Positions 1-64,000 of a stretch of DNA of 64,000 nt are shown one piece after another; within the stretch, counting starts at the first letter, position 1, and each line of letters opens with the position of its first letter. Below the pieces are notes generated by a model, which was given only the letters and a program-made list of their open reading frames with translations, had not been told where the DNA came from and searched no databases. The stretch comes from Actinomycetes bacterium (GTDB taxonomy: Bacteria; Actinomycetota; Actinomycetes; JAWWOW01), in NCBI GenBank assembly GCA_045807285.1, contig JBJMHR010000021.1, positions 90,612 to 154,611 of the forward strand. The letters run 5' to 3'. The translations under genes were made by a program, and so were the position numbers.

Positions 1-1560
1 GCCTGTCCACCGGCTGACCCGGCCAAGACCGGGCCGAAGACGCTGCCCGCAGCTGACCCGCCGAAGCTGCGACGAGACAAGATCCTCACCGTCGAAGACC
101 AGGACACCGGGCTCAACGTGCTTGCCAACGACGGGTCGAGCGCCGGACCGCTGACCTTGGTGTCGGTCTCCGACCCGCCGCACGGCAGCATCGCGTGGCT
201 GCCGTACGGGTGGGTGACCTACCGACCTGACAACGGGTACGTCGGATTCGACCAGCTGACCTACGCCGCAAAGGATGCGGCCGGTCAGGTCTCGACCGGG
301 GGCATCGTCGGCATCCGAATATGCAACGTGCCGGCGACCGCGGATGCGGTCTCACTTGTCGGCACGTTCAACCACCGGGTGGGCTTCCGATGGCGTGACC
401 ACGCGACGGCGCCGATCGGCGACAAGCTCGGCCTGTGGTCTTTCACGCAGCCGAGCCACGGGCGCACGGGCATCGTCGGGGACCAGCTCGTCTATGAGCC
501 CGCGCGCGGTTTCAGCGGTGTCGACCACTTCACCTACACGGTGACCGACGGCCAAGGATTCTGCTCGACGGCACCGGTCACGGTGCGGATACCAGTCGCC
601 ACCGAGGTCAGTCCGGTGCCACCCATCAGCCGCTCGCCAACGCCAACCCTGCCGGAGACGGGACCGCCGGGTCTCGGTTGGCTCGTCCTCGCGGGGCTCC
701 TATGCGTGGGCCTGGGGAGCAGCGCTGTGGTCGCGGGCCGCATCTGCAAACCGCGGGCGGCGCCGCACTCACGATTGGCGCGGCGGCAGTTCATCCATCG
801 CGGTCAGGATTCGACTGGCCCGCCAGCCGACCAGCACCGAGAGGCCGAACAACACGAGGGGCAACGCGAGAAGCCAGGAAGGTGCGTGAGTGCCGGCAAC
901 CCGCAGGCTCACCACAAGCGCGACCGCCACTGCGGTGATGCGGTGCGCCCACCGCCGCCACGTGGAAGCCGACGTCTCACTCGCCCAGACCCGACCTCGA
1001 ACGGCGGGATCGGCGACGACCTGCCGACGAGTGCGCAACCACGCGATCTCGTCAGCAGCGACCTCGGCACCGGCTTGCTGAAGCTCGTGCACTGCTCGCG
1101 CCGGGTCCCGCGTGCGCAGTCCCATCCCGTCGATGGTGGCTCCTTGCGGCGACAGTGTGTCCCCGCGGGTGAACGGCAAGTCGAGATGGGTGTTGTAGGC
1201 CGCGAGCCGCCGCAGCGGCGGAACCCGGACCGGGTGGTCCAACACGACGAGGATGTTCGGTTCGAGGAAGGTCCAGGTGGTCGGAAACGACGGCAGGGCA
1301 ATCGGTTCTTCGAACAGCTCCGCGTCGTCGTCGAGAGCGCCGGTGCCCAGCGTGTCGTCAAGGCGGACCACCGCGATGCTGCGCGTGGGTACGACGATCG
1401 GCTGATCCCCGAAGTACGCGGGCAGCCGCACCTCGAGGTTCTTGTCCACGATCACCATCGATGGCGGCCGCCGGCTCAGCGCGAAGCGGCGCAGGCCGAG
1501 GTCGCGCGCGTTCTGGTCCCGCCGCAGCCACACCGCGCGACGGGCCGCCAGGTGACGTAG
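1..1560 (+). CDS. LPXTG-anchored surface adhesin, C-terminal part (5' end outside window), with cadherin/Ig-like tandem repeats
   Basis: The frame is open from nt 1. Two ~95-aa repeats are present (NVLANDGSS...PDNGYVGFDQLTYAAKD and VYEPARGFSGVDHFTYTVTDGQG). They are followed by LPETG (nt 649-663), a hydrophobic helix and an RICKPR basic tail, which is a classic sortase sorting signal. There is no in-frame stop until 1560, so the true 3' end is uncertain; the functional end is expected near nt 770. Confidence 0.6.
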   Translation, partial: ACPPADPAKTGPKTLPAADPPKLRRDKILTVEDQDTGLNVLANDGSSAGPLTLVSVSDPPHGSIAWLPYGWVTYRPDNGYVGFDQLTYAAKDAAGQVSTGGIVGIRICNVPATADAVSLVGTFNHRVGFRWRDHATAPIGDKLGLWSFTQPSHGRTGIVGDQLVYEPARGFSGVDHFTYTVTDGQGFCSTAPVTVRIPVATEVSPVPPISRSPTPTLPETGPPGLGWLVLAGLLCVGLGSSAVVAGRICKPRAAPHSRLARRQFIHRGQDSTGPPADQHREAEQHEGQREKPGRCVSAGNPQAHHKRDRHCGDAVRPPPPRGSRRLTRPDPTSNGGIGDDLPTSAQPRDLVSSDLGTGLLKLVHCSRRVPRAQSHPVDGGSLRRQCVPAGERQVEMGVVGREPPQRRNPDRVVQHDEDVRFEEGPGGRKRRQGNRFFEQLRVVVESAGAQRVVKADHRDAARGYDDRLIPEVRGQPHLEVLVHDHHRWRPPAQREAAQAEVARVLVPPQPHRATGRQVT

Positions 1561-2001
1561 GCCGGCAAGGCCGAGCGCGCTGCCAATGGCAGCGATCAGG
1601 GCAACGAGCGCCATCACGGCCACGCCAAACCCGAGCTGCACCGGGTCATTGGCCTCTCGGTCGGTCCGGACGCGTCCATCGTGCGTGATGACCGTGACCG
1701 GGTCTCCGACGTGGTAGTCGCTGACCTCGTTATCGAGCCAAATCGTGGCGCGCTTGGGATGACCGCGGTCGGCGTACGTGACCACGATGCGGCCGCCGTC
1801 GAAGAAGTTCCATGACTGCGGCTGGCGCAGCCCGACGACGGAGCCGACGTGCCGGTCGCCATCCCGCAGGTCCCGGTCACCGCGCACGGTGGTCCAGACG
1901 AAGAAGACGACCGCGACGAGCACGGTGAAAAGCGCTGAGGCAGTGACCAGCCGCAGGAGCCGGGCCGTCCGGGCAGCGTGCGCCGTAGGGGAACCCGACA
2001 C
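769..2001 (-). CDS. Membrane protein with DUF3592-like N-terminal domain, bPH-like region and two C-terminal TM helices
   Basis: The 410-aa ORF has protein-like composition. It has an N-terminal TM followed by a YHVGDPVTVITHDGRV beta-rich motif typical of DUF3592, then VIVDKNLEVRLPAYFGDQPIVV (PH-like), then two hydrophobic helices at the C-terminus. The competing plus-strand frame here is R/Q/H/P-rich junk. Confidence 0.55.
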   Translation of the reverse strand: MSGSPTAHAARTARLLRLVTASALFTVLVAVVFFVWTTVRGDRDLRDGDRHVGSVVGLRQPQSWNFFDGGRIVVTYADRGHPKRATIWLDNEVSDYHVGDPVTVITHDGRVRTDREANDPVQLGFGVAVMALVALIAAIGSALGLAGLRHLAARRAVWLRRDQNARDLGLRRFALSRRPPSMVIVDKNLEVRLPAYFGDQPIVVPTRSIAVVRLDDTLGTGALDDDAELFEEPIALPSFPTTWTFLEPNILVVLDHPVRVPPLRRLAAYNTHLDLPFTRGDTLSPQGATIDGMGLRTRDPARAVHELQQAGAEVAADEIAWLRTRRQVVADPAVRGRVWASETSASTWRRWAHRITAVAVALVVSLRVAGTHAPSWLLALPLVLFGLSVLVGWRASRILTAMDELPPRQS

Positions 2002-2014
2002 AGCCGCCCTCCGG

Positions 2015-3415
2015 TCACCGCAGCGGTTGGAATACCACCGACCGCTTCACAACGTCGACCTCGGCCAGCCGAACCTTGATCTCCTGACCAAGTGGCAGAT
2101 CCGCGCCGTCGATGCGCCCGCGCACGGCCGGCTCGGCCAGCTGCACCTCCCCGGCCCGGCCGCGCGCCTCAACAACGACACCGTCGAAGACCTCGCCCAC
2201 GTGGCCGGACAACAGCAAGGCCTCGGCGAGATCGACCACCGCCCGGTCAACCCGATGGGCGCGCTGGTCACTGCCGGCCATGACCTCTGGGAGCACGGGC
2301 AACGCCGCACGCGCCCAGTCCGGGACTGCATGTCCAGCGCAGATCGCCAGGCACACCTCGCTGACATAGCGGTCGCCGAGACGTCGCAGCGGAGCGGTCG
2401 CATGTGCGTAGGGCGCCGCAACAGCCGAGTGCGTCGTCAGCGCCGGGGCACTGCCGTCGAAGGCGACGTACGCGGCACCGCGGAACAGGACCGACGCCAG
2501 CCGAAGCAGGGCGGCGTCCGCGGGCACATTGGGATCGAGTCGTCGCACGACATCGGCGTACGACGAACCCTCGGGCCACGAGACGCGTAAGGCGCCGGCG
2601 CTGCGACGCAACGAGGCCAGCGTCTCCGGGTCGGGCGGGGGCATCGTGCGCAGCAGCCCCACTTTCGCGGACAGCATGAGCTGTGCCGCAGCCATACCGG
2701 TGAGCAAGGACAGCTGGGCGTTCCAGTCCTCCACCGGCAGTGGCGCGCGGTAGTCCAGTTGCCAGTCGGTCCCGCTGCCGACGACCTGCTGCTCCGGCAC
2801 CGGCAACGAGACGCCACCGCGGGCGCGCTCACGTTGTTGCCGCACGGTGCCGACGTCGCGCAGGAGCCGGAAGGTCTCGCCGGCACGCAGTGACGGGTAG
2901 TCGAGCTGTCCCCGGCTGCGCACCAGAGCACGGCGTACGTCGGTCGCTGTCGGCTCACCGTCGCCGTCAAGCTCGACCCGCCACAGGACGGCAGGCCGGT
3001 CCTCGTTCGGGAGCAGGCTGGCGGCACCTTCCGACAATGACGGCGGATGCAGCGGGATGCGCCCGTCCGGAAGATAGAGCGTCTCTCCACGACGGCGTGC
3101 CTCGGCGTCGACGCACCCATTCGGTGCGACGAACGCGGCGACGTCCGCGATGGCGTACCAGACAACGAACCCGGTGGGGCTGCGCTCCAACGCGAAAGCC
3201 TGGTCGAGGTCGCGCGATCCCGGCGGATCCAGCGTCACGAGCGGCAGGTCGGTCGCGTCGCGACGTTCCGCTCGCCATGCGGTTGCCGTCGCTGCCGCCC
3301 CGGCTTCGGTCAGCACGTCGGCCGGGAAGGCCGCGGGCAACTCGAGCGCCGCCCGCAGTTGGGCGAGTGGCCCGTCGATGTCAGGGCCGCGCAGAGTTGT
3401 GGGTCGCACGTGCAC
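2015..3415 (-). CDS. RNB-domain ribonuclease (RNase II/R family) with C-terminal S1-like domain
   Basis: LVTLDPPGSRDLDQAF...YAIADVAAFV...GETLYLPDGRIPLHP matches RNB catalytic motifs. The C-terminus GEVFDGVVVEARGRAGEVQL...IKVRL is S1-like. Confidence 0.8.
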   Translation of the reverse strand: MHVRPTTLRGPDIDGPLAQLRAALELPAAFPADVLTEAGAAATATAWRAERRDATDLPLVTLDPPGSRDLDQAFALERSPTGFVVWYAIADVAAFVAPNGCVDAEARRRGETLYLPDGRIPLHPPSLSEGAASLLPNEDRPAVLWRVELDGDGEPTATDVRRALVRSRGQLDYPSLRAGETFRLLRDVGTVRQQRERARGGVSLPVPEQQVVGSGTDWQLDYRAPLPVEDWNAQLSLLTGMAAAQLMLSAKVGLLRTMPPPDPETLASLRRSAGALRVSWPEGSSYADVVRRLDPNVPADAALLRLASVLFRGAAYVAFDGSAPALTTHSAVAAPYAHATAPLRRLGDRYVSEVCLAICAGHAVPDWARAALPVLPEVMAGSDQRAHRVDRAVVDLAEALLLSGHVGEVFDGVVVEARGRAGEVQLAEPAVRGRIDGADLPLGQEIKVRLAEVDVVKRSVVFQPLR

Positions 3416-3431
3416 CTCGCGACCTTAGAAG

Positions 3432-4097
3432 TCAGGCGAGAACAGCAGCGGCGCGACCATGGTGCGCCAAGCCTTCGCGACGGGCTACGCGGATCGACCA
3501 GACCACCGTCAACGTGACGGCCAGGCAGGTGAGGCCCGGGTTGAGGACTGTCTTCGCCAGCACGAAGGCGTTGGCGGACAACGTCAGCAACAACGTCAAC
3601 GTGATCGCCGCGTTGACCATGAGAACGCTGGCCCAGAACAGGGTGAGACCGCGGAACAACCGTTGTACGCCGTGCCGGTTGGCATCTTGCTCACGCAGCG
3701 GGCAGAACTGCACGGCGAGCTTGTTGACGAGCGGACGGCCGACCATGACCGAGCCGAAGAACGCCAACGAAACCGCAGCGGTACCGAAGACCGGCTGCAG
3801 GAAGTAGATGAAGGTGCTTCCACTGCCGATGCTGGCGATCGTCCGAGCCGTCAGGCCGAGCATGGCGACCACGACCAGCGTGGGCACCGGCCGCCCGCGT
3901 GCGATGCGTCGAAGGATGAGGGCCGCCGCATAGCCCAAGGCGGCGAACAACGCCGGCCACGCGCCGGCAAAGTGCCAGACGACGAAGAAGATCCCGGACG
4001 GTATGACGGTCGCTTCCACCACACGCGGGATCACATGGTGGGTCACGACCTGTCGGGGCCGAAGGCCGTCCCCGAGCACGGGAAGGTGGGCAGTCAC
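3432..4097 (-). CDS. Integral membrane protein (5-6 TM), function unknown
   Basis: 221 aa and strongly hydrophobic, with several predicted helices. No catalytic motifs were recognised. Confidence 0.5.
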   Translation of the reverse strand: MTAHLPVLGDGLRPRQVVTHHVIPRVVEATVIPSGIFFVVWHFAGAWPALFAALGYAAALILRRIARGRPVPTLVVVAMLGLTARTIASIGSGSTFIYFLQPVFGTAAVSLAFFGSVMVGRPLVNKLAVQFCPLREQDANRHGVQRLFRGLTLFWASVLMVNAAITLTLLLTLSANAFVLAKTVLNPGLTCLAVTLTVVWSIRVARREGLAHHGRAAAVLA

Positions 4098-4482
4098 AGC
4101 GCGAGGCCTCCAGTTCGTGCGGCCGGAGGATGCCGATGTGCTGCATGCTCGGGTATGTCGTGATTCAACGTATGCCCTAGGTATCGGAACGACCAGGCAG
4201 GTGATGAAGTGCCGAGCCGGTCAACTTCGATCAGGCCTCGAAGCGCTAGCTCATCCCCAGGCTCGGTCAGCAAATGTCTCGGGCGGGACGGATCTGGCTC
4301 AAGTTTTCGTCGAAGTTGTCCCATGTACACCCGCGGATAGGTGACACGAGGCGGTAGTTCGCTCCGCGCCCCCCTCGCGAGTGGGATCGTGTCAGTCGGC
4401 GGCGCGAGATCTTTACCGTTTGAACGGAAGACTTCAGTCGACGTGACCTGAGCAGCGACGGGGCCTGAGAGGTACATCTCGC

Positions 4483-5190
4483 ATGAAGGGCGAGCTCGCC
4501 AGAGTCCTCACGGACGCAGCGACCGAGGCGGTGCGTCCGTTGCAGCGAGCGGACGCGATCCGGCCGACGACCGGTGGCCCGGCCGGCAACGCTCGGCTGA
4601 CGGCGTGGGTCGGCACGGCACTGCTCGTCGTATTCCTGCTCGAAGGTGTGACGCTCCTGTCGTTGCACAACATGCTGACGCTGCACATCGTCGTCGGGAC
4701 CGCGCTCGTTCCGCTCGTCTTCCTCAAGACGCTGACCACGGGTTGGCGCATAGTCCGCTATTACGGAGGCGATCCGGACTACCGCCACGCCGGCCCTCCG
4801 TCACTCGCGTTCCGTGTGCTCGGCCCGGTGGTTGTCCTCGCGGGCTTCGCCGTGCTCGGCACGGGTTTGGCACTCATCCCGCTCGGCGCGTCGAGCTTTC
4901 GGTCAATCGTCACGATCCACGGTGCCCGCGTTAGCCCGTTGACCTTGCACAAGGCAGCGTTCATCGGTTGGTTCGCCATCACAGCTCTGCACGTGATCGG
5001 TCGGCTGGTCCGCGCAGGTCAGCTAATGGGAATCGGCGAGCGTTCCCACCGCGTCGTACCTGGCACGTGGGCTCGCGCCGTTGTCGTCATCGTCGCTCTC
5101 GCCGGTGGCCTCGTCGCGGGTGTCGCTGTCAATAGTGCGTCACATACGTGGACGAACGGCTCGCTCACCACGGAAAACGGCAACACCTAG
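4483..5190 (+). CDS. Integral membrane protein, function unknown
   Basis: 235 aa with about 5 hydrophobic helices. It follows a 385-bp non-coding leader. Confidence 0.5.
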   Translation: MKGELARVLTDAATEAVRPLQRADAIRPTTGGPAGNARLTAWVGTALLVVFLLEGVTLLSLHNMLTLHIVVGTALVPLVFLKTLTTGWRIVRYYGGDPDYRHAGPPSLAFRVLGPVVVLAGFAVLGTGLALIPLGASSFRSIVTIHGARVSPLTLHKAAFIGWFAITALHVIGRLVRAGQLMGIGERSHRVVPGTWARAVVVIVALAGGLVAGVAVNSASHTWTNGSLTTENGNT

Positions 5191-5316
5191 GGCCGCTTGC
5201 CCCACGCTTCGGGCCTGTCCACGGCTCCGTGACACCTACTGCGTCCATCACGCGCATTGCCTCGTCGTCGGTGTCCCGTTCTATGAATTACGGGCGGGAG
5301 GGCACATCATCGTTAC

Positions 5317-7035
5317 GTGACGCAAACAGACGCGCCAGCGACGACGGTCCCGACCTCGCCGCTGCTCGAGCGCGTTCGGCAGGGCGTCATCGGCGACCAC
5401 GAGGTGATCGACGGGCCGTACGGCCCACGGCGAGTGACCTACGCCGACTACACCGCGTCCGGGCGCGCACTCGACTTCATCGAGGACTTCATTCGCGACG
5501 AGGTGCTGCCGCGCTACGCGAACACACACACCGAGAGCTCCGGCACCGGGTTGCAGACGACCAGGCTGCGCGAGGACGCCCGTGAGGTGATCCGGGTCGC
5601 CATCGGCGGTGATGAAGACACACTCGTCATCTTCTGCGGCTCCGGTGCCACCGGCGCCGTCGACAAGCTGATCGGCATCCTGAACCTCCGCATCCCCGCC
5701 GACCTCGACGACCGTTACCGGCTCTCCGACGCGATTCCGCCTGACGAACGGCCTGTCGTGTTCATCGGGCCCTACGAGCATCACTCCAACGAGTTGCCCT
5801 GGCGCGAGTCGATCGCTGACGTCATCGAGATCAACGAGGACCCCGACGGGCACGTCGACCTCGCAATGCTTGCGGAGAAGCTGCAGGACTACGCCGAGCG
5901 CCCGCTGCTCATCGGCAGTTTCTCCGCGGCGTCCAACGTCACGGGCATCCGCACCGACACGGCCGCCATCTCCGCGTTGTTGCATCAGCACGGTGCGCTG
6001 TCGTTCTGGGACTACGCCGCGGCTGCGCCGTACATCCCGATCACGATGGGCTCACCGGCGACCGGTCCGGACTACATGGACGCGGTGTTCATCTCGCCGC
6101 ACAAGTTCATCGGTGGTCCGGGCTCACCCGGCGTACTCGTCGTACGACGCGACCTGGTGGGTAACCGCGTGCCGACGGTTCCGGGTGGCGGGACCGTTGC
6201 CTATGTGAACCCGAGCGAGCAGCAGTACCTCGCCGACCCGGTGCTGCGCGAGGAAGGCGGCACGCCGAACATCATCGGCTCGATCCGCGCCGGACTGGTC
6301 TTCCAGCTGAAGGAAGCCGTCGGCACGGACCTCATCCAGGCGCGCGAGGAACGGTTCTGGCAACGCGCTCTGTCGGCATGGCGCAACCACCCCAACATCG
6401 TCCTGCTCGGTGACACCAAAGCCGCGCGCCTGTCCATCGTGTCCTTCGTGGTGGGCTACGGCCGCGGATACCTGCATCACAACTTCGTCGTCGCGCTGCT
6501 CAATGACGTCTTCGGGATCCAGGCCCGTGGCGGCTGCTCGTGCGCTGGGCCGTACGGGCACCGACTGTTGGGCATCGACCTCGACCGGTCGCATGCTTTT
6601 CAACGTGAAATCACGAACGGCTGCGAGGGCATCAAGCCGGGCTGGACACGCGTCAACTTCAACTACTTCATCTCGGACGCGGTCTGCGACTACGTGGTCG
6701 ACGCCGTACAGCTCATCGCCGAGCACGGGTGGAAGTTGCTCACCGACTACACCTTCGACCCGACCACAGGACTCTGGCATCACCGCGCCGCGCCGACAGA
6801 GCCGCCGATCCGGCTCACCCAGCTTGGGTACGACGACGCCGGGCAGCTGCGGTATCCAACACACCACAGCCGCGCCGACGAGAGTGCGCTGGCGGGATAC
6901 CTAGACGCAGCCCGACGGTTGTTCGCGCAGCGGGCAGACACCGCGGTGTGGAACGACAACGAAGCGAGTGCACTGGGCGATGATTTCGAGACGTTGCGCT
7001 GGTTCCCGCTTCCGGCCAGGTGCCTGCAGCCCTGA
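5317..7035 (+). CDS. Aminotransferase class V-fold PLP-dependent enzyme (cysteine desulfurase-like, long form)
   Basis: Contains the ISPHKFIGGPGSPGVLVV PLP-lysine motif, plus ANTHTESSGTG and GGCSCAGPYGHRLLG. The 572-aa length with a C-terminal extension is typical of the actinobacterial long NifS-like family. Confidence 0.85.
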   Translation: MTQTDAPATTVPTSPLLERVRQGVIGDHEVIDGPYGPRRVTYADYTASGRALDFIEDFIRDEVLPRYANTHTESSGTGLQTTRLREDAREVIRVAIGGDEDTLVIFCGSGATGAVDKLIGILNLRIPADLDDRYRLSDAIPPDERPVVFIGPYEHHSNELPWRESIADVIEINEDPDGHVDLAMLAEKLQDYAERPLLIGSFSAASNVTGIRTDTAAISALLHQHGALSFWDYAAAAPYIPITMGSPATGPDYMDAVFISPHKFIGGPGSPGVLVVRRDLVGNRVPTVPGGGTVAYVNPSEQQYLADPVLREEGGTPNIIGSIRAGLVFQLKEAVGTDLIQAREERFWQRALSAWRNHPNIVLLGDTKAARLSIVSFVVGYGRGYLHHNFVVALLNDVFGIQARGGCSCAGPYGHRLLGIDLDRSHAFQREITNGCEGIKPGWTRVNFNYFISDAVCDYVVDAVQLIAEHGWKLLTDYTFDPTTGLWHHRAAPTEPPIRLTQLGYDDAGQLRYPTHHSRADESALAGYLDAARRLFAQRADTAVWNDNEASALGDDFETLRWFPLPARCLQP

Positions 7036-7264
7036 TCGCCGCCGCATCACACCCGTGCAGGATCTGTCACCAGGCGAGAGCAGTGCGGACAGGCGGCAAT
7101 CCCGTCCGGATCGAACTCGCCTTCGGCCGGCAGCACGATTCGGCCGGCACCACAAAGGGCGCGCCGTTGCAGCCGCTTGCGGATGACCGCGTGCCGCCTG
7201 CCGTCGGTGCATATGCCCACTTTGTAGGCCGCTCGCGTCACTAAAAGGACACCGCCTCTTCTTG

Positions 7265-7316
7265 CTTGCCGACCGGCTAGCAACGATTCTTGGGTAGGTT
7301 ACCCGGTGTCGGCAAG
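7265..7316. promoter_or_regulatory. Inverted repeat CTTGCCGAC-N34-GTCGGCAAG (inner GCTAGC palindrome) immediately upstream of tetR start
   Basis: Read directly: 7265-7273 is the reverse complement of 7308-7316. It lies 12 nt upstream of the TetR ATG, so it is a candidate operator or leader hairpin. Confidence 0.35.
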
Positions 7317-7327
7317 CGGGAGGTGGA

Positions 7328-7963
7328 ATGCCGGAATCCCCGTCAGTTGTCTCGCTGACGCCCAACCCGGGGACCCGGCTGGCGATCCTTGCCGCCGCGA
7401 GGGAGCTGTTCGAGGAGCGCGGCTACGACGCCACCTCACTCCGATTGATCGCCGAGAAGGTCGGGACGACCAAAGCGGCGGTGTACTACCACTTTCCGGC
7501 CAAGGAACAGATGCTGCTGGAGCTCACCCGGCCCATGCTCGATGCGTTCGCGGATCTGGTGGCGCGATTTCGCTACGCCGGTGCTGGCCGATCGGAACCG
7601 CTGTCGGTCCTCGAGTCCTATCTGGATCTGTTCCTCGATCACATGGGTGTCGTCGGGTTGCTGGCGCGCGAACCGGCGACGCAGCACCACCCCGACATCG
7701 GTCGGCGGCTGCGACTGCTCGCAGAGGCGGTTCAGCAGCACATGGCGGGCGACGAACCCACAGATGAGAGCCTGACGCGCGCCGCATGCGCCATGGGTGT
7801 CATCCACGCGGTCTCGAGCCTCACGCCGGGCACGGCGAGCTCGCAACGGTCAATCGTGCTCGCCGCCGCAGCCGCCGCACTCTCGGCTACGTCGGCTGCG
7901 TCCCCAACCACCGGTCCGAGGCGGAAGCGACCCCCAGCCCGCACAGCTGTCCGACGCTCATGA
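7328..7963 (+). CDS. TetR/AcrR family transcriptional regulator
   Basis: N-terminal HTH LAILAAARELFEERGYDATSLRLIAEKVGTTKAAVYYHFPAKE. Confidence 0.85.
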   Translation: MPESPSVVSLTPNPGTRLAILAAARELFEERGYDATSLRLIAEKVGTTKAAVYYHFPAKEQMLLELTRPMLDAFADLVARFRYAGAGRSEPLSVLESYLDLFLDHMGVVGLLAREPATQHHPDIGRRLRLLAEAVQQHMAGDEPTDESLTRAACAMGVIHAVSSLTPGTASSQRSIVLAAAAAALSATSAASPTTGPRRKRPPARTAVRRS

Positions 7964-7966
7964 GCA

Positions 7967-9355
7967 TCAGCTGGCGCGCCGGATCGGCCTGACGACAAGG
8001 AAACCGCCGGCAACAAGGAGAACCACTCCCCCGGCCAGCAGGCCGAGCGCCACCCACTTCAACGCAGGGAACGTTGCACCGATGTCGCCGCGGAAGTGCA
8101 CGCCTGGTGCCGCGTTGGCGTTCATCACCACGACCGACCAGTCACCACTCTGGGCATGCCACGCGATCGACTGCCGGTCGGAGCCCGCTGCACTGGCGGC
8201 CCAGATTCCGGCCGCCGCCGGCGGCACCGGCGGCGTGCGGTTCCCCACCAGCGTCGTCGAGCTGTGACCGGCGAAGTCATGCAGCGTCGTGTGCGGCACG
8301 CCGGCGAGGTAACCGTCGACCTGGTCGCTGCGGCCGATCCCGACGAATGTCGGAGTCGCACCGGTGCCCGTGACGCGAACGCGCACAGTGCCGAGAATGC
8401 GGCCCTGCCAGCCCGAGTCGAATCCCCTGTTCCCGAAGCTCACGCGCTCGCTGGTCACGGCGTACCCGCCGCTGTTGAAGCTCGATGTGTTCGACGTGAC
8501 GTAACCGTCCGTCCGCGTCGTCTGCGCCCACAGGGCAACGCCACCGCCTGCAAGCAGGCCGAGGGACAACAGGGTGATTAACACACCAACGACCACGCTG
8601 ACGATGCGACCGGCGGTCCAGCCTCCGCGCGGTTGGCCAGACCCGGGCACAGCATCGGGTGCGGCGGCCGGCCCGGCCGCGGGCATCGTCAACGTTGCGC
8701 CCGGCTCGTGTCCCCCCATGTCGAGCCGGAACGGCGGATATTCGTCGGTCATCAAGGCGGCGTACGACGCGACCCGCAATGCCCACCTGTTCATGCCGAG
8801 CACGAAGTCGAAGATGGATGTCGGATACCGGCCGGTGAACAGCAACGCGACGCCAGCGAACAAGGCGAGCAGGCCGACGAGACCACCGGGAACACCGGCT
8901 GTGTGAGCGTCATGCGTCGCCACCCACACCCCGCCGCCGAGAAACACACCGACGATGAGGTAGTGCGGGATCGCGAGCAGCCACCACTTCACCAGCGCAA
9001 GCCCGCGCGACAAATGCTCCGGATAGGCAATCTCGAGTCGCGCCGAGTAGTCGGGTACGTCCTTCAGCGTGAACGGCGGATAGCGGTCGGTCGCCAGCGC
9101 ACCGAACGTGTAGTAGTGCACCCGCCACGTCCACCGAAGCACGCCCACATTGAAATCGAAGATCCCCCGCGGATAGCGCCCGGTGAACAGGATGCCGAAG
9201 AACGCGACGATGCTCGACAGCACGAAGGCGACCCACAAGAACACGAGCAGGACGTAGTGCGGAATCGCCATCAGCCACTTGACCAGCCAGAGCCCTCGCG
9301 ACAGTTCTGGGTCCAGCGTCGCCTCGACGCGAACCGGATATGTGCCCACACTCAT
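7967..9355 (-). CDS. DUF4389 domain-containing membrane protein (two DUF4389 repeats)
   Basis: The motif LVKWLMAIPHYVLL...FFGILFTGRYPRGIFDFNVGVLRW is duplicated (second copy LVKWWLLAIPHYLIV...LFTGRYPTSIFDFVLGMNRW). The C-terminal region carries a TM helix. Confidence 0.75.
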   Translation of the reverse strand: MSVGTYPVRVEATLDPELSRGLWLVKWLMAIPHYVLLVFLWVAFVLSSIVAFFGILFTGRYPRGIFDFNVGVLRWTWRVHYYTFGALATDRYPPFTLKDVPDYSARLEIAYPEHLSRGLALVKWWLLAIPHYLIVGVFLGGGVWVATHDAHTAGVPGGLVGLLALFAGVALLFTGRYPTSIFDFVLGMNRWALRVASYAALMTDEYPPFRLDMGGHEPGATLTMPAAGPAAAPDAVPGSGQPRGGWTAGRIVSVVVGVLITLLSLGLLAGGGVALWAQTTRTDGYVTSNTSSFNSGGYAVTSERVSFGNRGFDSGWQGRILGTVRVRVTGTGATPTFVGIGRSDQVDGYLAGVPHTTLHDFAGHSSTTLVGNRTPPVPPAAAGIWAASAAGSDRQSIAWHAQSGDWSVVVMNANAAPGVHFRGDIGATFPALKWVALGLLAGGVVLLVAGGFLVVRPIRRAS

Positions 9356-9521
9356 GAGACTCGCCTCCCTGCGCTACCACGTTCTCGCGGCAACGACGTA
9401 CCGACTAGAGGCCTTTCGTCAGCAGTTACGTACGACGGCGCCGGGTCCTCCACGCTGCAAGCGGTGAGTTTGCGCCCCCGCAACCGTCTGTACTTCGAAC
9501 CTGTCTTCCGGAGGTACGCCG

Positions 9522-9773
9522 GTGCCCAGCGACGCTCAGTCCCCAGTAGGGGCGACCCGCGTCGAGTTGATGGACGGCGCGGCGTGCGTGGTCACCTGGC
9601 CGCTCGGCGGGGCGAAGCGCGACCTGGCACTGGTCGACCTGCTCGCCCGGCTCCAGCTCGGCGCCGGCCGGCTCGGCTGGCGCATCCAAGTGCGCGACGT
9701 GGATGAGCAGCTCCGCGCCTTGCTGGAGATGGTCGGGCTGACCGAAGTCCTAACCCTCGAGCCGAGGCGGTAG
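9522..9773 (+). CDS. Small hypothetical protein (83 aa)
   Basis: GTG start at 9522 preceded by a GGAGG SD at 9509-9513. Composition is protein-like. It is convergent with the sigma factor gene with a 24-bp overlap. Confidence 0.3.
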   Translation: MPSDAQSPVGATRVELMDGAACVVTWPLGGAKRDLALVDLLARLQLGAGRLGWRIQVRDVDEQLRALLEMVGLTEVLTLEPRR

Positions 9774-10715
9774 CCCGAACGCGGCGAACAGCCGCGTGTC
9801 GAGGAAGTGATGCAGCCCGATGAGTTTCTCGCCGTCGGTCTCGATCACTTGGATCGCAAACGGGTCCCATGTGTTCGGGCCGCTCACTTTGTACGCACCG
9901 AACGCGGCACAACCGTTCGCGTACGTCGGGATGAGTCGCGATCCCTCGCAGGCAGCACCCTGCCCGGTGTACCACTTCGCGATGTCCTCGAGTGTGTTCA
10001 GCCACAGCGGGAACGGCGGCATGTCGAACACTGCATCGTCACGGATCAACGCAACCAGGCTCTCGATGTCGTAACGCTGAAAAGCGTCGACATACTTCGC
10101 CAGCAGCTCCTGCTGGTGGGCGTCAATCCGACCCGGCGACTCTGTCGTCACGTCGCTCTCCGCGAGGGTCGCCCTCGCCCGCTGCAACGCGCTGTTCACC
10201 GATGCGACGCTCGTCTCGAGGAGCTCGGCCACCTCGGTCGCCTGCCAGCGAAGCACCTCACGGAGGATGAGCACAGCGCGCTGCTTCGGCGGAAGATGTT
10301 GCAGGGCCGCGACGAAGGCCAGCCGCACCGTGTCACGTTGGGTGGCCAGCTCGGCCGGATCGGCCTCGATCGGGAGCACGCGCTCATCGGCGATCGGTGA
10401 GACCCAGGTGCTCTCCGGGCTTGCGGCAGGCAGCGGTGTGTCCGCCGACCACGGGCTGGAGAGGTCGACCGGCTGTGCGCGCCGGCCGGAGCTCCGCAGC
10501 ATGTCGAGGCAGACGTTGGTCGCTATCCGGTAGAGCCACGAACGGAATGCAGCGCGTCCCTCGAACTGGTCGATGCTCTTCCACGCGCGCAACAGCGTTT
10601 CCTGCACGCCGTCCTCGGCCTCGAAGCCGGAGCCCAACATGCGATAGCAGTAGCCGGTCAGCTCGCGTCGATGCGCCTCGAGCTCGCGCTCGAGGTCGAA
10701 TTCCGTCGTCGTCAT
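9750..10715 (-). CDS. RNA polymerase ECF sigma factor, ECF41 (SigJ-like) with C-terminal SnoaL-like extension
   Basis: Sigma region 2 (LTGYCYRMLGSGFEAEDGVQETLLRAW) and region 4 (LPPKQRAVLILREVLRWQATEVAELLETSVASVNSALQRAR) are present. The C-terminal ~120 aa has an NTF2/SnoaL-like fold (YVDAFQRYD...NGCAAFGAY), as in the ECF41 family. The ORF extends to 10745; an ATG at 10715 (MTTTEF) is the alternative start used here. Confidence 0.85.
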   Translation of the reverse strand: MTTTEFDLERELEAHRRELTGYCYRMLGSGFEAEDGVQETLLRAWKSIDQFEGRAAFRSWLYRIATNVCLDMLRSSGRRAQPVDLSSPWSADTPLPAASPESTWVSPIADERVLPIEADPAELATQRDTVRLAFVAALQHLPPKQRAVLILREVLRWQATEVAELLETSVASVNSALQRARATLAESDVTTESPGRIDAHQQELLAKYVDAFQRYDIESLVALIRDDAVFDMPPFPLWLNTLEDIAKWYTGQGAACEGSRLIPTYANGCAAFGAYKVSGPNTWDPFAIQVIETDGEKLIGLHHFLDTRLFAAFGLPPRLEG

Positions 10716-10773
10716 GGGCCGACAGCGTACGTCGAGTTCGGTCACCGATGACTCCTTGCGCCGCGAGTTGGGG

Positions 10774-12255
10774 TCAGGCTGTTTCGCAGTACGCCGGACG
10801 CATTCCGGCGGCCGGGGCGGTGGCGGGCGCGGCGGCAGCGGTGTGCTTCGGACGCGGGGTGCGGAACATCAGCGCCCCGACCGCGATGGCGGCAAGCACC
10901 AAGCCGGCCCCAACGAGGAAGGCGAGGTGGTATCCGCCGGTCAAGGCAGCCGCTGTGGGGTGACCGGCGCCGAGCAGGTGTCCGGCTCGCGCGGTCGACA
11001 GGGTCGCCAGCACGGCCAAGCCCAACGCGCCGCCGGCCTCGGCCGTCGTGTTGACCAGACCGGATGCGAGCCCCGCCTCCTCCGGTGCAACGCCCTGCAT
11101 CGCAAGACCCATCAAGGCGGGGAAGCAGACACCGGCACCGAGACCCATGAGCGCGGTCGCCGGGAGCACGTCGCGCACGTAGTTGCCGGCAACCGGAGCC
11201 TGCGCGAACAGCACCATCGCCAACGCGATGACCGCGAGGCCTGCCAGGACCGATGCCTTTGCACCGAAGCGCGTGATCAGCCGCTCGGAGTAGCGCAACG
11301 ACAAGACACCCATGACGACGCAGGTCGGCAGGAATGCGAGCCCTATCTGCAGCGCGCCGTACCCGAGAACACTCTGCAGGTAGAGCGAGCCCAGGAAGAA
11401 CATCCCGAACATCCCCGCAGTGCCGAGTGTCTGGACGATGTTGGCTCCTGCCACGGTGCCGAGCTTGAAGATGCGCAACGGCATGAGCGGCGTCGTGGCT
11501 GTTGCCTCGCGTACAACGAATCCAGCCACGAGCACGACCGTGCACGCCAGGCCAGCAATCGTCGTCAGGGACGTCCAACCGCTTTCTGCTGCCGGCTTCA
11601 CGATCGTGAACACGCCCACCATCAGCGCGCCGGTGACGAGCAATGCCCCCGGTACGTCGGCACCGGCGCGCATCCCGATGCCTGTGTCGTTGTCGATGTA
11701 GCGCGTCGCGAGCACAGCAGTGACCAACCCGATCGGGACGTTGACGAAGAAGATCCAGTGCCAGTTGATCGACTGCGTCAGCGCGCCACCGGCGAGCAGA
11801 CCGACCGAGCCGCCGGCAGAGGCCACGAAGCCATAGACGCCGATCGCCTTCGCCTGCTCCCGCGGCTCCGGGAACATGGTGACGATCATCCCCAGGATGA
11901 CCGCTGACGTCATTGCACCGCCCACACCCTGCAGGAAACGAGCGCCGACCAGGACCGACTGGCTCTGCGCCAACCCACACAGCAGTGAGGCGCCCGTGAA
12001 AAGCGCGAGACCGGCGAGGAAGACGCGCCGGCGGCCGACGAGGTCCCCCAACCTGCCGGCAAGCAGGAGCAGCCCACCGAACGAGATGAGGTAGGCATTC
12101 ACGACCCAGGCGAGACTGGAAGTGGAGAAGCCGAGATCCGCCTGGATCGAGGGCAGCGCGACATTCACCACGGTGACGTCCAGGACGATCATCAGCATCC
12201 CGATGCAGAGCACGTACAGCGCGACCCAGCGACTGCGGTCCGAGTTCGTCGTCAT
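10774..12255 (-). CDS. MFS transporter, DHA2 (EmrB/QacA, 14-TMS) drug:H+ antiporter family
   Basis: Contains VLDVTVVNVALPSIQADL and the GRLGDLVGRRRVF motif, with 14 hydrophobic segments over 493 aa. Confidence 0.85.
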   Translation of the reverse strand: MTTNSDRSRWVALYVLCIGMLMIVLDVTVVNVALPSIQADLGFSTSSLAWVVNAYLISFGGLLLLAGRLGDLVGRRRVFLAGLALFTGASLLCGLAQSQSVLVGARFLQGVGGAMTSAVILGMIVTMFPEPREQAKAIGVYGFVASAGGSVGLLAGGALTQSINWHWIFFVNVPIGLVTAVLATRYIDNDTGIGMRAGADVPGALLVTGALMVGVFTIVKPAAESGWTSLTTIAGLACTVVLVAGFVVREATATTPLMPLRIFKLGTVAGANIVQTLGTAGMFGMFFLGSLYLQSVLGYGALQIGLAFLPTCVVMGVLSLRYSERLITRFGAKASVLAGLAVIALAMVLFAQAPVAGNYVRDVLPATALMGLGAGVCFPALMGLAMQGVAPEEAGLASGLVNTTAEAGGALGLAVLATLSTARAGHLLGAGHPTAAALTGGYHLAFLVGAGLVLAAIAVGALMFRTPRPKHTAAAAPATAPAAGMRPAYCETA

Positions 12256-12324
12256 ACCGCATCAGACGAGTCGGCCGCGGGAAACTCATCGCCAGGGGCG
12301 GACCGTCGTACGATCGCGGACCGG

Positions 12325-12843
12325 ATGAAGTTCTCGTTCGCCACTGAGGCCGACCTCGCGGCCGTGCACGCGCTGGTGGAGTCCGCATACCGTGGCGAGA
12401 GCAGCCGGGCGGGTTGGACGACGGAAGCTGATCTGGTCGATGGGCCGCGGACGAGCGTCGACGAGCTACGGGCCATCATCACGGCCCCCGACAACGCCTT
12501 TCTGCTCGCAAGGGACGGCGCCGGGAGTCTCCTCGCGTGTTGCCACCTGCAGCGTCGAGGTGACGCGCTGTACTTCGGGATGTTCGCCGTCGACCCCACC
12601 CGGCAAGCCGACGGCGTCGGCACGGCGATGCTCGCGGAAGCCGAGCGGATCGCTCGCGACCTGTGGCGGCTCCCCCGTGTGACGATGCAGGTCATCGAAG
12701 CGCGCACCGAGCTGATCGACTGGTACGCACGCCGCGGCTACCACCAGACCGGCAACGCGTTGCCGTTCCCGTACGACGTGCAGGCGCGCACCGGTCCGCG
12801 GATCGCGGGGCTTCGGTTGGTCATGTTGGAGAAGGCGCTCTAG
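12325..12843 (+). CDS. GNAT family N-acetyltransferase
   Basis: 172 aa. The acetyl-CoA motif RQADGVGTAMLAEAE is present together with the GNAT fold pattern. Confidence 0.85.
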   Translation: MKFSFATEADLAAVHALVESAYRGESSRAGWTTEADLVDGPRTSVDELRAIITAPDNAFLLARDGAGSLLACCHLQRRGDALYFGMFAVDPTRQADGVGTAMLAEAERIARDLWRLPRVTMQVIEARTELIDWYARRGYHQTGNALPFPYDVQARTGPRIAGLRLVMLEKAL

Positions 12844-13634
12844 GGCAGCAACTTGGCGCGGAGCCGCTCGACGTCGCTGTCGTCGTACCCGTGAGCCTTC
12901 AACCAGCTGAGGACCCCGTCATACCGCGCGTCGAGCTGCTGCAAGAACGCCAGCATCGTCTCCGCGCGTGGCTTGTGCACGTCAGCCGGCATCTTGTCCA
13001 GATCCGCGGCGTAGGTCTGGGACGCCGCCAACCGCGCCATGATCGCGTCGATGCGTTCGCCACTCGCGACGTAGTCCTCGACGATCGCCTCGGGGAGCAC
13101 GTTCACGACTGACAACGCCAACGCGATGACGACACCGGTGCGGTCCTTGCCTGCAGCGCAATGCACGATCGCTGCTCCCGGTGCACCGGCGATAGCGCGC
13201 AAGGCACCGACAACGCTGTCGGGCCGATCAGTGACGTAGCCGAGGTAGTACGCGCAGACCGGATCATCCGGGTAGTGCGCCAAGACGTGCTCGCGACGTT
13301 CAGCCAACCCGAGCAGCCCGTCGGCGGCAGCGTCGGTGGCGCGGCCGGCCTCGGGGATGACGGACTGATGGACGAAGGTCAGCGAGCCGACGTGGGTCAG
13401 TGGCCCCGGTCCCTCCAGCTCGACCTCACCCGAGCTGCGGAGGTCGACCACGGTCGAGACGCGGAGATCTTCGACCAGGTGGCGGACGTCGCCGGGGGTC
13501 AGCCCTTGCAGGTTGTCCGCGCGCACGACACGACGGTGCGCGGTCTGCCCACCATCACGGGTTGGCAAGCCGCCGACGTCGCGAACATTGACCGCGCCCT
13601 GCAGATCCACCCAACTCATGCGCTCCATCCTCAC
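12840..13634 (-). CDS. Protein-tyrosine phosphatase (low-MW atypical/dual-specificity type, CX5R)
   Basis: Contains the active-site motif HCAAGKDRTG (CX5R P-loop) and an N-terminal DLRS...E region, as in the Tyr/Ser phosphatase family. Confidence 0.85.
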   Translation of the reverse strand: MRMERMSWVDLQGAVNVRDVGGLPTRDGGQTAHRRVVRADNLQGLTPGDVRHLVEDLRVSTVVDLRSSGEVELEGPGPLTHVGSLTFVHQSVIPEAGRATDAAADGLLGLAERREHVLAHYPDDPVCAYYLGYVTDRPDSVVGALRAIAGAPGAAIVHCAAGKDRTGVVIALALSVVNVLPEAIVEDYVASGERIDAIMARLAASQTYAADLDKMPADVHKPRAETMLAFLQQLDARYDGVLSWLKAHGYDDSDVERLRAKLLP

Positions 13635-13742
13635 AGCAGATCAATTGCCACAGCGCCGGTGAACGATTAAGGTTCGAATTACTAGATTTCCCCCTTCCGG
13701 GGTGGCGCTCCGGTCCCTGGCGACGCTCCCGTCCGAGAGACG

Positions 13743-14144
13743 GTGAGGCCAGTGGGACCGACGAAGCAGTCGGAGATTCCGACGGACACTCATATGGCGC
13801 GTCTCACTGCCGACGCTATTGACGGCGACGTAACCGGCGACGCGCTGCCCGTCGTCTGGCTCATGCTTGGCCACGTCGACTACGCGCGCCTTGGCGATCT
13901 GCGTTGGCAACTCCACGATCTGCTCACTCGCGAACCCTGTCGAGTCGTCGTCGACCTCACCGACCTCGACGGCGAGAGCGAACTGACCGTGTTCGCAGTG
14001 CTCGTCAACGCGGACCGGCTGACACATATGCGGGCAAGTGAGTTGATGGTCGTCAAACCCCCGGCACGATTTCGACGAGCGATGGGTGTGTCCGGTTTGC
14101 GCGAGCTACGAGCACAACCAGCGGAGCAGTGTCCGCCCACCTAA
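13743..14144 (+). CDS. STAS-domain protein (anti-sigma-factor antagonist-like)
   Basis: VVDLTDLDGESELTVFAVLVNADRL resembles STAS/SpoIIAA. The start is uncertain (GTG at 13743 or ATG at 13794). Confidence 0.5.
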   Translation: MRPVGPTKQSEIPTDTHMARLTADAIDGDVTGDALPVVWLMLGHVDYARLGDLRWQLHDLLTREPCRVVVDLTDLDGESELTVFAVLVNADRLTHMRASELMVVKPPARFRRAMGVSGLRELRAQPAEQCPPT

Positions 14145-14149
14145 CAAAA

Positions 14150-14312
14150 GCAACCTATTAAGCGATGACCTTGGGGTAAGGTCGACGAGGAAAAGAAACG
14201 ATGCATTCCAGCGTGTGCTCGACGCTCTTACCAACGTTCTATACGTAACGGTTTCGGACGAGCGGCTGCACCAGACCCCGGCGGCCCTCCCTCAAGCGAG
14301 GGGCCACCCCCC
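14150..14312. promoter_or_regulatory. AT-rich (~50% GC) island upstream of atypical LuxR gene
   Basis: This is the lowest-GC stretch in the window (aacctattaagcgatgacc...gaaaagaaacgatgcattcc...ttctatacgtaacgg). Confidence 0.3.
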
Positions 14313-14996
14313 ATGCACGTTGTGAATGGAAATCCCACGAAGACGCTGAGCACACCGACCGAAGCAACAGGCCGGGGCGGTACTCGACGCACCCGAGTTG
14401 CCGTGGTCAGCCGTCAGGTTCTCGTGAGCGGCATGCTGCGCCCAGCGCTGGAACAACATGACGGCATTGACGTCGTGCTCGACATTGAAGACCCGTTCGA
14501 CGGCTTTCCCTTGCTGGAAGCAGCAAACCCGGACGTCGTGCTCCTGTGGACCGGGTCGGGCCACGTGCAGACGGTGATCCGCGCGTTGGCCGAGCGACTG
14601 GAAAACGTGAAAGTGATCGTGCTCAGCGGATCGACAACGAACGAGTTGGTCGCCCAGGCGTTCGACGCGGGCGCCAGCGGCTGCATATCGCTTCGGCTGC
14701 CGCTCTCCGCCGTGGTCGAGGCCATCGCCGCCGGCGGCCGGCCGCGGTCACGCCCAAGCACCGCGGTGCCCACACCTCGGCGTACCAGAGAACCGGACCG
14801 AAGCCAGTACCTGACCAACCGTGAACGCGAAGTGCTCAGCCGCATCGCTGATGGGGAATCGACCCGCGGCATTGCCTCCGACTTCGGTGTATCACTCGCC
14901 ACCGTGCGCACGCACACGCAAAACATTCTCATGAAGCTAGGCGTTCACTCGAAAGTCGAGGCGGCCGCGTACGCGGTGCGTAACAACCTGAGTTGA
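14313..14996 (+). CDS. LuxR/NarL-family DNA-binding protein with atypical (pseudo-)receiver domain
   Basis: The C-terminal HTH LTNREREVLSRIADGESTRGIASDFGVSLATVRTHTQNILMKL is LuxR type. The N-terminal region has an REC-like fold but lacks the acidic pocket: VVSRQ replaces the DD pair, and W sits at the phospho-acceptor position (PDVVLLWTGSG). Confidence 0.8.
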   Translation: MHVVNGNPTKTLSTPTEATGRGGTRRTRVAVVSRQVLVSGMLRPALEQHDGIDVVLDIEDPFDGFPLLEAANPDVVLLWTGSGHVQTVIRALAERLENVKVIVLSGSTTNELVAQAFDAGASGCISLRLPLSAVVEAIAAGGRPRSRPSTAVPTPRRTREPDRSQYLTNREREVLSRIADGESTRGIASDFGVSLATVRTHTQNILMKLGVHSKVEAAAYAVRNNLS

Positions 14997-15769
14997 GGCA
15001 TATGTTGGCCGATGCCGAGAAACGGCGTCGCGGGAGCTCCGAGCTCCCTGGCCCGATCCTGCTCGCGCACGAGCTGCGCTCGCACCTCGCCGCGATCATG
15101 CTTGCCTCCTCACATCTGCGCCACCTGACCGCGAGCGCTGCGGACGAAGACGTCACGCGCGCATTGACGACGATCGACAACGCGGTAGGACGCGCGACGG
15201 AGCTCACGACCTGGGTGACGGATTCGGTGGCGGATCTCCTCGAGCCGGTATCCGATGGACAGTCCGCGCTTCCTGGCGTGCCCCGTAACTCTCACGTCGA
15301 CCTTGTCAAGACCGTCACGGACGTCGTTTCGGATCTTCGGCGGATCATTCCCCAGCAGGACGTCCGCGTCGCCGTGTCAGATCACGTGGCCGCGTTGGGC
15401 GACGAGGTCCGCATCCGCGCAATTCTGACGATCGTGATCCTGAACACCGCGCGCCGTTCCACCAACGGCACTGCGATCGATGTCACCGTGTACCGGGAGA
15501 AAGCAACCGCGCAGGTGGTCATTGCGTCGGCGTCCTGGCGACCCGGTCAGGCCGAGATCGACGCACTGTTGCTGCCGTTCAGCGCCATGGAGTCGACGAT
15601 CTCCCTCGACCTCGGGTCCCCGCCGAAACGAGTGGCGACCGGATCGAGCGCAAGTACCGGCTCGGTTCGCGCGGCAAGCATCGATGGTCATGTCGGCGTC
15701 ATCGTGCGCATGCCACTGGGGCGTCTCGCAGTGCCGGATGTGCCCCGGCCCAGCAGCCCGGCGTTATGA
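14993..15769 (+). CDS. Histidine-kinase-like protein without transmembrane sensor (HisKA H-box, degenerate ATPase)
   Basis: H-box LLAHELRSHLAAIM followed by an N-box-like ILTIVILNTARRS. No hydrophobic segments. The start overlaps the upstream stop (TTG at 14993, or ATG at 15002, in the same frame). Confidence 0.6.
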   Translation: MRHMLADAEKRRRGSSELPGPILLAHELRSHLAAIMLASSHLRHLTASAADEDVTRALTTIDNAVGRATELTTWVTDSVADLLEPVSDGQSALPGVPRNSHVDLVKTVTDVVSDLRRIIPQQDVRVAVSDHVAALGDEVRIRAILTIVILNTARRSTNGTAIDVTVYREKATAQVVIASASWRPGQAEIDALLLPFSAMESTISLDLGSPPKRVATGSSASTGSVRAASIDGHVGVIVRMPLGRLAVPDVPRPSSPAL

Positions 15770-15866
15770 CCCCCCTCGTCTCGTTCATCTGACGGATGCT
15801 GCCGCCACGACTGCGGCCGTAGCCTCGGCGAAGAGCCAACCCGCCCATTGCAAGTGAGGAGTTGGG

Positions 15867-16121
15867 ATGGATCTCTCAGCGAGCGACGACGTCACTGACC
15901 TCAGCGTCAACTCTGGTGAGCGGCGGCGATACAACCGCCGTCGGCCCGAGTCACAACCATCTCCGCCGTACTTCGCCGTGTTCGAGCGTATGGCTGAGTC
16001 GTTGGAAGCGATCGTCAGCTTGCTGGACATCGGCATCAGCGAGGCGAGAGAGCGTCAAGCGGAGCAGCTGCCAAGGGTCGAGCGCCCGAACCTGCCAAGT
16101 CAATCCGGACCCGGGCGATAA
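15867..16121 (+). CDS. Small hypothetical protein (84 aa), acidic Ser/Asp-rich N-terminus
   Basis: ATG with a near-perfect SD (GAGGAG, 7 nt upstream). It sits directly upstream of the first sulfotransferase gene. Confidence 0.4.
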   Translation: MDLSASDDVTDLSVNSGERRRYNRRRPESQPSPPYFAVFERMAESLEAIVSLLDIGISEARERQAEQLPRVERPNLPSQSGPGR

Positions 16122-16193
16122 CCGCCCGCTTGAACGTCCGTAACCGGGCATTCGGCGCTCTGCGCTAGGAGACGCTCATCCGGGGAGGACCTC

Positions 16194-17111
16194 GTGCTGC
16201 CCAACTTGCTCGTCATCGGTGCAGCGAAGGCCGGCACGACAAGCTTGTGGGCGTATCTGGACGCGCACCCGGACGTGTTCATGGCGCCGGACAAGGAACT
16301 GCACTTCTTCGACCTCGACAGCAACTGGAGTCGCGGCGTCGATTGGTACGCCGGTCACTTCGACGGCAGCGACGGCTACGCGATCGTTGGCGAAGCCACC
16401 CCGGCCTACGCCCGGTACCCCCACCGGCCGAATGCAGCGGAACGTGCCGCAGCCGTGGTACCGGATGCGCGGCTCATCTATCTCGTCCGCGACCCGGTGG
16501 AGCGTGCGCGTTCCCACGTCGTACACGAGATGCGTCACGGCCGCGAGCGGCTCGACCTCGCCGCTGCGTTGTCGGCGAACCCGATGTATCTCGACACCAG
16601 TCGCTATGCCATGCAGCTACGGCAATGGCTGGCTCACTACCGGCGCGAAGCCGTGCTCGTGGTCGAGAGCGAGAGATTGCGTTCTGACCCGGAGACCACG
16701 CTGCGCAGCATCTACCGCTTCCTGTGTGTCGAGGAGCTCGTGCTGCCGGACACGATCGTCGTGAACGAGTCGGCGCAGGCGCTTCGGAGCAGCCCGCGGT
16801 CCCAGCGACTACGCACCAGGAGCGGTGTCCGCACCCTGGCTGCGGTCACCCCTCGCACCTTGCGAGCGGGCCTGAAGGATCGCATCAGGAAGCGCGAACA
16901 CGCACGCGCCCTCGGCGCCGCGATATCACCAGAGCTGCGCGCACAGCTGCTCGAACAGCTTCGACCGGATATCGAAGCACTGGCCGCATTACTGCCGCCG
17001 ACGTTCACCGGCTGGGGCTTGCTCGGCGAACAAAGGACGGCAACAACCGGCGCATTTGTATCAGGGGGAGCCGTTCGAGGCTCCTCGTTAAGCAGCGAGG
17101 AGGCGAGCTGA
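16194..17111 (+). CDS. Sulfotransferase family protein (PAPS-dependent, Sulfotransfer_3-like)
   Basis: 5'-phosphosulfate-binding loop LLVIGAAKAGTTSL. KELHFFD...NWSRGVDWY block. 3'-phosphate-binding motif LIYLVRDPVERARS. Confidence 0.8.
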   Translation: MLPNLLVIGAAKAGTTSLWAYLDAHPDVFMAPDKELHFFDLDSNWSRGVDWYAGHFDGSDGYAIVGEATPAYARYPHRPNAAERAAAVVPDARLIYLVRDPVERARSHVVHEMRHGRERLDLAAALSANPMYLDTSRYAMQLRQWLAHYRREAVLVVESERLRSDPETTLRSIYRFLCVEELVLPDTIVVNESAQALRSSPRSQRLRTRSGVRTLAAVTPRTLRAGLKDRIRKREHARALGAAISPELRAQLLEQLRPDIEALAALLPPTFTGWGLLGEQRTATTGAFVSGGAVRGSSLSSEEAS

Positions 17112-18076
17112 TGAGCGCTACACGGATCAAGAGCCGTCGGGCGGCGGCCGTCTGCCGAGCCGTGGCACCGCTCAGCGTGGCTGCGACCGTTTTCGCCATG
17201 GCAGCACCAGCGCATGCCACCTCAGCTGCACATAGCGACGGGTTCGACCCTGGCCTCCCGGAGCCGGTTGCCGTCGCGACGAGTGGCGACAGCCCCGGAA
17301 CCGGATCCGCCTCGGACCCGGGGAACGGGCTGTCGTCCACCGCCGCTCCGGCGGCGACGCCGACGCCTGGCAGCGGTCGCTGGGCGCATCGACAGCAGGA
17401 GCAGAGTCCGGGGCAACAAACCGTGTCGCACCCCGCGCCGGCTGGCCACGTGCCTGCACCCGCGCCGGCCGCCACACCATCGCCGCAGCCGTGCCCGCCT
17501 CCGCCACCGCAGCACCACGACAACGGTGACCACGGCTTCTTCACGGTCAAGATCACAAATCAGCCCAGCCACCACTTCCTCGTGACGCTGACGTTCCAGT
17601 GCTATGACAAGAACGAGACGCAACACGCAAAGGTGGGCTTCACCGGTGTCAGCCCCACGGGCGACGGCGTACCGGTCAAGATCCTGAGCGGTACGACGAC
17701 CTTCAGCTTCGTCGGTCACCGGTCGACGGCCATTGTCGACGCGGTCCAGGCCTATGTGCTCGATCCCACGGTGCTTGGTCCTTCGGTTGCCAACCAGTGG
17801 CATGTCCGCATCAACGTGCCGATCACGCCGGACGAAAGCGCATCACGTGCTGCTCTCGTCGTACTCGGCACCGGACCCGAGCCGACGCCTACCGTGCTCC
17901 CGTTCCACCGCATCCTCGGGGAGCAGCAGGTCCCACCGCCCAGCGGCAGCAGCCTTCCCTCTACCGGCTTGTCGTCAGTGCCTGCGTACGGCATCGGCGC
18001 CGTGGCCATCTCGACGGGCTTGTTCTTCCTGGTCGTCGGCGCCCGGCCCACCCGCAAGTACAAGCACCGGAGGTAG
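17111..18076 (+). CDS. LPXTG-type cell-wall-anchored surface protein with Pro/Ser/Thr-rich linker
   Basis: The ATG overlaps the stop of the upstream gene (TGATG), and AGGAGG lies upstream. Sec signal peptide ...AMAAPAHA/TS. A ~110-aa P/S/T/G-rich low-complexity region. A beta-rich domain. C-terminal LPSTG + hydrophobic helix + RPTRKYKHRR tail. Confidence 0.7.
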   Translation: MSATRIKSRRAAAVCRAVAPLSVAATVFAMAAPAHATSAAHSDGFDPGLPEPVAVATSGDSPGTGSASDPGNGLSSTAAPAATPTPGSGRWAHRQQEQSPGQQTVSHPAPAGHVPAPAPAATPSPQPCPPPPPQHHDNGDHGFFTVKITNQPSHHFLVTLTFQCYDKNETQHAKVGFTGVSPTGDGVPVKILSGTTTFSFVGHRSTAIVDAVQAYVLDPTVLGPSVANQWHVRINVPITPDESASRAALVVLGTGPEPTPTVLPFHRILGEQQVPPPSGSSLPSTGLSSVPAYGIGAVAISTGLFFLVVGARPTRKYKHRR

Positions 18077-18082
18077 CCCGGG

Positions 18083-18928
18083 ATGACCCCGGGCCGCCTG
18101 CCCACCTTCTACGTGGTCGGGGCCATGAAGAGCGGGACGAGCAGCCTGCACCGGGCGATCGCCGCGCATCCGGACGTGTTCATGTCCACGCCCAAAGAGC
18201 TGCATTACTTCGTCGAAGATCGCAACTGGCAACGTGGCGTGCAGTGGTACGCCGAGCAGTTCGCGCCTGCAGACGGGGCCCTCGCTATTGGCGAAGCATC
18301 GGTGACCTACACGCAGATGCCCTACCGCCCAGGCGTGCCCGAACGGATGGCCGCGCTCACCCCGGAGGCGCGCATCATCTATCTCGTTCGACACCCCGTC
18401 GAACGGATGCTGTCGCATTACCGACACAACCTCGCGTGTGGCCGGGAGAGCCGCGAGCCGGACGCGGCGTTCGAGCGACGCGGCAACTACCTTGCCTTCA
18501 GCCGGTATGGCACGCAGCTCCGCTATTACCAGGACCGGTTTCCACCCGAGCAACTGCTCGTCCTGCCGGCGGAGCGCTTCTTTACCGATCCGGTCCGCGT
18601 GGTGCGTCGAATCTGGACATTTTTGGGCCTCCCGCCGAGCGACGTGGACGTGCCATCGGTTCTCATCAACGCGACGAAAGACCGCCCCGCCCCAGTCGCA
18701 GCGGCTCGGCGATTACGGCACTCCAAAGGTGTCGCCGGCGCCTGGAATGTCTTACCGAAAACTGTGCGCGCCCGTGTGAAGAAGGCTGTTCCGCGCAGCG
18801 CAATGGGCACCCAGCAACTCACGCTGAGTGTCGCCGAGCGACAGCGCATCCAGGATCTCCTCCGCCCCGAAGTGGCGATGATTGCGCCGTACGTCGACGG
18901 GCCGTTCGACCGCTGGGAACTGGTGTAG
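18083..18928 (+). CDS. Sulfotransferase family protein (paralog 2)
   Basis: FYVVGAMKSGTSSL P-loop. KELHYFVEDRNWQRGVQWY. IIYLVRHPVERMLSHY. Confidence 0.8.
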   Translation: MTPGRLPTFYVVGAMKSGTSSLHRAIAAHPDVFMSTPKELHYFVEDRNWQRGVQWYAEQFAPADGALAIGEASVTYTQMPYRPGVPERMAALTPEARIIYLVRHPVERMLSHYRHNLACGRESREPDAAFERRGNYLAFSRYGTQLRYYQDRFPPEQLLVLPAERFFTDPVRVVRRIWTFLGLPPSDVDVPSVLINATKDRPAPVAAARRLRHSKGVAGAWNVLPKTVRARVKKAVPRSAMGTQQLTLSVAERQRIQDLLRPEVAMIAPYVDGPFDRWELV

Positions 18929-19010
18929 CAAGCCGCGTTACGGGTTAGACTCACACCGACGACGAGGCCATGTCCGGTCCCTGCATCCTCGGCAATTTCC
19001 CGCCTGAAGG

Positions 19011-19457
19011 ATGACCGCCATGAGACCTGGCTCACCAGATTCACCATGCTTACGCGATGGCAACCTATTGCTGACCATCGGCCTCCCGGCTCTTCTCGTG
19101 TCGGTTCCCACCGCACGAGGGTTTGCCGCCCACGCGTGCGAAGAGTTCGGCGTGAGCACTGACTCGACGGAACGCGTCGAGCTCGTTGTATCCGAACTGT
19201 CGGCGAACGCTGTCAAGCATGCGGGTGGCGCCTTTCACCTCGCGCTGATCAAGACGTCCGCCGGAGTGCTCGTGGAGGTCGAAGACCCGCTCACCTGTGC
19301 TCCCCCGGTCGCCAGCCGTCCGGATGCAGATGCCGAGACCGGTCGAGGGCTGCAGGTTGTCGAGCAGCTATCCGACGACTGGGGCTGCGAGGCGCTGCCG
19401 GACGGCAAGCGCATGTGGGCACAGGTGCGGGATCAACCGCTCGTGACGACGACCTGA
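19011..19457 (+). CDS. Anti-sigma regulatory factor-like Ser/Thr kinase (RsbW-like HATPase_c)
   Basis: ELVVSELSANAVKHAGG (N-box) and GRGLQVVEQLSDDWG (G-box), about 148 aa. Confidence 0.65.
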   Translation: MTAMRPGSPDSPCLRDGNLLLTIGLPALLVSVPTARGFAAHACEEFGVSTDSTERVELVVSELSANAVKHAGGAFHLALIKTSAGVLVEVEDPLTCAPPVASRPDADAETGRGLQVVEQLSDDWGCEALPDGKRMWAQVRDQPLVTTT

Positions 19458-22243
19458 TCCATCTTCCCGGTGTACTGATCGCCGCCGTCGTCCGCACCGG
19501 ACGGGTCGAACTTCGCGGAAATCGACATCGGTGACTTGTTGGCAATGGCCCCGATGGAGGTGTTCTTGGCCTTGACCGAGCCACCGTCCACCTGAACGCT
19601 CACCGACGAAGTGCTAAACGTGCAGACGATCGTGTGCCAACTGCCCTTGGAGAGACTGTTCGCGCTCAACAGGTCGCCGGGACCGGCCTTCCCGTTGGTG
19701 TAGCAGCGCGCGTGGCCGTCTTCCATGATCTCGATCTTCCAGTCCTGGTCGTCGCTGCCCAGGCCTTTGCGGAGCAGGTCGAAGTCACCGACGGCAGCGG
19801 AGGGCCACGCGTCGAACCTCAGGTGCAGGCTGACGGTGAACTTCTTGGTTCCCGGGTTGAGGCTCGAGGAGTGCGGAACGAGCACTCGTGACATCGACCC
19901 GTCGACCTTCGGAAACCCATATGCAATCGCGGCCGAGTGGTCGGCCTGACCGATGGCGACGTTGCGCAGCGTGCCGTCGTTCCCGTAGCCGCTCGAGTCA
20001 TGCATCGTCCCGTCTGCGCCGTCCGCCATGGACCAGTTGGCCACTGTGACGGCACCCGGGCTGCCCACGACCGTGCCGGTGGGCTGCGACATCGCGGACG
20101 TCGAGCTCTGCCCGTACTTGTCCGTCACAGTGACACTGACGGAGATCGTGGTGGCGTCGTCGTACGTTCGCACGAGATAACTCGGGGCCGTGCTCCCGGA
20201 CTCTTCCGGTGCGCATGTGTTGGCATCGGTGCATTGCTGCCACAGATACTGGAACGTCAAGTCGCCAGGCTGGTATGTGTAGCCGTTGTCACTCGGCGCC
20301 CAGCCTCCGGGCGTCGCCGACAGCGTGTCCCCAACCTCAGCAGTTCCCTGTATCGCCGGCAAAGCTGTGTTCACCGGTCCGGTCCCAACGACGACTCCGC
20401 TGGGCGCGGTGTACGCCGTCACCGTGTTGACCGTGTTCGACCTCGTGACGGCGACGACGACGACGCTGTCGCGGTCGGCGTCCACCAACGTGTACTGGGC
20501 CGGTGTTCCGGAGTTCGCGAACACGCCGGTACAGGTGGAGACGTCGGGCGGTACGACGCCTTGCGGGCAGCGCAGCCAGGTGTACGCCGGATCACTGACG
20601 TTCGTCCCGGACCAGGTGCCGGGCGAGACCGTCAACGTCGACTGCACCGCCGTGGCACCGCTGACCGACGGGTTGACGACCACGGCAACAGGTGCGGGCG
20701 CCACCGGCCCTTGCGACGGTGCCGGCGCCGACCCGGTCGAGCTGGCGTCATTGTGACCGGTGACGACGACACGCACGTAGTCGCCGACATCACCGGGACC
20801 GAGGGTGTAGGTGTCGAGCGTCGCGCCCGTGAGATCCGTCCAAGCGGCGTTGTCCGGCGAGGTCTGCCACTGGTAGGTGAACGTCACAGTCGGCGTACCG
20901 CTCCAGGTCCCCGGAGTGGAGGTCAATGTCGCCCCGTCGACCAGCGCGCCGCTCATCGACGGCACTGCGGTGTTGACGGGAGCCGCTGCGCGGGCGACGT
21001 TCGTGCTCGCAGAGGGCGTCGACGCGCTGCCGTCAGCGTTCGTCGAGGTCTCGAGTACCCGGATCGTGTGTCCGACGTCCCCCGACACGAGCGTGTAGCT
21101 CGAGCCGGTTGCCCCGGCGATCGACGTACAAGCAGCGCCGGTGCTATCGCATTGCTGCCAGTTGTGCAGCAACGGCCCCTGGTTGGTCCAGGTACCGACG
21201 GTGACGTGCAGGACGGTGCCGTCAAAGGGCGACGGTTTGTCGATCGTCGGGGGCGCGTTGTTGACCGGCGGGTTAGGGCCGGTGACGACGACGGCACTCA
21301 AGGCGCTGTTCGCCGCCCCGGCGGGGTTCGTCCCGTTCGAGGCGGTGACCGAGAGAACGAGCGTGTCCCCGATGTCGGCGGCCGCAGGGGTGTAGGACGC
21401 CTTCGTCGCGCCGGAGATCGGCTGGCAGTTCGCCCCGACCGAGTCACAACCGTTCCATTGGTAGGCGTAGGTGAACGGAGGCGTGCCGTTCCAGGACCCG
21501 GGCGTCGATGACAACGACTGGCCTGATGTCGGTGTGCCAACGGTAGTGGGGAGCGAGTTGTTCGTCGGCGGCGCGGCTGCGATCAATGCGGTCGACGCCG
21601 ACGTTGCGTTCGAGCTGCCGGCCGTGTTGGTGCCGGTGACCCGAAGCTGGACCGTCTTACCCACATCTGCGTGTGCGAGCTGGTAGGTCGACGCCTTGGC
21701 ACCGCTGATCGAGGAACAGGTCCCGTTGAGGCAGCGCTGCCACACATACGTGAACGTGATCGGGGTCTGCCCGGTCCACGTCCCGTTCGTCGAGGACAGC
21801 AACGCGCCGTCAGTCGGCGTACCGGACACCGTCGGGGCAGCCGTGTTGGCCGGCGCCGCGCCGGCGGTCACAGCGGTGCTCCGGGCGGAGAACGCGGTCT
21901 TGCTGCCCGCCGAGTTCGTCGCGATCACGCGAGACCGCAGCTGCTTGCCTTTGTCCGCGGCGACCACCACATAGGTCGTCGCCGCGGAACCCGAGATGTT
22001 GCTGCACGACCCACCGACAACGCAGCGCTGCCACAGGTAGGTGAACGTCGGCGCGGGACTGCCGGACCACGTGCCGGCTGTCGTCGCCATCGCCTGGCCG
22101 ACCGTCGGCTGGCCGCTCAACACAGGCGCCGTCGTCAACTTCGGCGCTGTCGCGGCATGTGCCTGCCCGGCGGGGATCGCAATGGCGACGGCAATGACGG
22201 CAGGCGAGAGAACGCGTGCCCACTTTCGGCTCGCGTCAGCCAT
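19433..22243 (-). CDS. Secreted protein with seven ~88-aa Ig-like repeats and C-terminal LamG (concanavalin-A-like) domain
   Basis: Signal peptide MADASRKWARVLSPAVIAVAIAIPAGQAHA. Seven repeats with a conserved T.GxWxG.P..TFTY.WQRC...C..I.GA motif. The C-terminal ~200 aa has the Laminin_G_3 pattern (SGYGNDGTL...FTVSLHLRFDAW). Confidence 0.7.
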   Translation of the reverse strand: MADASRKWARVLSPAVIAVAIAIPAGQAHAATAPKLTTAPVLSGQPTVGQAMATTAGTWSGSPAPTFTYLWQRCVVGGSCSNISGSAATTYVVVAADKGKQLRSRVIATNSAGSKTAFSARSTAVTAGAAPANTAAPTVSGTPTDGALLSSTNGTWTGQTPITFTYVWQRCLNGTCSSISGAKASTYQLAHADVGKTVQLRVTGTNTAGSSNATSASTALIAAAPPTNNSLPTTVGTPTSGQSLSSTPGSWNGTPPFTYAYQWNGCDSVGANCQPISGATKASYTPAAADIGDTLVLSVTASNGTNPAGAANSALSAVVVTGPNPPVNNAPPTIDKPSPFDGTVLHVTVGTWTNQGPLLHNWQQCDSTGAACTSIAGATGSSYTLVSGDVGHTIRVLETSTNADGSASTPSASTNVARAAAPVNTAVPSMSGALVDGATLTSTPGTWSGTPTVTFTYQWQTSPDNAAWTDLTGATLDTYTLGPGDVGDYVRVVVTGHNDASSTGSAPAPSQGPVAPAPVAVVVNPSVSGATAVQSTLTVSPGTWSGTNVSDPAYTWLRCPQGVVPPDVSTCTGVFANSGTPAQYTLVDADRDSVVVVAVTRSNTVNTVTAYTAPSGVVVGTGPVNTALPAIQGTAEVGDTLSATPGGWAPSDNGYTYQPGDLTFQYLWQQCTDANTCAPEESGSTAPSYLVRTYDDATTISVSVTVTDKYGQSSTSAMSQPTGTVVGSPGAVTVANWSMADGADGTMHDSSGYGNDGTLRNVAIGQADHSAAIAYGFPKVDGSMSRVLVPHSSSLNPGTKKFTVSLHLRFDAWPSAAVGDFDLLRKGLGSDDQDWKIEIMEDGHARCYTNGKAGPGDLLSANSLSKGSWHTIVCTFSTSSVSVQVDGGSVKAKNTSIGAIANKSPMSISAKFDPSGADDGGDQYTGKMDQVVVTSG

Positions 22244-24509
22244 CGAGTCCTCGCGTTTCAGTTGGGTCTCGACTTGACAGAGTGGTCAGGCGCCGGATTC
22301 GTACGACGAGGCGCCCAGCAATCCGGACAGCACGGCGCCGCTGGAGCCCGGCCCCGTCACCGAGCAACCGAGGCCAGCTGACGCTCAGCCGGTGCTGCGT
22401 CCGGAGCAGGTGCTGCCGCCACCGCGGCAGCCGGCGGAGTTGGTCGAAGCTCAGCCCGACGTAGGGCTGCCAGGCAGTCCGGTATCCCAGGCCGTACGCG
22501 TTGACAGGCAGGTCGCCGGGGAAGCCCGGGGGGGGTCCCGCGATGTCGTAGGAGTCGCGGAAGCCGCGCGGCGGGTCGGCGTACCGGTGCAGGAACTCGA
22601 AGTCGACGACGTAGACGCGGCCAGTGGCCGTAACGATCAGGTTGCCCGGCGTGAAGTCGATGAGCGCGACCCCCTGCGCGAACAGGTACTCCGCGACGGC
22701 CATCGCCTCGTGCACCACGCTCAGGGGCAGCAGACGTGGATGCCTACGGTCGAAGCGCAGCGTGTTCTCGCGGTACGGAAGTACGACGGAGTCCGCGTCC
22801 GCACTCACGAGCGGAAGGAGCTGGCGGCTACCGGGCGCAAGCTGCTCGGCAACGAACCGCTCGCGGGCGGCGAACCGCTCACATCCCGGTCGAAATCGCT
22901 TCCGCACCTGCAAGTCACCATCGTGCGCAACAAGCTCGATGCGGGCCCGTCGCCCGTGCGCCGTGAGCTCACGGATGCAGTCCGGCGCGGGGGCAAATGC
23001 CGCCGTCAGCTGTTCGGTTCGGCTGATCAGCCGGCGCGCGAGCCGCGGCAGCGCGCACTTCAGATAGTCGACGGCCTCATCGGCGTTGTCGCTCGAATGC
23101 AGGATGTTGCACTGCTCGGAGGCGGCCCGGGTCGCGTTGAACTCATCGCGGATCTCGCGCTTCACGAGCAAGCGAGCGTTGCCGAGCGCGGGCCACGTCT
23201 GCCGCCTGCGCGCGTCCACCGGAGCCGGCATGACGTCGACGGCGACGACGACGATCGCTGGCGGGCCGCCCGAGATGGGATACGGCCCGCGTTCCCAGTT
23301 CCCACCGCGAACCGCGGTGGCGACACGATCTCTCGCCGCGCAGTCGAGCGGGCTCGTGTGCAGCACGGTGAAGCCCTCGGCTGCGATGCGCGCGACGATG
23401 CCGTCGACCGCACCGGCAGCCACCGCCTGCTCGCGGATGAAGAAGACGGCGAGACCGTCAACCGCGTCTCCCGTCGGCCGGCTCGCGAGCTGCGCCGCCC
23501 ACGGGTTGATGACGGCCAGCCGATGCAGCACGTCCCGTGACGGTCGCAGGCCGTGCTCGCTCAGGACTGCGTCGAGTTCCTGCAGCGATCGAGGCGGCTC
23601 GATGCCGGCAACCGTCGCCGTTCGAGCCAGCGCGGTGAGGTAGTCGTGGTCGCGGCACTGCTCTGGCGCGTCACCGCGGTGCACGGGCAAGCCGCTCGCT
23701 GCCCCCTTGTGGTAGGCGACGTGGTAGGCGAGCGCCAGAAACGCGTCATGCGGGTTCGGCACCGGAAAGCGGCCGCGGAGCAGCTCGGCGCGCGCCACGA
23801 TGCGCTGCGCGAGCCGCGGCGGAAAGTAGGCCATTGCCTGGAAGTCGGTGCCGGGTAGCCCGGACACCGAGTAGACGTCGCATGGTTCGGTGCCGGGCCG
23901 CTCCGCGAGCACTGCGTCGACCAGCGGAAGGTCCTGATCGCGCACGAGCAGGTCGAGGTCCTCCCCCGGCGGCAGGTCCGGTAGGTCGTCGTACCACCGA
24001 AGGACGACGAACTGCGCGCCCGCCGCCGTCAACCGGTCGAGGAACCCGCCGGGGCCGTCCGCGGCGGAGTACCACCGTCGCGCCGTCGGCTCGCGTTGAC
24101 GCACCACAGAGAACAGGTCGGCGCGCACCGCCGAGTCGGCAAGGTTCACCTGACCGCATGCCTGCAACCTGCCGCGGGCGAGGTCGCGGCGGATTCGGAC
24201 GATGCCCGCTGGCCGGGCGCGGGTGCGCAGGACCGCGACGTGCGCTGCACCGCTGAGGTCACGGAACCGCAGGCCGGCCACGTTGACTCGTGGATCGAGC
24301 AGTACGACGTCCGTGCTCGAGCGCCGTACCCGAGCGGGCCAGTCGGCATCCGGAGGCACCACTAAGCAACGCTCGCCCCATGTCCGCAGCAGCAGTCCGG
24401 ATACGCGGTCGTCCGCCGTCACGGCGATCAACCGCCCGCGGCCGCTGGCGGCGGCAGCAAGAGCGCCGGTCCGCGCCGGTTCTGCGACAGCAGTGCTCAT
24501 ACGAGACAC
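22236..24509 (-). CDS. Large cytoplasmic protein: N-terminal NTP_transf_5-like nucleotidyltransferase domain fused to C-terminal Kdo/WaaP-like kinase-fold domain
   Basis: N-terminal AGAQFVVLRWYDDLPDLPPGEDLDLLVRDQD matches the uncharacterised nucleotidyltransferase (hhLKG...DhDLLV) pattern. C-terminal LIDFTPGNLIVTATGRVYVVDFEFLHRY matches the protein-kinase-like HGD..PGN...hDFE catalytic/Mg loops. Confidence 0.55.
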   Translation of the reverse strand: MSRMSTAVAEPARTGALAAAASGRGRLIAVTADDRVSGLLLRTWGERCLVVPPDADWPARVRRSSTDVVLLDPRVNVAGLRFRDLSGAAHVAVLRTRARPAGIVRIRRDLARGRLQACGQVNLADSAVRADLFSVVRQREPTARRWYSAADGPGGFLDRLTAAGAQFVVLRWYDDLPDLPPGEDLDLLVRDQDLPLVDAVLAERPGTEPCDVYSVSGLPGTDFQAMAYFPPRLAQRIVARAELLRGRFPVPNPHDAFLALAYHVAYHKGAASGLPVHRGDAPEQCRDHDYLTALARTATVAGIEPPRSLQELDAVLSEHGLRPSRDVLHRLAVINPWAAQLASRPTGDAVDGLAVFFIREQAVAAGAVDGIVARIAAEGFTVLHTSPLDCAARDRVATAVRGGNWERGPYPISGGPPAIVVVAVDVMPAPVDARRRQTWPALGNARLLVKREIRDEFNATRAASEQCNILHSSDNADEAVDYLKCALPRLARRLISRTEQLTAAFAPAPDCIRELTAHGRRARIELVAHDGDLQVRKRFRPGCERFAARERFVAEQLAPGSRQLLPLVSADADSVVLPYRENTLRFDRRHPRLLPLSVVHEAMAVAEYLFAQGVALIDFTPGNLIVTATGRVYVVDFEFLHRYADPPRGFRDSYDIAGPPPGFPGDLPVNAYGLGYRTAWQPYVGLSFDQLRRLPRWRQHLLRTQHRLSVSWPRLLGDGAGLQRRRAVRIAGRLVVRIRRLTTLSSRDPTETRGLDG

Positions 24510-25240
24510 GGCGCGAGGGCGGCTTGCTTGACCGCTTGCTTCGCGCTGTCTGCTGTTTTGTTCGCTGCCGTCACCACGCCGGAGGCCTGCCGAACGACAT
24601 CGGAGGTGACCTTGTCGTTGGCGGCGATCGACGCGTGCACCGAGTCGACGACCTTCGAGGGCCCGGTGACCAGTGGGTGCGCAGCGACCGCGTTGTACAG
24701 CACTTCCAAGGCCTGCAACGCACGGATGCGTGCCTTGCCATAGTCGGCGCGGGCGCTCCGCACACCCGTCACGGCGTGCGCGATCGAGGCGAGCTGAGCG
24801 CGGGTCGGTCGAAGCGCCTTGTCAGCAGCACGGGAGGCAGCGAAGGACGCGGCACAGTCGCCGGCCTGGCCGGCTGAGTAGGCCCGCCCGATCTGACGTT
24901 GGACCGCAGCGATCTCGGCCGTGAAGCGGCCCATGGCGGGACCCAGCCCGGACTGTGAGCCCCGCGCGCGCACCGCTGCCGCGGCGGCGTCGAGCGCGCC
25001 GAGGGCATCTTCGACCGATGCCTGCGCCCGCACGAGATCCGGCGGGCGGCCGGCGTTTCGCCGCACTGAGCCGATCGTGCCGGGCGCCGGCGGTGCCGGG
25101 GCCGGTGCCGTCGTGCGAGTGGTCGGGGCGGCCTGTGGCTTCAGGGCATGCCCGCTCGATCCGCTGCCGGCACCACATGCCGTCACGCCGAGGGCGATTC
25201 CCGCGACCACAGCTGCAGCGCTGCGGGTGAGGGTGCTCAC
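24497..25240 (-). CDS. Ala-rich secreted lipoprotein, function unknown
   Basis: The GTG start at 25240 overlaps the epimerase stop (GTGA). The lipobox is LGVTAC. The rest is alpha-helical and Ala-rich. The ORF-track N-terminal extension to 25522 is rejected as R/H-rich junk. Confidence 0.5.
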   Translation of the reverse strand: MSTLTRSAAAVVAGIALGVTACGAGSGSSGHALKPQAAPTTRTTAPAPAPPAPGTIGSVRRNAGRPPDLVRAQASVEDALGALDAAAAAVRARGSQSGLGPAMGRFTAEIAAVQRQIGRAYSAGQAGDCAASFAASRAADKALRPTRAQLASIAHAVTGVRSARADYGKARIRALQALEVLYNAVAAHPLVTGPSKVVDSVHASIAANDKVTSDVVRQASGVVTAANKTADSAKQAVKQAALAPCLV

Positions 25241-26265
25241 TTGTCCCTGACCTGAGGTGTCGTGATGTCGACGCTCTGGGCGCCGACCATGCGTTCGGGC
25301 TTGGCCAACCACCGGACGTCGCGGCGGTGCCGATGCCAATGCACCTGCTCGGCGATGCCGGCGCGCAGTGAGACGTGCGGCGTCCAGCCCAACAACTGTG
25401 CAGCTCGACTGATGTCGGCGGCTGTCTTGTCCACGTCGCCCGCTTGCGCAGAGACGGTTTCGCTGTCCACCGCCAGGCCAACGGCCTGCGAGATGATCCG
25501 TAGCAGTTCGTTCACCGTGCATGCGCCGCCGCCTGCGATGTTGACGGTGGTGCCTGGCGGCAGGTCGGTCGCCTCGCCCGCACGGATCGTGGCAGCGACG
25601 GCATCGAGCACGAAGGTGAAGTCGCGGACCTGCTCCCCGTCACCGAAAACCATGGCCGGGTGCCCGTCGAGTGCCGACTCGATGAACCGGTGGATGCCCA
25701 TGTCCGGCCGCTGCCGCGGTCCATAAACGGTGAAGTAGCGCAACGAAGTTGTCGGGACGCCGTAGTTGGCGGCGTACAGATGACACAGGTGTTCGGCCGC
25801 GAGCTTGGTCACGCCGTAGGGGCTGTGCGGTGCCGGTAAAGCGTGCTCGTGGGTCGGGTAACCAGCGGCGTTGCCGTACACCGACGAGCTCGACGCGTAG
25901 ACGAACCGCGTCAGGGAGTCAATGTGCCGGCACTCTTCGAGGAGGCGTTGCGTGACCATCACGTTCTGTTCGACGTAGCCCCTGAACCCTCGCTCCCACG
26001 ACGGCCGCACACCGGGTTGGCCGGCCAGGTGGAAGACGACCTCGGCCCCGGACAGGATCGAGCGCAGTTCGCTGCGACCGAGGTCGCGAGCGAGGAACTG
26101 GAAACGTTGGTGCGTGAGGTACGGCGCGATGTTCTCCTGCTTCTGCGCCGGGTCGTAATAGGGGGTCAGCGCGTCCACGCCGACGACATCGTGCCCGGCG
26201 CCGAGCAGCCGCTCGACCAGAAAGCTCCCGATGAAACCGGCCGCCCCCGTGACGACGACTCTCAT
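25237..26265 (-). CDS. NAD-dependent epimerase/dehydratase (UDP-sugar 4-epimerase-like, extended SDR)
   Basis: VVTGAAGFIGSFLVERL Rossmann motif. YASSSSVYG and the YGVTK catalytic YxxxK. Confidence 0.85.
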   Translation of the reverse strand: MRVVVTGAAGFIGSFLVERLLGAGHDVVGVDALTPYYDPAQKQENIAPYLTHQRFQFLARDLGRSELRSILSGAEVVFHLAGQPGVRPSWERGFRGYVEQNVMVTQRLLEECRHIDSLTRFVYASSSSVYGNAAGYPTHEHALPAPHSPYGVTKLAAEHLCHLYAANYGVPTTSLRYFTVYGPRQRPDMGIHRFIESALDGHPAMVFGDGEQVRDFTFVLDAVAATIRAGEATDLPPGTTVNIAGGGACTVNELLRIISQAVGLAVDSETVSAQAGDVDKTAADISRAAQLLGWTPHVSLRAGIAEQVHWHRHRRDVRWLAKPERMVGAQSVDITTPQVRDK

Positions 26266-26280
26266 GTCGGTTCCCCCGGC

Positions 26281-28008
26281 CTACTCGGCCCGCACGCGGC
26301 GCGTACTGCTCGTCGCCGGTGGCAGCCGTCGCAGCTTTGCGGCGGCGGACCGCCCGGTCGGCTGCTCCTCCTCCTGCTCGACCGCTCGCGGACGAGGTAC
26401 GCCCGCGTCGAGGTCGATGGACACCCGTGGGCCGAGCGGTGCCCAACCCTTCTCGCCCAGGCCGACCAGACCCATGCAGGGCAGGTTCAGCCGGCGAAGA
26501 TCGAGCACCGATGCATGCAGTCCGGCACGCGTTGCGTGCCCGACCCGGGCCACGACAACGCTCGAGTCGGCGGCGCTCACGAGCGGGATGACCTCGCCGG
26601 AGCTCATCATCGGCGGGCTGTCGACGATGACGATGCCGACCTCAGCCAGCTGCGCGAAGATCCCGGTCAGTGTTGCCCGCATGAACGACTCCGCGGGGTT
26701 ACGGTCCGAGCCGCCCGATGGCAACAGGTAGCTGTTCGGACCCACCTCGACGAGGAGCTCGCGCGCATCGTGCGCCGTACCGTCAACGAGCTCAGCGAGC
26801 CCCGGGCGTGCCAACGTCCGGTGCACCCGGTCGAGCGTGCGATCGCGGAGGTTCGCCGAGACGACGACGACCGTTCGTCCCTGGTTCGCGAGCGACTGTG
26901 CGAGGTTCAACACAAAGGTCGTCTTGCCGCCGCCGTCCTCGGGACTCAGGATGGCGAGCACCTTGACCGACGTACCGAGGCCCGCGAGCTGCAACGCGCT
27001 GCGGGTCCGTTGGATCGCTTCGGCCGCAGGGCTGTGCGGCTTGGCGTTGACGGCGATACGGCCACCTCGAACGCTGGCCATGGTCGGAATCACGCCGAGC
27101 AGCGGCAACCCGGTGAGGGCTTCCGCCTCGGCCGAGGACGCGAGCCGCCGACGCAACGCCTCGACCACGCACGCGGTACCAACGCCGACGAGCAGTCCGA
27201 GCACGAGCCCGGCAACGAGCAGCACACGGCGGCTCGTCGGGTGCTGCACGGTGCGCACGATGACCGGGCCGGCGACGGAGGTCGGCAGGCCCTTCAGCGA
27301 CTGCTGTGCCCGCGCGCTGCTGAGTGCGGAAACGGTGGACTCGTACGCCTTGGTGGCGACCTGTAGCTGCGCAGCGGTGAGCGCGCTCGTGACATGGCCG
27401 GCGCTGGCCTGGCGCTCTGCGTCAGCCTGACGCGACCAGGCAGCGACCTCCTTGAAGTCGCTGTTGGACTGCGCCGTGAGCGTTGCCACCAGCGACGCTT
27501 GTGCCGCCGTTGCCGCCTTGTTCCGACTGGCGACGTACGTCGCGACGTACGCGCGGATCACCCGACCGGTCAACCCGGCATCGTGATCAGTGAAGGTCAG
27601 GTCGACCCACGTCGTCCCGGTGACAGGCTTGGCGCTGAGCTTCGACAGGCCGCTCACACCTGAGTTCGCCTTGTTTGTCTGGTCGAGGTGACCGGCACGT
27701 GCGCCCAGTGACTTCAGCGCAGCCGCCATCACCGTCGGGTCGGCGTACCGGGCGACACCGTTGCCGCTGTTGCCGCTTCGCGTGGTCGACGTACCGGCGG
27801 AGGCCGCCTTCTCCGAGCCGAACGCCTTGATGTCCACGCGTTGCGAGGCGGCGTAGGTGCGCGTGTTCGTCGTGACCAGCGGGACCACAAGGGCACCGAG
27901 CAGGCCGCCCAGGGCCACCGAGACCAGCACGATGACGCGATGGCGCCAGGCCGCACCGAGGTAGTCGCCGAGCGCCGGCGTGGGATTCATCGACTCATAG
28001 GTCGCCAT
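26281..28008 (-). CDS. Polysaccharide co-polymerase / BY-kinase (Wzc/CpsD-like) homolog lacking C-terminal Tyr cluster
   Basis: N-terminal TM + Wzz-like periplasmic region + second TM. P-loop LSPEDGGGKTTFVLNLA and Walker B VIVDSPP. The C-terminal 60 aa contain no Tyr. Confidence 0.8.
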   Translation of the reverse strand: MATYESMNPTPALGDYLGAAWRHRVIVLVSVALGGLLGALVVPLVTTNTRTYAASQRVDIKAFGSEKAASAGTSTTRSGNSGNGVARYADPTVMAAALKSLGARAGHLDQTNKANSGVSGLSKLSAKPVTGTTWVDLTFTDHDAGLTGRVIRAYVATYVASRNKAATAAQASLVATLTAQSNSDFKEVAAWSRQADAERQASAGHVTSALTAAQLQVATKAYESTVSALSSARAQQSLKGLPTSVAGPVIVRTVQHPTSRRVLLVAGLVLGLLVGVGTACVVEALRRRLASSAEAEALTGLPLLGVIPTMASVRGGRIAVNAKPHSPAAEAIQRTRSALQLAGLGTSVKVLAILSPEDGGGKTTFVLNLAQSLANQGRTVVVVSANLRDRTLDRVHRTLARPGLAELVDGTAHDARELLVEVGPNSYLLPSGGSDRNPAESFMRATLTGIFAQLAEVGIVIVDSPPMMSSGEVIPLVSAADSSVVVARVGHATRAGLHASVLDLRRLNLPCMGLVGLGEKGWAPLGPRVSIDLDAGVPRPRAVEQEEEQPTGRSAAAKLRRLPPATSSTRRVRAE

Positions 28009-28029
28009 GGTTCCTCCATGTGGACGAAG

Positions 28030-28932
28030 TCATGCGATGCCCCACCCGTCGAACGGGCCGCGCACGTAGGGACGGATACGTCGGACGTCAACGGCCAGCC
28101 GGGACTGCAACTCGGCACGTACGTCCGGGGAGATCTCCACCATGTCTTGCAAGTCCGGTTGCAGCGCTTCGCGCCGTCGCAATCGGGTCTTGACGGTGCC
28201 TGGGAGCGCCCGCGCTACGCCTTGCAACACGGGATGACCGACAGCGCGTGGTCGGGTACGGAAGCGCGTCGCTCGGTTCAGGTGTGGTACGTCGTTGCGG
28301 GGCACCCATGACGTGTCGACGCCCAGGAAGCCGAACACTTCCCGCATCGCCGCGCGTGGCTCCTGCCAGAGCCATTCCGACGTGATCACGCAGACCCGAC
28401 CGGCCGGGTAGTGCTCCAACCACTGATCGAGCTGCAGCGCGTAGGAGCTTGCGTCCACGTACTTCGGTTGGCCGAGCAGCGCGCCGCCCGCGGAGCCGTA
28501 CCGGCCGATCCGCGACCAGCCCGCCGGCGGCGTGCCGACCACCGCGCGGCGCACGTCGTGCTCGTATTGCGACCGCATGCGCTCGATCGGCTCGCGTACG
28601 ACGTACACCAGGCGCGCTTGCGGAACGACCGACGCGGCACGCCCGGCGACGCCGGCGAGCTGCGGGCTCTGCGTGTACGTGACGGAGGCCTCACCGCGAA
28701 CCGCTTTATGTGCGCCCTTGGTGAACTGCTGCGCGTACCACGGCACGCCCTGGCGCCAGTTGCGCTCAGCGACGAAGAAGTGCAGCTCCTTCGGCTGGGA
28801 CATGAAGATCTCGGGGTGCTCGGACAGGGCCTGGTGCAGGCTCGTCGACCCGGCACGCATCGCGCCGATCACAAGGAGGTTGGGCAACGTGGTTGCGCTT
28901 GCGGCGGCGGTCATAGCTTGCTGGACTGCCAT
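28030..28932 (-). CDS. Sulfotransferase family protein (paralog 3)
   Basis: LLVIGAMRAGSTSL. KELHFFVAERNWRQGVPWY. LVYVVREPIERMRSQY. Confidence 0.8.
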   Translation of the reverse strand: MAVQQAMTAAASATTLPNLLVIGAMRAGSTSLHQALSEHPEIFMSQPKELHFFVAERNWRQGVPWYAQQFTKGAHKAVRGEASVTYTQSPQLAGVAGRAASVVPQARLVYVVREPIERMRSQYEHDVRRAVVGTPPAGWSRIGRYGSAGGALLGQPKYVDASSYALQLDQWLEHYPAGRVCVITSEWLWQEPRAAMREVFGFLGVDTSWVPRNDVPHLNRATRFRTRPRAVGHPVLQGVARALPGTVKTRLRRREALQPDLQDMVEISPDVRAELQSRLAVDVRRIRPYVRGPFDGWGIA

Positions 28933-30092
28933 TTCGTGTCCACGTGCAACGGCGCGAGACGCACGATCGCCTTGGGCACCGACTGCAGGGCCGGCCCGGT
29001 CACCTCGAACCGCCGCGCTGGGTGCCAGGGAAGGATGTCGCGCTTGCGGTCGAATACGCCGACCCAGAGGCAGTAGCTGCCGCGCGGCAGCGGCAGGTGG
29101 TCGATCACGCAGGAGATCTCTGTCTCGCCTGCGGCGAGCTGCTCATCGCGTCGGACGACGAAGATCGGGGTGGCCGTTCCTTGGCTGACGCCGATCACGA
29201 CGTTGGCCTGCGTGGCCCACGGTGCCTCGACGATGAGTGACACTGTTAGTGATTTGCCCGTCGTGGGCACGCTGCGTCCGGGACCGCTGACCTGCGCCTT
29301 GAGCAGCTGCAGCAGACCGTCGACCGGGATGTTGAGCTCGGCCGCCTCCTCCACCGAACGGCGGTAGTGCCCGAGCACCTCGGAGACCGGCCCGTCCTGC
29401 TGCACCTCGCCCTGGTCGAGCCAGATCCCCCTGGTGCAGGTCGCCTCCACCGCTGCGAGGTCGTGGCTGACAAACACCAACGTCGTACCGGTGGACAGCA
29501 CTTCGCGCATCCGGGTGAGGCACTTCTGCTGGAAGGACGCGTCGCCCACGGCGAGCACCTCGTCGACGAGCAAGATGTCCGGCTCGAGGAAGGCCGCAAC
29601 GGCGAAACCGAGCCGCATCTGCATACCGCTCGAGTAGAACTTCACCTGCCGGTCGATGGCCTCGGGGATCTCCGAGAAGTCCACGATCTCGTCGAACCGG
29701 CGCGCGACCTCCTTGCGCGGCAGCCCGAGCAGCGAGCCGTAGACGTAGATGTTCTCCCGACCGCTCAGGTCAGGAGAGATGCCGGCCCGCACCTCGATGA
29801 GCGCGCCTACCCGCCCAGCGGCCGCGACACTGCCGGCGTACGGGTACATCACGCGCGTGAGCAGCTTCAACAACGTGGACTTGCCGGAGCCGTTCGCGCC
29901 GAACAGGCCCACTGACTCGCCGGGCTCGGCCCGTAGGTTGATGTCGCGCAGCACCATGCGGTAGCGCGTGTCCAGCTCGCCCTTCATCTTGCGCGACATC
30001 CGGTCGACGTGGTCGCGCAGCAACATGCGATGACGGTCAGCCCGGAATCGCTTCCACACGTGGTCAGCGCGGATTTCGCCCTCACGCAACAT
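28911..30092 (-). CDS. wzt: ABC transporter ATP-binding protein, O-antigen/teichoic-acid export type (Wzt-like) with C-terminal carbohydrate-binding extension
   Basis: Walker A GANGSGKSTL. Signature YSSGMQMRLGFA. Walker B ILLVDEVLAVGD. About 150 aa beyond the NBD resembles Wzt_C. Confidence 0.85.
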   Translation of the reverse strand: MLREGEIRADHVWKRFRADRHRMLLRDHVDRMSRKMKGELDTRYRMVLRDINLRAEPGESVGLFGANGSGKSTLLKLLTRVMYPYAGSVAAAGRVGALIEVRAGISPDLSGRENIYVYGSLLGLPRKEVARRFDEIVDFSEIPEAIDRQVKFYSSGMQMRLGFAVAAFLEPDILLVDEVLAVGDASFQQKCLTRMREVLSTGTTLVFVSHDLAAVEATCTRGIWLDQGEVQQDGPVSEVLGHYRRSVEEAAELNIPVDGLLQLLKAQVSGPGRSVPTTGKSLTVSLIVEAPWATQANVVIGVSQGTATPIFVVRRDEQLAAGETEISCVIDHLPLPRGSYCLWVGVFDRKRDILPWHPARRFEVTGPALQSVPKAIVRLAPLHVDTKWQSSKL

Positions 30093-30936
30093 CGGCGATG
30101 CCGCCTTCGAGCCGTTTGAAGAGCCAGTAGCCCACGACGAACAGCGAGCTTGAGACCAGGGTGGCCACGCCGAGCATCGGCCAGTCGGGCGCTTGGTTGT
30201 ACAGAACCGTCCTGCGGTAGCCGTCGATGACCACCGCGAGCGGGTTGATCACCTGGTAGAGCGTTCGCATGCTCGCAGGGACGTCGGCCAGGCTGTAGGC
30301 GACAGGGGTGGCGAACAGGCCCAGCTGCAGAAAGACCGGCAATGCGTACCGCAGGTCACGCAGGTACACGATGGTGATTGCCGCGAACAGCGTCAGCCCG
30401 AGCGTCAGCAGGACTTGCACGATCATGAACAACGGCACATACACCGAGGCGGGCTGCGGCGAGGTCTGGAAGATGAAGAACAGCGCCACGAGTCCGCTCA
30501 GCGCCATAGTCGTGTCGACGGCCGCCACCAGCATGGACCCGATCGGGAAGACCTCCCGCGGGCAGTAGACCTTGTTCAGCACCGGCACGTTGTTGACCAG
30601 GCTGAGACCGCCGACGTTCAGGCTGCTCGAGAAGAACGTCCACGGCAGCAGACCGAGGTACGAGAAGAGCGCATAGTGAGTGGTGCCGTGGTTGACGTGT
30701 GCAATGCGCTGAAAGAACAAGGTGAAGACGAGCATCAGAGCTACCGGCGTCAGTAGCGCCCAGGCAACGCCCAAGAAGGCCTGCTTGTAGCGCACCCGGT
30801 AGTCGCGTTCGGCCAACGTCCAGATGAGCTCGCGCGATTTCCAGAGCTCACGAACGGACGTGACGACGCCCGTGCGACGTCGAAATCGCAGGGATGCGGG
30901 CGGGCCGTCGAGGAGAGTGGCCGCGGCGGTGGTCAC
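30082..30936 (-). CDS. wzm: ABC-2 type transporter permease (Wzm-like)
   Basis: Six TM segments. The LAERDYRVRYKQAFLGVAWALL ABC-2 N-terminal motif is present. It overlaps the wzt start by 11 nt. Confidence 0.85.
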   Translation of the reverse strand: MTTAAATLLDGPPASLRFRRRTGVVTSVRELWKSRELIWTLAERDYRVRYKQAFLGVAWALLTPVALMLVFTLFFQRIAHVNHGTTHYALFSYLGLLPWTFFSSSLNVGGLSLVNNVPVLNKVYCPREVFPIGSMLVAAVDTTMALSGLVALFFIFQTSPQPASVYVPLFMIVQVLLTLGLTLFAAITIVYLRDLRYALPVFLQLGLFATPVAYSLADVPASMRTLYQVINPLAVVIDGYRRTVLYNQAPDWPMLGVATLVSSSLFVVGYWLFKRLEGGIADVA

Positions 30937-31048
30937 GCTCGAACAGAGACAGGGCGGTCTGCCCTGATACGTCGCAGCCGGCGTGTATCACTCAGTGGCT
31001 GTCTCGGCTCTAGTCGGCGCTGACACAAGTGCACGACCAGGAGGCGAG
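30937..31048. promoter_or_regulatory. Divergent intergenic control region between wzm-led minus operon and pqqD-like-led plus operon
   Basis: 112 bp. Perfect hairpin/palindrome CAGGGC-ggtct-GCCCTG at 30950-30966. AGGAGG SD at 31038-31043. Confidence 0.4.
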
Positions 31049-31447
31049 ATGCTGCGGCCGCGCAAGTTCTTCGGATCGACGCAGTCCGCTCGCAACCGAC
31101 GCGCAGAAGAGCCGGCGGCACGACGCTGCTGGGCTACGCCGTCGGTGCACACCTTGATGGACATCGCGAAACTTCCTCGTGCCGGCGACTACGACCTCGA
31201 GCGGCGTACACCTGTCGTGCGCGAGTGGGACCTCCTGGGTTACGGCGTCCTCATGACGCTCGACGGTGTACTGCACGCGCTCGACCCGATCGCGTACCGC
31301 GCCTGGCAGCTGCACAAGCAGCACCGCCCGGACGATGAAGTCGCTTTCGCACTCACGGCCGAGTGGGAGGTCGACTACGACCTCGCGCACCGGGGCGTCA
31401 CCGCCGTGCTGAGCAGACTGGGCGAACCCGCTGCAGCTGGTGTTTGA
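31049..31447 (+). CDS. PqqD-family (RRE) peptide-chaperone-like protein
   Basis: ATG at 31049 with an AGGAGG SD at 31038-31043. The C-terminal 80 aa (WDLLGYGVLMTLDGVLHALDPIAYRAWQL...DDEVAFALTAEWEVDYDLAHRGVTAVLSRL) fit the PqqD fold pattern. The ORF-track start at 30983 lacks an SD. Confidence 0.6.
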   Translation: MLRPRKFFGSTQSARNRRAEEPAARRCWATPSVHTLMDIAKLPRAGDYDLERRTPVVREWDLLGYGVLMTLDGVLHALDPIAYRAWQLHKQHRPDDEVAFALTAEWEVDYDLAHRGVTAVLSRLGEPAAAGV

Positions 31448-32321
31448 CGTGATCGAGCTCACCGGCATACCGACCCAACGGGGCCAGCTCGAGGACCTCT
31501 GGCTGGAAGTCATGTTCGACTTTCTGGGCACCACCGTCTGTCTGGTCTCAGCGAACATCGAGCACATCCAGCACTGGTGCGCGGTCTACTCCGAGTTCCG
31601 CGTCCCCCGGCGCTCCGCCGACGTCACGGTCCGGGTGAGCGATCGCGTCTCGAAGATCGCGCCGCGTGGTGTGACACTGGAAACCGGCGAAAGCATCTCG
31701 GTCTGGGACGGACGGGCACCGTTGATGCCGCCGCTGCGCGCACCGGGACTGGACCGCTACATCTACCTGCAGGGTGCCGCAACCGGCCGGGCCGGGCATG
31801 CAGCACTGATGATCGGCGGCCCCCGCTCGGGCCGTACGACGCTCGCCACCTCATCTGCCGCACGCGGGGCGCGGCTGCTCGCCGACGACCTGATCCCGCT
31901 CGACCCCGACGACCTCCTCGCCATGCCGTGGCCCAAGGCGCTTGCGCTCCCCAGCGACGTGCTCGTACAGCTCGGCGTGGACCCCAGCCTGCCCGGCCTG
32001 GTTCCCTTCGTCACCCGGGCCGGTGACCTGCGCTGGCGGATCGCACCGTCCGCACTCTTCGGCAAACAACTCGCGCGGGTGCCAACCGACGTTGCGGCCG
32101 TCGTGTTCATGGAGCCGACCGGGCAGGAGCCAACCGGACTGAGCGACGTCTCCCCCGGCGAGGCCTTCGAACGGCTCGTGCGGCATCTCGAGGTCCGGCC
32201 GGTCGACCGCGAGCGGACCACCGACGCGCTCGTGCGGCTCTGCCGGCGCGTGCCCACGCTCGCGTTGCGGCCCAGCACGCCTGCAGACGACGCCGCGCTC
32301 ATCGATGCGCTGCTCCGCTGA
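31440..32321 (+). CDS. HprK-related kinase-like protein (HPr kinase C-terminal domain homolog)
   Basis: MIGGPRSGRTTLATSSAARGARLLADDLIPLD matches the HprK P-loop/GxRLVADD signature (GDSGVGKSE...GHRLVADD). An 8-nt overlap with the upstream PqqD-like gene indicates translational coupling. Confidence 0.6.
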   Translation: MFDVIELTGIPTQRGQLEDLWLEVMFDFLGTTVCLVSANIEHIQHWCAVYSEFRVPRRSADVTVRVSDRVSKIAPRGVTLETGESISVWDGRAPLMPPLRAPGLDRYIYLQGAATGRAGHAALMIGGPRSGRTTLATSSAARGARLLADDLIPLDPDDLLAMPWPKALALPSDVLVQLGVDPSLPGLVPFVTRAGDLRWRIAPSALFGKQLARVPTDVAAVVFMEPTGQEPTGLSDVSPGEAFERLVRHLEVRPVDRERTTDALVRLCRRVPTLALRPSTPADDAALIDALLR

Positions 32322-32340
32322 CGGGTGACGAGGAGGTGAC

Positions 32341-33528
32341 GTGACACAGACCGTCGCACCTGCGACATCGCGTGTGCAGGGCGCTGCACGCGTCCGGGTC
32401 CTACACGTCATCACACACCTCGACCACGGCGGCGCCCAGGACAACACCCTGCTGACGGTCGCCGGGCTCGACCACTCGGCATACGTCGTCGACGTCGCCG
32501 CCGGACCGGGCGAGCTCGAGGCTTATGCCCGGACCATCGCGCACGACGTGCGCATCCTGCACAGCCTCAAGCGCCCGCTGCTCGATCCCGGCGCCATCCA
32601 GACATTTCAGCAGCTCGCCGCCATGAGCCGCGACTACGACATCGTTCACACGCACGGCTCCAAGGCCGGCGTGCTCGGTCGGCTGGCCGCGCGTATGTTG
32701 CACGTGCCTGTCGTCGTACACACGGTGCACGGGATGCCGGTGAACGACTTCATGGGCCGAACACAGCGACGGATACTGCTGGCAGCCGAACGTACAGCGG
32801 CTCGGTGCGCCGACGCGATCATCTGCGTCTGCGAGGAGAACCGGCAGGAAGCGCTCGACCTTCGGATCGCGAAGCCACGGCAACTGCGCGTCGTCGTCAG
32901 CGGCATCGACGAACGATCGGTCACCGCGGGCGTCGGGGCGCGCGTGCGGGCTGAGCTCCGCATACCGCCAGACGCGCCCGTCGTCGGCAGTGTCACGCGG
33001 CTGATGGAGCAGAAGGCACCCCTCGACCTGATTGCGGCGATGCGCACGGTCGTCGAGGAGCGCGGCGATGCGCACTGCATGGTCGCGGGCGAGGGGCCGT
33101 TGTACGACGCCGTCATAGCGGCCGCCCGGGACCACGCCCGCATCCATGTGCTCGGTTACCGCGATGACATCGCGGACATCATCGCTGCGACCGACGTGGC
33201 GGTGTACAGCTCGCTATGGGAGGGCCTCGGGCGCGCGCTGACCGAGTCCGTCCTAGCCGGCCGCCCGGTGGTCGCTACCGCCGTAAACGGCGTGCCGGAC
33301 CTCGTGCGCGACGGCGTGACGGGATATCTCGTGCCACCCCGTGACCCCGCGCTGCTCGCGCGTCGCACCCTGGATGTGCTTGCGCTACCGGACCGTGGCG
33401 TGGCGATGGGCGCGGCCGGCGCGGCGAGCGTCCGGGGCAAGTACGGCGTCGAACAGATGGTTGCCGGGATCGATGCGACCTACCGCGAGCTACTGGAAAC
33501 CAAGAACGTTCGGGTGCCGCCATGTTGA
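32341..33528 (+). CDS. Glycosyltransferase family 4 (GT-B, retaining)
   Basis: GTG start with a GAGGAGG SD. GGAQ N-terminal motif and the E-x7-E region (EGLGRALTESVLAGRPVVATAVNG). 395 aa. Confidence 0.85.
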   Translation: MTQTVAPATSRVQGAARVRVLHVITHLDHGGAQDNTLLTVAGLDHSAYVVDVAAGPGELEAYARTIAHDVRILHSLKRPLLDPGAIQTFQQLAAMSRDYDIVHTHGSKAGVLGRLAARMLHVPVVVHTVHGMPVNDFMGRTQRRILLAAERTAARCADAIICVCEENRQEALDLRIAKPRQLRVVVSGIDERSVTAGVGARVRAELRIPPDAPVVGSVTRLMEQKAPLDLIAAMRTVVEERGDAHCMVAGEGPLYDAVIAAARDHARIHVLGYRDDIADIIAATDVAVYSSLWEGLGRALTESVLAGRPVVATAVNGVPDLVRDGVTGYLVPPRDPALLARRTLDVLALPDRGVAMGAAGAASVRGKYGVEQMVAGIDATYRELLETKNVRVPPC

Positions 33529-34829
33529 TGACGCTCCTCGCCGCAACGACGGCAGCGCTGCCGCTGCTCGTGCCACGTGGGCCCGGCAACACCGCGCCGG
33601 TCGACATCTTCGCGGCGCTTTTCGTGCTCGCAGTCGTTGTGCAGACCCTGCTGTCACGTCGGCGCGGCATCGTCGTGCCCGCCGCCGGCCCGCTGTTGCT
33701 GATCGCGCTCGTCAGCGCCAGCGCAGTGCTCTTCAGCGTCGCCCCCGGCACCGGGCTGCTGAACCTGCTGATCGAGGCATACCTCGTCGCACTGCTCTGG
33801 GCGGCGTGCAGTGAGCTTCGTGGCCGACCGGACCGGATGGCCGTGATCACCTCGGTCTGGGCGGTCGCCGCCGTCTTCTGGGCCTTCCTGCTGGTAGGAA
33901 CGCAGTGGCATCTGTTGCCCGGGGGCCTGCAGCACCTGCTGCTCGAGAACGACAGCTCAGGACGTGCCGCAGCCGCCGCGCGCAATCCCAACCTCGCCGC
34001 GAGCTTCCTCGTCACCTCTGTCTTCGTTGTAATGGCCTCGCCCTGGCCGCGATCGCGCCTCGTCCGCGGCGGTATCTACGCCTGGCTGATGACAGCGGTC
34101 GTGGTGTCGGGCTCCAACGGCGCGCTGCTGGGAGCCGCCGCGGGCGGCGTACTTCTGCTGGCCTTGCGGATCATCCGCCGGTCGTCACGGATCGGTCGGT
34201 CGCTCGTGCGCGCCTCGGTCGCAGTTGCCGCCGGCATCGCGATCTTCGCCGTGGCTGAGGCATCGCCCACCGTCAACCAGGCGACAGCGGACAAGATCGC
34301 GCAGAGCAGTCACAGCAACGGCGCCTTGCGCGACAACGTCGGGCGCATCAACAACAGCGTGTCGACACGGGTGTCCATCTGGTCGTCAGCGCTGCACGGC
34401 GGCTTCGACCACAGTGCGCTCGGCGTCGGGGTCGGCGAGGCGCAGACGATCCAGGTCGGCGGCCAGGCGCTCGGCAAGAGTCTGCACAACGACGTGCTCG
34501 CCTTCCTGCTCGAGCGCGGCGTCGTCGGACTTGCTGCTCTCCTGCTTCTCGTCGCCGTCGTGCTGCGGTGGAGCAGCCGACTCGCGCGGGCCGGACCCGT
34601 GCGCATCGACGGCCGACTGTGGCGCCTGCAAGGGCTGGCGGCAGCAGTCACCGCGAACCTCGTGATCTCGCTGACCCACGAGTCATACCACTTCCGGCAC
34701 CTGTGGCTGTTGCTCGCTCTCGTGTGGGCCGCTTCCGATCTCGTCGCGGTGAGGTCACCGGCACGAGTCCCCGCACCGGCGCGATCGTTCGTGCCGGTGC
34801 CGATGCGGAGCATCCGTGTACCGGCCTGA
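33522..34829 (+). CDS. O-antigen ligase/polymerase (Wzy_C) family membrane protein
   Basis: About 11 TM helices. Wzy_C loop with GSNGALLG...SLHNDVLAFLLERGVVG. A 7-nt overlap with the upstream GT4 gene. Confidence 0.7.
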   Translation: MLMTLLAATTAALPLLVPRGPGNTAPVDIFAALFVLAVVVQTLLSRRRGIVVPAAGPLLLIALVSASAVLFSVAPGTGLLNLLIEAYLVALLWAACSELRGRPDRMAVITSVWAVAAVFWAFLLVGTQWHLLPGGLQHLLLENDSSGRAAAAARNPNLAASFLVTSVFVVMASPWPRSRLVRGGIYAWLMTAVVVSGSNGALLGAAAGGVLLLALRIIRRSSRIGRSLVRASVAVAAGIAIFAVAEASPTVNQATADKIAQSSHSNGALRDNVGRINNSVSTRVSIWSSALHGGFDHSALGVGVGEAQTIQVGGQALGKSLHNDVLAFLLERGVVGLAALLLLVAVVLRWSSRLARAGPVRIDGRLWRLQGLAAAVTANLVISLTHESYHFRHLWLLLALVWAASDLVAVRSPARVPAPARSFVPVPMRSIRVPA

Positions 34830-35724
34830 CCGCAAAGTCGGCTTGCTCACCGGTGCGGACGGGCCGGCGTTCGCGATCGACCAGGCCACGCTCGACGACA
34901 TCGGCCTCGAGGTTGTCGAGACGAACGGAGCCCTGCCATTGCAGCTGCCGCGACGACAGGTCGTCGTCAGCGAAAGCGCGCTCGAAGACACCAAGACAGC
35001 CGACCGGCTGGCGTCGTTAGCCCTCGGCGGCCTGCACGTCATCCGGTTCGCGGACTACTACGAGCGGCGGCAACGCCGCGTGCTGCTGGATGCGGTGGAC
35101 GAACGCTGGTTCTTCTTCGACACGCCCCTGCGGGCGCGACCGGCGTACTCCATCTTCAAATCGGTGACGGACCTGGTCGCGGGTCTCGTCGGCTCGTTGC
35201 TCGTGCTGTTGGTGATCCCGTTCGTCTGGGTTGCCGTCCGGCTCGACGACGGCGGCCCGATGCTGTTCCGGCAGGAACGCGTCGGCCTTCGCGGCCACAC
35301 CTTCGACATCTGGAAGTTCCGCACGATGCACGTCGACGCCGAGGCCGCCGGTCCATCGTGGGCAAGCGCAGCCGACGAACGCATCACTCGCGTGGGTCGG
35401 TTGCTGCGACTCAGCCGGCTCGACGAGCTGCCGCAATTCTTCAACGTCATCGCGGGCCAGATGAGCCTGATCGGACCGCGGCCGGAACGCCCCGTTTTCG
35501 TCCGTACGCTCGGTCGAGCCATCGCGTACTACGACCGGCGGCACATGACCAGGCCCGGGATCACGGGCTGGGCCACCGTGCGGTTCGGGTACGGCGACAG
35601 CGTCAACGACAAGTGGCGCTCACACGCCTACGACCTGTACTACCTGAAGCACCGGTCGATCCGGCTCGACCTCGAGATCCTCGCCCGCACCGCCATCGTG
35701 ATGCTGCTCCGGCGCGGGCAATGA
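34816..35724 (+). CDS. Polyprenyl-phosphate glycosyl-1-phosphate transferase (bacterial sugar transferase, WbaP C-terminal-domain type)
   Basis: One TM. Contains PMLFRQERVGL, FDIWKFRTM, DELPQFFNVIAGQMSLIGPRP and RPGITGWA motifs (PF02397). Confidence 0.85.
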   Translation: MYRPDRKVGLLTGADGPAFAIDQATLDDIGLEVVETNGALPLQLPRRQVVVSESALEDTKTADRLASLALGGLHVIRFADYYERRQRRVLLDAVDERWFFFDTPLRARPAYSIFKSVTDLVAGLVGSLLVLLVIPFVWVAVRLDDGGPMLFRQERVGLRGHTFDIWKFRTMHVDAEAAGPSWASAADERITRVGRLLRLSRLDELPQFFNVIAGQMSLIGPRPERPVFVRTLGRAIAYYDRRHMTRPGITGWATVRFGYGDSVNDKWRSHAYDLYYLKHRSIRLDLEILARTAIVMLLRRGQ

Positions 35725-36578
35725 TCGCCACACGTGCGGAAACGCCGCGGATCTCCGTCGTCATGACGGTCTACAACGGCGAGCGTTACATTTCCGACGC
35801 CATCGAGAGCATCCAGCAACAGAGTCTGCGCGACTTCGAGCTCATCGTGGTGAACGACGGCTCGACCGACCAAACCACGGGGATCCTCGCTGCTCTCGAC
35901 GACCCGCGCGTGCACGTCATCCAGCGCCCGCACGTGGGGCGGGTGCCGGCGCTGAACGAGGCACTGTCGCGGTGTCGCGCGCCGTACGTCGCGAACCTGG
36001 ACGCCGATGACGTGGCCCTACCGGGTCGGCTCGAATGGACCACGGAGTTCCTCGACGCACACCCCGACACAGTCGCGATCGGTTCGGGTTGGGAGCCCTA
36101 CGTGCAGTCGCCCAGCCGGGCCCCGCGACGGCTGCCGCGCAGTGACCGCGCGATCCGGTGGAGCTTCTTGTTGCGCAACCCGATGTTCAACAGCTCGGTC
36201 ACATATCGCACCGACGCACTACGCGCGATCGGTGGATTCTCGATGGCGTACGCCGACCGCCTGCACGACGCCGATGCGGTGTTGCGCATCGCAAGCCACG
36301 GCCGGCTGCGCAACCTCGATCAGGCACTGTCGGCGCGCCGGCTGCATGAGCTCCAGCACTTCGCCCGAGTCGACGCCGGTCGCCGGGCCGCGCTGCACGC
36401 TCAGATGCGGTGGCGGGCGGCAAGCCTGCTCGGCTTTCCGCCGTACCTCCGACCGCTGGCCTACACCGTCGCGACCGTGGCAGCGACCCGGTCGCTATTC
36501 GTCATCGGCGTGCTCGGTCGCAACGGCCGGGTCGACCGACGGCGGGCGGTCCGGCCGGCACCTGCCGAGGCGCGGTGA
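35721..36578 (+). CDS. Glycosyltransferase family 2 (GT-A)
   Basis: ATGA overlap start. ISVVMTVYNGERYISDAIESI...ELIVVNDGSTD and DADD motifs. Confidence 0.85.
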   Translation: MIATRAETPRISVVMTVYNGERYISDAIESIQQQSLRDFELIVVNDGSTDQTTGILAALDDPRVHVIQRPHVGRVPALNEALSRCRAPYVANLDADDVALPGRLEWTTEFLDAHPDTVAIGSGWEPYVQSPSRAPRRLPRSDRAIRWSFLLRNPMFNSSVTYRTDALRAIGGFSMAYADRLHDADAVLRIASHGRLRNLDQALSARRLHELQHFARVDAGRRAALHAQMRWRAASLLGFPPYLRPLAYTVATVAATRSLFVIGVLGRNGRVDRRRAVRPAPAEAR

Positions 36579-37762
36579 AAGTTCTCTACGTCTGCCTCGA
36601 CCCGGGCATCCCGGTGGGGTCGGCAAAAGGTGCATCGGTGCACGTCTGCGAGATGATCCGGGCGCTTGCGCAAGAGGGTCATGAGACGGCGCTGATCGCC
36701 CGTGAGGTCGTGGCCACCCCTGTCGCGCCGAGCCTGGTCACCGAGCTCGGCCCGCCGCCGCACGGTCGTCGCCTGCCACTCATCGGGGCGGCGGTCATGC
36801 GGTACGACGACAGGCGGGTTCGCCGTGCAGTGTCGGCAGCACTACGCCGGTTCGGACCTGACCTCGTCTACGAGCGGTACGCCCTCGGGCGCTCGGCGGT
36901 TGGCTCCATCGCGCGCAGGCACGGCGCCCGCCGGCTGCTCGAGGTCAACGCGCCGCTCGTGGCCGAACGCGCGCTCGTTGCCGGACGGAACCCGAGTGCG
37001 GCTGCAACCGCTGCAGAACAGGCGACGTGGCGTAGCGCCGACCTCGTCGTCGTGCCGTCCCATCCACTCGCCGACCTCGTCCGCAGTGCGGGGCAGCGAA
37101 ACGTCGTCGTCGCGCCGAACGCCGTCGACCCAGATCTGTTCACGCCTACGACCGGCTCGTCGACCGCGCTGCGCGAAAGGCTCGGACTGACCGACCGGCT
37201 CGTGGTCGGCTTCGCCGGTAGCGCCCGGATCTGGCACGACCTGCCGACGCTGGTTGCCGCGGTCGCGATGCTGCCAGCGCGGATGCGCGCCGCTCTGCTG
37301 GTGATCGGCGCGTCCCCACCCGAGGACGTCGTGTCCGATGCGACGCGTCGCGGCGTTGTACTCATCGCGACCGGGCCACTGCCCCATCAGGCCGTACCCG
37401 CACATCTGGGTTGCGTCGACGTCGCGGTCGCAAGCCTGCGGCCGGATCCGAACCTGTCCTACTTCTCGCCGTTGAAGGCCCTCGAATACCTCGCGTCCGG
37501 TTGCCCGACGGTGGTCGCAGACGTCGGCGACCTGCGCGCGCTCGCCGAATGCGGTGTCGCGATGTCCTATCGTGCCGGCGAAGCTGCGAGCCTGGCAGCG
37601 GCAGTGACCAGAGTCGCCAGCGATGCGAGTCTCCAACAACGGCTCCGCGAGGCGGGCCGTGCGTATGCGTTGACGCGCACATGGCGCAACGTCGCTGCGA
37701 TGGTGGTACGGGCGAGGAACGACTCCATCGCCCGCACCGATGAGCCAGTGAGCACCTCATGA
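36575..37762 (+). CDS. Glycosyltransferase family 4 (second copy)
   Basis: GTGA overlap start. MKVLYVCLDPGIPVGSAKGASVHVCEMIRAL N-terminus. C-terminal EX7E-like region (SPLKALEYLASGCPTVVADVG). Confidence 0.8.
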   Translation: MKVLYVCLDPGIPVGSAKGASVHVCEMIRALAQEGHETALIAREVVATPVAPSLVTELGPPPHGRRLPLIGAAVMRYDDRRVRRAVSAALRRFGPDLVYERYALGRSAVGSIARRHGARRLLEVNAPLVAERALVAGRNPSAAATAAEQATWRSADLVVVPSHPLADLVRSAGQRNVVVAPNAVDPDLFTPTTGSSTALRERLGLTDRLVVGFAGSARIWHDLPTLVAAVAMLPARMRAALLVIGASPPEDVVSDATRRGVVLIATGPLPHQAVPAHLGCVDVAVASLRPDPNLSYFSPLKALEYLASGCPTVVADVGDLRALAECGVAMSYRAGEAASLAAAVTRVASDASLQQRLREAGRAYALTRTWRNVAAMVVRARNDSIARTDEPVSTS

Positions 37763-38895
37763 GCTCCGCAAGGCCGTCAAAGGTCGCGGCTGTCGCCATG
37801 TCCGCCGGTGTGCTGTTCGGGCTCATCGGCTGCGCAGGCTCGCCGCACCCGAAAGCGCCGGTCGTGACGACACCGCCCACGGCGTCCGCGTCGCCGACAC
37901 CGTTGCGGACTGCGGGCTTCGCGTTCGGCTTCTACTCGGCCGGGTTGCGGCTCGTGGACTGTTACGGCACCTGCCGGCCCGGCACGAAGGAGTACGCCGA
38001 GCAGCAGGCCAACCGGCAACGGATGGCGGACCTGCAGGCAAAGCACGTCACGTTCGTGACGAACAACGAGAGCCTCGTGAAGGTGTACCGCCACTACCCG
38101 GATGCGGTGCTGACCTACCTCAACGAGCTCCATGCGCACCACATCCGGGTGTCGTACTCCGCCGCCTCGGGCGCCGGCATGTGGTTCACGCATGGTGTGT
38201 TCGATCCGACCGCCGCGCGAACGGCATTCGCCCGGACCGACCTGAACCACGACGGGGTGTCCGACCTCGACGGCCGACTGGACTTGCTCTACCAAGGCCA
38301 CGAGGTGCTGGAGTGGGCCACACACGCGCAACGCGTGCAGATCTACCGCGTGGCCAAGAAGTGGTTCCCGCACACGCCGGTGGCCTTCTACTACGCCGGC
38401 ATGTACCGGCCGTTCGACCCTGCCTGGGCGAACCGGTCACATGCCGGTGGCCCCGGCGGCGTCTGGCGTGACTACGCGTACGGCCCTGGCGAGGCCGACG
38501 TCGTCCTCGTCAACGTGCGCCGCAATGCAACACCGGACACGCTCGACAACGTGGACGAGGGGGGCGGCGGCTTCAATGCGGCCGCCTTCGCCGCAGCCGC
38601 ACGCAAGACTGTGGACGTCGTGCACCGCAGCACACCGAGTGTGCCGATCTTCGTCTCGACGAACATCGCGAGCGACACTGCGATGGCGAGCAATCCGGCG
38701 GCGATGTGGAGTGCCACCGATCTCACCTCGTGGTACCACGCGCTTGCTGCCATTCCGGGTGTCGCCGGAGTGCAGCTGCGCAGCTACGGGCGCTTCACGT
38801 ATGACCTCGCGAATCCGCGCTACTCCGGTCAACAGGCCACCTGGAGCAGCCTCGGCGCGCTCGCCGCGCGGCACCCGACCAAAGGATCGCTATGA
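37759..38895 (+). CDS. Secreted lipoprotein of unknown function (possible glycan-processing enzyme)
   Basis: ATGA overlap start. Lipobox LIGC. 378 aa with a globular W/Y-rich domain. No motif recognised. Confidence 0.55.
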   Translation: MSSARPSKVAAVAMSAGVLFGLIGCAGSPHPKAPVVTTPPTASASPTPLRTAGFAFGFYSAGLRLVDCYGTCRPGTKEYAEQQANRQRMADLQAKHVTFVTNNESLVKVYRHYPDAVLTYLNELHAHHIRVSYSAASGAGMWFTHGVFDPTAARTAFARTDLNHDGVSDLDGRLDLLYQGHEVLEWATHAQRVQIYRVAKKWFPHTPVAFYYAGMYRPFDPAWANRSHAGGPGGVWRDYAYGPGEADVVLVNVRRNATPDTLDNVDEGGGGFNAAAFAAAARKTVDVVHRSTPSVPIFVSTNIASDTAMASNPAAMWSATDLTSWYHALAAIPGVAGVQLRSYGRFTYDLANPRYSGQQATWSSLGALAARHPTKGSL

Positions 38896-40118
38896 CGATG
38901 GTCTACGTGCTCGGGGCCTTTCCCAAAGTCTCCGAGACATTCATCTCCGGAGAAATCGCCGAGCTACGGCGCCGGGGCGTAGACGTCACGGTCTTCTCGC
39001 TGAGACACCCCCTGGAGCCGGGGCCGGCGCAGCCGGAGGACGCCGCGATCCTCGACTGCACCACCTACCTACCGGTCGGGCGGCGCGGGACGTTGTGCAT
39101 GGCGGCCGAGGTGATGCGACTGTTCGCTGAGCATCCCGGTCGTGCCACCGGCACAGCGTGGTGGGCGCTACGCCGCGCGATGACCGCGATGAGCAGGGGC
39201 GACCTGCTTCGATTCGCGCAGGCCGCCTACATCAGCCGCCGACTGCCCGAGTCAGCGGAACACCTGCACGCGCACTTCGCGCACGGTCCGGCCACGTGCG
39301 CGGCCATGGTGTCCCGGCTCTGCGGCGTGCCCTACTCGTTCACCGCACATGCGCGGGACATCTTCGAGTACGCCGACAAAAGGTCCGTGCGCGACAAGGT
39401 AGCCACGGCACGAGTTGTCATCGCGATCAGCGAGCACGGTGGTCGTCGCGTTGTGGAGCTCGCAGGTGACCGCCATGCCGACCGCGTTCAGATCGTGCCC
39501 AACGGCATCGACTTGACCCGGTTCGCGCGGCGAGCGACCGAACCGACCGGGCCACCCCGCGTGCTGTGCGTGGGTCGCTTGGTGGAGAAGAAGGGCCAGG
39601 ACACGCTGCTGCGCGCAATCGGGATGCTCGCCGACGAAGGGCGCATGGTGCAGTGCGAGCTCATCGGTGCGGGTCCGCTCCGGGCCGAGTTGGAGCGGAC
39701 TGTCCACTGGCTCGGCATCGGCGCCCACGTGAGCTTCCGTGGTTCGCTCGATGCCATCGGAGTGCGGGCGGCGTACGACGCAGCAACCGTGTTCGCGCTG
39801 CCTTGTCAGACCGACTCTCACGGCGACCAGGACGGCCTGCCGGTGAGCCTCGTCGAGGCCATGGCGGTGGGCGTCCCGGTGATCAGCACCGGGATCGCTG
39901 GGATCCCGGAGCTCATCACCGACGGCGTCTCCGGGTTGCTCGTCGAGCCACACGACGCGCGCGGGTTGGCGGACGCGATTGCGCGCGTGATCGACGAGCC
40001 CGCCCTGCGCCGCTCGTTGACACATGCAGCACGGCAGGTCGCCGAGGCATACGACCGGACCCTGACCACCCAGCGCCTGCTGCAGGCCACCGGGATGGAG
40101 TACGCCCGTGCCCAGTAA
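38892..40118 (+). CDS. Glycosyltransferase family 4 (third copy, WcaL-like architecture)
   Basis: ATGA overlap start. N-terminal FPKVSETFISGEIAELRRRG. C-terminal DGLPVSLVEAMAVGVPVISTGIAGIPE. Confidence 0.8.
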   Translation: MTMVYVLGAFPKVSETFISGEIAELRRRGVDVTVFSLRHPLEPGPAQPEDAAILDCTTYLPVGRRGTLCMAAEVMRLFAEHPGRATGTAWWALRRAMTAMSRGDLLRFAQAAYISRRLPESAEHLHAHFAHGPATCAAMVSRLCGVPYSFTAHARDIFEYADKRSVRDKVATARVVIAISEHGGRRVVELAGDRHADRVQIVPNGIDLTRFARRATEPTGPPRVLCVGRLVEKKGQDTLLRAIGMLADEGRMVQCELIGAGPLRAELERTVHWLGIGAHVSFRGSLDAIGVRAAYDAATVFALPCQTDSHGDQDGLPVSLVEAMAVGVPVISTGIAGIPELITDGVSGLLVEPHDARGLADAIARVIDEPALRRSLTHAARQVAEAYDRTLTTQRLLQATGMEYARAQ

Positions 40119-41028
40119 CCGGAGCCGTGACCGGTCGGAACCGGTCGTCACGTTCTGCGTCGTCGGCGCGGGCAAGGCCGGGACGACGTGGCTGTTCGAG
40201 GTGCTGAGAGCGCATCCGGACGTCGTCATGGCGCGGGCCAAGGAAACGATGTACTTCGACGCGCAGTACGGCCGCGGCGTCGAGTGGTACCACTCGATGT
40301 TCCCTGCTGATGCGGTCGCGCCGACCGGTGAGGTCTCGAACACCTACCTCACTGCACCGTCCGCGCCCGCGCGAATAGCGGCGTACAACCCGCAAATGCA
40401 GCTCATCGCCTTGCTGCGTGACCCAGTGGACCGGGCGATGTCCAACTACCTCTTCTTCCTGCGCAACGGGCAGGTGCGCGGTTCGTTCGAGGAGGCGCTG
40501 GAGGCTCGGCCGGACCTGCTCGACCACGGCTTTTACGGACGCCACCTGCAGAACTACCTCGGGCACTTCCCAATGTCAGCCGTGCATCTCGAAGCGTTCG
40601 ACGACTTGGCGGCCGACCCGCACTCCGTTGCCGCGCGCGTGCTCACTCATCTGGGCTTGCCGGACACAGAGATACCGGCCGTCGCGGGCAGCCAGGTGCT
40701 TGCCGCGAGCGCACCGCGCAGCCGCGCAGTCGCGGCAGTGATGAAGAGCGGCGCCGTCATGGTCCGGCAGCTCGGTGCACCTGGCTTTGTCACCCGCGTC
40801 AAACGCGGGTCGCTGCCGCGGTATCTGTACCGGCCGCTCTCCGCCCGTCCCACGATGTCGCCGGAGACATCGGCCCGCTTGCGCGAGCTCTACACCGATG
40901 ACGTCGAGCTGCTCACGACATTGACGGGCCGCCACTGGGCGGACCTGTGGTGGGAACGCGAGCACGGAAAAGCCCTCGGGCGGAGCGACGGTCTCCCGTC
41001 CGCCCCGCCCGAGGGTGTCAGGCTCTAG
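40108..41028 (+). CDS. Sulfotransferase family protein (paralog 4)
   Basis: FCVVGAGKAGTTWL. KETMYFD...GRGVEWY. LIALLRDPVDRAMSNY. Confidence 0.8.
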   Translation: MPSNRSRDRSEPVVTFCVVGAGKAGTTWLFEVLRAHPDVVMARAKETMYFDAQYGRGVEWYHSMFPADAVAPTGEVSNTYLTAPSAPARIAAYNPQMQLIALLRDPVDRAMSNYLFFLRNGQVRGSFEEALEARPDLLDHGFYGRHLQNYLGHFPMSAVHLEAFDDLAADPHSVAARVLTHLGLPDTEIPAVAGSQVLAASAPRSRAVAAVMKSGAVMVRQLGAPGFVTRVKRGSLPRYLYRPLSARPTMSPETSARLRELYTDDVELLTTLTGRHWADLWWEREHGKALGRSDGLPSAPPEGVRL

Positions 41029-42857
41029 TAGCCGTGCCCTGAAAGCCAGGCCGACTTCGCACTGTTCCAGACGTTGATGTCGTTGGTCATCGTGACGCCC
41101 GCCGGCAGCTTGCCCGGGTAAGGCTTGCTGCTGGTCCACACGAACTTCACATTGGTGAACGTGCCGGTCGGCCAGCTGTCGGCGCACTCATGGTTGCCGT
41201 AGTCCTGCCGGATGACGACGTTCTTGAGGTTGACCGGGCCGTGGAAACCGTCCATCTTCCACATCGGGCCGTTGGCCTTGCCGTTGATGACCCACTGCGT
41301 GCAGCTGCCGCCGGAGGTGCTTCCCGGCTCGGGCTGCACGTAGAACAGCGAGTCCTGGATGTCGACCTTGAACGCCTTGGTGCTGCCGTTGGAGGACCGC
41401 CACGAGATACCGGTGTGGCAACCGTCGAACAGGCTGTCCCGCACGATCAGATCTCCGTGCGTGATGTCGGAGATGCAGTCGTCGCGCGTGTACGTCTCGT
41501 ACACACCGTCGTACGTCACCGGCGCAGAGTTCCAGGTGCGAATACCGTCGACGCCAGCGTTGTCGATCCGGACGTCCTTCAGGTACGCCGACCCGTTGAG
41601 CGTGACGCCGGCACCGTTGCAGCACTGCTTCATCTGCCACCACTTGATCGTGCGGTCGATGTTGCTGTTCACGGTGACACCGACCAGGCAGTTGCTGGAT
41701 CCGTTGAGCGTGACCGGGGTCAGGCTGCTCGTGGTCTCCGTGTACGTCGCACCACGACCGTCGTACGTCGTGCTGCTTGCGCCATCGCTGAACGTCGAGC
41801 CGCTGTGCATGGTCACGGTGTGCGTCGGGCAGGTGGTCGGCACTGTGCCACCGGAGGTGGGCGGCGACTGACCGGGCACCGGGCTACCACTCGGCGACGG
41901 CTGCGGACTCGGGCCACCACTTGGCGGCGGAGTCGGCTGACCGGTCGGGCTCGTCGACGGCTGCGGGGACGGATTGGAACCACCGGAGTGCGCCGCAGTC
42001 CAGCGAGCCTTCGCGTTGTCCCACACGCTGACGTCGCGGGTCATCGTGACACCGGCCGGCAGCTTGCCCGGGTACGGCTTCGAGTTGTTCCAGACCAGCC
42101 AGACGTTGTTGTACGTGCCGCTGGGCCACGTGTCGACGCACTGGTAGTTGGCAAGGTCCATGCGGATCACGACGTTGGTGACGGTGACGCCCTTCTGGAC
42201 GCCGTCCATCTTCCACATCGTGCCGTTGTCCTTGCCACCTTGGACCCACGACTTGCAGTTGCCGCCGCCGCCGTGGTCAGTCATCGGCTTGATGTAGAAC
42301 AGGCTGTTCTGCACGTTGACGGCGAACGGGGTGTGGTTGTTGTTGTTCGTCGACCGCCACGAGATGCCCGTGTGGCAACCATCGAACAAGCTCCCGCGCA
42401 CATCAAGGGCCCCGTGCGTGATGTCGGAGATGCAGTCATCACGAGTGTCCGTCGAATGGGCACCGATGATGGTCGTCGCGGCATGGTTCCAGGTACGGAT
42501 GCCGTCCACGGCGATGTTCTGGGTCCGCGCGTTCACCAAGGTGACGTTTCCGGAATCGACCGTTATGGCAGCGCCGTTGCAACACTGCTTCAGCTGCCAC
42601 CAGGTCTGGCTCGCCGGGAAGTTACCGGTGACGCTGACGCCGGCATAACACTGGTTGTTGCCGGAGACCCGGATGGGGGTCAGGTTGCTTTTGCTCTGCT
42701 GGTAGGTGCCGCCGTTATGCGCACTCGTTCCAGCTGGGCAGGCTGCGCTCGGTGACGACGTCGTCGCGTTCGAGTGCGCCAACAACACCGCGGCCGGGCC
42801 AACGATTGGCGCCGTCAGCGCCAGCGCGCTTACCGCCTTGACCAACCCGATTCGCAT
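41025..42857 (-). CDS. Secreted protein with two tandem homologous Cys-rich ~240-aa domains separated by a Pro/Ser/Thr linker
   Basis: Signal peptide. Domain 1 (aa ~35-285) and domain 2 (aa ~345-610) share WWQ.KQCCNGA...VDGIRTWN...RDDCISDITHG.L.VR.SLFDGCHTGISWRS...GKLPAGVTMT. The linker is PSPQPSTSPTGQPTPPPSGGPSPQPSPSGSPVPGQSPPTSGG. Confidence 0.6.
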   Translation of the reverse strand: MRIGLVKAVSALALTAPIVGPAAVLLAHSNATTSSPSAACPAGTSAHNGGTYQQSKSNLTPIRVSGNNQCYAGVSVTGNFPASQTWWQLKQCCNGAAITVDSGNVTLVNARTQNIAVDGIRTWNHAATTIIGAHSTDTRDDCISDITHGALDVRGSLFDGCHTGISWRSTNNNNHTPFAVNVQNSLFYIKPMTDHGGGGNCKSWVQGGKDNGTMWKMDGVQKGVTVTNVVIRMDLANYQCVDTWPSGTYNNVWLVWNNSKPYPGKLPAGVTMTRDVSVWDNAKARWTAAHSGGSNPSPQPSTSPTGQPTPPPSGGPSPQPSPSGSPVPGQSPPTSGGTVPTTCPTHTVTMHSGSTFSDGASSTTYDGRGATYTETTSSLTPVTLNGSSNCLVGVTVNSNIDRTIKWWQMKQCCNGAGVTLNGSAYLKDVRIDNAGVDGIRTWNSAPVTYDGVYETYTRDDCISDITHGDLIVRDSLFDGCHTGISWRSSNGSTKAFKVDIQDSLFYVQPEPGSTSGGSCTQWVINGKANGPMWKMDGFHGPVNLKNVVIRQDYGNHECADSWPTGTFTNVKFVWTSSKPYPGKLPAGVTMTNDINVWNSAKSAWLSGHGY

Positions 42858-42891
42858 GATGACTAGTCCCTTCCGATGGGGTGCTTGGGCC

Positions 42892-42946
42892 TAGTGGGCT
42901 ATACGACGCGTGCGCAAAATTGCTTTAGTGGGTGTACGCAAGTGAC
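42892..42946. repeat. Direct repeat TAGTGGG-N2/4-TACG...CGCA (two copies, 34 bp apart) in divergent promoter
   Basis: tagtgggctatacgacgcgtgcgca at 42892-42916 and tagtgggtgtacgca at 42926-42940, read directly. Confidence 0.3.
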
Positions 42947-43151
42947 CCGAACGGCCTAACTCATGGACGACATGCAGCGCGTATCCGGCATAACGACGCG
43001 TCCTAGGTGCCCAAAGTCGCGAACTACGTCACGCCCGTAAAGCACTACCGCTCTTGTGGTCATTTGGGTGAGTGCGTCCACCGACGTTTCTATGACGACG
43101 CAGCGTCACCACTCTCTTAATCTGCTCGCTCAGCACTTGGAAAGGCGAGCA

Positions 43152-43511
43152 ATGTCCGTTCCACGTCGGGGTTACCCGGTCCACGGCGACCAGCCGCGGA
43201 TCGTCGACGTACCAGCCCCTCGCGACCGTCAGCTCAACCACCGGCGGTGGACGGAACTGGTCAACCAGCTGTTACCCCCGTTGTGGAGTGCTCTCAGCAC
43301 TGAGCGTGCTCCGGTGGAGATGCGGCACGAGGCCTGCGTGGTCGCTTGGTTGCGGCTCACGCAACAGCCGGAGGTCGTGACTGAGGCAGACACGGCAACG
43401 TGGCTGCTCACGACCGCACGCATCGAGCTGGGCCGGGTGCTTGCTCGCTACGAAATGGTTGCCCGCGAGGTTCTCAGGAACCCGCGCGGAGACAAAGGAG
43501 CCCTGCCGTGA
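43152..43511 (+). CDS. Sigma-70 region-2-like small protein (truncated ECF-sigma-like)
   Basis: RWTELVNQLLPPLWSAL...HEACVVAWLRL resembles sigma regions 2.1-2.2 only. Its stop overlaps the start of the downstream ECF sigma gene (GTGA). The ORF-track start at 43056 is an alternative. Confidence 0.4.
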   Translation: MSVPRRGYPVHGDQPRIVDVPAPRDRQLNHRRWTELVNQLLPPLWSALSTERAPVEMRHEACVVAWLRLTQQPEVVTEADTATWLLTTARIELGRVLARYEMVAREVLRNPRGDKGALP

Positions 43512-44113
43512 CCGTTGTGACCGTCGACGCTGAAGACCTCGTACGACGTGCTGGGACCGGAGACCGGACCGCGTGGACGGGCCTCGTCGACGCCTACGCC
43601 GGGATGATCTTCAGCATCGCCCGCTCGCACCGGCTCAGCGAGGCAGACGCGACGGACGTCAGCCAGACCACGTGGTTGCGCCTGATAGAGCATCTCGACC
43701 GGATCAACGACCCGTCGCGCGTGGGTGCCTGGCTCGCGACGACGGCCCGGCGCGAGAGCCTGCGCGTCATCGGCATCTCCTCACGCCAACTGCCGACCGG
43801 CGAGAGCACCGAGCTCGAGCCACGCATCCGTTCTGACGTCGAGCTCGACGCAGCGTTGCTCGCCAGCGAACGCGACGCTCGGCTGCAGAAGGCGCTCGCG
43901 CAGCTGCCGGCACGCTGCGTCACGATGCTCCTGCTGCTCACGGGCGATGACGCGCTGAGCTACCAGGAGATCTCCGAACGCCTGGGCATGCCGGTCGGAT
44001 CGATCGGCCCGACCAGGGCCCGGTGCCTGCAGAAGCTGCGGGTAATCCTCGACGAGATGGATGCCGAAGACGCCGAACCGGCAGCCCACGTAGGAGTACG
44101 TGTGCAAGCATGA
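43508..44113 (+). CDS. RNA polymerase ECF-type sigma factor
   Basis: Region 2 (WTGLVDAYAGMIFSIARSHRLSEADATDVSQTTWLRLIEH) and region 4 (LPARCVTMLLLLTGDDALSYQEISERLGMPVGSIGPTRARCLQKLR). GTG start at 43508; the ORF track gives 43400. Confidence 0.75.
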   Translation: MTVVTVDAEDLVRRAGTGDRTAWTGLVDAYAGMIFSIARSHRLSEADATDVSQTTWLRLIEHLDRINDPSRVGAWLATTARRESLRVIGISSRQLPTGESTELEPRIRSDVELDAALLASERDARLQKALAQLPARCVTMLLLLTGDDALSYQEISERLGMPVGSIGPTRARCLQKLRVILDEMDAEDAEPAAHVGVRVQA

Positions 44114-44167
44114 GCCCCACCGCTAGGACCGCACCACAGACCAACCACCCAGCAGTGCCCAGTCCAC

Positions 44168-44584
44168 GTGTCGAGGGGTGACCGAACGGTCATGGAACCC
44201 GTGCCGGAGGTCGTGCGCCAAGCGGCGTTGCAGGCTTTCGACTTGCGTGTCCCCGATGCAGAGCTCGCCGAGCTCATCTACGACCCCCTGCTGGACGCCG
44301 ACGGCTCGCAGCTGCACGGGGGCGAACGGGTACTGCACTTCTCGACGGGTCAGGACAGCGTGATGGTTGGCGTCACGCACCTGCAAAGCGGCTTGCGCCT
44401 CACGGTCGCGCTCGTCCCACCCTCGACCGCTCGGGTCGAGCTACGGAACCCGACCGACAGCTGGCATCTCGTCGCCAACGAACTCGGTCGGCTCTGTGTC
44501 GACTCGGTCCCGTCCGGCCCGGTCAGCCTCGTCATCCGCCGCGAGGGCGTCCGACCGATCCAGACCTCGTGGGTGCGCATCTAG
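44168..44584 (+). CDS. Hypothetical protein (138 aa)
   Basis: Protein-like composition downstream of the ECF sigma gene. It overlaps the convergent LuxR gene by 144 nt, so one of the two 3' ends is probably over-extended. Confidence 0.35.
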   Translation: MSRGDRTVMEPVPEVVRQAALQAFDLRVPDAELAELIYDPLLDADGSQLHGGERVLHFSTGQDSVMVGVTHLQSGLRLTVALVPPSTARVELRNPTDSWHLVANELGRLCVDSVPSGPVSLVIRREGVRPIQTSWVRI

Positions 44585-45328
44585 GTCGATGGTCCGGTCC
44601 TCGTCCGAGTAGCCGGGCGAACCGTCGGTGAACAGCCGTCGCCCCTCGGCTGCTGCTTGCAGCTGGCTGTGCACGTCCAGCTTCCCCATGATGTGTTGAA
44701 GGTGCGTGCGCACAGTGTGCTGTGACAGACCGAGCGTGCCGGCGATGTGTCGGCTGCTCCGACCGTTCGACAGCAGCCGCAGGACCTCTTGCTCGCGCGG
44801 TGTCAGCCGGGCCATCTCGAGCGCTTGAGCTGACGCGACCGCCTGGCTCAGATGCAGCTGGGCGAGAACGGGTTGGGCAAGGTGGCTGGGCAGCACGAAT
44901 CCCCCGGCCAAGACCTGGCGGATCGCGGACAGCAACGTCTCCGGCTTGGCGTCCTTACCGCAGAAGCCGTGCGCGCCGAGCTGGAGCGCACGCGCGATCG
45001 TCGCCACGTCCTCGCTGCCACTCAGGATCAGAACTTTGACCGCCAGCCCCATGTGGCTGAGCGCCTCCACAACGGTGAGACCGTCACCACGGACGTCATC
45101 CAGCCCCAGATCGAGGACCAGCAGATCCGCACCCTTCCGGACCAGCCGCAGCGCCTCGTCCGCGTCGTACACCGCCTCGACGCTGCCGACCTCGGGCAGG
45201 TCGATCAGGTAGGGCACGAGCGCGTCCGTGAAGACCCGGTGATCGTCACAGACGACCACTCTCAGGCCAGATGACAGCACGCTTGACTCCGAGCATCGGG
45301 ACGGCGCGAATCGCACCAGGACACGCAC
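44441..45328 (-). CDS. LuxR/NarL-family response regulator (canonical receiver) with ~70-aa C-terminal tail
   Basis: Receiver motifs VVVCDDHRVF, DLLVLDLGLDD and KVLILSGSED. HTH LTPREQEVLRLLSNGRSSRHIAGTLGLSQHTVRTHLQHIMGKL. Confidence 0.7.
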   Translation of the reverse strand: MRVLVRFAPSRCSESSVLSSGLRVVVCDDHRVFTDALVPYLIDLPEVGSVEAVYDADEALRLVRKGADLLVLDLGLDDVRGDGLTVVEALSHMGLAVKVLILSGSEDVATIARALQLGAHGFCGKDAKPETLLSAIRQVLAGGFVLPSHLAQPVLAQLHLSQAVASAQALEMARLTPREQEVLRLLSNGRSSRHIAGTLGLSQHTVRTHLQHIMGKLDVHSQLQAAAEGRRLFTDGSPGYSDEDRTIDLDAHPRGLDRSDALAADDEADRAGRDRVDTEPTEFVGDEMPAVGRVP

Positions 45329-45394
45329 CGTCGCACGTTTCCGGCAGATCGGTGTACTGCATCTGCACTAGATGGGGCCTCGTATTCGCGGTGC

Positions 45395-46246
45395 ATGACG
45401 TATCTGGCCGAGCGGTCACGTTCTCTCCGAGGCGTGCTCCCGACGTTCGCAGTGATCGGCGCCATGAAGGCCGGCACAACGGCTGTTTACCGCGGGCTGA
45501 GCGACCATCCCGACGTTTTCATGTGTACGCCGAAGGAACCGCAGTTCTTCACCACGCGGTGGGAGCGCGGTTTGCATTGGTACGAAGGTCTGTTCGCCGC
45601 CGCGGGCAACGCGCTCGCCCGCGGGGACGCATCTACCAGTTATACGGACTTTCCTCGCAAATCGGATGCGGCTCGGCGGATGGCGCTGATCGTGCCGGAC
45701 ATCCGGCTGGTGTACGTCGTACGCGACCCGGTCGCACGGATGCGGTCGCACTACCGCCACCGGGTGGCCCAGGGGGTGGAGACACGTCCCATCGAGCGCG
45801 CGTTGCTGGACGAGCGTTACCTGCTACGCAGCAGCTACGCCTTGCAGATCGAGCAGTACGCCGCAAAGTTTCCGCGGTCGCAATTACTGGTCCTTGACGC
45901 AGCTGACCTCCTGGCCGGCGGCACGAGTTGGTCGCGCTTGTTCGAGTTCATCGGCGTTGGCGCGCTCGACGCTGCACCGCTTCTGCCGCGCGCAAACGAA
46001 ACGGCCGCGCGGCTAGAGATGCGCCCGGCCGCAAGAGCGCTGCGGCAACGGGCCAAGGGGACGACGCTCTATCGCCTGGCGCCGGCACGCGCGCGCACCG
46101 TTGCGCGCAGGTTCGGCCGCAGGCCGCCTTCCGAGCACGACGATGCGACGATCAGCGCGGATCTATGTGCAGAGATCCGCGCGCGGTTGCACGACGACGT
46201 CGAGCAGTTCGCGGAGATGACCGGAATCCGGTTCAAGGAGACCTGA
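45395..46246 (+). CDS. Sulfotransferase family protein (paralog 5)
   Basis: FAVIGAMKAGTTAV. KEPQFFTTRWERGLHWY. LVYVVRDPVARMRSHY. Confidence 0.8.
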   Translation: MTYLAERSRSLRGVLPTFAVIGAMKAGTTAVYRGLSDHPDVFMCTPKEPQFFTTRWERGLHWYEGLFAAAGNALARGDASTSYTDFPRKSDAARRMALIVPDIRLVYVVRDPVARMRSHYRHRVAQGVETRPIERALLDERYLLRSSYALQIEQYAAKFPRSQLLVLDAADLLAGGTSWSRLFEFIGVGALDAAPLLPRANETAARLEMRPAARALRQRAKGTTLYRLAPARARTVARRFGRRPPSEHDDATISADLCAEIRARLHDDVEQFAEMTGIRFKET

Positions 46247-47090
46247 ACCGACGCTGCAACACGAGCTGCGTCACAGCCAGACCGACGACGAGCCCGGCGG
46301 CCAGCACCCAGATAAGCGCCTCGGAGGCGTGCCGCCCGGTGGTCGTCACCTGCGAGTCGACCGCGTTGGCCGCGTTCACCTCGCGGAAGCGCTGCTGTTT
46401 CCACACCGCCTGCTGCGTGTGCACCACAGCAGCGGGCGCTGCTGAGATGCGACGTGCCGGCTGGGAGGGCGCATGCGCAACAGCTCGCTTCGCCGCGGGT
46501 CGCTTTGCCGCGGTCGTTTGCGTTGCGCGCACGTGTCTCGTCGCGCCCGGACCTGTTTTCACCGAAGCGTGCCCGGATGTGGCGGCGCTGCCATATCGGT
46601 CCACGAAGTCCATCGTGTTCCAGGCCCAGCTGCCCGCGTCGTCCACTGCGATACCGAGGTAACGCAGATGTCTGTCCAAGATGTTCGCGCGATGCTCGGC
46701 CGAGTTCATGTACGCCTTGAACAAGCCGTCCGGATCGTTCGGCAGACCCTGGCCGACGTTCTCGGCCACGTCGGTCGCGCTCGCCGAGCCGTGACGTTGC
46801 AGCTCAGGAATGAGATCCGGGTTGTGACTGAGCGCGCGCTGTCGCGCCAGCTGCGCCGTCCATCCTGCGGCGACCGTCGTCGTACCGGAGACGATGCGGA
46901 GCGGCGCGACGCCATGTTGGGCGCGGGCGCTGTTGACGAGCTGTGCGAGCCGCGAGGCGTAGGCCGAAGCGGTGTACGTCGACGACGCGGAGGCAGTCGC
47001 CGCGCCCGCAACGGATCCGAGCAACGTGACCAGCAAGAGCACGCCGGCGGTGGTCGTGAAGCGACGGAAGAAGCGTGCGGAGGCTGCCAT
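46233..47090 (-). CDS. CAP (SCP/PR-1-like) domain protein, secreted with C-terminal membrane anchor
   Basis: Signal peptide. YASRLAQLVNSARAQHGVAPL...HNPDL...GENVGQG...YMNSAEHRANIL CAP motifs. A C-terminal hydrophobic helix. Confidence 0.7.
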   Translation of the reverse strand: MAASARFFRRFTTTAGVLLLVTLLGSVAGAATASASSTYTASAYASRLAQLVNSARAQHGVAPLRIVSGTTTVAAGWTAQLARQRALSHNPDLIPELQRHGSASATDVAENVGQGLPNDPDGLFKAYMNSAEHRANILDRHLRYLGIAVDDAGSWAWNTMDFVDRYGSAATSGHASVKTGPGATRHVRATQTTAAKRPAAKRAVAHAPSQPARRISAAPAAVVHTQQAVWKQQRFREVNAANAVDSQVTTTGRHASEALIWVLAAGLVVGLAVTQLVLQRRFRSP

Positions 47091-47153
47091 GCCTTCGGGC
47101 CTCGACGAGGATGCACTACTTCTTAACTAGTCGCTCCCTAGTCATTCACTGAA

Positions 47154-47960
47154 GTGCGGGCCGACAAAACCCGACATACGGGAAAGCCGGGCGTAAGGTT
47201 CCGCGACGTGGCGCGGGTTCTTGTCACGGGCGGCACGGGGACGCTCGGCCGCGAGCTCGTCCCGCGCTTGCTCGCCGAGGGCCACGATGTGCAGGTCCTG
47301 TCGCGCAGTAGCCATCCGGAGATCGACCGCCGCGCCGCGGCCGTCCAAGGTGACGTTCTGTCGCCCGAGCAAGTACTGCGCGCGGTGACCGGTTCCGACG
47401 CCGTCGTACATGCCGCAACGGGTCGACGGCACGTTCGGGCCACCGAAGTCGAAGGCACACGCCACGTGGCCGAAGCGGCGCGCCGCTGCAACGCACATGT
47501 CATCTATGTCTCGATCGTGGGCGTCGACCGGCACCGCTTCCCCTACTACCGCTATAAGTACGCCGCTGAGCAGGAGCTGGTCGCCTCAGGAGCGGCTTGC
47601 ACTGTCCTTCGCGCGACGCAGTTCCACCCGCTAATCGCCGCGTTCCTGTCGCGCGGGCTGTTCATCCGTACGCCGAGGCTCGCGTTCCAGCCGGTCGACC
47701 CGGCTGAGGTTGCCGCCCGGCTGACCCAGCTGGTCTCCGCCAGGCCGGCCGGATATGCGCCGGACTTCGGTGGGCCCGAGGTGCTTTCGATCAGGAACAT
47801 CGTAAGGACGCGAGCCGACATCACGGGCCGCCGGGCACGACTGGTGCCGACGCCGGGTGTCGGTTTTCTCCGCGACTTCGACGCCGGGACACAGCTCTGC
47901 CCAGATCACCGCGAGGGAACGGTGACCTGGGCAGAGTGGCTGGCGAGAGTTACTGGTTGA
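47154..47960 (+). CDS. NAD(P)H-binding SDR-family protein (NmrA/atypical SDR-like)
   Basis: VLVTGGTGTLGRELVPRLLAEGHDVQVLSR Rossmann motif. Confidence 0.75.
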   Translation: MRADKTRHTGKPGVRFRDVARVLVTGGTGTLGRELVPRLLAEGHDVQVLSRSSHPEIDRRAAAVQGDVLSPEQVLRAVTGSDAVVHAATGRRHVRATEVEGTRHVAEAARRCNAHVIYVSIVGVDRHRFPYYRYKYAAEQELVASGAACTVLRATQFHPLIAAFLSRGLFIRTPRLAFQPVDPAEVAARLTQLVSARPAGYAPDFGGPEVLSIRNIVRTRADITGRRARLVPTPGVGFLRDFDAGTQLCPDHREGTVTWAEWLARVTG

Positions 47961-48513
47961 GCACGGCCTCGACTTCGAGGAGCAGCGTGACCTTGTCGGA
48001 GACGACGACGCCGCCGGCCTCGATGGCGCCATTCCAGCTGATGCCGAAGTCCTGCCGGTTGATCTCACCGGTGGCGGTGAAGCCGGCCCGGATGCCGCCG
48101 AACGCGTCCGGCGCGAAGCCGCCCAGCTCGAGGCGCAGCGGCACCTCGCGTGTGACGCCGTGCAGGGTCAGCTCGCCATCGACGATGTAGTTGTCGCCGT
48201 CCTTGCGGATGCCGGTCGAGCGGTAGGTCATCTTCGGGTGCGTCGTCACGTCGAAGAAGTCAGCGGAGCGCAAGTGGTCATCGCGCTGTTGGTTGCCGGT
48301 GTCGATCGAGCTCAGGTCGATCTCCGCCGTCGCCACGGAGTCCAATGGGTTGGCCGCCGTGACAATCTCACCGGTAAACGTGCCGAACTTGCCCCGAACC
48401 TTGCTCACCATCATGTGCCGGACCGAAAAGCCAACCTCGGTGTGCACCGGGTCGATCGTCCAGGTCCCCGCCACATAGCCCGGAATCCCAGTCTCCAGAA
48501 CCGTCGTGGTCAT
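47950..48513 (-). CDS. YceI family protein
   Basis: WTIDPVHTEVGFSVRHMMVSKVRGKF...TGEINRQDFGISWN YceI-like beta-barrel motifs. The start is taken at MTTTVLE (ATG 48513). Confidence 0.85.
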   Translation of the reverse strand: MTTTVLETGIPGYVAGTWTIDPVHTEVGFSVRHMMVSKVRGKFGTFTGEIVTAANPLDSVATAEIDLSSIDTGNQQRDDHLRSADFFDVTTHPKMTYRSTGIRKDGDNYIVDGELTLHGVTREVPLRLELGGFAPDAFGGIRAGFTATGEINRQDFGISWNGAIEAGGVVVSDKVTLLLEVEAVLNQ

Positions 48514-48539
48514 TGCCTTCTCCCTTTGCCGTGGCCTTG

Positions 48540-48597
48540 TTGGTTGAACTCTCAACCAGTGCCGTCACCCTAGCCGAACCTGCTTGAAGGTTCAACT
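48540..48597. promoter_or_regulatory. Two palindromes (TGGTTGA-actc-TCAACCA and TTGAA-gg-TTCAA) in yceI/marR divergent intergenic region
   Basis: Read directly at 48540-48559 and 48585-48596. This is a candidate MarR operator. Confidence 0.35.
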
Positions 48598-48616
48598 ATT
48601 CCCGTAGACTGGGTCC

Positions 48617-49099
48617 GTGGCCAGGCAGCAGAAGCACACAAGGTGGCTCTCCCACGAGGAGCAGCGAGCCTGGCGCGCCTTCCTGACGGCCCACCGCCTG
48701 CTGTACGGCGCCATCGAGGCCCAGCTGCAGAGCGCCGCTGACATGCCGCACAACTATTACGAGATCTTGGTCCGGCTCTCCGAGGCCCCGGACCGAGAAC
48801 TCCGGATGAGCGAACTGGCCGAGGCCTCTATCTCCAGCAAGAGCCGGATCTCCCACGCCGTGGCCCGGCTGGAGGAGCGAGGCTGGGTCCGTCGCACCGA
48901 CTGCGCCAGTGACCGCCGGGGGCAGCTCGCCCAGCTCACGGCCAAGGGCTTCGCCGCTCTCGAGGAGATCGCCCCCGGACACGTGGAGTGCGTGCGCTCC
49001 TCTTTGTTCGACGCGCTCACCCCGGCGCAGGTCAAGCAGCTTCGTGCCATCAGCGAGGCTGTCGTCGAGCAGCTGAACGACGCCGAGCCCTGCGACTGA
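48617..49099 (+). CDS. MarR family transcriptional regulator
   Basis: Winged-HTH region YYEILVRLSEAPDRELRMSELAEASISSKSRISHAVARLEERGWVRR. Confidence 0.85.
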   Translation: MARQQKHTRWLSHEEQRAWRAFLTAHRLLYGAIEAQLQSAADMPHNYYEILVRLSEAPDRELRMSELAEASISSKSRISHAVARLEERGWVRRTDCASDRRGQLAQLTAKGFAALEEIAPGHVECVRSSLFDALTPAQVKQLRAISEAVVEQLNDAEPCD

Positions 49100-49199
49100 C
49101 GGCAATTCGTCAGCACACGCACAGGGGCTGCCCAGATTCGACGCGCACCCTCCTCGTCAAGCGCCGCTACCGCAGGCGGCACCAGATGAAGGAGTGATC

Positions 49200-49631
49200 A
49201 TGGAACGGAAACGAATTCTCGGGGCGACCGGCCTGCTCGCGGCCGGTGCTGTGGCCGGCGGCATCGTGGCCAGCACGCTGTCGGCGTCGGCCGCCGATAG
49301 CGCGGCCACGGCCAAGACGGCGACAACGACCACGACGGCTGCCGCACCGGTCCGCTCCGACGAGACCCAGCTCACCGGTAGCAGTGCGGCGAAGGCCAAG
49401 GCTGCAGCCCTCGCCGCGGTGCCGGGTGGCACCGTCTACCGCGTCGAAACCGACGCCGGCGATGCGGCGTACGAGGCACACATGCAGAAGGCGGACGGCA
49501 CGCCCGTGACAGTGAAGCTCGACAAGAACTTCACGCTCGTGCGGGCCGAGACCGGCATGGGTCTCGGCGACCCACGGCCTGCCAACGCGCCAGAGCCCCC
49601 GCCGCCGCCGAAGCAAAGCGGCAGCGCCTGA
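49200..49631 (+). CDS. PepSY domain-containing secreted protein
   Basis: ATG at 49200 with a GAAGGAG SD. Signal peptide. AKAKAAALAAVPGGTVYRVETDAGDAAYEAHMQKADGTPVTVKLDKNFTLV fits the PepSY pattern. Confidence 0.65.
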   Translation: MERKRILGATGLLAAGAVAGGIVASTLSASAADSAATAKTATTTTTAAAPVRSDETQLTGSSAAKAKAAALAAVPGGTVYRVETDAGDAAYEAHMQKADGTPVTVKLDKNFTLVRAETGMGLGDPRPANAPEPPPPPKQSGSA

Positions 49632-49725
49632 ACAAACGGGCGGTCTCGGTCGTTATAGACGGAAGGGGCGGTCGCTCGCGTATCCCCCGGCGCGGCGACC
49701 GCCTTCTTTCTGATATGCCACTGCC

Positions 49726-50196
49726 ATGTCCGAACCGGGGTCGAATCTGCGATTCAGCCGGGCCGAGCTGGACGAGGCGTTCCAGCACTTCCAAGACGTC
49801 TCCGCGCGCTGCGCGAAGGACCAGCAGTGGCGCGAGTGGTCGGAGCTGTTCACCGAGGACGCGACCTACATCGAGCACCACTTCGGTGAGTTCCACGGTC
49901 GCGAGGAGATCTACAACTGGATCCAGACCGTGATGAACCAGCCATTGTCCAAGGAGATGACCGAGTTCCCGATCGAGTGGTATGTGATCGACGAGGACCG
50001 CGGGTGGGTCATCTGCCAGGTCTGGAACCGCATGAACGACCCCGGCGACGGCTCGGTGCACCAGGCCTACAACTTCACATTGCTGAAGTACGCCGGCGAC
50101 AACCAGTGGTGCTACGAAGAGGACGTCTACAACCCGCTCAAGTTCGAGGAGATGATCCGCGGCTGGGCCGAGGTGCGGGCGCAGCACTCGGCCTGA
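49726..50196 (+). CDS. NTF2-like (SnoaL-like) family protein
   Basis: 156 aa. Contains WSELFTEDATYIEH and the hydrophobic-core pattern of the NTF2 superfamily. Confidence 0.7.
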   Translation: MSEPGSNLRFSRAELDEAFQHFQDVSARCAKDQQWREWSELFTEDATYIEHHFGEFHGREEIYNWIQTVMNQPLSKEMTEFPIEWYVIDEDRGWVICQVWNRMNDPGDGSVHQAYNFTLLKYAGDNQWCYEEDVYNPLKFEEMIRGWAEVRAQHSA

Positions 50197-50298
50197 GCCG
50201 ATCAGGGGACGCCCAACCGGATTAGCCTCTGTTCGCTACGTGGGAAATGATCAAAAGGTCCGATTCAGCGGGTCGCTCGGCACGTCGACTTAGTACGA

Positions 50299-52302
50299 GT
50301 GACGGACGAGACTGCGCGCGGGCAGGACATCGGGAAAAGGCGCGCAGGCGACACCGGCTGGGCAGCCCGAATCTGGGCCGAGCTGCCCCGCGGGCGCACC
50401 TTGCCCGAGGCCTCGTGGCGAGTGCGGCATCGCGCCGTCGTTGCTCTCCTCATCGCCCATGCCGTGGTCCTCGGCATCGTGGTCGTCGCGATACACGCCC
50501 CGGCCTTCTCCGCCGTCGTCGACGTCGCCGTTCCGGCTGTCGGGGCTTACACCGCTTCGCGCCGGAACTTGTCGCGCAACGTACGCAGCTCAATCGCAGC
50601 AGTCAGCCTGATGTTGACCTCGACCGTCGTCGTACATCTCATGCACGGCCTGATCGAAGCCCACTTCCACTTCTTCGCGATGATCCCGATCGTCGCGCTG
50701 TACGAGGACTGGGTGCCGTTCGGTCTCGCGGCGGCGATCGTGCTCCTGCATCACGGAGTGATGGGGACGATCGACCCGCAGTCCGTCTACAACCATGCAT
50801 CGGCAACCGGACATCCCTGGCGCTACGCGTTCATCCACGCAGCCTTCTTCGCGGCCGCATGCATCGGCAGCGTCATCAACTGGCGCCTGCACGAGAAGTC
50901 ACGGGAGGTGGAAAAGGATCTGGCCGCGCAGATGCGTTATCGCGCGCTGCACGACTCACTGACGGGGCTGCCGAATCGTGCGCAGCTGTTGCAGCACGCG
51001 CAGACCCTGCTCGAAGATGCCGCCGCGGACCGGATCGCCGTGCTGATGGTCGACCTTGACCGATTCAAAGAGATCAACGACGCGCTCGGGCATGCGGCCG
51101 GCGACAAGCTGCTCGCAGAGATCGGCCCCCGCCTTGCCGGTGCGGTGCGCAGCGGCGACCTGTTCGCCAGGTTGGGCGGCGACGAGTTCGCTGCCGTGTT
51201 GGGCGGCGCCAACGCAAATGTCGCCATCGACGTGGCCCAGCGCTTGCTGAACGTGCTCGAAGAACCCGTCGAGGTCGACGGAGTGCGCTTCAACGTCGAC
51301 GCGAGCGTTGGCATCGCGGTGATCCACGCGAGCGAGTGTGAGGACATCAGCACGCTGTTCCGGCAAGCCGACATCGCGATGTACACGGCCAAGCGCGAGC
51401 GAAGCGGCTTCGCGCTCTACCACACCGACCAGGACACGCTGACCCGCGAAGGCCTGATGCTGCTCGCGGAGCTGCGCCAGGCGATGGCACGCGACGAGAT
51501 CGTTCTTCACTACCAGCCCAGGGTGATGCTGCCCGGCGGCGAGCTCGACGGCGTCGAAGCGCTCGCCCGTTGGCAGCACCCGACGCGTGGGCTGCTCGCT
51601 CCGAGCGAGTTCATCCCGATGGCGGAGAGCACCGGGCTCATCGTGCCGCTGACCCTCCACATCCTCGACGTCGCAGTGGACCAGATGTGCGCCTGGCAAG
51701 CGGCCGGGCACGAGTTCACCGTTGCGGTGAACCTCTCGCCGCGGTGCCTGGCCGACCCGGATCTGCCCCGGCAGATTCTGTCGCGCATCCACGACCTCGA
51801 CCTGCCCTCGGACTGGTTGCGCCTCGAGATCACCGAGAACACCCTCGCCCACAACCCGGAGCGTGCGCAGGCAACGCTCACTGCGCTGGCCGCATCAGGC
51901 ATCCGGATCTCCATCGACGACTTCGGTACCGGTTACTCGTCGATGGCCTACCTCAAGCGGCTTCCCGTGGACGAGCTGAAGGTGGACCGGTCGTTCGTTG
52001 CCGGCATGCTCGTCCACGTCGACGACGAAGTGATCGTGCGGTCGGTCGTCGACCTCGGCCACAACCTCGGCCTCACCGTCGTCGCCGAAGGAGTCGAGGA
52101 CCAGGCGACCCAAGACGCACTGACAGCGATCGGCTGCGACGTGGTGCAGGGCTTCTACACGGGACGGCCGATGACGGTCGACTTCTTCAACGCCTGGTTG
52201 GCCGAGCGATCCGCCGCCACGGAGGCCGCCGAACTGAGCCCGAGAGCCGCGCTCCCCCGACCGCGGCAGGGCGTGCACCGCTACGCGGCGGTTGTCGGTT
52301 GA
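50299..52302 (+). CDS. Membrane-associated GGDEF/EAL domain protein (c-di-GMP cyclase/phosphodiesterase)
   Basis: N-terminal ~6-TM sensor. GGDEF (RLGGDEFAAVL). EAL (LHYQP..., EITENT, DDFGTGYSS, KVDRSF). Confidence 0.9.
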   Translation: MTDETARGQDIGKRRAGDTGWAARIWAELPRGRTLPEASWRVRHRAVVALLIAHAVVLGIVVVAIHAPAFSAVVDVAVPAVGAYTASRRNLSRNVRSSIAAVSLMLTSTVVVHLMHGLIEAHFHFFAMIPIVALYEDWVPFGLAAAIVLLHHGVMGTIDPQSVYNHASATGHPWRYAFIHAAFFAAACIGSVINWRLHEKSREVEKDLAAQMRYRALHDSLTGLPNRAQLLQHAQTLLEDAAADRIAVLMVDLDRFKEINDALGHAAGDKLLAEIGPRLAGAVRSGDLFARLGGDEFAAVLGGANANVAIDVAQRLLNVLEEPVEVDGVRFNVDASVGIAVIHASECEDISTLFRQADIAMYTAKRERSGFALYHTDQDTLTREGLMLLAELRQAMARDEIVLHYQPRVMLPGGELDGVEALARWQHPTRGLLAPSEFIPMAESTGLIVPLTLHILDVAVDQMCAWQAAGHEFTVAVNLSPRCLADPDLPRQILSRIHDLDLPSDWLRLEITENTLAHNPERAQATLTALAASGIRISIDDFGTGYSSMAYLKRLPVDELKVDRSFVAGMLVHVDDEVIVRSVVDLGHNLGLTVVAEGVEDQATQDALTAIGCDVVQGFYTGRPMTVDFFNAWLAERSAATEAAELSPRAALPRPRQGVHRYAAVVG

Positions 52303-52841
52303 TGCTCGGCGTGGCAGCTACAGCGCACGCAACCTGGTTGTCGCGACACGCAGCGCATCTCGCGCTCCTCGGCGTACCGACCGCGCTGATCGGCGCGATC
52401 GGGCTACGCGCCGATCTGCAGGAACGGCTGCGGCGTCGTTCGCCTGCACGACGGCGCGGCCGCATGCTCGTGCTGTTCGCCTGTCTGTGCTCACTAGGCG
52501 CAGCGAGTGTGCACGCCGTCGTCTGCCCGCAGCACTTCGACGAGGCCACGATCTACGGCTTGTTCTTCCTCTGCGCGGCGTCGGTGCAAGTCGCCTGGGC
52601 TGTGTGGACCTGGCTGCGCCCCTCGCGCTGGCTGCTCGTCTCGGGCGCGGTGGGAAATGCGCTCGTCGTCGCATTGTGGGCGTTCACGCGGACGTCCGGC
52701 GTTCCGCTCGGGCCAGGGCGCGGTGAGGTCGAGGCGACCGGGGCACTCGACATGTTCGCCACGACCTTTGAGATCGGCCTGATCGTCTGTGCCGTGGTTG
52801 CGCTGCGCCCCAGCTTTCAGCGAGTCGGCCGCCCGGTGTGA
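52302..52841 (+). CDS. Small integral membrane protein (4 TM)
   Basis: The ATG overlaps the GGDEF-EAL stop (TGATG). It is hydrophobic and 179 aa. The ORF-track 5' extension to 51570 is rejected. Confidence 0.5.
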   Translation: MLGVAATAHATWLSRHAAHLALLGVPTALIGAIGLRADLQERLRRRSPARRRGRMLVLFACLCSLGAASVHAVVCPQHFDEATIYGLFFLCAASVQVAWAVWTWLRPSRWLLVSGAVGNALVVALWAFTRTSGVPLGPGRGEVEATGALDMFATTFEIGLIVCAVVALRPSFQRVGRPV

Positions 52842-52872
52842 CACGGCCAGTTCGCGCGGCCAGACTGACCGG

Positions 52873-53805
52873 ATGAGCGGTCCGGTCTCCAAGCGTGACG
52901 TGCCCGACGAGCCGGAGGCCGCGAAACCCGCTACGTCGCCGGTCCTGGAGCTATCACCCAGCCGCGAGGCGACCGTCGGCGTCACGACGGTGCGCCGCGC
53001 CTTGCCCCAACGACCTCGGCGCACGGTCGGTGCCTGGTGCTTCGCGGACCACTTCGGCCCGGCCGGGCCGGGTCGTTCGATGGCAATCGGTCCGCACCCG
53101 CACATCGGGCTGCAGACCGTGACCTGGCTGATGGCCGGCGAGCTCCTGCATAGGGACAGCCTTGGGTCCGAACAGCTCATCCGGGCCGGACAGCTGAACC
53201 TCATGACCGCCGGCCGCGGCGTGGCGCACGCCGAAGAGCACCCGCCGAGCTACGACGGCGCTATGCACGGCGTACAACTCTGGGTGGCACAACCTGAGTC
53301 GACGCGACACGGTTCCGCCGCGTTCGAGCATCATGCAGACCTGCCCCAAGTCGACATCGGTGCTGGCTTTGCAACTGTGCTGCTCGGGGGGTACGCCGGC
53401 GCCCTCTCTGCGGCGCGTACGGACACTCCAATCGTCGGTGTCGTCCTCGAACTCGCTGCGGGTAGCGCCGAGCTGCCGCTTCACCGCGCCTTCGAGCACG
53501 CGTTCGTGGTCACCGAAGGCGCGCTACACCTCGCCGATCGAGTCGCACCGCCCGGCGTACTCGCCTATGTGGGCCAAGGTCGCGACAACATCGACATCAG
53601 GGTGCGAGAGCCGACTCGGGCCTTGTTGCTCGGCGGCGAGCCGTTCCCCGACCACGTGCTCATGTGGTGGAACTTCGTCGCACGAACGCGAGACGAAGTC
53701 GACCTCGCCACCAAGGAGTGGAACGCAGAAAGCGAGCGGTTCGGCATCGTTCCATCAGTATTGGAGCGCCTCGCAGCGCCGCCGACGCCTTGGCGAACCG
53801 CCTGA
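52873..53805 (+). CDS. Pirin family protein (bicupin)
   Basis: Metal-binding motif GPHPHIGLQTVTWLMAGE...HRD. The start is taken at MSGPVSK (ATG 52873). Confidence 0.85.
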   Translation: MSGPVSKRDVPDEPEAAKPATSPVLELSPSREATVGVTTVRRALPQRPRRTVGAWCFADHFGPAGPGRSMAIGPHPHIGLQTVTWLMAGELLHRDSLGSEQLIRAGQLNLMTAGRGVAHAEEHPPSYDGAMHGVQLWVAQPESTRHGSAAFEHHADLPQVDIGAGFATVLLGGYAGALSAARTDTPIVGVVLELAAGSAELPLHRAFEHAFVVTEGALHLADRVAPPGVLAYVGQGRDNIDIRVREPTRALLLGGEPFPDHVLMWWNFVARTRDEVDLATKEWNAESERFGIVPSVLERLAAPPTPWRTA

Positions 53806-53810
53806 CGAAG

Positions 53811-54371
53811 TCAGGACGGACCGGCGAAGTCGACCGCCTTCGTCTCGACCGTCCCGCCAACACGGCCGGGCGCGGTCTGGTCCTTCCAGTAGAGGTTCGT
53901 GTGCGCGATGACCTGGTCGGGCGGCGGCGCGCCCCAGTCGCTCAGGTCCTCCGTCGTGTGCGCATCACTCACAAGCGTCGCGTCGTACCCCCGCACCATT
54001 GCGCCGTGCAACGTCGAGCGGATGCAGGCGTCGGTCTGCGCGCCCACGACGACGAGCCGCCCGACCCCGAGCCCCGACAACACGTTCTCGAGGTCGGTGG
54101 CCTCGAACGAGTCGCCATAGTTCTTCTGCACCATCGGTTCGGCGTCGTCGGGACCGAGCTCGGGCACGATCCGCCACTCGTCGCTTCCCTGTTCTAGTTG
54201 CCCGTCAGAGTGCTGGACCCAGATCACCGGCACCTGTTCACGCCGCGCCCTGTCGACCAGGTTGTCGATGTTCGCGACGACCGAGTCACGTTCGTGGGCC
54301 CCGGCGACGACGCCGTTCTGTACATCGATGACGAGGAGTGCGGTGTTCGGGCGGTTCTCGAGCGTTGTCAT
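53811..54371 (-). CDS. Isochorismatase-family cysteine hydrolase
   Basis: ALLVIDVQNG...VVVGAQTDACIRSTL catalytic Cys motif. ATG at 54371 with a GAGGAAAGG SD. Confidence 0.85.
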   Translation of the reverse strand: MTTLENRPNTALLVIDVQNGVVAGAHERDSVVANIDNLVDRARREQVPVIWVQHSDGQLEQGSDEWRIVPELGPDDAEPMVQKNYGDSFEATDLENVLSGLGVGRLVVVGAQTDACIRSTLHGAMVRGYDATLVSDAHTTEDLSDWGAPPPDQVIAHTNLYWKDQTAPGRVGGTVETKAVDFAGPS

Positions 54372-54385
54372 GACCTTTCCTCTTG

Positions 54386-54682
54386 TCAGGAAGCGAGCAA
54401 TGGTGCGTATTCGTCGTGCTCGTTGATGAAGTCCTCGATGAACGGGCAGGTCGGTGTCACGGACCAACCACGGTCGCGGGCCATGTCGAGAGCTGCCGCG
54501 GCCAGCCGGCTACCGAGACCGTGACCCTCGAACTCGTCGCGCACCTCGGTATGGATGAACTCGATCCGGCCGGGGCGCAGCCGGTACGTCACGAACCCGG
54601 CGAGCGCACCGTCCATACGCACTTCGTACTGATGTGCTTCTGCGTTGTCAACGAACTCGACGTGCTGCTCCGGCGTACTCAT
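54386..54682 (-). CDS. Small GNAT-fold N-acetyltransferase (YjdJ-like)
   Basis: 98 aa. Contains HTEVRDEFEGHGLGSRLAAAALDMARDRG. Confidence 0.75.
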   Translation of the reverse strand: MSTPEQHVEFVDNAEAHQYEVRMDGALAGFVTYRLRPGRIEFIHTEVRDEFEGHGLGSRLAAAALDMARDRGWSVTPTCPFIEDFINEHDEYAPLLAS

Positions 54683-54690
54683 GCGAGGTC

Positions 54691-55590
54691 CTAACGATTG
54701 AGACGAGGAACGACTTCTTCGGCCAACAACTGCAACGTCGATCGGCTTACCCGGTCATGCAGGAAGAACACGAAGAACGTGACGCCCTTGTCGACGGCCT
54801 CCAACAGCCGAGGTACGACGGCGTCAGGCGTGCCGATGTGTTCGCTCGCGTGCAGACCCCAGGCATCCCCACCGAAGCGCCGCTCCGCGAGCTTCGTCAC
54901 CTCGGCGACCTCGGCCTCAGTCCGTGCCAAGGCGAGTACCGACTCGGTCGACAACCGGATCGTTGCGGGGTCGCGTCCGACACCGGCACAAGCCTTGTGC
55001 AGTAGCGCGATCTTCTCGTCGAGCTCGGCCAGTGAGTACGTCGGACAGTTCCACCAGTCGGCGTAGGTCGCCACCAGTTCGAGCGTCCGCGCTCCCCCGC
55101 CACCGACGACGATGGGCGGGCGGGTCGGCGTACGGGGATTGTTCGGTACGTCGTGCGTCCCGGCGAACATCCGCGTCACGACATCGAGCGTGCCTTCGAG
55201 GCGCTCTGTTCGTTCGGCGAAGCTTCCCCACGGAAGGCCGCCGGCGCGGTGCTCATCCTCAACCGATCCGCTACCGACCCCCAGGAGCAACCGACCGCGC
55301 GAGACCGCGTCGAGCGTGCTCGCCATCTTCCCGAGCAGCACCGGGTGGCGGAAGTTTGCGCACAGAACGAGATGGCCCACGTGCAACGTCGATGTCTGGG
55401 CGAGCAACGCGGTAGCGAGGGTCCAGCCCTCGAACGTCGGCAGATCCATGCCTTCGAAGTAGAGATGGTCGAACAACCACATCGAATGAAAGCCGAACTC
55501 CTCGACCCAGAGCGCGCGTTCGAGGATCTCGTCGTAGCCGAAGCCGATCTGCGGCAGGTAGATGCCGACTTCGACCCGATTGTCAGTCAT
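54691..55590 (-). CDS. LLM-class flavin/F420-dependent oxidoreductase
   Basis: VGIYLPQIGFGYDEILERALWVEEFGFHSMWLFDHL luciferase-like TIM-barrel N-terminus. ATG at 55590 (MTDNRVE) overlaps the amidase stop. Confidence 0.85.
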   Translation of the reverse strand: MTDNRVEVGIYLPQIGFGYDEILERALWVEEFGFHSMWLFDHLYFEGMDLPTFEGWTLATALLAQTSTLHVGHLVLCANFRHPVLLGKMASTLDAVSRGRLLLGVGSGSVEDEHRAGGLPWGSFAERTERLEGTLDVVTRMFAGTHDVPNNPRTPTRPPIVVGGGGARTLELVATYADWWNCPTYSLAELDEKIALLHKACAGVGRDPATIRLSTESVLALARTEAEVAEVTKLAERRFGGDAWGLHASEHIGTPDAVVPRLLEAVDKGVTFFVFFLHDRVSRSTLQLLAEEVVPRLNR

Positions 55591-56932
55591 CGAAACCGGG
55601 TGCATGCCGCTGCCACGGTGCGAGCCGCTCGAGCTGCCCGGCCAACGCGAGCAACGCCGCCTCACCCCCCGCCGGTGCTGCGATCTGGACCGACAACGGC
55701 ACACCAGCTGTCGAGTGCATGCCCATCGGTACCACGATCGCCGGGTAACCAGCGAGGTTCCAGGCGTTCGTGAACGGCGCATACCGCGCGTTCGCGTTGA
55801 CGTTGCGCAGCCAGCTTCGTTCACCCCAGCGCACCGCGGCGATCGGTGGTCGCGCCAAAGCGGGCGTCACAACCACGTCATACGACGCGAAGAACTTCCC
55901 CAGGTGAGCACGCCATCGTTCACGGGCGTCGTTGCTCGGCCAACCGCGTCGCTTCATGAACCGGCCCACCGCCGCATGCCGGCGAATGCTCGCCTGCAAC
56001 TTGGCGCGGTCGCCGAGGTTGGCATCGTCGTCGGTGCCCGCCGTCCAACGCACGATGGCTGCGGTGCCGAAGCGGGTGGTGTAGGGCATCCGCGCGGCCG
56101 TGACGGTGTGACCGGCCGACGAGAGCAGCTCTCCCGCCCGGCACGCAGCACCGACGTAGTCCTTGTCCGTCACCAGCCCGACAAGTGGCGAGTTGGTCGC
56201 GATCGCAACCCGTAGCGACGGCACCTTGTCAGTGGTCGCCAGCTCGGGCGTGGCGGCCAGCACGGAGAGCACCAACGCTGCGTCGGCGACGGTTGTCGCC
56301 AGCACACCGTTCTCCGCCATCCCGTACCACCCGTTGGCACCGAGGTCGACCGGCACGAGACCCGCCCCTGGCTTGATGCCGACAAGACCGCAACACGCAG
56401 CCGGGATCCGGACCGATCCCATGCCGTCGTTGCCATGCGCCACCGGCACCATGCCGGCCGCCACTGCCGCTGCGCTTCCACCGGAGGAGCCACCCGGCGT
56501 GCGCTCCGTGTTCCACGGGTTGCGGCTCACGCCGAACGGCGAGTCGGTGGCGCCGAAGACACACAGCTCCGGCACCCGCGTCTTCCCCACGACGACCGCG
56601 CCGGCCGCGCGCAGCCGCCGAACGACTTCGTGGTCGGCTGGTTGCGGCTGCTCCGGTGTCGACAAGCTGCCGTCGCGGGTCGGCTCACCGGCAACGTCGA
56701 CGTTGTCCTTGATCGCAATCGGTACGCCGGCTAAGGGCAGTCCTGCCCCGACGTCCACCATCTCGGCCTCGGCCGGTGCACGGTCGCCGCGGACGAGCTG
56801 GAAGGCGTGGGTCCCGTCGTCGTGCTTCTCGATCCGTCGTAGTGCTTCCTCGGTCAGCTCGCGGGGTGACACGTCGCGCCGCCGGACTGCGTCGGCGATG
56901 GCGGTCGCGGTCCACTCCACGGGCACAGGCAT
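55583..56932 (-). CDS. Amidase (amidase-signature family)
   Basis: GGSSGGSAAAVAAGMVPVAHGNDGMGSVRIPAACCG AS signature with Ser-cisSer-Lys. Confidence 0.9.
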   Translation of the reverse strand: MPVPVEWTATAIADAVRRRDVSPRELTEEALRRIEKHDDGTHAFQLVRGDRAPAEAEMVDVGAGLPLAGVPIAIKDNVDVAGEPTRDGSLSTPEQPQPADHEVVRRLRAAGAVVVGKTRVPELCVFGATDSPFGVSRNPWNTERTPGGSSGGSAAAVAAGMVPVAHGNDGMGSVRIPAACCGLVGIKPGAGLVPVDLGANGWYGMAENGVLATTVADAALVLSVLAATPELATTDKVPSLRVAIATNSPLVGLVTDKDYVGAACRAGELLSSAGHTVTAARMPYTTRFGTAAIVRWTAGTDDDANLGDRAKLQASIRRHAAVGRFMKRRGWPSNDARERWRAHLGKFFASYDVVVTPALARPPIAAVRWGERSWLRNVNANARYAPFTNAWNLAGYPAIVVPMGMHSTAGVPLSVQIAAPAGGEAALLALAGQLERLAPWQRHAPGFDD

Positions 56933-57142
56933 GTCGCGGACTATGCCAAACCGGTTTGATCGTTATCGTTGCCGGCATGCGAGGGGACCGGGTCGAGATC
57001 GTCGTCGACGCCGGAGGCGAAACCCGCACCTACACGATCGCCGCGACGAAGGCCGGCCGCCGCGTCGAGATCACGACCGCCCGCGGCCAGGTCCAGGTTG
57101 CCGAAGTGACGCGCGGCGGTACCGCCGTGCGCACCGGCTATT

Positions 57143-58432
57143 TCATGGCTGCCCGGGTGATCGCGCTGGTCGAGCATCCGGCCGAGCAACCGGACGCCGG
57201 CTAGCCACGTCGGTCCGCACGGCCGGCAGGTGTACGACGAAAACCGCACCGACGGCGGAGTCGGCAACCTCGACCGAACCACCATGCGCGTTCGCCACAT
57301 CACGAACAATCGCGAGTCCCAGCCCGGCTCCGCCCACAGTCCGAGTACGCGCGTCGTCGAGCCGCGTGAACCGATCGAAGATCCGCACCCGGTCACCGGC
57401 CGGCACGCCCGCCCCGTCATCACCAACAGTGAGAACGGCCATGCCGTCCACAACGTGCAGGGTCACCGTCACAGCGCGCTCGGCATGCCTCGCGGCGTTG
57501 TCGAGCAGGTTGCGGACGAGCCGTGCCACAGCTGGCGCGTCACCACTCACCTGCGCCGCAGAGACACCGCGCGAGTCAACGCTGACACCGGTGACCGACC
57601 GCAGCCGGGTGACCTCGGAGAAGACCACGTCGTCGAGGTCGAAGACGCGGCGCGTGAGCGGACGACCGTCCTCCAGTCGTGCCAGCTGCAACAGATCGTC
57701 GGCGAGCCGGGCGACGCGGTCGACACCGGCGATCAGCATCGGCGCGGTCTCGCGCCAAAGACCGTCGTCCGGTTGCGCGGCTGCGACCTCGATCTGCGTG
57801 CGCAACGTTGCAAGCGGGCTGCGCAGCTCGTGGGCGGCGTCGGCGACGAACTCGCGCTGCCGCCGTGCTGCGACCTCGACCGGCCGCAGCGCGCGGCCGA
57901 CCAAGACCCAGGTCGTGACCACGAGGATTCCGATGATGACCGGCAGCCCGCCGACGACGGCGAGCTGCAGCCGCCGCAAGACAGCGCGTTGGTCGTCATC
58001 CGGCACGGCGGCGTAGACCAGTCGACCATCAGCTGCCGCCACAACGGCGACGCGGTAAGAGTCGGCGGCATCCGGCACCGGTACACGACGCACGGAGTGC
58101 ACCGGCGTTCCGCCCCGCGGCACGAATGTGAACAGGCGGCCCACGCCTTGCAGGTTCGGCGTACCCGCCACCGGAGTTCCGGTCGCGTTGACGATCTGGA
58201 CGATGTTGTCCGCCTCGCCCGTCGTCGGCAGCACACCATTCACCGCAGGAAGGCGCGCGACCTCGCGTGCCCGCTCTCGTGCGGTCGTGTCGACCGATCC
58301 GCGCAAACTGTGCCCGACGCTCCAGACCAACAAGCCGGCGGCAATGCACAACGCGACCGTCATGACCAGCGACGCAGCAAGCGTCAGGCGGGCGCGTACG
58401 GACCGGAGACCCGGCCACTCCCGCACGTTCAC
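57143..58432 (-). CDS. Two-component sensor histidine kinase (periplasmic sensor, HAMP, HisKA, HATPase_c)
   Basis: Two TM helices. H-box AHELRSPLATL. N-box LVRNLLDNAARHA. G-boxes DDGAGVP and GGAGLGLAIV. Confidence 0.9.
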   Translation of the reverse strand: MNVREWPGLRSVRARLTLAASLVMTVALCIAAGLLVWSVGHSLRGSVDTTARERAREVARLPAVNGVLPTTGEADNIVQIVNATGTPVAGTPNLQGVGRLFTFVPRGGTPVHSVRRVPVPDAADSYRVAVVAAADGRLVYAAVPDDDQRAVLRRLQLAVVGGLPVIIGILVVTTWVLVGRALRPVEVAARRQREFVADAAHELRSPLATLRTQIEVAAAQPDDGLWRETAPMLIAGVDRVARLADDLLQLARLEDGRPLTRRVFDLDDVVFSEVTRLRSVTGVSVDSRGVSAAQVSGDAPAVARLVRNLLDNAARHAERAVTVTLHVVDGMAVLTVGDDGAGVPAGDRVRIFDRFTRLDDARTRTVGGAGLGLAIVRDVANAHGGSVEVADSAVGAVFVVHLPAVRTDVASRRPVARPDARPARSPGQP

Positions 58433-59110
58433 CTAACCACCGTCCGCACGCATGCGGTAGCCACCGCCGCGGACCGTCTCGATGGACTGCCGGCCGAACG
58501 GCACGTCGATCTTGCGTCGCAGGTAACCGACGTACACCTCGACGATGTTCGGGTCGCCGTCGTAGTACTCGTCCCACACGTGTTCGAGCATCTCGGTCTT
58601 GCTGATCACGCGGTCCGGACTGCGCATCAGATACTCGAGTACGGCGAACTCGCGACTCGTCAGCTCGATCAGGCTCTCCCCGCGCGTGCAGCGCCTGGTT
58701 GCCGGATCGACACACAGATCACCTGCGGCCAGCCGAGCGGGTCGTTCCGGCGCGCCGCGACGTAACAGCGCGCGCAACCGGGCGACGAGCACGACGAACG
58801 AGAACGGCTTGACGAGGTAGTCGTCGGCGCCGAGGTCCAGCGCATCCGCGATGTCGTGCTCGCCGTCCTTCGCCGTCAGCATGAGAACGGGCGTCCACAC
58901 GCCGGCGCGGCGCAGCCGGCGCAGGACCTCGTAGCCGGACAGCCCCGGCACCATGATGTCGAGCAGGATCGCGTCGTAGCACGGGTCGCTCGCGCGGATC
59001 AGCCCTTCGGTGCCGTCGGGCACCACGTCGACGGCGAAGTTTTCGTCCGCCAGCCCGCGCGCGATCGCAGCAGCGAGCGCGGTCTCGTCTTCGACGACGA
59101 GTACGCGCAT
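58433..59110 (-). CDS. OmpR-family response regulator
   Basis: Receiver VLVVEDE...LDIMVPGLSG...K. Winged helix EFAVLEYLMRSPDRVISKTEMLEHVW...YVGYLRRKID. Confidence 0.9.
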   Translation of the reverse strand: MRVLVVEDETALAAAIARGLADENFAVDVVPDGTEGLIRASDPCYDAILLDIMVPGLSGYEVLRRLRRAGVWTPVLMLTAKDGEHDIADALDLGADDYLVKPFSFVVLVARLRALLRRGAPERPARLAAGDLCVDPATRRCTRGESLIELTSREFAVLEYLMRSPDRVISKTEMLEHVWDEYYDGDPNIVEVYVGYLRRKIDVPFGRQSIETVRGGGYRMRADGG

Positions 59111-59198
59111 CCGACCCCCTGAGTCAACGTCTCCAGGGTGTCACGATGCGCGACGAGCGCTGAAGCTGCGCTGAGAACGGCGCCGTGGAGTTGCCGGG

Positions 59199-60101
59199 CT
59201 AGTTGAAGCCCGGCGAGGGGCAAGGGTTGAACTCGACGAGGCAGTACTGGATCAGCCGTCGCAGCTCAGGCATGTTCCATGTGTTCCAGAAGTCCCCGTG
59301 CAACGTGTAGACCGAGCCGGACGACAACGTGATCGCTTCGTCGTAGTAGCCGGCCGTGCCGCCTGGGTCCGGCGGACCCGGAACCGTTGGTACGTCGAGC
59401 TTCGCGGTCATCGCGATCTCGGGGATGTGGACGGGGAAGCCGGCCGGGCAGACACCCTGATGGCTGCTGTACGCGACATGCGACTGATGGTCCGGCGAGT
59501 CCAGGTCAGTGCCGTTCCAGCAGTCGGGGAACCACACCTTCATCACCAACTTGTAGCCGTTGGTGCAGACCGGCGGCTTCGCTGACCACGCGCCCTTGTG
59601 GCCGTCGTGCGGGATCCGACAGGCCCACTCGACGACTTTGAGCGACTGCGCCGATGTCGCCTTGGGGTTGCCCGCCAGCATCTTGAAGCCGAGCGGGTAC
59701 GCGCGGATGTCCTTGTGTCGTCCGATGTTGCGGTAGTAGATGGTCTCCGCGTAGACGTGCACCTTCTTGCCGTTGCGATAGACCGTCGGCGTCCAGTAAC
59801 CGGCAGTGTCGAGCGGACGGTCGCACGACGTTGTCGACGCCTGCATCGAGCGCACTGTCGAGTCGGCGTCCGTCGAGTCAGATCCGTAGAAGTCATGCAG
59901 GTGGCTGTCGCCCGGCTCACCCGGGTGCGCGATCGGATCGTCGGGCAGCCGATGGCTCAGGTGGCACGTGACGATGAACTCCGGACCGTACGGGTCGTCA
60001 GGGCTTGCCTTGGCCGTCCCACCTGCCAACAAGCCCAGAACAGCGGTGGCAGCACTACCGGCAGCCGCCAGCCGCCAGGCATTCCGGATCCCACGACGCA
60101 T
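59199..60101 (-). CDS. DUF1996 domain-containing secreted protein
   Basis: Signal peptide. SHLHDFYG motif and the Cys pattern typical of DUF1996. Confidence 0.7.
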   Translation of the reverse strand: MRRGIRNAWRLAAAGSAATAVLGLLAGGTAKASPDDPYGPEFIVTCHLSHRLPDDPIAHPGEPGDSHLHDFYGSDSTDADSTVRSMQASTTSCDRPLDTAGYWTPTVYRNGKKVHVYAETIYYRNIGRHKDIRAYPLGFKMLAGNPKATSAQSLKVVEWACRIPHDGHKGAWSAKPPVCTNGYKLVMKVWFPDCWNGTDLDSPDHQSHVAYSSHQGVCPAGFPVHIPEIAMTAKLDVPTVPGPPDPGGTAGYYDEAITLSSGSVYTLHGDFWNTWNMPELRRLIQYCLVEFNPCPSPGFN

Positions 60102-60263
60102 ACCAACCTCCCCCGGTGGATATCGCCCAGGAGGCTAGCGCAATCAGGCGGTAACCACCCGGAACCTTCCAATAGCGGTCAGCACCGCGGCGAGGACCGC
60201 CGCGAGGGCGAGCCTGGGGAAACGCTGGGAGTCCGCTGTGAAGTGATCTGGTTGGCTTTGTCC

Positions 60264-60743
60264 ATGACCTATCCCCCACCGGGCTATGGCGGCGACAGCG
60301 GTGAGATCAACGCGACATACCGCCCGGTGGGCACAGCGCCGGAGCTGGTGTACGGCGGTGGCAACCTCGCGCACTACCTCGCGACCGGCGCATCGACGGA
60401 CGGGCGCTTCGGGTTGTATCGGTGGGAGATGGGAGCTGACCCGGTCGGCCCCGCGCCCCACTTTCACCGCGCGATCTCGGAGTCGTTCTACGTCCTCGTC
60501 GGCAATGTGCGGATCTTCAACGGCAACGAGTGGATCGACGCGGAGCCGGGAGATTTCGTGCACGTGCCGGAGGGCGGCGTGCACGCGTTCCGCAACGAGT
60601 CCGGTGCGCCCGCAACCATGCTGCTGCACTTCGCGCCCGGCGCGCCGCGCGAAGGCTATTTCGAAGGGCTCCCCAAACTCGGCGAGATGACCGACGACGA
60701 GCGCGAGGCGTTCTTCATCTTCCACGACACGTTCTGGGTATAG
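60264..60743 (+). CDS. Cupin domain protein
   Basis: PHFHRAISESFYVLVG...GDFVHVPEGGVHAF cupin motifs 1 and 2. The long ORF-track N-terminus (from 59598) is antisense to the DUF1996 gene and is rejected. Confidence 0.7.
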   Translation: MTYPPPGYGGDSGEINATYRPVGTAPELVYGGGNLAHYLATGASTDGRFGLYRWEMGADPVGPAPHFHRAISESFYVLVGNVRIFNGNEWIDAEPGDFVHVPEGGVHAFRNESGAPATMLLHFAPGAPREGYFEGLPKLGEMTDDEREAFFIFHDTFWV

Positions 60744-60751
60744 GCCCGGGG

Positions 60752-60919
60752 ATGCCACTGAGTCCGCAGGACGTGCGGAACGTCCGCTTCACCACGACCC
60801 GCTTCCGGCCCGGGTACGACGAGGACGAGGTCGATGCGTTCCTCGACAAAGTCCTGGCGGAGCTCGAACGGTTGCGACGGCGCATCGATGAACTCGAACG
60901 CACTCAACGGGACAGGTAG
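60752..60919 (+). CDS. Mini DivIVA-domain protein (55 aa)
   Basis: MPLSPQDVRNVRFTTTRFRPGYDEDEVDAFLDKVLAELERL is a classic DivIVA N-terminal domain. Confidence 0.65.
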   Translation: MPLSPQDVRNVRFTTTRFRPGYDEDEVDAFLDKVLAELERLRRRIDELERTQRDR

Positions 60920-62028
60920 CGACGAGCGCCGGCGTAGTACCGGAACGAGGAAATACGAACGATCCTGATCGCTGCGCCCGTGTGTGGTGCGTCGAGCACC
61001 GAGTCGTTGGCGAGGTAAAGCCCGACGTGCGCGACCGGTCCGTCGGCCGCTTCACGGAAGAACACGAGGTCGCCGGGCATGAGGAGCGAACGTTGAATCG
61101 GGATGCCATGCGCGCCTTGTTGGCTTGCGTCGCGCGGGAGCGTCGTACCAAAAGCGGCGTAGACCGCGTAGGTGAGCCCCGAGCAGTCGAAGCCGAAGCC
61201 CGAAGTCCCTCCCCAGAGGTACGGCAGGCCCATGAACCGCTCCGCCTCGTTCACGATGTCTTTCCCAGTGACCGTTGATGACCCGCGACCCGTGGGCGCG
61301 ACCATGAGCGAAGCGGGGTCCACTGCTGCCCGGCGACCCCCGAGCAGGCCGACGACGATGTACGCCGGGGCGGCCCGAAGAACCGGCAGCCGCGTGTCGT
61401 AAGAGAGCTCCATGAGGCGGGTCCCTGCGGGCCCGTGCCGCGTCCAACCACTCCACGCCCATGTTGTGGCGGAACGCACGACGACGGACCTCGCCGAGCG
61501 GACTGGCGCGCTACCGGTGAGCTGACGAGAAGGCAGCCAGCCCGGGTACCCGCGCGGATCCAGGTTGGTGGGTTGGCTCGGAACGACGACCTTGCGCCAC
61601 GATCCGCTGCGACCCACTACCCGTACTTCGGTCCCGTAGATCGCCTGCGTCGGCTCCCTGCCGGTCAACCATCGTTTCTCCGGCACCGTCATGCCCCGGA
61701 TCCAGGCCCGTGGGTTCGCCGGCGCACCGATGGCCGAGCCGTCCAACGGACGGGGAAAAGACGGGTTCGACCACAACGGCGCAACGCTGACAGCGATCCA
61801 GCAGGTGCCGCCGCGGCACGGCAGCGGTGCGCCAGCCGGTTGCGCGGCTGCGCGACGCGAAGGTGGTGACGGCGCGGACGCCGATGCTCCAGCGCGATGG
61901 TGGTCTAGCGAGGCGCCCGCATCGACGGTCCCCGCGCGGGAGCCGCAGCCGGCAACAGCGACCGCGACGGCTATCGAGATAACGGCGCGCACAGGCCCAC
62001 CGTGCACGCCCGCGGGCGCCGTCGACAA
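60904..62028 (-). CDS. NlpC/P60 (C40) family peptidoglycan endopeptidase lipoprotein
   Basis: Lipobox VAGC. SH3-like middle region. C-terminal FDCSGLTYAVY...HVGLYL Cys-His catalytic motifs. Confidence 0.85.
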   Translation of the reverse strand: MSTAPAGVHGGPVRAVISIAVAVAVAGCGSRAGTVDAGASLDHHRAGASASAPSPPSRRAAAQPAGAPLPCRGGTCWIAVSVAPLWSNPSFPRPLDGSAIGAPANPRAWIRGMTVPEKRWLTGREPTQAIYGTEVRVVGRSGSWRKVVVPSQPTNLDPRGYPGWLPSRQLTGSAPVRSARSVVVRSATTWAWSGWTRHGPAGTRLMELSYDTRLPVLRAAPAYIVVGLLGGRRAAVDPASLMVAPTGRGSSTVTGKDIVNEAERFMGLPYLWGGTSGFGFDCSGLTYAVYAAFGTTLPRDASQQGAHGIPIQRSLLMPGDLVFFREAADGPVAHVGLYLANDSVLDAPHTGAAIRIVRISSFRYYAGARRYLSR

Positions 62029-62055
62029 GAACCCTGCGGACAGCTCCGCAAGCCC

Positions 62056-63702
62056 TTACCCGGGTGAGTTCGACGGTGGGCTGCCGGCGCGACAGCGCAC
62101 TGCGGCGTACGCGCCGAAGCCGGTAACCAGCGTGAAGACCGCGAGCAACGCCCAGTAGGTGACGGCCGCCGAAGCACCCAGACCGGCGTAGGGCGATGCG
62201 GACGTGGTGAGCGCGGAGACATGCAGGTGCCGTGCGATCGCCTCGAAGGCCCACCGGTCCGACATCACGGCGGAGATGGCTCGGCCGGCGCCCGCCATGA
62301 CCGGGATCGGAACCATCGCGCCCGAGAAGAGGACGGCCGGGAAGCACAGCATGGGAAGCGCGAGTGCGGCCTGGGCCGTGGAGGTGACCGCCGCCGAGGC
62401 GAGCAAACCGAGACACAGCGCGGCCACAGCGTTGACGCCCATCGTGAGGTTCAGTCCGAGGAACGCGCCCGCCGACAGCTCGGGGATCCGGTCGAGCGCT
62501 CGCAGTACGCCGATCATCGTGACGTTGACGAGAAGCAGGATCGGAGTGAGCAGCGCCACTTTCGACCCGAGGTAGGCCCCTATGCGCATGCCGGCGTACC
62601 GCTCCCGACGCAGCACGGACACTTCGGTGGTCACTTGGAGCAGTCCGAAGGTCAGGCCGAAGAAGAAGCCGGAGAAAGACAGCCAGTAGGCAACTTGGAT
62701 CGCTCCTGTCGGGTCGGCACCGGCGTCGAAGGCGCCGGGCCGGAACAAGACCGCGAACATTCCGATAACAGCCGCCGGTGACCCCAACAGGATCGCGAGC
62801 GTCAGTCGGTTCCGGGTCAGGATCTCCCCGGCGCGTCGGGTGAGCGTCCACCATTGCCGCAAAGCACTGGGCCGATCGGCAACGCGACGACGCCGCGGCG
62901 TCGACGGCGGACGAACGGCAGACTGCGTGATGTCAGAGCGGGATACGACGGGCTCGACCTCGGCCAGCCATTGGAACAGCGCCATGAACGTGCGCTGCCC
63001 GAGTTGGTCGAGCACTTCGCCGGGCGACCCGACGGCGACGACCCGGCCCCCTGGCGCGACAACGATGGCGCGGTCACTTCGCTCGATGTCAATCATGTTG
63101 TGTGTTGTGAAAACGACGGTGCTCCCTGCGGCACTCATCCGGTGCAGGTAGTCGATGAGGTCCGCGGCGACGGCAGGGTCGAGCCCGCTCGTCGGTTCGT
63201 CGAGAAAGCAGACCTCGGGACGGGCGAGGATCTCGACGGCAATGTTCGCCCGCTTACGCTGCCCGCCGCTCAGCGAATGCACCGGGACACCACCGTGCGC
63301 GGTGAGTCCAAGAATGTGCATCGCGTCGTCGACCGCCGCGTCGATCATCGCGGGCGGTGCCGCCATACGCAGGCTGGCTGCGTATCGGAGCGTACGACGC
63401 AGCGGCAGCTCGCCATGAAGGATGTCATCTTGCGGGACGAACGCGACACCGATGGGACTGATCGCGCCGTCGATGTCGAAGGTGACCGTCCCGTGTTGCG
63501 CCGGCGCGATACCGGCGAGGGCAGCGAGCAGTGTCGTCTTGCCGGCACCGCTGGGCCCGATGACCGCAGTCAGCTGCCCGGGCGCGATCTGCAGCGAGAT
63601 GTTGTCGAGGGCAACGCCCCCGCCACGATGGCGCGTCGTGAGGCCGCTCGCAGTGATCCGGGCGCCCTGTCCGCTCGGCGCCACGGTTTCCAGTGTGGTC
63701 AC
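62056..63702 (-). CDS. ABC transporter fused ATP-binding/permease protein (ABC-2 type)
   Basis: N-terminal NBD with GPSGAGKTTL, LSGGQRKR and FLDEPTSGLD. C-terminal 6-TM ABC-2 permease. Confidence 0.85.
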   Translation of the reverse strand: MTTLETVAPSGQGARITASGLTTRHRGGGVALDNISLQIAPGQLTAVIGPSGAGKTTLLAALAGIAPAQHGTVTFDIDGAISPIGVAFVPQDDILHGELPLRRTLRYAASLRMAAPPAMIDAAVDDAMHILGLTAHGGVPVHSLSGGQRKRANIAVEILARPEVCFLDEPTSGLDPAVAADLIDYLHRMSAAGSTVVFTTHNMIDIERSDRAIVVAPGGRVVAVGSPGEVLDQLGQRTFMALFQWLAEVEPVVSRSDITQSAVRPPSTPRRRRVADRPSALRQWWTLTRRAGEILTRNRLTLAILLGSPAAVIGMFAVLFRPGAFDAGADPTGAIQVAYWLSFSGFFFGLTFGLLQVTTEVSVLRRERYAGMRIGAYLGSKVALLTPILLLVNVTMIGVLRALDRIPELSAGAFLGLNLTMGVNAVAALCLGLLASAAVTSTAQAALALPMLCFPAVLFSGAMVPIPVMAGAGRAISAVMSDRWAFEAIARHLHVSALTTSASPYAGLGASAAVTYWALLAVFTLVTGFGAYAAVRCRAGSPPSNSPG

Positions 63703-64000
63703 TTCGTGCCTCCCAAGGTCAGCACTGTCTCGAGGTAGGTGGACTGGATGGCGACGTCACCTGTTCGGTGCGTGTCGTGAGCTCGGGCGAGGTCGGCGAG
63801 GTCGGCGGCGAGCTTGCGCTGGTCGGCCGGGCCGAGGGCGTCGAAAGCCTTCAACGTCGGCCCGTACCAGCGGCGGAAGAACGCGACGAACGCCTCCGCC
63901 GACTCGTACCGGAACGTGCACACGCGCTCGGTCGAGTTGGCCTTAGCGACATGAGAGCCGAACAGCGTCGCCAGATGGTCGGTGCTTCCCCACAGCAGCG
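63699..64000 (-). CDS. Class I SAM-dependent methyltransferase-like protein, C-terminal fragment (5' end beyond window)
   Basis: The frame is open to the window edge. The FRYESAEAFVAFFRRWYGPTLKAF pattern resembles the C-terminus of small-molecule SAM methyltransferases. ATGA overlap with the ABC gene start. Confidence 0.4.
   Translation of the reverse strand, partial: LLWGSTDHLATLFGSHVAKANSTERVCTFRYESAEAFVAFFRRWYGPTLKAFDALGPADQRKLAADLADLARAHDTHRTGDVAIQSTYLETVLTLGGTK

Follow-up and report, generated by a model that had tools for sequence, protein, structure and literature searches.

A conserved actinomycete gene cluster for the probable synthesis, sulfation, and export of a cell-surface glycan

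Polysaccharide gene clusters that carry sulfotransferases have been published from rhizobia. They have also been published from cyanobacteria including Synechocystis, where some are of the ABC type (PMC8205485), and from Vibrio, where an ABC-type cluster combines three sulfotransferases with cysNDC and the structure of the glycan has been solved (PMC11641403). These sulfated CPS and EPS clusters are precedents for the locus described here (PMC8205485, PMC11641403), and in 2026 another sulfotransferase-bearing polysaccharide cluster was predicted in the actinomycete Actinoplanes missouriensis (PMC13390465). Comparable clusters are already on record from other bacteria, and other Actinomycetota MAGs hold four to five sulfotransferases per locus, so the first-pass annotation of this DNA overstated the case in calling it an undescribed system. 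Among Gram-positive actinomycetes, the chemistry of sulfated surface glycans is not known to have been demonstrated.

Our locus is a conserved gene cluster of ~30 kb from an uncultured actinomycete, lying in a 64-kb window (the whole stretch of DNA analyzed) and carrying four to five heparan-sulfate-type sulfotransferases (STs). Judged from its genes, the cluster most likely builds, sulfates, and exports a cell-surface glycan, and we give a probability of roughly 0.6 to the reading that it encodes an ABC-transporter-dependent pathway for such a sulfated glycan. The five STs are spread over three tightly coupled operons, where their partners are a phosphoglycosyl transferase (PGT), four glycosyltransferases, Wzm/Wzt, a Wzy_C protein, a PCP-like protein, and an epimerase. 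The start/stop overlaps noted earlier among these genes are real and measure 4 to 22 nt within the three operons, including the wzt-ST3 and GT4c-ST4 junctions. Because none of 80 metagenomic loci retrieved via the PGT alone carries an ST, the clustering is not a matter of chance. The proposal that bona fide PAPS-type carbohydrate STs sit among genes for assembling and exporting a glycan is supported. The window and all related loci (cited below by L number) come from metagenome assemblies and are known from genes alone; what is established directly is the enzyme families, the conserved catalytic residues, the fold of the Wzt carbohydrate-binding domain (CBD), the coupling of genes within operons, the fact that the locus is conserved, and the presence of a PAPS synthase in one orthologous operon.

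Each of the five ORFs encodes an intact PAPS-type ST whose cofactor-binding and catalytic residues are conserved. The five match Pfam Sulfotransfer_3 and Sulfotransfer_1 above gathering scores (E 6e-20 to 7e-08), which bears out their identification as sulfotransferases, and the NCBI pipeline already labels these proteins "sulfotransferase family protein." No TM segment or signal peptide was found in any of the five. The three motifs said to be shared among them are present with small deviations: the ST2 third motif reads VRHP, the ST3 loop is GAMRAGST (Arg replacing the PSB-loop Lys), and the second motif reads QGVPWY in ST3 and RGLHWY in ST5. Alignment of 157 family members showed the PAPS-binding residues to be conserved, with Lys at the PSB-loop position in 144 and Arg in 13, the Glu base in 150, the 3'-PB Arg in all 157, and the Ser in 153; the same residues occur in all five window STs, ST3 having Arg at the loop position. 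Searched against the PDB, the ST profile matches the bacterial ST 3rnl (5e-45) and HS 3-OST1/3/5 and NDST1 (1e-27 to 1e-33). The closest solved structures are thus heparan-sulfate 3-O/N-sulfotransferases (3-OST/NST type) and 3rnl, rather than the Stf and NodH enzymes first likened to these proteins; Stf0, NodH-like enzymes, and the tyrosine ST TPST are not the nearest relatives.

The paralogues are 33 to 41% identical to ST1, whose orthologues share 60 to 65% identity. ST2 is 62 to 69% identical to its own orthologue group versus about 40% to paralogues, and ST4 forms another distinct group (51 to 70% identity); in these two groups, orthologues score 330 to 400 bits versus 75 to 200 bits for paralogues. 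The separate groups of ST2 and ST4 suggest that the ST paralogues are specialized. ST5 (45395..46246, +; 283 aa) is peripheral: it has the weakest Pfam scores of the five (34.8 bits for Sulfotransfer_3, 32.7 bits for Sulfotransfer_1), the best homologues found are about 50% identical, and its position is not conserved in L162. All five STs assigned to the island are real, but ST5 lies outside the conserved core.

Operon A, on the left, begins with a LuxR-type response regulator (14313..14996, +; Pfam GerE 2e-18, with a weak receiver, Response_reg 1e-05) that has a 51% orthologue in L001/L166. It overlaps by 4 nt the gene for a soluble histidine-kinase-like protein (14993..15769, +; H-box HELRSHL, weak HisKA match, E 0.005), and a small conserved protein follows upstream of ST1 (15867..16121, +; 60 to 61% identity, same position in L001/L166 and L165). 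Between the cytoplasmic ST1 (16194..17111, +; 305 aa; PDB 3rnl 6e-30, HS 3-OST1 2e-22) and ST2 (18083..18928, +; 281 aa) lies a sortase-type wall-anchored protein (17108..18076, +), its gene overlapping ST1 by 4 nt and separated from ST2 by 6 nt. This protein comprises a signal peptide, a variable S/T/P-rich half, a conserved C-terminal domain, LPSTG, a TM segment, and a basic tail, and is a candidate glycan acceptor. The ST-LPXTG protein-ST triad is kept in three loci, L166 and L165 among the relatives, so the association is conserved. Two LPXTG proteins had been claimed; this one is the only canonical case found, and no LPXTG was found in the CAP-domain protein at 46233-47090, which has a C-terminal TM anchor. 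An RsbW-like anti-sigma kinase regulator (HATPase_c_2, 19011..19457, +; Pfam 2e-13) is also present in L166.

Operon B, on the minus strand, opens with the Wzm ABC-2 permease (30082..30936; Pfam ABC2_membrane; 75% orthologue in L166) and the Wzt ATPase (28911..30092; ABC_tran), confirming the predicted exporter. Matches to the Wzt NBD are A. aeolicus Wzt (5e-55), TagH, and Mtb RfbE. The C-terminal domain of Wzt (aa ~245-393) is undetectable by sequence (Pfam Wzt_C E=0.19), yet all of the top 14 PDB fold matches to its AF2 model (pLDDT 90.8) are Wzt CBDs (E 3e-7 to 2e-5), so the postulated binding domain is confirmed by fold. Of 42 sequence homologues of this domain, 5 match Pfam Wzt_C. ST3 (28030..28932; 300 aa; Pfam and alignment) is translationally coupled to wzt, and its orthologues adjoin Wzt in L166 and L168. 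Next comes a protein with two TM segments and a cytoplasmic P-loop domain (26281..28008), described earlier as a Wzc-like co-polymerase; it resembles AAA_31 (8e-06) and EpsG (NCBIfam, 1e-19), but below curated cut-offs (26.4 versus 27 bits; 70.6 versus 313.8), and its sequence has no C-terminal Tyr cluster. The epimerase proved as annotated, an NAD-dependent nucleotide-sugar epimerase/dehydratase (25237..26265; Pfam Epimerase 2e-56). It is followed by a putative lipoprotein with lipobox VTAC (24497..25240, start corrected; 38% orthologue in L166) and a conserved 757-aa cytoplasmic multidomain protein (22236..24509) with an NTase-like motif, an NDK-like domain, a protein-kinase-like domain, and a long C-terminal helix; this protein is a possible terminator or modifier of the chain. 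The last gene, overlapping its upstream neighbor by 8 nt, encodes a secreted 936-aa protein (19433..22243; Pfam IG_AIR9, SCAB-Ig, Laminin_G_3) in which a series of Ig-like domains is joined to a LamG (concanavalin-like lectin) domain at the C-terminus; it has orthologues in L166 and L168.

Operon C, on the plus strand, starts with a small PqqD-like protein (30983..31447, start uncertain; weak match to L162; the L166 counterpart has a weak PqqD match) and an HprK-related-kinase-like protein (31440..32321; NCBIfam HprK_rel_A 6e-09, far below cut-off; 44 to 69% orthologues in L162, L166, and L168). Pfam confirmed the three GT4 enzymes (a, 32341..33528; b, 36575..37762, candidate start GTG 36575; c, 38892..40118), the GT2 enzyme (35721..36578, ATG start 35721; Glycos_transf_2 5e-29), and the Wzy_C polytopic membrane protein (33522..34829; 2e-12; at least seven TM segments). 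The last, kept in L162, L166, L168, and L082, belongs to the O-antigen ligase/protein O-oligosaccharyltransferase/polymerase superfamily, whose members sequence does not separate. The initiating polyprenyl-phosphate PGT (34816..35724; Pfam Bac_transf 2e-59, NCBIfam EPS_sugtrans 1e-83) shares the catalytic domain of WbaP, to which it had been assigned, but is a short one-TM form without the full-length architecture. A lipoprotein with lipobox LIGC (37759..38895; 54 to 66% orthologues in L162 and L163) shows a faint GH5-like hint, its PDB endoglycoceramidase match reaching only E 0.1; with the VTAC protein, the reported two lipoproteins are plausible. ST4 (40108..41028; 306 aa) overlaps GT4c by 11 nt, a position kept in L162 and L163.

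No Wzx/MOP protein was found in the window, nor in its orthologous counterparts L162, L166, and L168. Because of this, what had been called a wzy/wzm-wzt hybrid is better explained as an ABC-transporter-dependent pathway in which sulfation is cytoplasmic, Wzt carries a CBD, and Wzy_C performs a ligase-like step. The PCP/Wzc-like and Wzy_C proteins are more typical of Wzy-dependent pathways, so the assignment to the ABC type is provisional; the lack of a recognizable chain-terminating methyltransferase or Kdo transferase alongside the Wzt CBD also weakens the ABC-dependent reading.

Comparison with relatives bears on sulfation. The search for the same gene order found parts of the locus conserved in L162, L163, L166, and L168: in L166 (JGI contig, 222 kb), all of operons A and B and the beginning of operon C are retained at 45 to 80% identity, whereas operon C, ST4 included, is retained in L162 and L163. 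The homologue search gave no ST4 orthologue from the 222-kb relative; the ST complement thus differs from one relative to another. Scanning of ORFs across the 64-kb window revealed no cysD/N/C, cysQ, or sortase, and the sortase TLxTC motif is missing from all six frames. This agrees with the earlier statement that these genes lie elsewhere, and counts against the sulfated-glycan reading. The metagenomic L168 runs Wzm-Wzt-ST-PCP-epimerase, then a PUA_2/ATP-sulfurylase/APS-kinase fusion (5e-76 and 2e-56), the 757-aa protein, and the Ig-LamG protein; this PAPS synthase occupies the slot of the window's VTAC lipoprotein. Its presence in an orthologous operon strengthens the sulfated surface glycan or glycoconjugate first proposed, which is still the best reading.

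Under the ABC-transporter-dependent reading, we infer sulfation itself, the sugar identities, the acceptor, and the order of steps. The PGT would prime polyprenyl phosphate at the cytoplasmic face, and GT2 and the three GT4 enzymes would extend the chain. Soluble cytoplasmic STs would then place sulfate from PAPS, made elsewhere in the genome, at different sites on the lipid-linked glycan, with ST1 to ST4 as the conserved core and ST5 perhaps accessory. The finished, probably end-capped chain would be bound by the Wzt CBD and exported by Wzm/Wzt, and outside the membrane the Wzy_C protein would take it off the lipid carrier and attach it to an acceptor. Candidate acceptors are the S/T/P-rich sortase-anchored protein whose gene lies between those of ST1 and ST2, a wall component, or a lipid.

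To the right, convergent with ST4, lies a secreted protein (41025..42857, -) with two tandem ~245-aa domains that are 55% identical; it has a 66% orthologue in L163 and no Pfam or PDB match. An ECF-type sigma factor follows (43400..44113, +; Pfam Sigma70_r2/r4; counterpart in L162), and a LuxR-type response regulator (44441..45328, -; Pfam) marks the right edge of the conserved locus, where L162 has a GerE regulator and then pth and L25.

The window lies on a 208,924-bp contig of an NCBI metagenome-assembled genome labelled "Actinomycetes bacterium," and its proteins are singletons at 90% identity. Genes were called by codon-position G+C and annotated with Pfam and NCBIfam. The locus comprises three tightly coupled operons with junctions overlapping by 4 to 22 nt, which bears out the start/stop overlaps proposed in the first-pass annotation. 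Operon A (14313-19457, + strand) encodes a LuxR regulator, a histidine-kinase-like protein, a small protein, the PAPS-type sulfotransferase ST1 (16194-17111), an LPXTG protein, a second sulfotransferase, ST2 (18083-18928), and an RsbW-like kinase. Operon B (30936-19433, − strand) encodes Wzm, Wzt, ST3 (28030-28932), a protein resembling the Wzc co-polymerase (PCP), an epimerase, a lipoprotein, a 757-aa protein, and a secreted Ig/LamG protein. Operon C (30983-41028, + strand) runs from PqqD-like and HprK-related-kinase-like proteins through a GT4, a Wzy_C protein, a phosphoglycosyl transferase (PGT), a GT2, a second GT4, a lipoprotein, and a third GT4 to ST4 (40108-41028). Next come a convergent secreted protein of two domains, then an ECF sigma factor, and then a LuxR regulator; ST5 (45395-46246, + strand) is located past that regulator.

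Most of the polysaccharide assembly line initially described is present, namely, a Bac_transf PGT (short form), one GT2, three GT4, Wzy_C, Wzm, Wzt, and the epimerase; the Wzc-like component is found only below curated cut-offs and without a Tyr cluster. The two lipoproteins have plausible lipoboxes, and no genes for PAPS supply, cysQ, or sortase were found among the scanned ORFs of the window, as had been reported. Horizontal acquisition of the locus as an island was considered and rejected: the window contains no tRNA genes, and the G+C content of the locus (64 to 70%) lies within the window range of 64 to 70%, with composition unbroken at the locus.

The sulfotransferase assignment is borne out for all five ORFs, each of which the NCBI pipeline names "sulfotransferase family protein." All match Sulfotransfer_3 and Sulfotransfer_1 above gathering scores (Pfam PF00685/PF13469; 32.7 to 72.8 bits against cut-offs of 22 and 27) and carry the three shared motifs first noted in them, with small deviations; identity of the other paralogues to ST1 is 33 to 41%. 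When the five were searched against the PDB as a profile, the bacterial structure 3rnl was matched over its full length (5e-45), followed by heparan sulfate 3-O-sulfotransferases 1, 3, and 5 and the NDST1 N-sulfotransferase domain (1e-27 to 1e-33). ST1 alone aligned with tyrosylprotein sulfotransferase (TPST1) only at the 5′-phosphosulfate-binding (PSB) loop (E = 0.25), and Stf0, StaL, Teg, and CurM were absent or insignificant among the PDB matches. Based on these matches, ST1 to ST5 are predicted to be heparan-sulfate-type carbohydrate sulfotransferases. Of the original proposal that they are carbohydrate sulfotransferases akin to Stf, the carbohydrate type is retained and the kinship to Stf is not; identities as tyrosine sulfotransferases or as Stf0-, StaL-, or Teg-type enzymes were likewise rejected on these results.

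The KE of the KE(x)HFF motif, which includes the catalytic Glu base, is invariant in ST1 to ST5 and aligns with ENEVHFF of 3uan (the 3-OST-1 motif), and the 3′-phosphate-binding Arg and Ser of RxPxxRxxS are invariant as well. An alignment of 157 family members shows the Glu base in 150, the Arg in all 157, and the Ser in 153. The PSB loop, GxxKxGT[TS], has its Lys in ST1, ST2, ST4, and ST5 but Arg in ST3. Together with the absence of the KExHFF His from ST4 and ST5 and the score of ST5 barely above the Pfam thresholds, this substitution would fit a situation in which some or all of the paralogues have lost catalysis and serve as scaffolds or binding proteins, with the glycan unsulfated or only singly sulfated. 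We consider this very unlikely, given the invariance of the Glu base and the 3′-phosphate-binding residues in all five proteins. Moreover, the PSB-loop residue is Lys in 144 and Arg in 13 of the 157 family members, the His position is variable family-wide (His in only 61 of 157), and conserved orthologues exist for every paralogue. The orthologue groups of ST2 and ST4 show 58 to 70% identity and score 330 to 400 bits, compared to 75 to 200 bits against the other paralogues. The paralogues are of old standing, and each is maintained in its own right, as would be expected if each served one acceptor position. An exact look-up of ST2 among contigs returned no record.

No signal peptide or transmembrane (TM) segment was found in ST1 to ST5, so they are predicted to act in the cytoplasm, the site of PAPS. 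Actinomycete sulfotransferases are known from glycopeptide antibiotics and sulfolipids, and two of the present enzymes flank an LPXTG protein, both of which would be consistent with the modification of something other than the locus glycan, be it a secondary metabolite, a Stf0-like trehalose sulfolipid, or protein tyrosines (as for RaxST or TPST). Such a substrate is nonetheless extremely unlikely. The closest PDB kin are carbohydrate enzymes, the Pfam scan of the locus turned up no genes for NRPS, PKS, or lipid synthesis, and the sulfotransferase genes overlap wzt and GT genes; a tyrosine substrate would further pit cytoplasmic enzymes against a secreted LPXTG protein.

With regard to export, Wzm matches ABC2_membrane (Pfam, 1e-08), and the nucleotide-binding domain (NBD) of Wzt matches that of Aquifex aeolicus Wzt (5e-55) as well as NCBIfam TagH and galactan Wzt. 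The C-terminal ~150 residues of Wzt reached Pfam Wzt_C only at an E value of 0.19. PDB sequence searches with this region, which came back empty, and with the two-domain protein, the lipoprotein, and the Wzy_C protein gave nothing usable. A search of 1.8 billion representatives recovered 141 homologues of the region (Wzt_C was matched by 5 of 42), and an AlphaFold (AF2) model built on them had a pLDDT of 90.8. PDB fold matches 1 to 14 of this model were all Wzt carbohydrate-binding domains (CBDs), from Klebsiella/Raoultella O12 and A. aeolicus, with E. coli O9a at rank 18, and the region is accordingly modeled as a carbohydrate-binding beta-sandwich. A Wzt CBD marks pathways that export complete, end-capped, lipid-linked chains, and it binds the capped nonreducing end. 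No Wzx (Polysacc_synt/MOP) match was obtained among the window ORFs scanned or in the orthologous metagenomic loci L162, L166, and L168. Because the CBD is present and Wzx is missing from these loci, an ABC-transporter-dependent pathway is a better reading than a Wzx/Wzy-dependent one, and the Wzy_C protein would work as a ligase-type transferase following export.

An unlikely alternative is a sulfated exopolysaccharide or capsule of the Wzy-dependent kind, as in synechan (xss) or Actinoplanes wps-1. Repeats would be sulfated on the lipid carrier and flipped, Wzy_C would polymerize them under Wzc-like control, and Wzm/Wzt would act as the flippase or else belong to a different polymer. The locus does contain Wzy_C, a PCP-2a-like P-loop protein, a PGT, and four GTs (which fits a five-sugar repeat), and sulfotransferase-bearing clusters of this type have been published (PMC8205485, PMC13390465). 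The Wzy_C domain, as defined by Pfam, is common to ligases, O-oligosaccharyltransferases, and polymerases, and NCBIfam and PDB searches do not discriminate among them. Against this alternative, beyond the missing flippase, the wzm-wzt-ST3-PCP genes show translational coupling and are conserved along with the GT operon, and Wzm adjoins PGT/GT2 in another related locus, L082. The Wzt CBD, a hallmark of the export of completed, capped chains, also argues against it, as does the PCP-like protein, which has two TM segments and a P-loop domain but scores under family cut-offs and has no Tyr in its last ~60 residues.

Within the proposed ABC-dependent pathway, the nature of the cap deserves comment. 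Neither a chain-terminating methyltransferase (WbdD-like) nor a Kdo transferase was found at the locus. The ST3 gene overlaps wzt, and the 757-aa protein combines a kinase-like domain with a long helix; sulfate and phosphate are candidate caps for the Wzt CBD, if the chain is capped at all. The 757-aa protein (22236-24509, − strand) belongs to a widespread uncharacterized family of ~750 aa with an NTase-like motif, an NDK-like domain (HSSDN), a protein-kinase-like domain, and a long terminal helix. Homologues occur in sulfotransferase-free Wzm/Wzt-CBD loci, for example, in cultured Actinotalea caeni beside a methyltransferase/APH protein, and one carries a fused Wzx-type domain, so we place the family with glycan export and termination and not with sulfation as such. 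That the protein is the chain terminator is our guess. A role as a cryptic PAPS synthase was rejected, based on its NDK-like and protein-kinase-like folds and on the same sulfotransferase-free homologues.

Gene order comparison showed the core of this system to be conserved. A 222-kb JGI contig (L001/L166) retains, in the same order and with 45 to 80% identity, all of operons A and B along with the first part of operon C; a search for ST4 homologues returned no protein of this relative. Two other loci, L162 and L163, retain operon C with ST4 and the convergent protein, and in L162 pth and the gene for ribosomal protein L25 come after the regulators, which places ST5 outside the conserved core. 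A more distant relative, L168 (on a 234-kb contig), has Wzm, Wzt (393 aa), a sulfotransferase, a PCP-like protein, and an epimerase in the same order. Right after the epimerase, at 8289-10004 (+ strand), L168 encodes a PUA_2/ATP-sulfurylase/APS-kinase fusion, i.e., a PAPS synthase (5e-76 and 2e-56), in the slot occupied in the window by the small lipoprotein; the 757-aa and Ig/LamG proteins then follow. No stronger evidence is available than this fusion for regarding the operon as one of PAPS-consuming sulfation, and it is the only support, an indirect one, for the PAPS-dependent carbohydrate sulfation predicted for the window sulfotransferases. An NMT1-type ABC importer and an Rrf2 regulator are also encoded 3′ of the L168 PAPS synthase.

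Across one genome per species, a scan found 287 relatives of the window sulfotransferases in many phyla, and 80 loci were kept. Among these, the Actinomycetota locus L004 (MFD02840.bin.1.302, 1-20819) combines five sulfotransferases with a polysaccharide deacetylase, UDP-glucose dehydrogenase, an ABC exporter, a PGT, GT4s, and a PCP-like protein. Its ABC exporter is fused, and it also has a Polysacc_synt_2 dehydratase and NTP_transf_5; the set of sulfotransferases, deacetylase, dehydrogenase, dehydratase, NTP_transf_5, and exporter is reminiscent of glycosaminoglycan (N-deacetylase/N-sulfotransferase) chemistry. Another Actinomycetota locus, L003, has four sulfotransferases. Cultured bacteria with several sulfotransferases per locus were recovered as well, namely, Botrimarina colliarenosi Pla108 and Salinisphaera sp. 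PC39. As a negative control, none of 80 loci retrieved from the metagenome scan by PGT alone had a sulfotransferase, and only one short orthologue, L082, was among them. The metagenome scan with the operon C lipoprotein (378 aa, 37759-38895, + strand) gave 157 pattern matches, none of them real.

The LPXTG protein (17108-18076, + strand) has a signal peptide, a Ser/Thr/Pro-rich variable half, a conserved C-terminal domain, LPSTG at residue 283, a TM segment at 291-314, and an RKYKHRR tail. It is the only one in the window; the second LPXTG protein initially proposed, a secreted CAP/SCP-domain protein (46233-47090, − strand) convergent with ST5 with a 14-nt overlap, has a plain C-terminal TM anchor and no LPXTG. 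No sortase was found in the window by Pfam match or TLxTC motif, and the enzyme may be encoded elsewhere. The sulfotransferase-LPXTG-sulfotransferase triad occurs in three loci, with LPSTG in the window and LPTTG and LPQTG in L166 and L165, and in the window its junctions are 4 nt and 6 nt. L168 has another LPSTG protein beside a sulfotransferase, unrelated to that of the window save for the anchor.

This recurrent adjacency is compatible, circumstantially, with a sulfated glycoprotein as a special case of ABC-dependent export. In such a system, Wzy_C would be an O-oligosaccharyltransferase that moves the sulfated glycan en bloc to Ser/Thr of the LPXTG protein, and perhaps of the Ig/LamG protein, giving a proteoglycan-like wall protein. 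In the slg cluster of Geobacillus stearothermophilus (WsaP, Wzm/Wzt, WsaB), a Wzy_C-family transferase loads the chain onto a surface protein. That cluster resembles the window in its Gram-positive host and in combining an initiating PGT, an ABC exporter, and a Wzy_C-family transferase, and this parallel would speak for a glycoprotein, as do the tight triad junctions kept in three loci and the LPSTG neighbor in L168. It differs in having no sulfotransferases and an S-layer protein as the acceptor, where the window has sulfotransferases and a candidate LPXTG acceptor. On the other side, the sole evidence is gene adjacency, the window has no sortase, Wzy_C proteins resist typing by sequence, and the LPXTG proteins of L168 and the window have only the anchor in common. 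On balance, we find a glycoprotein product rather unlikely. Taken to its full extent, it would be a bacterial analogue of a proteoglycan, with a heavily sulfated glycan completed before Wzm/Wzt carries it out of the cytoplasm, the CBD reading a terminal anionic cap (sulfate or phosphate), and Wzy_C attaching the chain en bloc to a sortase-anchored wall protein at its mucin-like region; this picture is unlikely. We know of no sulfated O-glycoprotein described in a Gram-positive bacterium and, likewise, of no description of sulfate as a chain terminator recognized by Wzt.

The first-pass annotation regarded the locus as a candidate undescribed system. It is not a new kind of system, as there are precedents in cyanobacteria (PMC8205485), in Vibrio (PMC11641403), and in rhizobia, for which sulfated polysaccharides have been described (PMC11625862), and one has been predicted in Actinoplanes (PMC13390465). 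Like the window, the capsule cluster of Vibrio sp. KMM 8419 is an ABC-dependent surface polysaccharide locus with several sulfotransferases; it has three of them along with cysNDC, the structure of its product has been solved and chemically proven to be sulfated, and sulfation is proposed to take place in the cytoplasm before export (PMC11641403). It differs in its Gram-negative host and KpsMTED exporter (versus Wzm/Wzt with a CBD), in having cysNDC inside the cluster (versus none in the window and a PAPS synthase in the related L168), and in lacking the Wzy_C, PCP-like, and LPXTG components. Cyanobacteria have sulfotransferase-bearing clusters of both Wzy and ABC types, for synechan and others, and the xss cluster of Synechocystis PCC 6803 shares with the window sulfotransferases, many GTs, a priming transferase, a Wzy-family protein, a PCP, and in-cluster two-component regulators (PMC8205485). 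It has a Wzx flippase and two sulfotransferases of different subfamilies, whereas the window has Wzm/Wzt-CBD and no Wzx, four to five paralogous heparan-sulfate-type sulfotransferases, and a Gram-positive host. The wps-1 cluster of Actinoplanes missouriensis, published in 2026 with a predicted and unverified sulfated exopolysaccharide, resembles the window, by description only, in its sulfotransferases (one of its two is of heparan sulfate type), Wzy_C-like protein, PCP, and kinase-like protein (PMC13390465). In contrast to the window, it is Wzx/Wzy-dependent, includes a methyltransferase and GH26, and lacks Wzm/Wzt and the LPXTG triad.

Wzm/Wzt-CBD O-antigen systems (E. coli O9a, 2r5o; Klebsiella/Raoultella O12, 5hno; A. 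aeolicus, 8dku/8dky) have a homologous NBD and the same C-terminal fold as the window Wzt (TM 0.55 to 0.68). The window differs from them in its Gram-positive host, the absence of a WbdD-like methyltransferase or Kdo transferase, and a CBD too diverged for Pfam. The window sulfotransferases share their fold family (PSB loop, KE(x)HFF Glu base, and 3′-phosphate-binding Arg/Ser) with animal heparan sulfate 3-O-sulfotransferases, the NDST domain, and bacterial 3rnl, but they are predicted to be soluble and cytoplasmic, and their distinct C-terminal ~90 aa are common only to 3rnl-type bacterial proteins and not to the animal enzymes.

Taken as a whole, the inferred sulfated-glycan function of the locus is well supported bioinformatically; sulfation itself, sugar composition, acceptor, and cap belong to the inferred part. 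What is new is the combination: in a Gram-positive actinomycete host, Wzm/Wzt-CBD export is paired with Wzy_C and PCP-like proteins, four heparan-sulfate-type sulfotransferases are conserved and individually maintained alongside a peripheral fifth, and a sulfotransferase-LPXTG-sulfotransferase module is conserved. Sulfated polysaccharides are prized as biomaterials and hold a central place in the matrix biology of animals and algae. Few bacterial ones have been proven chemically, in cyanobacteria, some marine Proteobacteria, and rhizobia, and to our knowledge there are none in Actinomycetes, for which a 2026 paper predicts one. The four to five diverged sulfotransferases are candidate regiospecific enzymes for chemoenzymatic sulfation, and the locus offers a Wzm/Wzt-CBD export route along with a related locus with an embedded PAPS synthase. 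The recurring tie to wall-anchored proteins hints at a glycoprotein product. Furthermore, multisulfotransferase glycan loci are scattered over uncultured Actinomycetota and many other phyla, so that glycan sulfation in bacteria may be far commoner than one would gather from the literature.

Several other proteins of the locus deserve mention. The 936-aa secreted Ig/LamG protein (19433-22243, − strand) has ~7 Ig-like repeats of the AIR9/SCAB-Ig type and, at its C terminus, a lectin-like LamG domain. Its gene shows translational coupling to that of the 757-aa protein, both L166 and L168 keep it, and the protein is a possible binder or carrier of the glycan. The convergent two-domain protein (610 aa, 41025-42857, − strand) is secreted and consists of two tandem ~245-aa domains that are 55% identical and joined by a Pro-rich linker. 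It had no Pfam, NCBIfam, or PDB sequence matches, and even with relaxed thresholds neither Pfam nor NCBIfam matched it, the 378-aa lipoprotein, or an 84-aa protein (15867-16121, + strand). Its Cys-containing motifs DDCISDITHG and DGCHTGISWRS are conserved, and it is convergent to ST4 in L162 and L163 too. The PqqD-like and HprK-related-kinase-like proteins that head the GT operon (30983-32321, + strand) are kept in L162, L166, and L168; this pairing is usually tied to peptide maturation.

Just upstream of the locus lies a Y_phosphatase3 tyrosine phosphatase (12840-13634, − strand), an imaginable partner of the PCP-like protein; it was rejected as a member of the system, as L166 does not keep it beside the locus. 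Downstream are a GGDEF/EAL c-di-GMP protein (50299-52302, + strand) and a HisKA/OmpR two-component pair (57143-59110, − strand).

What the first reader, a model, noticed from the sequence alone, without database searches (positions are those of the whole stretch)
16194..18928. Sulfotransferase - LPXTG protein - sulfotransferase cassette: candidate sulfated/glycosylated sortase substrate
Seen: the stf1 stop overlaps the start of a 321-aa ORF (TGATG at 17109-17113, AGGAGG upstream). That ORF encodes a Sec signal peptide (AMAAPAHA/TS), a ~110-aa Pro/Ser/Thr/Gly-rich low-complexity stretch, a beta-rich domain and a C-terminal LPSTG + TM + RPTRKYKHRR sorting signal. Seven nt after its stop, stf2 begins.

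Established: Pro/Ser/Thr-rich linkers of actinobacterial secreted proteins are the usual O-glycosylation sites, and LPXTG proteins are covalently attached to peptidoglycan by sortase.

Inference: tight translational coupling of a surface-anchored PST-rich protein between two sulfotransferases suggests that it is the acceptor scaffold, for example a sulfated O-glycan mucin-like wall protein, or a glycan-presenting anchor. A bacterial sulfated sortase-anchored glycoprotein would be new.
Basis: partly seen in the sequence, partly recalled or inferred. Interest (0 to 1): 0.8.

Follow-up and report, generated by a model that had tools for sequence, protein, structure and literature searches.

The report
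Sulfotransferase–anchored protein–sulfotransferase operon, conserved
In an uncultured soil actinomycete, a cell-wall-anchored surface protein is encoded between two cytoplasmic sugar-type sulfotransferases, and related metagenome contigs keep this order, so the three probably work together on a sulfated surface glycoconjugate; that the protein itself gets sulfated is plausible but unproven.

Summary
stf1 (16194-17111), a 321-aa ORF (17111-18076) and stf2 (18083-18928) are tightly linked on the + strand. Both flanking genes are intact PAPS-sulfotransferases of the heparan-sulfate 3-OST/NDST-like kind. They have no signal peptide or membrane segment. The middle protein has a signal peptide, a 91-aa P/S/T/A-rich stalk, an Ig-like beta-sandwich and a conserved LPxTG sorting signal.

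The sandwich recurs in seven further metagenome loci with both flanks visible or one cut off, with middle proteins only 38-49% identical. The middle-protein, Stf2 and upstream 84-aa ORF families are all tiny (about 8-11 clusters).

New context: the cassette lies at the edge of a polysaccharide locus holding three more paralogous sulfotransferases, and a 222-kb contig shares this synteny. The nearest Stf relatives in reference genomes sit in polysaccharide clusters.

The enzymes are cytoplasmic and no glycosyltransferase lies in the operon. Sulfation must therefore precede export, most likely on a lipid-linked glycan. Whether the anchored protein carries that glycan, docks it, or is only co-regulated is open. 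Tyrosine sulfation and an SRRP-like system are rejected.

Interest is moderate. It is a new variant of known kinds, and only biochemistry can test it.

The parts
14313..14996 (+). LuxR/GerE-type response-regulator-like transcription factor, first gene of the conserved upstream block
   Evidence: Pfam GerE E=2e-18. The receiver domain is weak (E=1e-5, below cut-off). NarL/MctR-like in NCBIfam, below cut-offs. A GerE gene occupies the same position in L005, L035 and L037.
14993..15769 (+). Histidine-kinase-like protein (weak HisKA only, no ATPase domain found); variable in length among relatives
   Evidence: Pfam HisKA E=0.005, below cut-off. Weak NCBIfam kinase matches. The corresponding gene is 237 aa in L005 and 109-122 aa in L037 and L035.
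15867..16121 (+). Conserved 84-aa cytoplasmic protein: acidic N-terminus, RRRYNRRRP arginine-rich motif, PPYF, then one long helix. Function unknown.
   Evidence: Eleven clusters in 5.8 billion proteins. The N-terminal 53 aa are nearly invariant. In a 35-codon block, 17-19 third-position changes accompany only 5-6 amino-acid changes against the window (2 among the other divergent relatives), which indicates purifying selection. AF2 models a single helix at aa 35-66. No Pfam or NCBIfam match. It lies directly upstream of Stf1 in L001, L005, L035 and L037.
16194..17111 (+). stf1: soluble cytoplasmic PAPS-dependent sulfotransferase, heparan-sulfate 3-OST/NDST-like
   Evidence: Pfam Sulfotransfer_3 1.4e-17 and Sulfotransfer_1 9e-17. 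Best PDB matches are 3rnl (5.9e-30), then HS 3-OST-1/3/5 and NDST1. The 5'-PSB Lys loop, the GEA(T/S) Glu and the RxPxxRxxS motif are invariant in orthologues. No hydrophobic segment. Orthologues in L001 and L005 are 61% identical.
17111..17218 (+). Signal peptide of the middle protein (aa 1-36, predicted cleavage AHA|TS)
   Evidence: Sequence. Hydrophobic windows begin at aa 11. Conserved in homologues.
17219..17491 (+). N-terminal P/S/T/A/G-rich disordered stalk (aa 37-127); candidate modification site
   Evidence: Composition. pLDDT below 50. Poorly conserved in sequence, but a 59-103-aa stalk is present in every sandwich locus. No tandem repeats.
17492..17878 (+). Conserved domain: the CPxPPPQHHDxxDHGFFTVK motif followed by an Ig-like beta-sandwich (aa 128-256). 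It has two invariant Cys and is rich in His.
17954..18076 (+). Cell-wall sorting signal: LPSTG (17954-17968), hydrophobic segment (about 17978-18043), basic tail RPTRKYKHRR, stop
   Evidence: Sequence. LP[STQVAF]TG plus a TM segment and a basic tail are conserved in all full-length family members.
18083..18928 (+). stf2: second soluble cytoplasmic PAPS-dependent sulfotransferase, 39% identical to stf1
   Evidence: Pfam Sulfotransfer_3 6.2e-20 and Sulfotransfer_1 9.3e-17. PDB matches are 3rnl, then HS 3-OSTs. The orthogroup holds 8 clusters at 62-69% identity, then a gap to 51% or less, with every near-full-length match at 43% or less. No hydrophobic segment.
19433..22243 (-). Syntenic neighbour: 936-aa secreted protein with AIR9-like Ig repeats and a C-terminal LamG domain
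   Evidence: Pfam. Homologues lie downstream of the cassette in L005 and L035.
25237..46246 (.). Adjacent polysaccharide-assembly locus with three further paralogous sulfotransferases (28030-28932 -, 40108-41028 +, 45395-46246 +). It also holds an epimerase, a BY-kinase/chain-length protein, a Wzm/Wzt-type ABC exporter, a priming polyprenyl-P glycosylphosphotransferase, one GT2, three GT4s and a Wzy_C protein.
   Evidence: Pfam and NCBIfam. Paralogue identities are mostly 36-39%, range 30-47%. The 22-28.5 kb part is syntenic in L035.

Best explanation
The three genes are the core of a conserved operon: small Arg-rich protein, Stf1, LPxTG protein, Stf2. A LuxR-type regulator precedes it. The operon sits at the edge of a sulfated-glycan biosynthesis locus.

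Stf1 and Stf2 are soluble, cytoplasmic, PAPS-dependent O-sulfotransferases of the carbohydrate (heparan-sulfate 3-OST/NDST-like) type. The most likely mechanism is that each puts sulfate on a different sugar or position of a polyprenyl-phosphate-linked glycan on the cytoplasmic face, before export. This is what the paired enzymes Agl30 and Agl31 do in Halobacterium.

The middle protein is exported, and sortase fixes it to peptidoglycan through LPSTG. It then serves as the wall-anchored partner of that sulfated glycan. It could be the covalent carrier on its N-terminal P/S/T/A stalk (my sub-estimate about 0.25), or a non-covalent dock or organiser through its Ig-like domain (about 0.2).

Shown: gene structure, domain identities, intact catalytic motifs, cytoplasmic location of the enzymes, the sorting signal, and conservation of the arrangement. 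Inferred: the acceptor, the stage at which sulfation occurs, and any physical link between the glycan and the protein.
For: - The genes are tightly linked: a TGATG overlap, then a 6-nt gap with its own SD. In relatives the middle-to-Stf2 gaps run from -4 to 52 nt.
- The sandwich is conserved in L001, L005, L006, L007, L008, L010, L035 and L037, although the middle proteins are only 38-49% identical.
- The three families are equally tiny and co-distributed: about 8 middle-protein subfamily members, 8 Stf2 orthologue clusters, and 11 small-ORF clusters.
- Both enzymes keep the PAPS-binding and catalytic motifs.
- Their best solved-structure matches are glycan sulfotransferases.
- Their nearest genomic relatives lie among GT4, DegT, Polysacc_synt_2 and UDP-Glc dehydrogenase genes.
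- Three paralogues, a priming transferase, GTs, a Wzm/Wzt exporter and a Wzy_C protein lie 6-27 kb away. This neighbourhood is conserved on a 222-kb contig.
- The enzymes have no signal peptide or TM segment, so sulfation must precede export.
- Precedent: two adjacent sulfotransferases modify different sugars of the Halobacterium N-glycan, which is assembled on dolichol phosphate. Sulfated dolichyl-phosphate tetrasaccharides have been purified (PMC11980604).
- The N-terminal stalk is present in every sandwich locus. Relatives without flanking Stfs place their linker differently.
Against: - No glycosyltransferase, flippase or oligosaccharyltransferase is in the operon.
- The only candidate transferase is a Wzy_C protein 15 kb away. 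It has no PglL-type or NCBIfam match.
- The polysaccharide locus already has three sulfotransferases of its own.
- Only two long contigs show its proximity to the cassette.
- The stalk has no conserved sequon.
- The beta-sandwich is not basic (pI 5.6-6.5 in most members), so a polyanion-binding role is not evident.
- One Stf2 orthologue lacks the protein (L036). One close homologue of the protein has no Stf2 within the 230 nt held downstream (L011).
- All sandwich loci come from one narrow uncultured lineage, so gene order could be kept by descent alone.
- No sulfated bacterial sortase substrate is known; a literature search found nothing relevant.
Confidence: 0.45

Rival explanations
1. Stf1 and Stf2 only decorate a free polysaccharide (an EPS or wall glycopolymer) made by the neighbouring locus. 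The LPxTG protein has an independent surface function, such as adhesin or spacer. It shares the operon only because all are parts of one co-regulated envelope programme.
For: - The family context of the enzymes is polysaccharide biosynthesis.
- Five roughly equidistant paralogues lie in one region.
- Synteny with the polysaccharide genes is conserved.
- A predicted sulfated EPS cluster with an HS-type sulfotransferase exists in Actinoplanes missouriensis (PMC13390465).
- L036 and L011 show that the partners can occur apart.
Against: - This does not explain why the protein gene is kept precisely between the two enzymes across 38-49% sequence divergence.
- It does not explain why Stf1 and Stf2 sit in a separate operon with their own regulator rather than in the polysaccharide locus.
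- It does not explain why the N-terminal stalk architecture tracks the sandwich.
Confidence: 0.25
2. The pre-protein is sulfated directly. Stf1 and Stf2 O-sulfate Ser/Thr hydroxyls of the disordered N-terminal stalk in the cytoplasm before Sec export. This follows the logic by which Aah heptosylates AIDA-I, or GtfA/B glycosylate serine-rich-repeat adhesins, before export (those precedents are from my own knowledge). Sortase then anchors a polyanionic, mucin-like stalk.
For: - The only secreted candidate substrate in the operon is the protein itself; no GT is present.
- The enzymes and the nascent pre-protein share the cytoplasm, and translation is coupled.
- The stalk is 22-30% Ser+Thr and present in all sandwich loci.
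- A semi-conserved L-x-x-L-D-x-R-D element inside the stalks of several homologues could be a recognition element.
Against: - The enzymes are closest to glycan sulfotransferases, not to any protein sulfotransferase.
- To my knowledge, no enzyme for Ser/Thr O-sulfation is known in any organism.
- There are no conserved acceptor residues in the stalk.
- Tyrosine is excluded: the stalk of the window protein has no Tyr, and the domain Tyr residues are replaced by Phe in P0003, P0008 and P0011.
Confidence: 0.12
3. Synteny by descent only. An LPxTG gene became inserted between tandemly duplicated sulfotransferase genes in the ancestor of one narrow lineage and has simply not been separated since. 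There is no functional interaction.
For: - All sandwich loci come from a handful of related soil or peat metagenomes and MAGs.
- None of 185,579 reference species has the protein.
- More distant homologues of the domain are not next to sulfotransferases (L009, L012, L013).
- The exceptions L011 and L036 exist.
Against: - Divergence is substantial: middle protein 38-49%, Stf1 61%, Stf2 62-69%. Third codon positions differ at about half of the codons sampled.
- Flanking genes have changed: MIP in L002 and L005, PNPOx in L035, HATPase_c_2 in the window. The trio nevertheless stays contiguous with short same-strand gaps.
Confidence: 0.13
4. The true partner or acceptor of the sulfotransferases is the very conserved 84-aa cytoplasmic protein upstream (invariant Tyr22, Ser29 and Tyr35), or that protein is an adaptor that presents a substrate. 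The LPxTG protein is secondary.
For: - It is the most conserved gene of the operon and is under strong purifying selection.
- It is co-distributed with the cassette.
- It shares the cytoplasm with the enzymes.
Against: - The tyrosines lie in an Arg-rich context, not an acidic one.
- The AF2 model is one helix plus a disordered Arg-rich segment. That looks more like a nucleic-acid- or protein-binding regulator than an RRE-like adaptor or a precursor peptide.
- There is no exporter or protease in the operon.
Confidence: 0.05

Closest known systems
Agl30/Agl31 of Halobacterium salinarum (two sulfotransferases acting on the N-glycan of surface glycoproteins; PMC11980604)
   Same: Two adjacent, non-redundant sulfotransferases. 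At least one is soluble and cytosolic. Sulfation occurs on sugars of a glycan assembled on a lipid carrier before transfer to a surface protein. A pair of enzymes is needed because different positions are sulfated.
   Different: That system is archaeal, N-linked, uses the AglB oligosaccharyltransferase, and its target is an S-layer protein or archaellin. Here no OTase has been identified, the candidate carrier is a sortase substrate, and its gene lies between the two enzymes. I did not test sequence relatedness to Agl30/31.
Heparan-sulfate 3-O-sulfotransferases / NDST sulfotransferase domain, and bacterial 3rnl
   Same: These are the best solved-structure matches (E 1e-30 to 1e-13). They share the 5'-PSB Lys loop, the GE(A/K)(S/T) Glu and the RxPxxRxxS 3'-PB motif.
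   Different: The animal enzymes are Golgi-lumenal and act on a polymer already attached to a core protein. Stf1 and Stf2 are cytoplasmic, and their acceptor is unknown.
Bacterial sulfated-EPS clusters: synechan xss of Synechocystis (PMC8205485) and predicted wps-1 of Actinoplanes missouriensis (PMC13390465)
   Same: Polysaccharide assembly and export genes are interspersed with HS-type sulfotransferases. wps-1 also has a kinase-like protein, and it comes from an actinomycete. The window's 25-46 kb locus fits this kind.
   Different: In what I read of the wps-1 paper, no sortase-anchored protein flanked by sulfotransferases is mentioned; of the synechan paper I saw only the abstract. Sulfation in A. 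missouriensis is itself unverified.
Cytoplasmically modified surface adhesins: serine-rich-repeat LPXTG proteins (GspB/Fap1 with GtfA/B) and AIDA-I with Aah (my own knowledge)
   Same: Dedicated modifying enzymes are encoded next to a Ser/Thr-rich exported adhesin. Modification occurs in the cytoplasm before export. The SRRPs are LPXTG-anchored.
   Different: Those modifications are glycosylations. SRRPs have long repeats and an accessory SecA2/SecY2 system. Here there are no repeats, no GT in the operon, and no accessory Sec genes in the window.
RaxST/RaxX and TPST protein tyrosine sulfation (my own knowledge)
   Same: A PAPS sulfotransferase is encoded beside its secreted protein or peptide substrate, and sulfation occurs before export.
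   Different: No TPST appears among the solved-structure matches. There is no conserved Tyr in an acidic context.

Membership tests
PAPS-dependent sulfotransferase (Pfam Sulfotransfer_1/Sulfotransfer_3; HS 3-OST/NDST-like) | Domain match above the curated threshold | tested here: met
   Stf1 scores 65.2 and 61.7 bits, and Stf2 72.8 and 61.7 bits, against cut-offs of 27 and 22.
PAPS-dependent sulfotransferase (Pfam Sulfotransfer_1/Sulfotransfer_3; HS 3-OST/NDST-like) | 5'-phosphosulfate-binding loop with Lys (GxxKxGT[TS]S) and 3'-phosphate-binding motif (RxPxxRxxS) | tested here: met
   Stf1 has GAAKAGTTS and RDPVERARS. Stf2 has GAMKSGTSS and RHPVERMLS. K16, G18, T19, R103, P105, R108 and S111 are invariant in the six orthologues.
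PAPS-dependent sulfotransferase (Pfam Sulfotransfer_1/Sulfotransfer_3; HS 3-OST/NDST-like) | Catalytic base (Glu of the GE-x-[ST] segment in HS sulfotransferases) | tested here: met
   G70, E71 and A72 are invariant in orthologues and aligned to GEAS of 3rnl. The assignment as catalytic base rests on my knowledge of 3-OST/NDST.
PAPS-dependent sulfotransferase (Pfam Sulfotransfer_1/Sulfotransfer_3; HS 3-OST/NDST-like) | Demonstrated sulfotransfer and identity of the acceptor | not testable with these tools
   This needs an enzyme assay.
Sortase substrate (LPXTG cell-wall sorting signal) | N-terminal signal peptide | tested here: met
   aa 1-36, with a basic n-region, a hydrophobic core and AHA|T. 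Conserved in homologues.
Sortase substrate (LPXTG cell-wall sorting signal) | LPXTG-type pentapeptide followed by a hydrophobic segment and a basic tail at the extreme C-terminus | tested here: met
   LPSTG, about 22 hydrophobic residues, then RPTRKYKHRR. LP[STQVAF]TG is conserved across the family.
Sortase substrate (LPXTG cell-wall sorting signal) | Match to curated anchor models (Pfam Gram_pos_anchor, NCBIfam LPXTG anchor) | tested here: not met
   No hit at E<=0.01. To my knowledge these short models are often insensitive, so this carries little weight.
Sortase substrate (LPXTG cell-wall sorting signal) | A cognate sortase in the genome | not testable with these tools
   No TLxTC motif occurs in any frame of the window. 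The rest of the MAG was not available.
Serine-rich-repeat glycoprotein system (GspB/Fap1 type) | Long Ser-rich repeats, adjacent GtfA/B glycosyltransferases and accessory SecA2/SecY2 | tested here: not met
   No tandem repeats in the ORF. No GT in the operon. None of the window proteins scanned matched a Sec component.
Protein tyrosine sulfation (TPST / RaxST-RaxX) | Enzyme related to TPST/RaxST; conserved acceptor Tyr in an acidic context | tested here: not met
   PDB matches are only 3rnl, HS 3-OSTs and NDST. Tyr165 and Tyr216 are Phe in P0003, P0008 and P0011, and there is no Tyr in the window stalk.
Lipid-linked glycan sulfation feeding protein glycosylation (Agl30/Agl31 type) | Paired sulfotransferases plus genes for assembly of a lipid-linked glycan nearby | tested here: met
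   Stf1 and Stf2, plus a priming polyprenyl-P glycosylphosphotransferase, GT2 and GT4s, and a Wzm/Wzt exporter at 28.9-40.1 kb.
Lipid-linked glycan sulfation feeding protein glycosylation (Agl30/Agl31 type) | An oligosaccharyltransferase that moves the glycan onto the protein | tested here: inconclusive
   The only candidate is a Wzy_C-domain protein (33522-34829, E=2e-12). The domain is shared by polymerases, ligases and PglL-type O-OTases (my knowledge). No NCBIfam match.

The most novel reading that the evidence does not exclude
A bacterial 'proteoglycan'. A sortase-anchored wall protein has an N-terminal mucin-like stalk that carries sulfate. The sulfate is either on an O-linked glycan sulfated at the lipid-linked stage, or directly on Ser/Thr. 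A dedicated pair of heparan-sulfate-type sulfotransferases flanking its gene installs it. This would be the first sulfated sortase substrate. If the sulfation is direct, it would also identify the first Ser/Thr protein O-sulfotransferases.
Probability: 0.3. Interest if true: 0.85.

Novelty: new variant of a known kind. Interest (0 to 1): 0.55.

Why it matters
- Sulfated surface glycoconjugates are well documented in animals, algae, cyanobacteria and haloarchaea. In actinomycetes they have only just been suspected (PMC13390465).
- This window holds five paralogous sulfotransferases and a full polysaccharide pathway in an uncultured actinomycete. Within it is a conserved operon that ties two of the enzymes to one wall-anchored protein.
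- If the protein carries the sulfate, the module would be a compact, transplantable three-gene system for making a polyanionic, covalently wall-attached surface layer. It would also extend protein sulfation to bacterial sortase substrates.
- If it does not, the locus is still a clean candidate for the first biochemically tractable actinobacterial sulfated glycan. It would also be a case where gene order alone misleads about enzyme-substrate pairs.

Tried and rejected
- **Tyrosine sulfation (TPST/RaxST-like): rejected.** No TPST appears among the PDB matches, and there is no conserved Tyr.
- **SRRP-like system: rejected.** No repeats, no GT in the operon, and no Sec-component match among the window proteins scanned.
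- **Small upstream ORF as a RiPP recognition element or precursor: not supported.** AF2 gives a single helix plus a disordered Arg-rich segment, and no family matches.
- **Polyanion binding by a basic surface: not supported** by the pI values.
- **Searches that failed or returned nothing.**
  - The afdb50 fold library was unavailable.
  - The genome-contig scan with the domain alignment found no relative in 185,579 species.
  - The metagenome-contig scan added only one locus.
  - The first Stf alignment was too divergent to scan with.
  - The promoter and terminator scan of 14.0-19.6 kb found nothing, so operon boundaries rest on gene spacing alone.
  - The literature search for sulfotransferase plus LPXTG gave nothing relevant.
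- **Scan of related Stf loci.** I searched 21 related Stf loci in reference genomes for any adjacent LPxTG or middle-like ORF and found none.

Full report
**1. The observation**

ORF listing and direct reading confirm the gene structure.
- stf1 runs 16194-17111 (GTG start, 305 aa).
- Its TGA overlaps the ATG of a 321-aa ORF, 17111-18076, through TGATG at 17109-17113. AGGAGG at 17098-17103 precedes that ATG.
- stf2 runs 18083-18928 (281 aa). It starts 6 nt after the TAG, behind a GGAGG.
- Third-position GC is 0.77, 0.79 and 0.79 in the called frames. The sliding frame plot follows them.

Both flanking ORFs pass the Pfam thresholds for Sulfotransfer_1 and Sulfotransfer_3. The middle ORF matches no Pfam or NCBIfam family.

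The middle protein has these parts.
- A signal peptide, aa 1-36, ending AHA|TS.
- A 91-aa P/A/S/G/T-rich segment that AF2 leaves disordered.
- A beta-sandwich at aa 141-253, pLDDT 65-87.
- LPSTG, a hydrophobic segment, and the tail RPTRKYKHRR.

It is the only such sorting signal in six-frame translation of the whole window. Minor corrections: the stalk is about 91 aa, not about 110; the stop-to-start spacer is 6 nt; and there are no repeats.

**2. The enzymes**

Stf1 and Stf2 are 39% identical.
- Their best solved-structure match is the bacterial sulfotransferase 3rnl. Next come heparan-sulfate 3-O-sulfotransferases 1, 3 and 5 and the NDST1 sulfotransferase domain.
- No TPST, Stf0, StaL/Teg or CurM-type enzyme appears at E<=0.01.
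- The PAPS 5'-phosphosulfate loop with its Lys, the GEA[ST] glutamate and the RxPxxRxxS motif are invariant in the six orthologues aligned.
- Neither enzyme has a signal peptide or a hydrophobic segment. The polypeptide begins essentially at the PAPS loop.

They are therefore intact, soluble, cytoplasmic sulfotransferases of the carbohydrate type. This constrains any mechanism. They can only act on something present in the cytoplasm. That means a nucleotide- or lipid-linked sugar, or the not-yet-exported pre-protein. It cannot be a glycan already added outside the membrane.

**3. The middle protein and its family**

The family is very small.
- A search of 5.8 billion proteins gave four homologues besides the protein itself. 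The source is an NCBI MAG labelled 'Actinomycetes bacterium', and the middle ORF is ACJ735_12445.
- An exhaustive profile search of 1.84 billion representatives gave 24 hits at E<=1e-3 and 11 at E<=1e-10.
- None of 185,579 reference species encodes it.

The conserved part is CPxPPPQHHDxxDHGFFTVK plus the beta-sandwich, with two invariant Cys. The stalk is not conserved in sequence. Every full-length member ends in LP[STQVAF]TG, a TM segment and a basic tail.

**4. Is the sandwich conserved?**

Contexts were recovered for the homologues.

| Locus | Protein | What is visible |
|---|---|---|
| L001 | P0002 | Stf1-like, middle, Stf2-like |
| L005 | P0003 | Stf1-like, middle, Stf2-like |
| L007 | (unnamed) | Stf1-like, middle, Stf2-like |
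| L008 | P0011 (38% identical over the domain) | Stf1-like, middle, Stf2-like |
| L010 | P0008 | Stf1-like, middle, Stf2-like |
| L035 | on a 222-kb contig | Stf1-like, middle, Stf2-like |
| L006 | P0004 | middle, Stf2; contig cut |
| L037 | (unnamed) | Stf1, middle; contig cut |

Gaps are short and all genes are on the same strand.

The exceptions are as follows.
- P0006 (L011) has no Stf2 within 230 nt downstream.
- An Stf2 orthologue of 62% identity in L036 follows a different secreted protein, with no Stf1 or middle gene.
- More distant relatives are not next to sulfotransferases: P0012 (L009), P0010 (L012) and P0014 (L013).

The Stf2 orthogroup is as small as the protein subfamily. It holds eight clusters at 62-69% identity, then a gap to 51% or less, with every near-full-length match at 43% or less.

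One architectural correlate stands out. All sandwich members have a 59-103-aa stalk N-terminal of the domain. The non-sandwich relatives have a short N-terminal segment and a Pro/Ser/Thr linker between the domain and LPxTG. The samples are few and not phylogenetically independent.

**5. The wider setting, which the finding did not include**

*Upstream.* There is a conserved block.
- It holds a GerE-type regulator (14313-14996), a variable histidine-kinase-like gene, and an 84-aa ORF (15867-16121).
- The 84-aa ORF recurs directly before Stf1 in L001, L005, L035 and L037.
- It has only 11 clusters in the database, and its first 53 residues are nearly invariant.
- In a 35-codon block, comparisons with the window show 17-19 third-position differences against 5-6 amino-acid changes, and comparisons among the other divergent relatives show only 2 amino-acid changes. 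It is therefore a real gene under strong purifying selection.
- AF2 shows one long helix after a disordered RRRYNRRRP segment. Its role is unknown.

*Downstream.* The window holds the following.
- A RsbA-like HATPase_c_2 gene.
- A 936-aa secreted AIR9-Ig/LamG protein.
- A 757-aa protein with no Pfam family.
- From 25 to 46 kb, a polysaccharide locus. It holds an epimerase, a BY-kinase/chain-length protein, a Wzm/Wzt-type ABC exporter, a polyprenyl-phosphate glycosylphosphotransferase, one GT2, three GT4s, a Wzy_C protein and three more sulfotransferases.

The five sulfotransferases are mostly 36-39% identical to one another, with a range of 30-47%. The 222-kb contig L035 keeps the whole order from the regulator to the third sulfotransferase. 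L005 keeps the LamG protein.

The nearest Stf relatives in reference genomes are only 37-42% identical.
- In the two loci whose neighbours I scanned (L014 and L016), they lie among GT4, DegT, Polysacc_synt_2, UDP-glucose dehydrogenase and ABC-transporter genes.
- In none of the 21 loci do they lie next to an LPxTG or middle-like ORF.

**6. Mechanism**

The data support a functional module but do not identify the acceptor. I commit to sulfation at the glycan level in the cytoplasm. Stf1 and Stf2 would each modify a different position of a lipid-linked glycan. The anchored protein would be the wall-fixed partner of that glycan.

The closest working precedent is Halobacterium.
- Adjacent Agl30 and Agl31 sulfate different sugars of the N-glycan, which is assembled on dolichol phosphate before transfer to surface glycoproteins.
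- Sulfated dolichyl-phosphate oligosaccharides have been isolated (PMC11980604).

My estimates are as follows.

| Explanation | Probability |
|---|---|
| Module explanation, total | 0.45 |
| - protein is the covalent carrier | about 0.25 |
| - protein is a non-covalent dock | about 0.20 |
| Polysaccharide-only decoration with a merely co-regulated protein | 0.25 |
| Synteny by descent only | 0.13 |
| Direct Ser/Thr sulfation of the pre-protein before Sec export | 0.12 |
| The small protein as the real partner | 0.05 |

Direct Ser/Thr sulfation would follow the logic of Aah/AIDA-I and GtfA/B-SRRPs, which I cite from my own knowledge.

Tyrosine sulfation is rejected. The stalk of the window protein has no Tyr, and the domain tyrosines are Phe in several sandwich members.

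Weak points of my preferred model:
- no transferase to the protein is identified; there is only a Wzy_C protein with no finer assignment;
- there is no sequon;
- the Ig-like domain is not basic.

**7. Comparison with what is known, and novelty**

The enzymes are ordinary members of the sulfotransferase superfamily, and the protein meets the sequence definition of a sortase substrate. A cognate sortase could not be checked, because none is in the window.

The combination is not described.
- A full-text search for sulfotransferase plus LPXTG returned nothing relevant.
- Sulfated polysaccharides in actinomycetes are so far only a prediction from the wps-1 cluster of Actinoplanes missouriensis (PMC13390465).

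I class it as a new variant of known kinds. It combines a sulfated-glycan pathway with a dedicated, sandwiched, wall-anchored protein.

The most novel reading not excluded is a sulfated sortase-anchored 'proteoglycan' or mucin-like protein (probability about 0.3). That would be of high interest.

Overall interest is 0.55. However, the topology and the family context weaken the specific acceptor claim. The lineage is uncultured, so only heterologous reconstitution and MS can decide.

Noticed in passing
window 25237-46246 (sulfotransferases at 28030-28932 -, 40108-41028 +, 45395-46246 +): A complete polysaccharide assembly and export locus: an epimerase, a BY-kinase/chain-length protein, a Wzm/Wzt ABC exporter, a priming glycosylphosphotransferase, one GT2, three GT4s and a Wzy_C protein. 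It also holds three further sulfotransferases paralogous to Stf1 and Stf2. It is a candidate sulfated glycan pathway in an actinomycete, something so far only predicted (PMC13390465).
   Followed up: partly
window 15867-16121 (+): An 84-aa ORF directly upstream of stf1. It is the most conserved gene of the cassette: the N-terminal 53 aa are nearly invariant across 11 clusters, and it carries an RRRYNRRRP motif. It is under strong purifying selection and matches no known family. AF2 shows a single long helix.
   Followed up: yes
window 19433-22243 (-); L005 6442-7839; L035 12700-14622: A 936-aa secreted protein with about eight AIR9/SCAB-like Ig repeats and a C-terminal LamG domain. It is kept downstream of the cassette in three loci. 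Extra small LamG_3 proteins lie upstream of the regulator in L035 and L037 and next to the distant homologue in L009.
   Followed up: partly
window 22236-24509 (-); L035 14615-16852: A 757-aa protein with no Pfam family. It has only a faint similarity (E about 1e-4) to the kinase region of class III/IV lanthionine synthetases. It is conserved in synteny between the cassette and the polysaccharide locus. The Actinoplanes wps-1 cluster also contains a kinase-like protein.
   Followed up: no
window 41025-42857 (-): A 610-aa secreted protein made of two copies of a domain of about 280 aa, joined by a Pro/Ser-rich linker. It has no Pfam or NCBIfam match and lies inside the polysaccharide locus. It could be a glycan-processing enzyme or binding protein.
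   Followed up: no
L036 988-2770: An Stf2 orthologue (62% identical) without Stf1 or the anchored protein. It lies 128 nt downstream of a different secreted 267-aa protein (NWSGY...WAGIGG motifs, which recall peptidase G1). A luciferase-like oxidoreductase follows it.
   Followed up: partly
window 17111-17491 and the homologues' stalks (alignment A1 columns about 90-110): Within the otherwise unconserved stalk, several homologues share a short L-x-x-L-D-[ST]-R-D element (LRNLDTRD, LRTLDSRD, VRQLDSRD). The window copy has diverged (GRWAHRQQEQ). It could be a recognition or structural element.
   Followed up: no
window 13743-14144 (+), 19011-19457 (+); L035 1156-3180, 11863-12609: Partner-switching-type regulators bracket the cassette. 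A STAS protein lies upstream and a RsbA-like HATPase_c_2 anti-sigma kinase downstream. In L035 there are also a SpoIIE phosphatase and a second HATPase_c_2. This hints at stress- or development-linked control.
   Followed up: no
proteins P0015, P0017, P0018, P0019: A more distant branch of the same beta-sandwich domain (E 1e-9 to 1e-5). It has a PPGNNGTIK(V/I)D...H-x-N-x-P-H-[IV]-x-C motif. P0018 and P0019 end in an LPxTG signal; P0015 and P0017 end only in a hydrophobic segment with a basic tail. It suggests an unnamed actinobacterial surface-protein domain family with a His-rich site.
   Followed up: no
window 31440-32321 (+): An HprK-related kinase A-like protein (NCBIfam TIGR04352, E=6e-9, below cut-off) at the head of the glycosyltransferase operon of the polysaccharide locus.
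   Followed up: no
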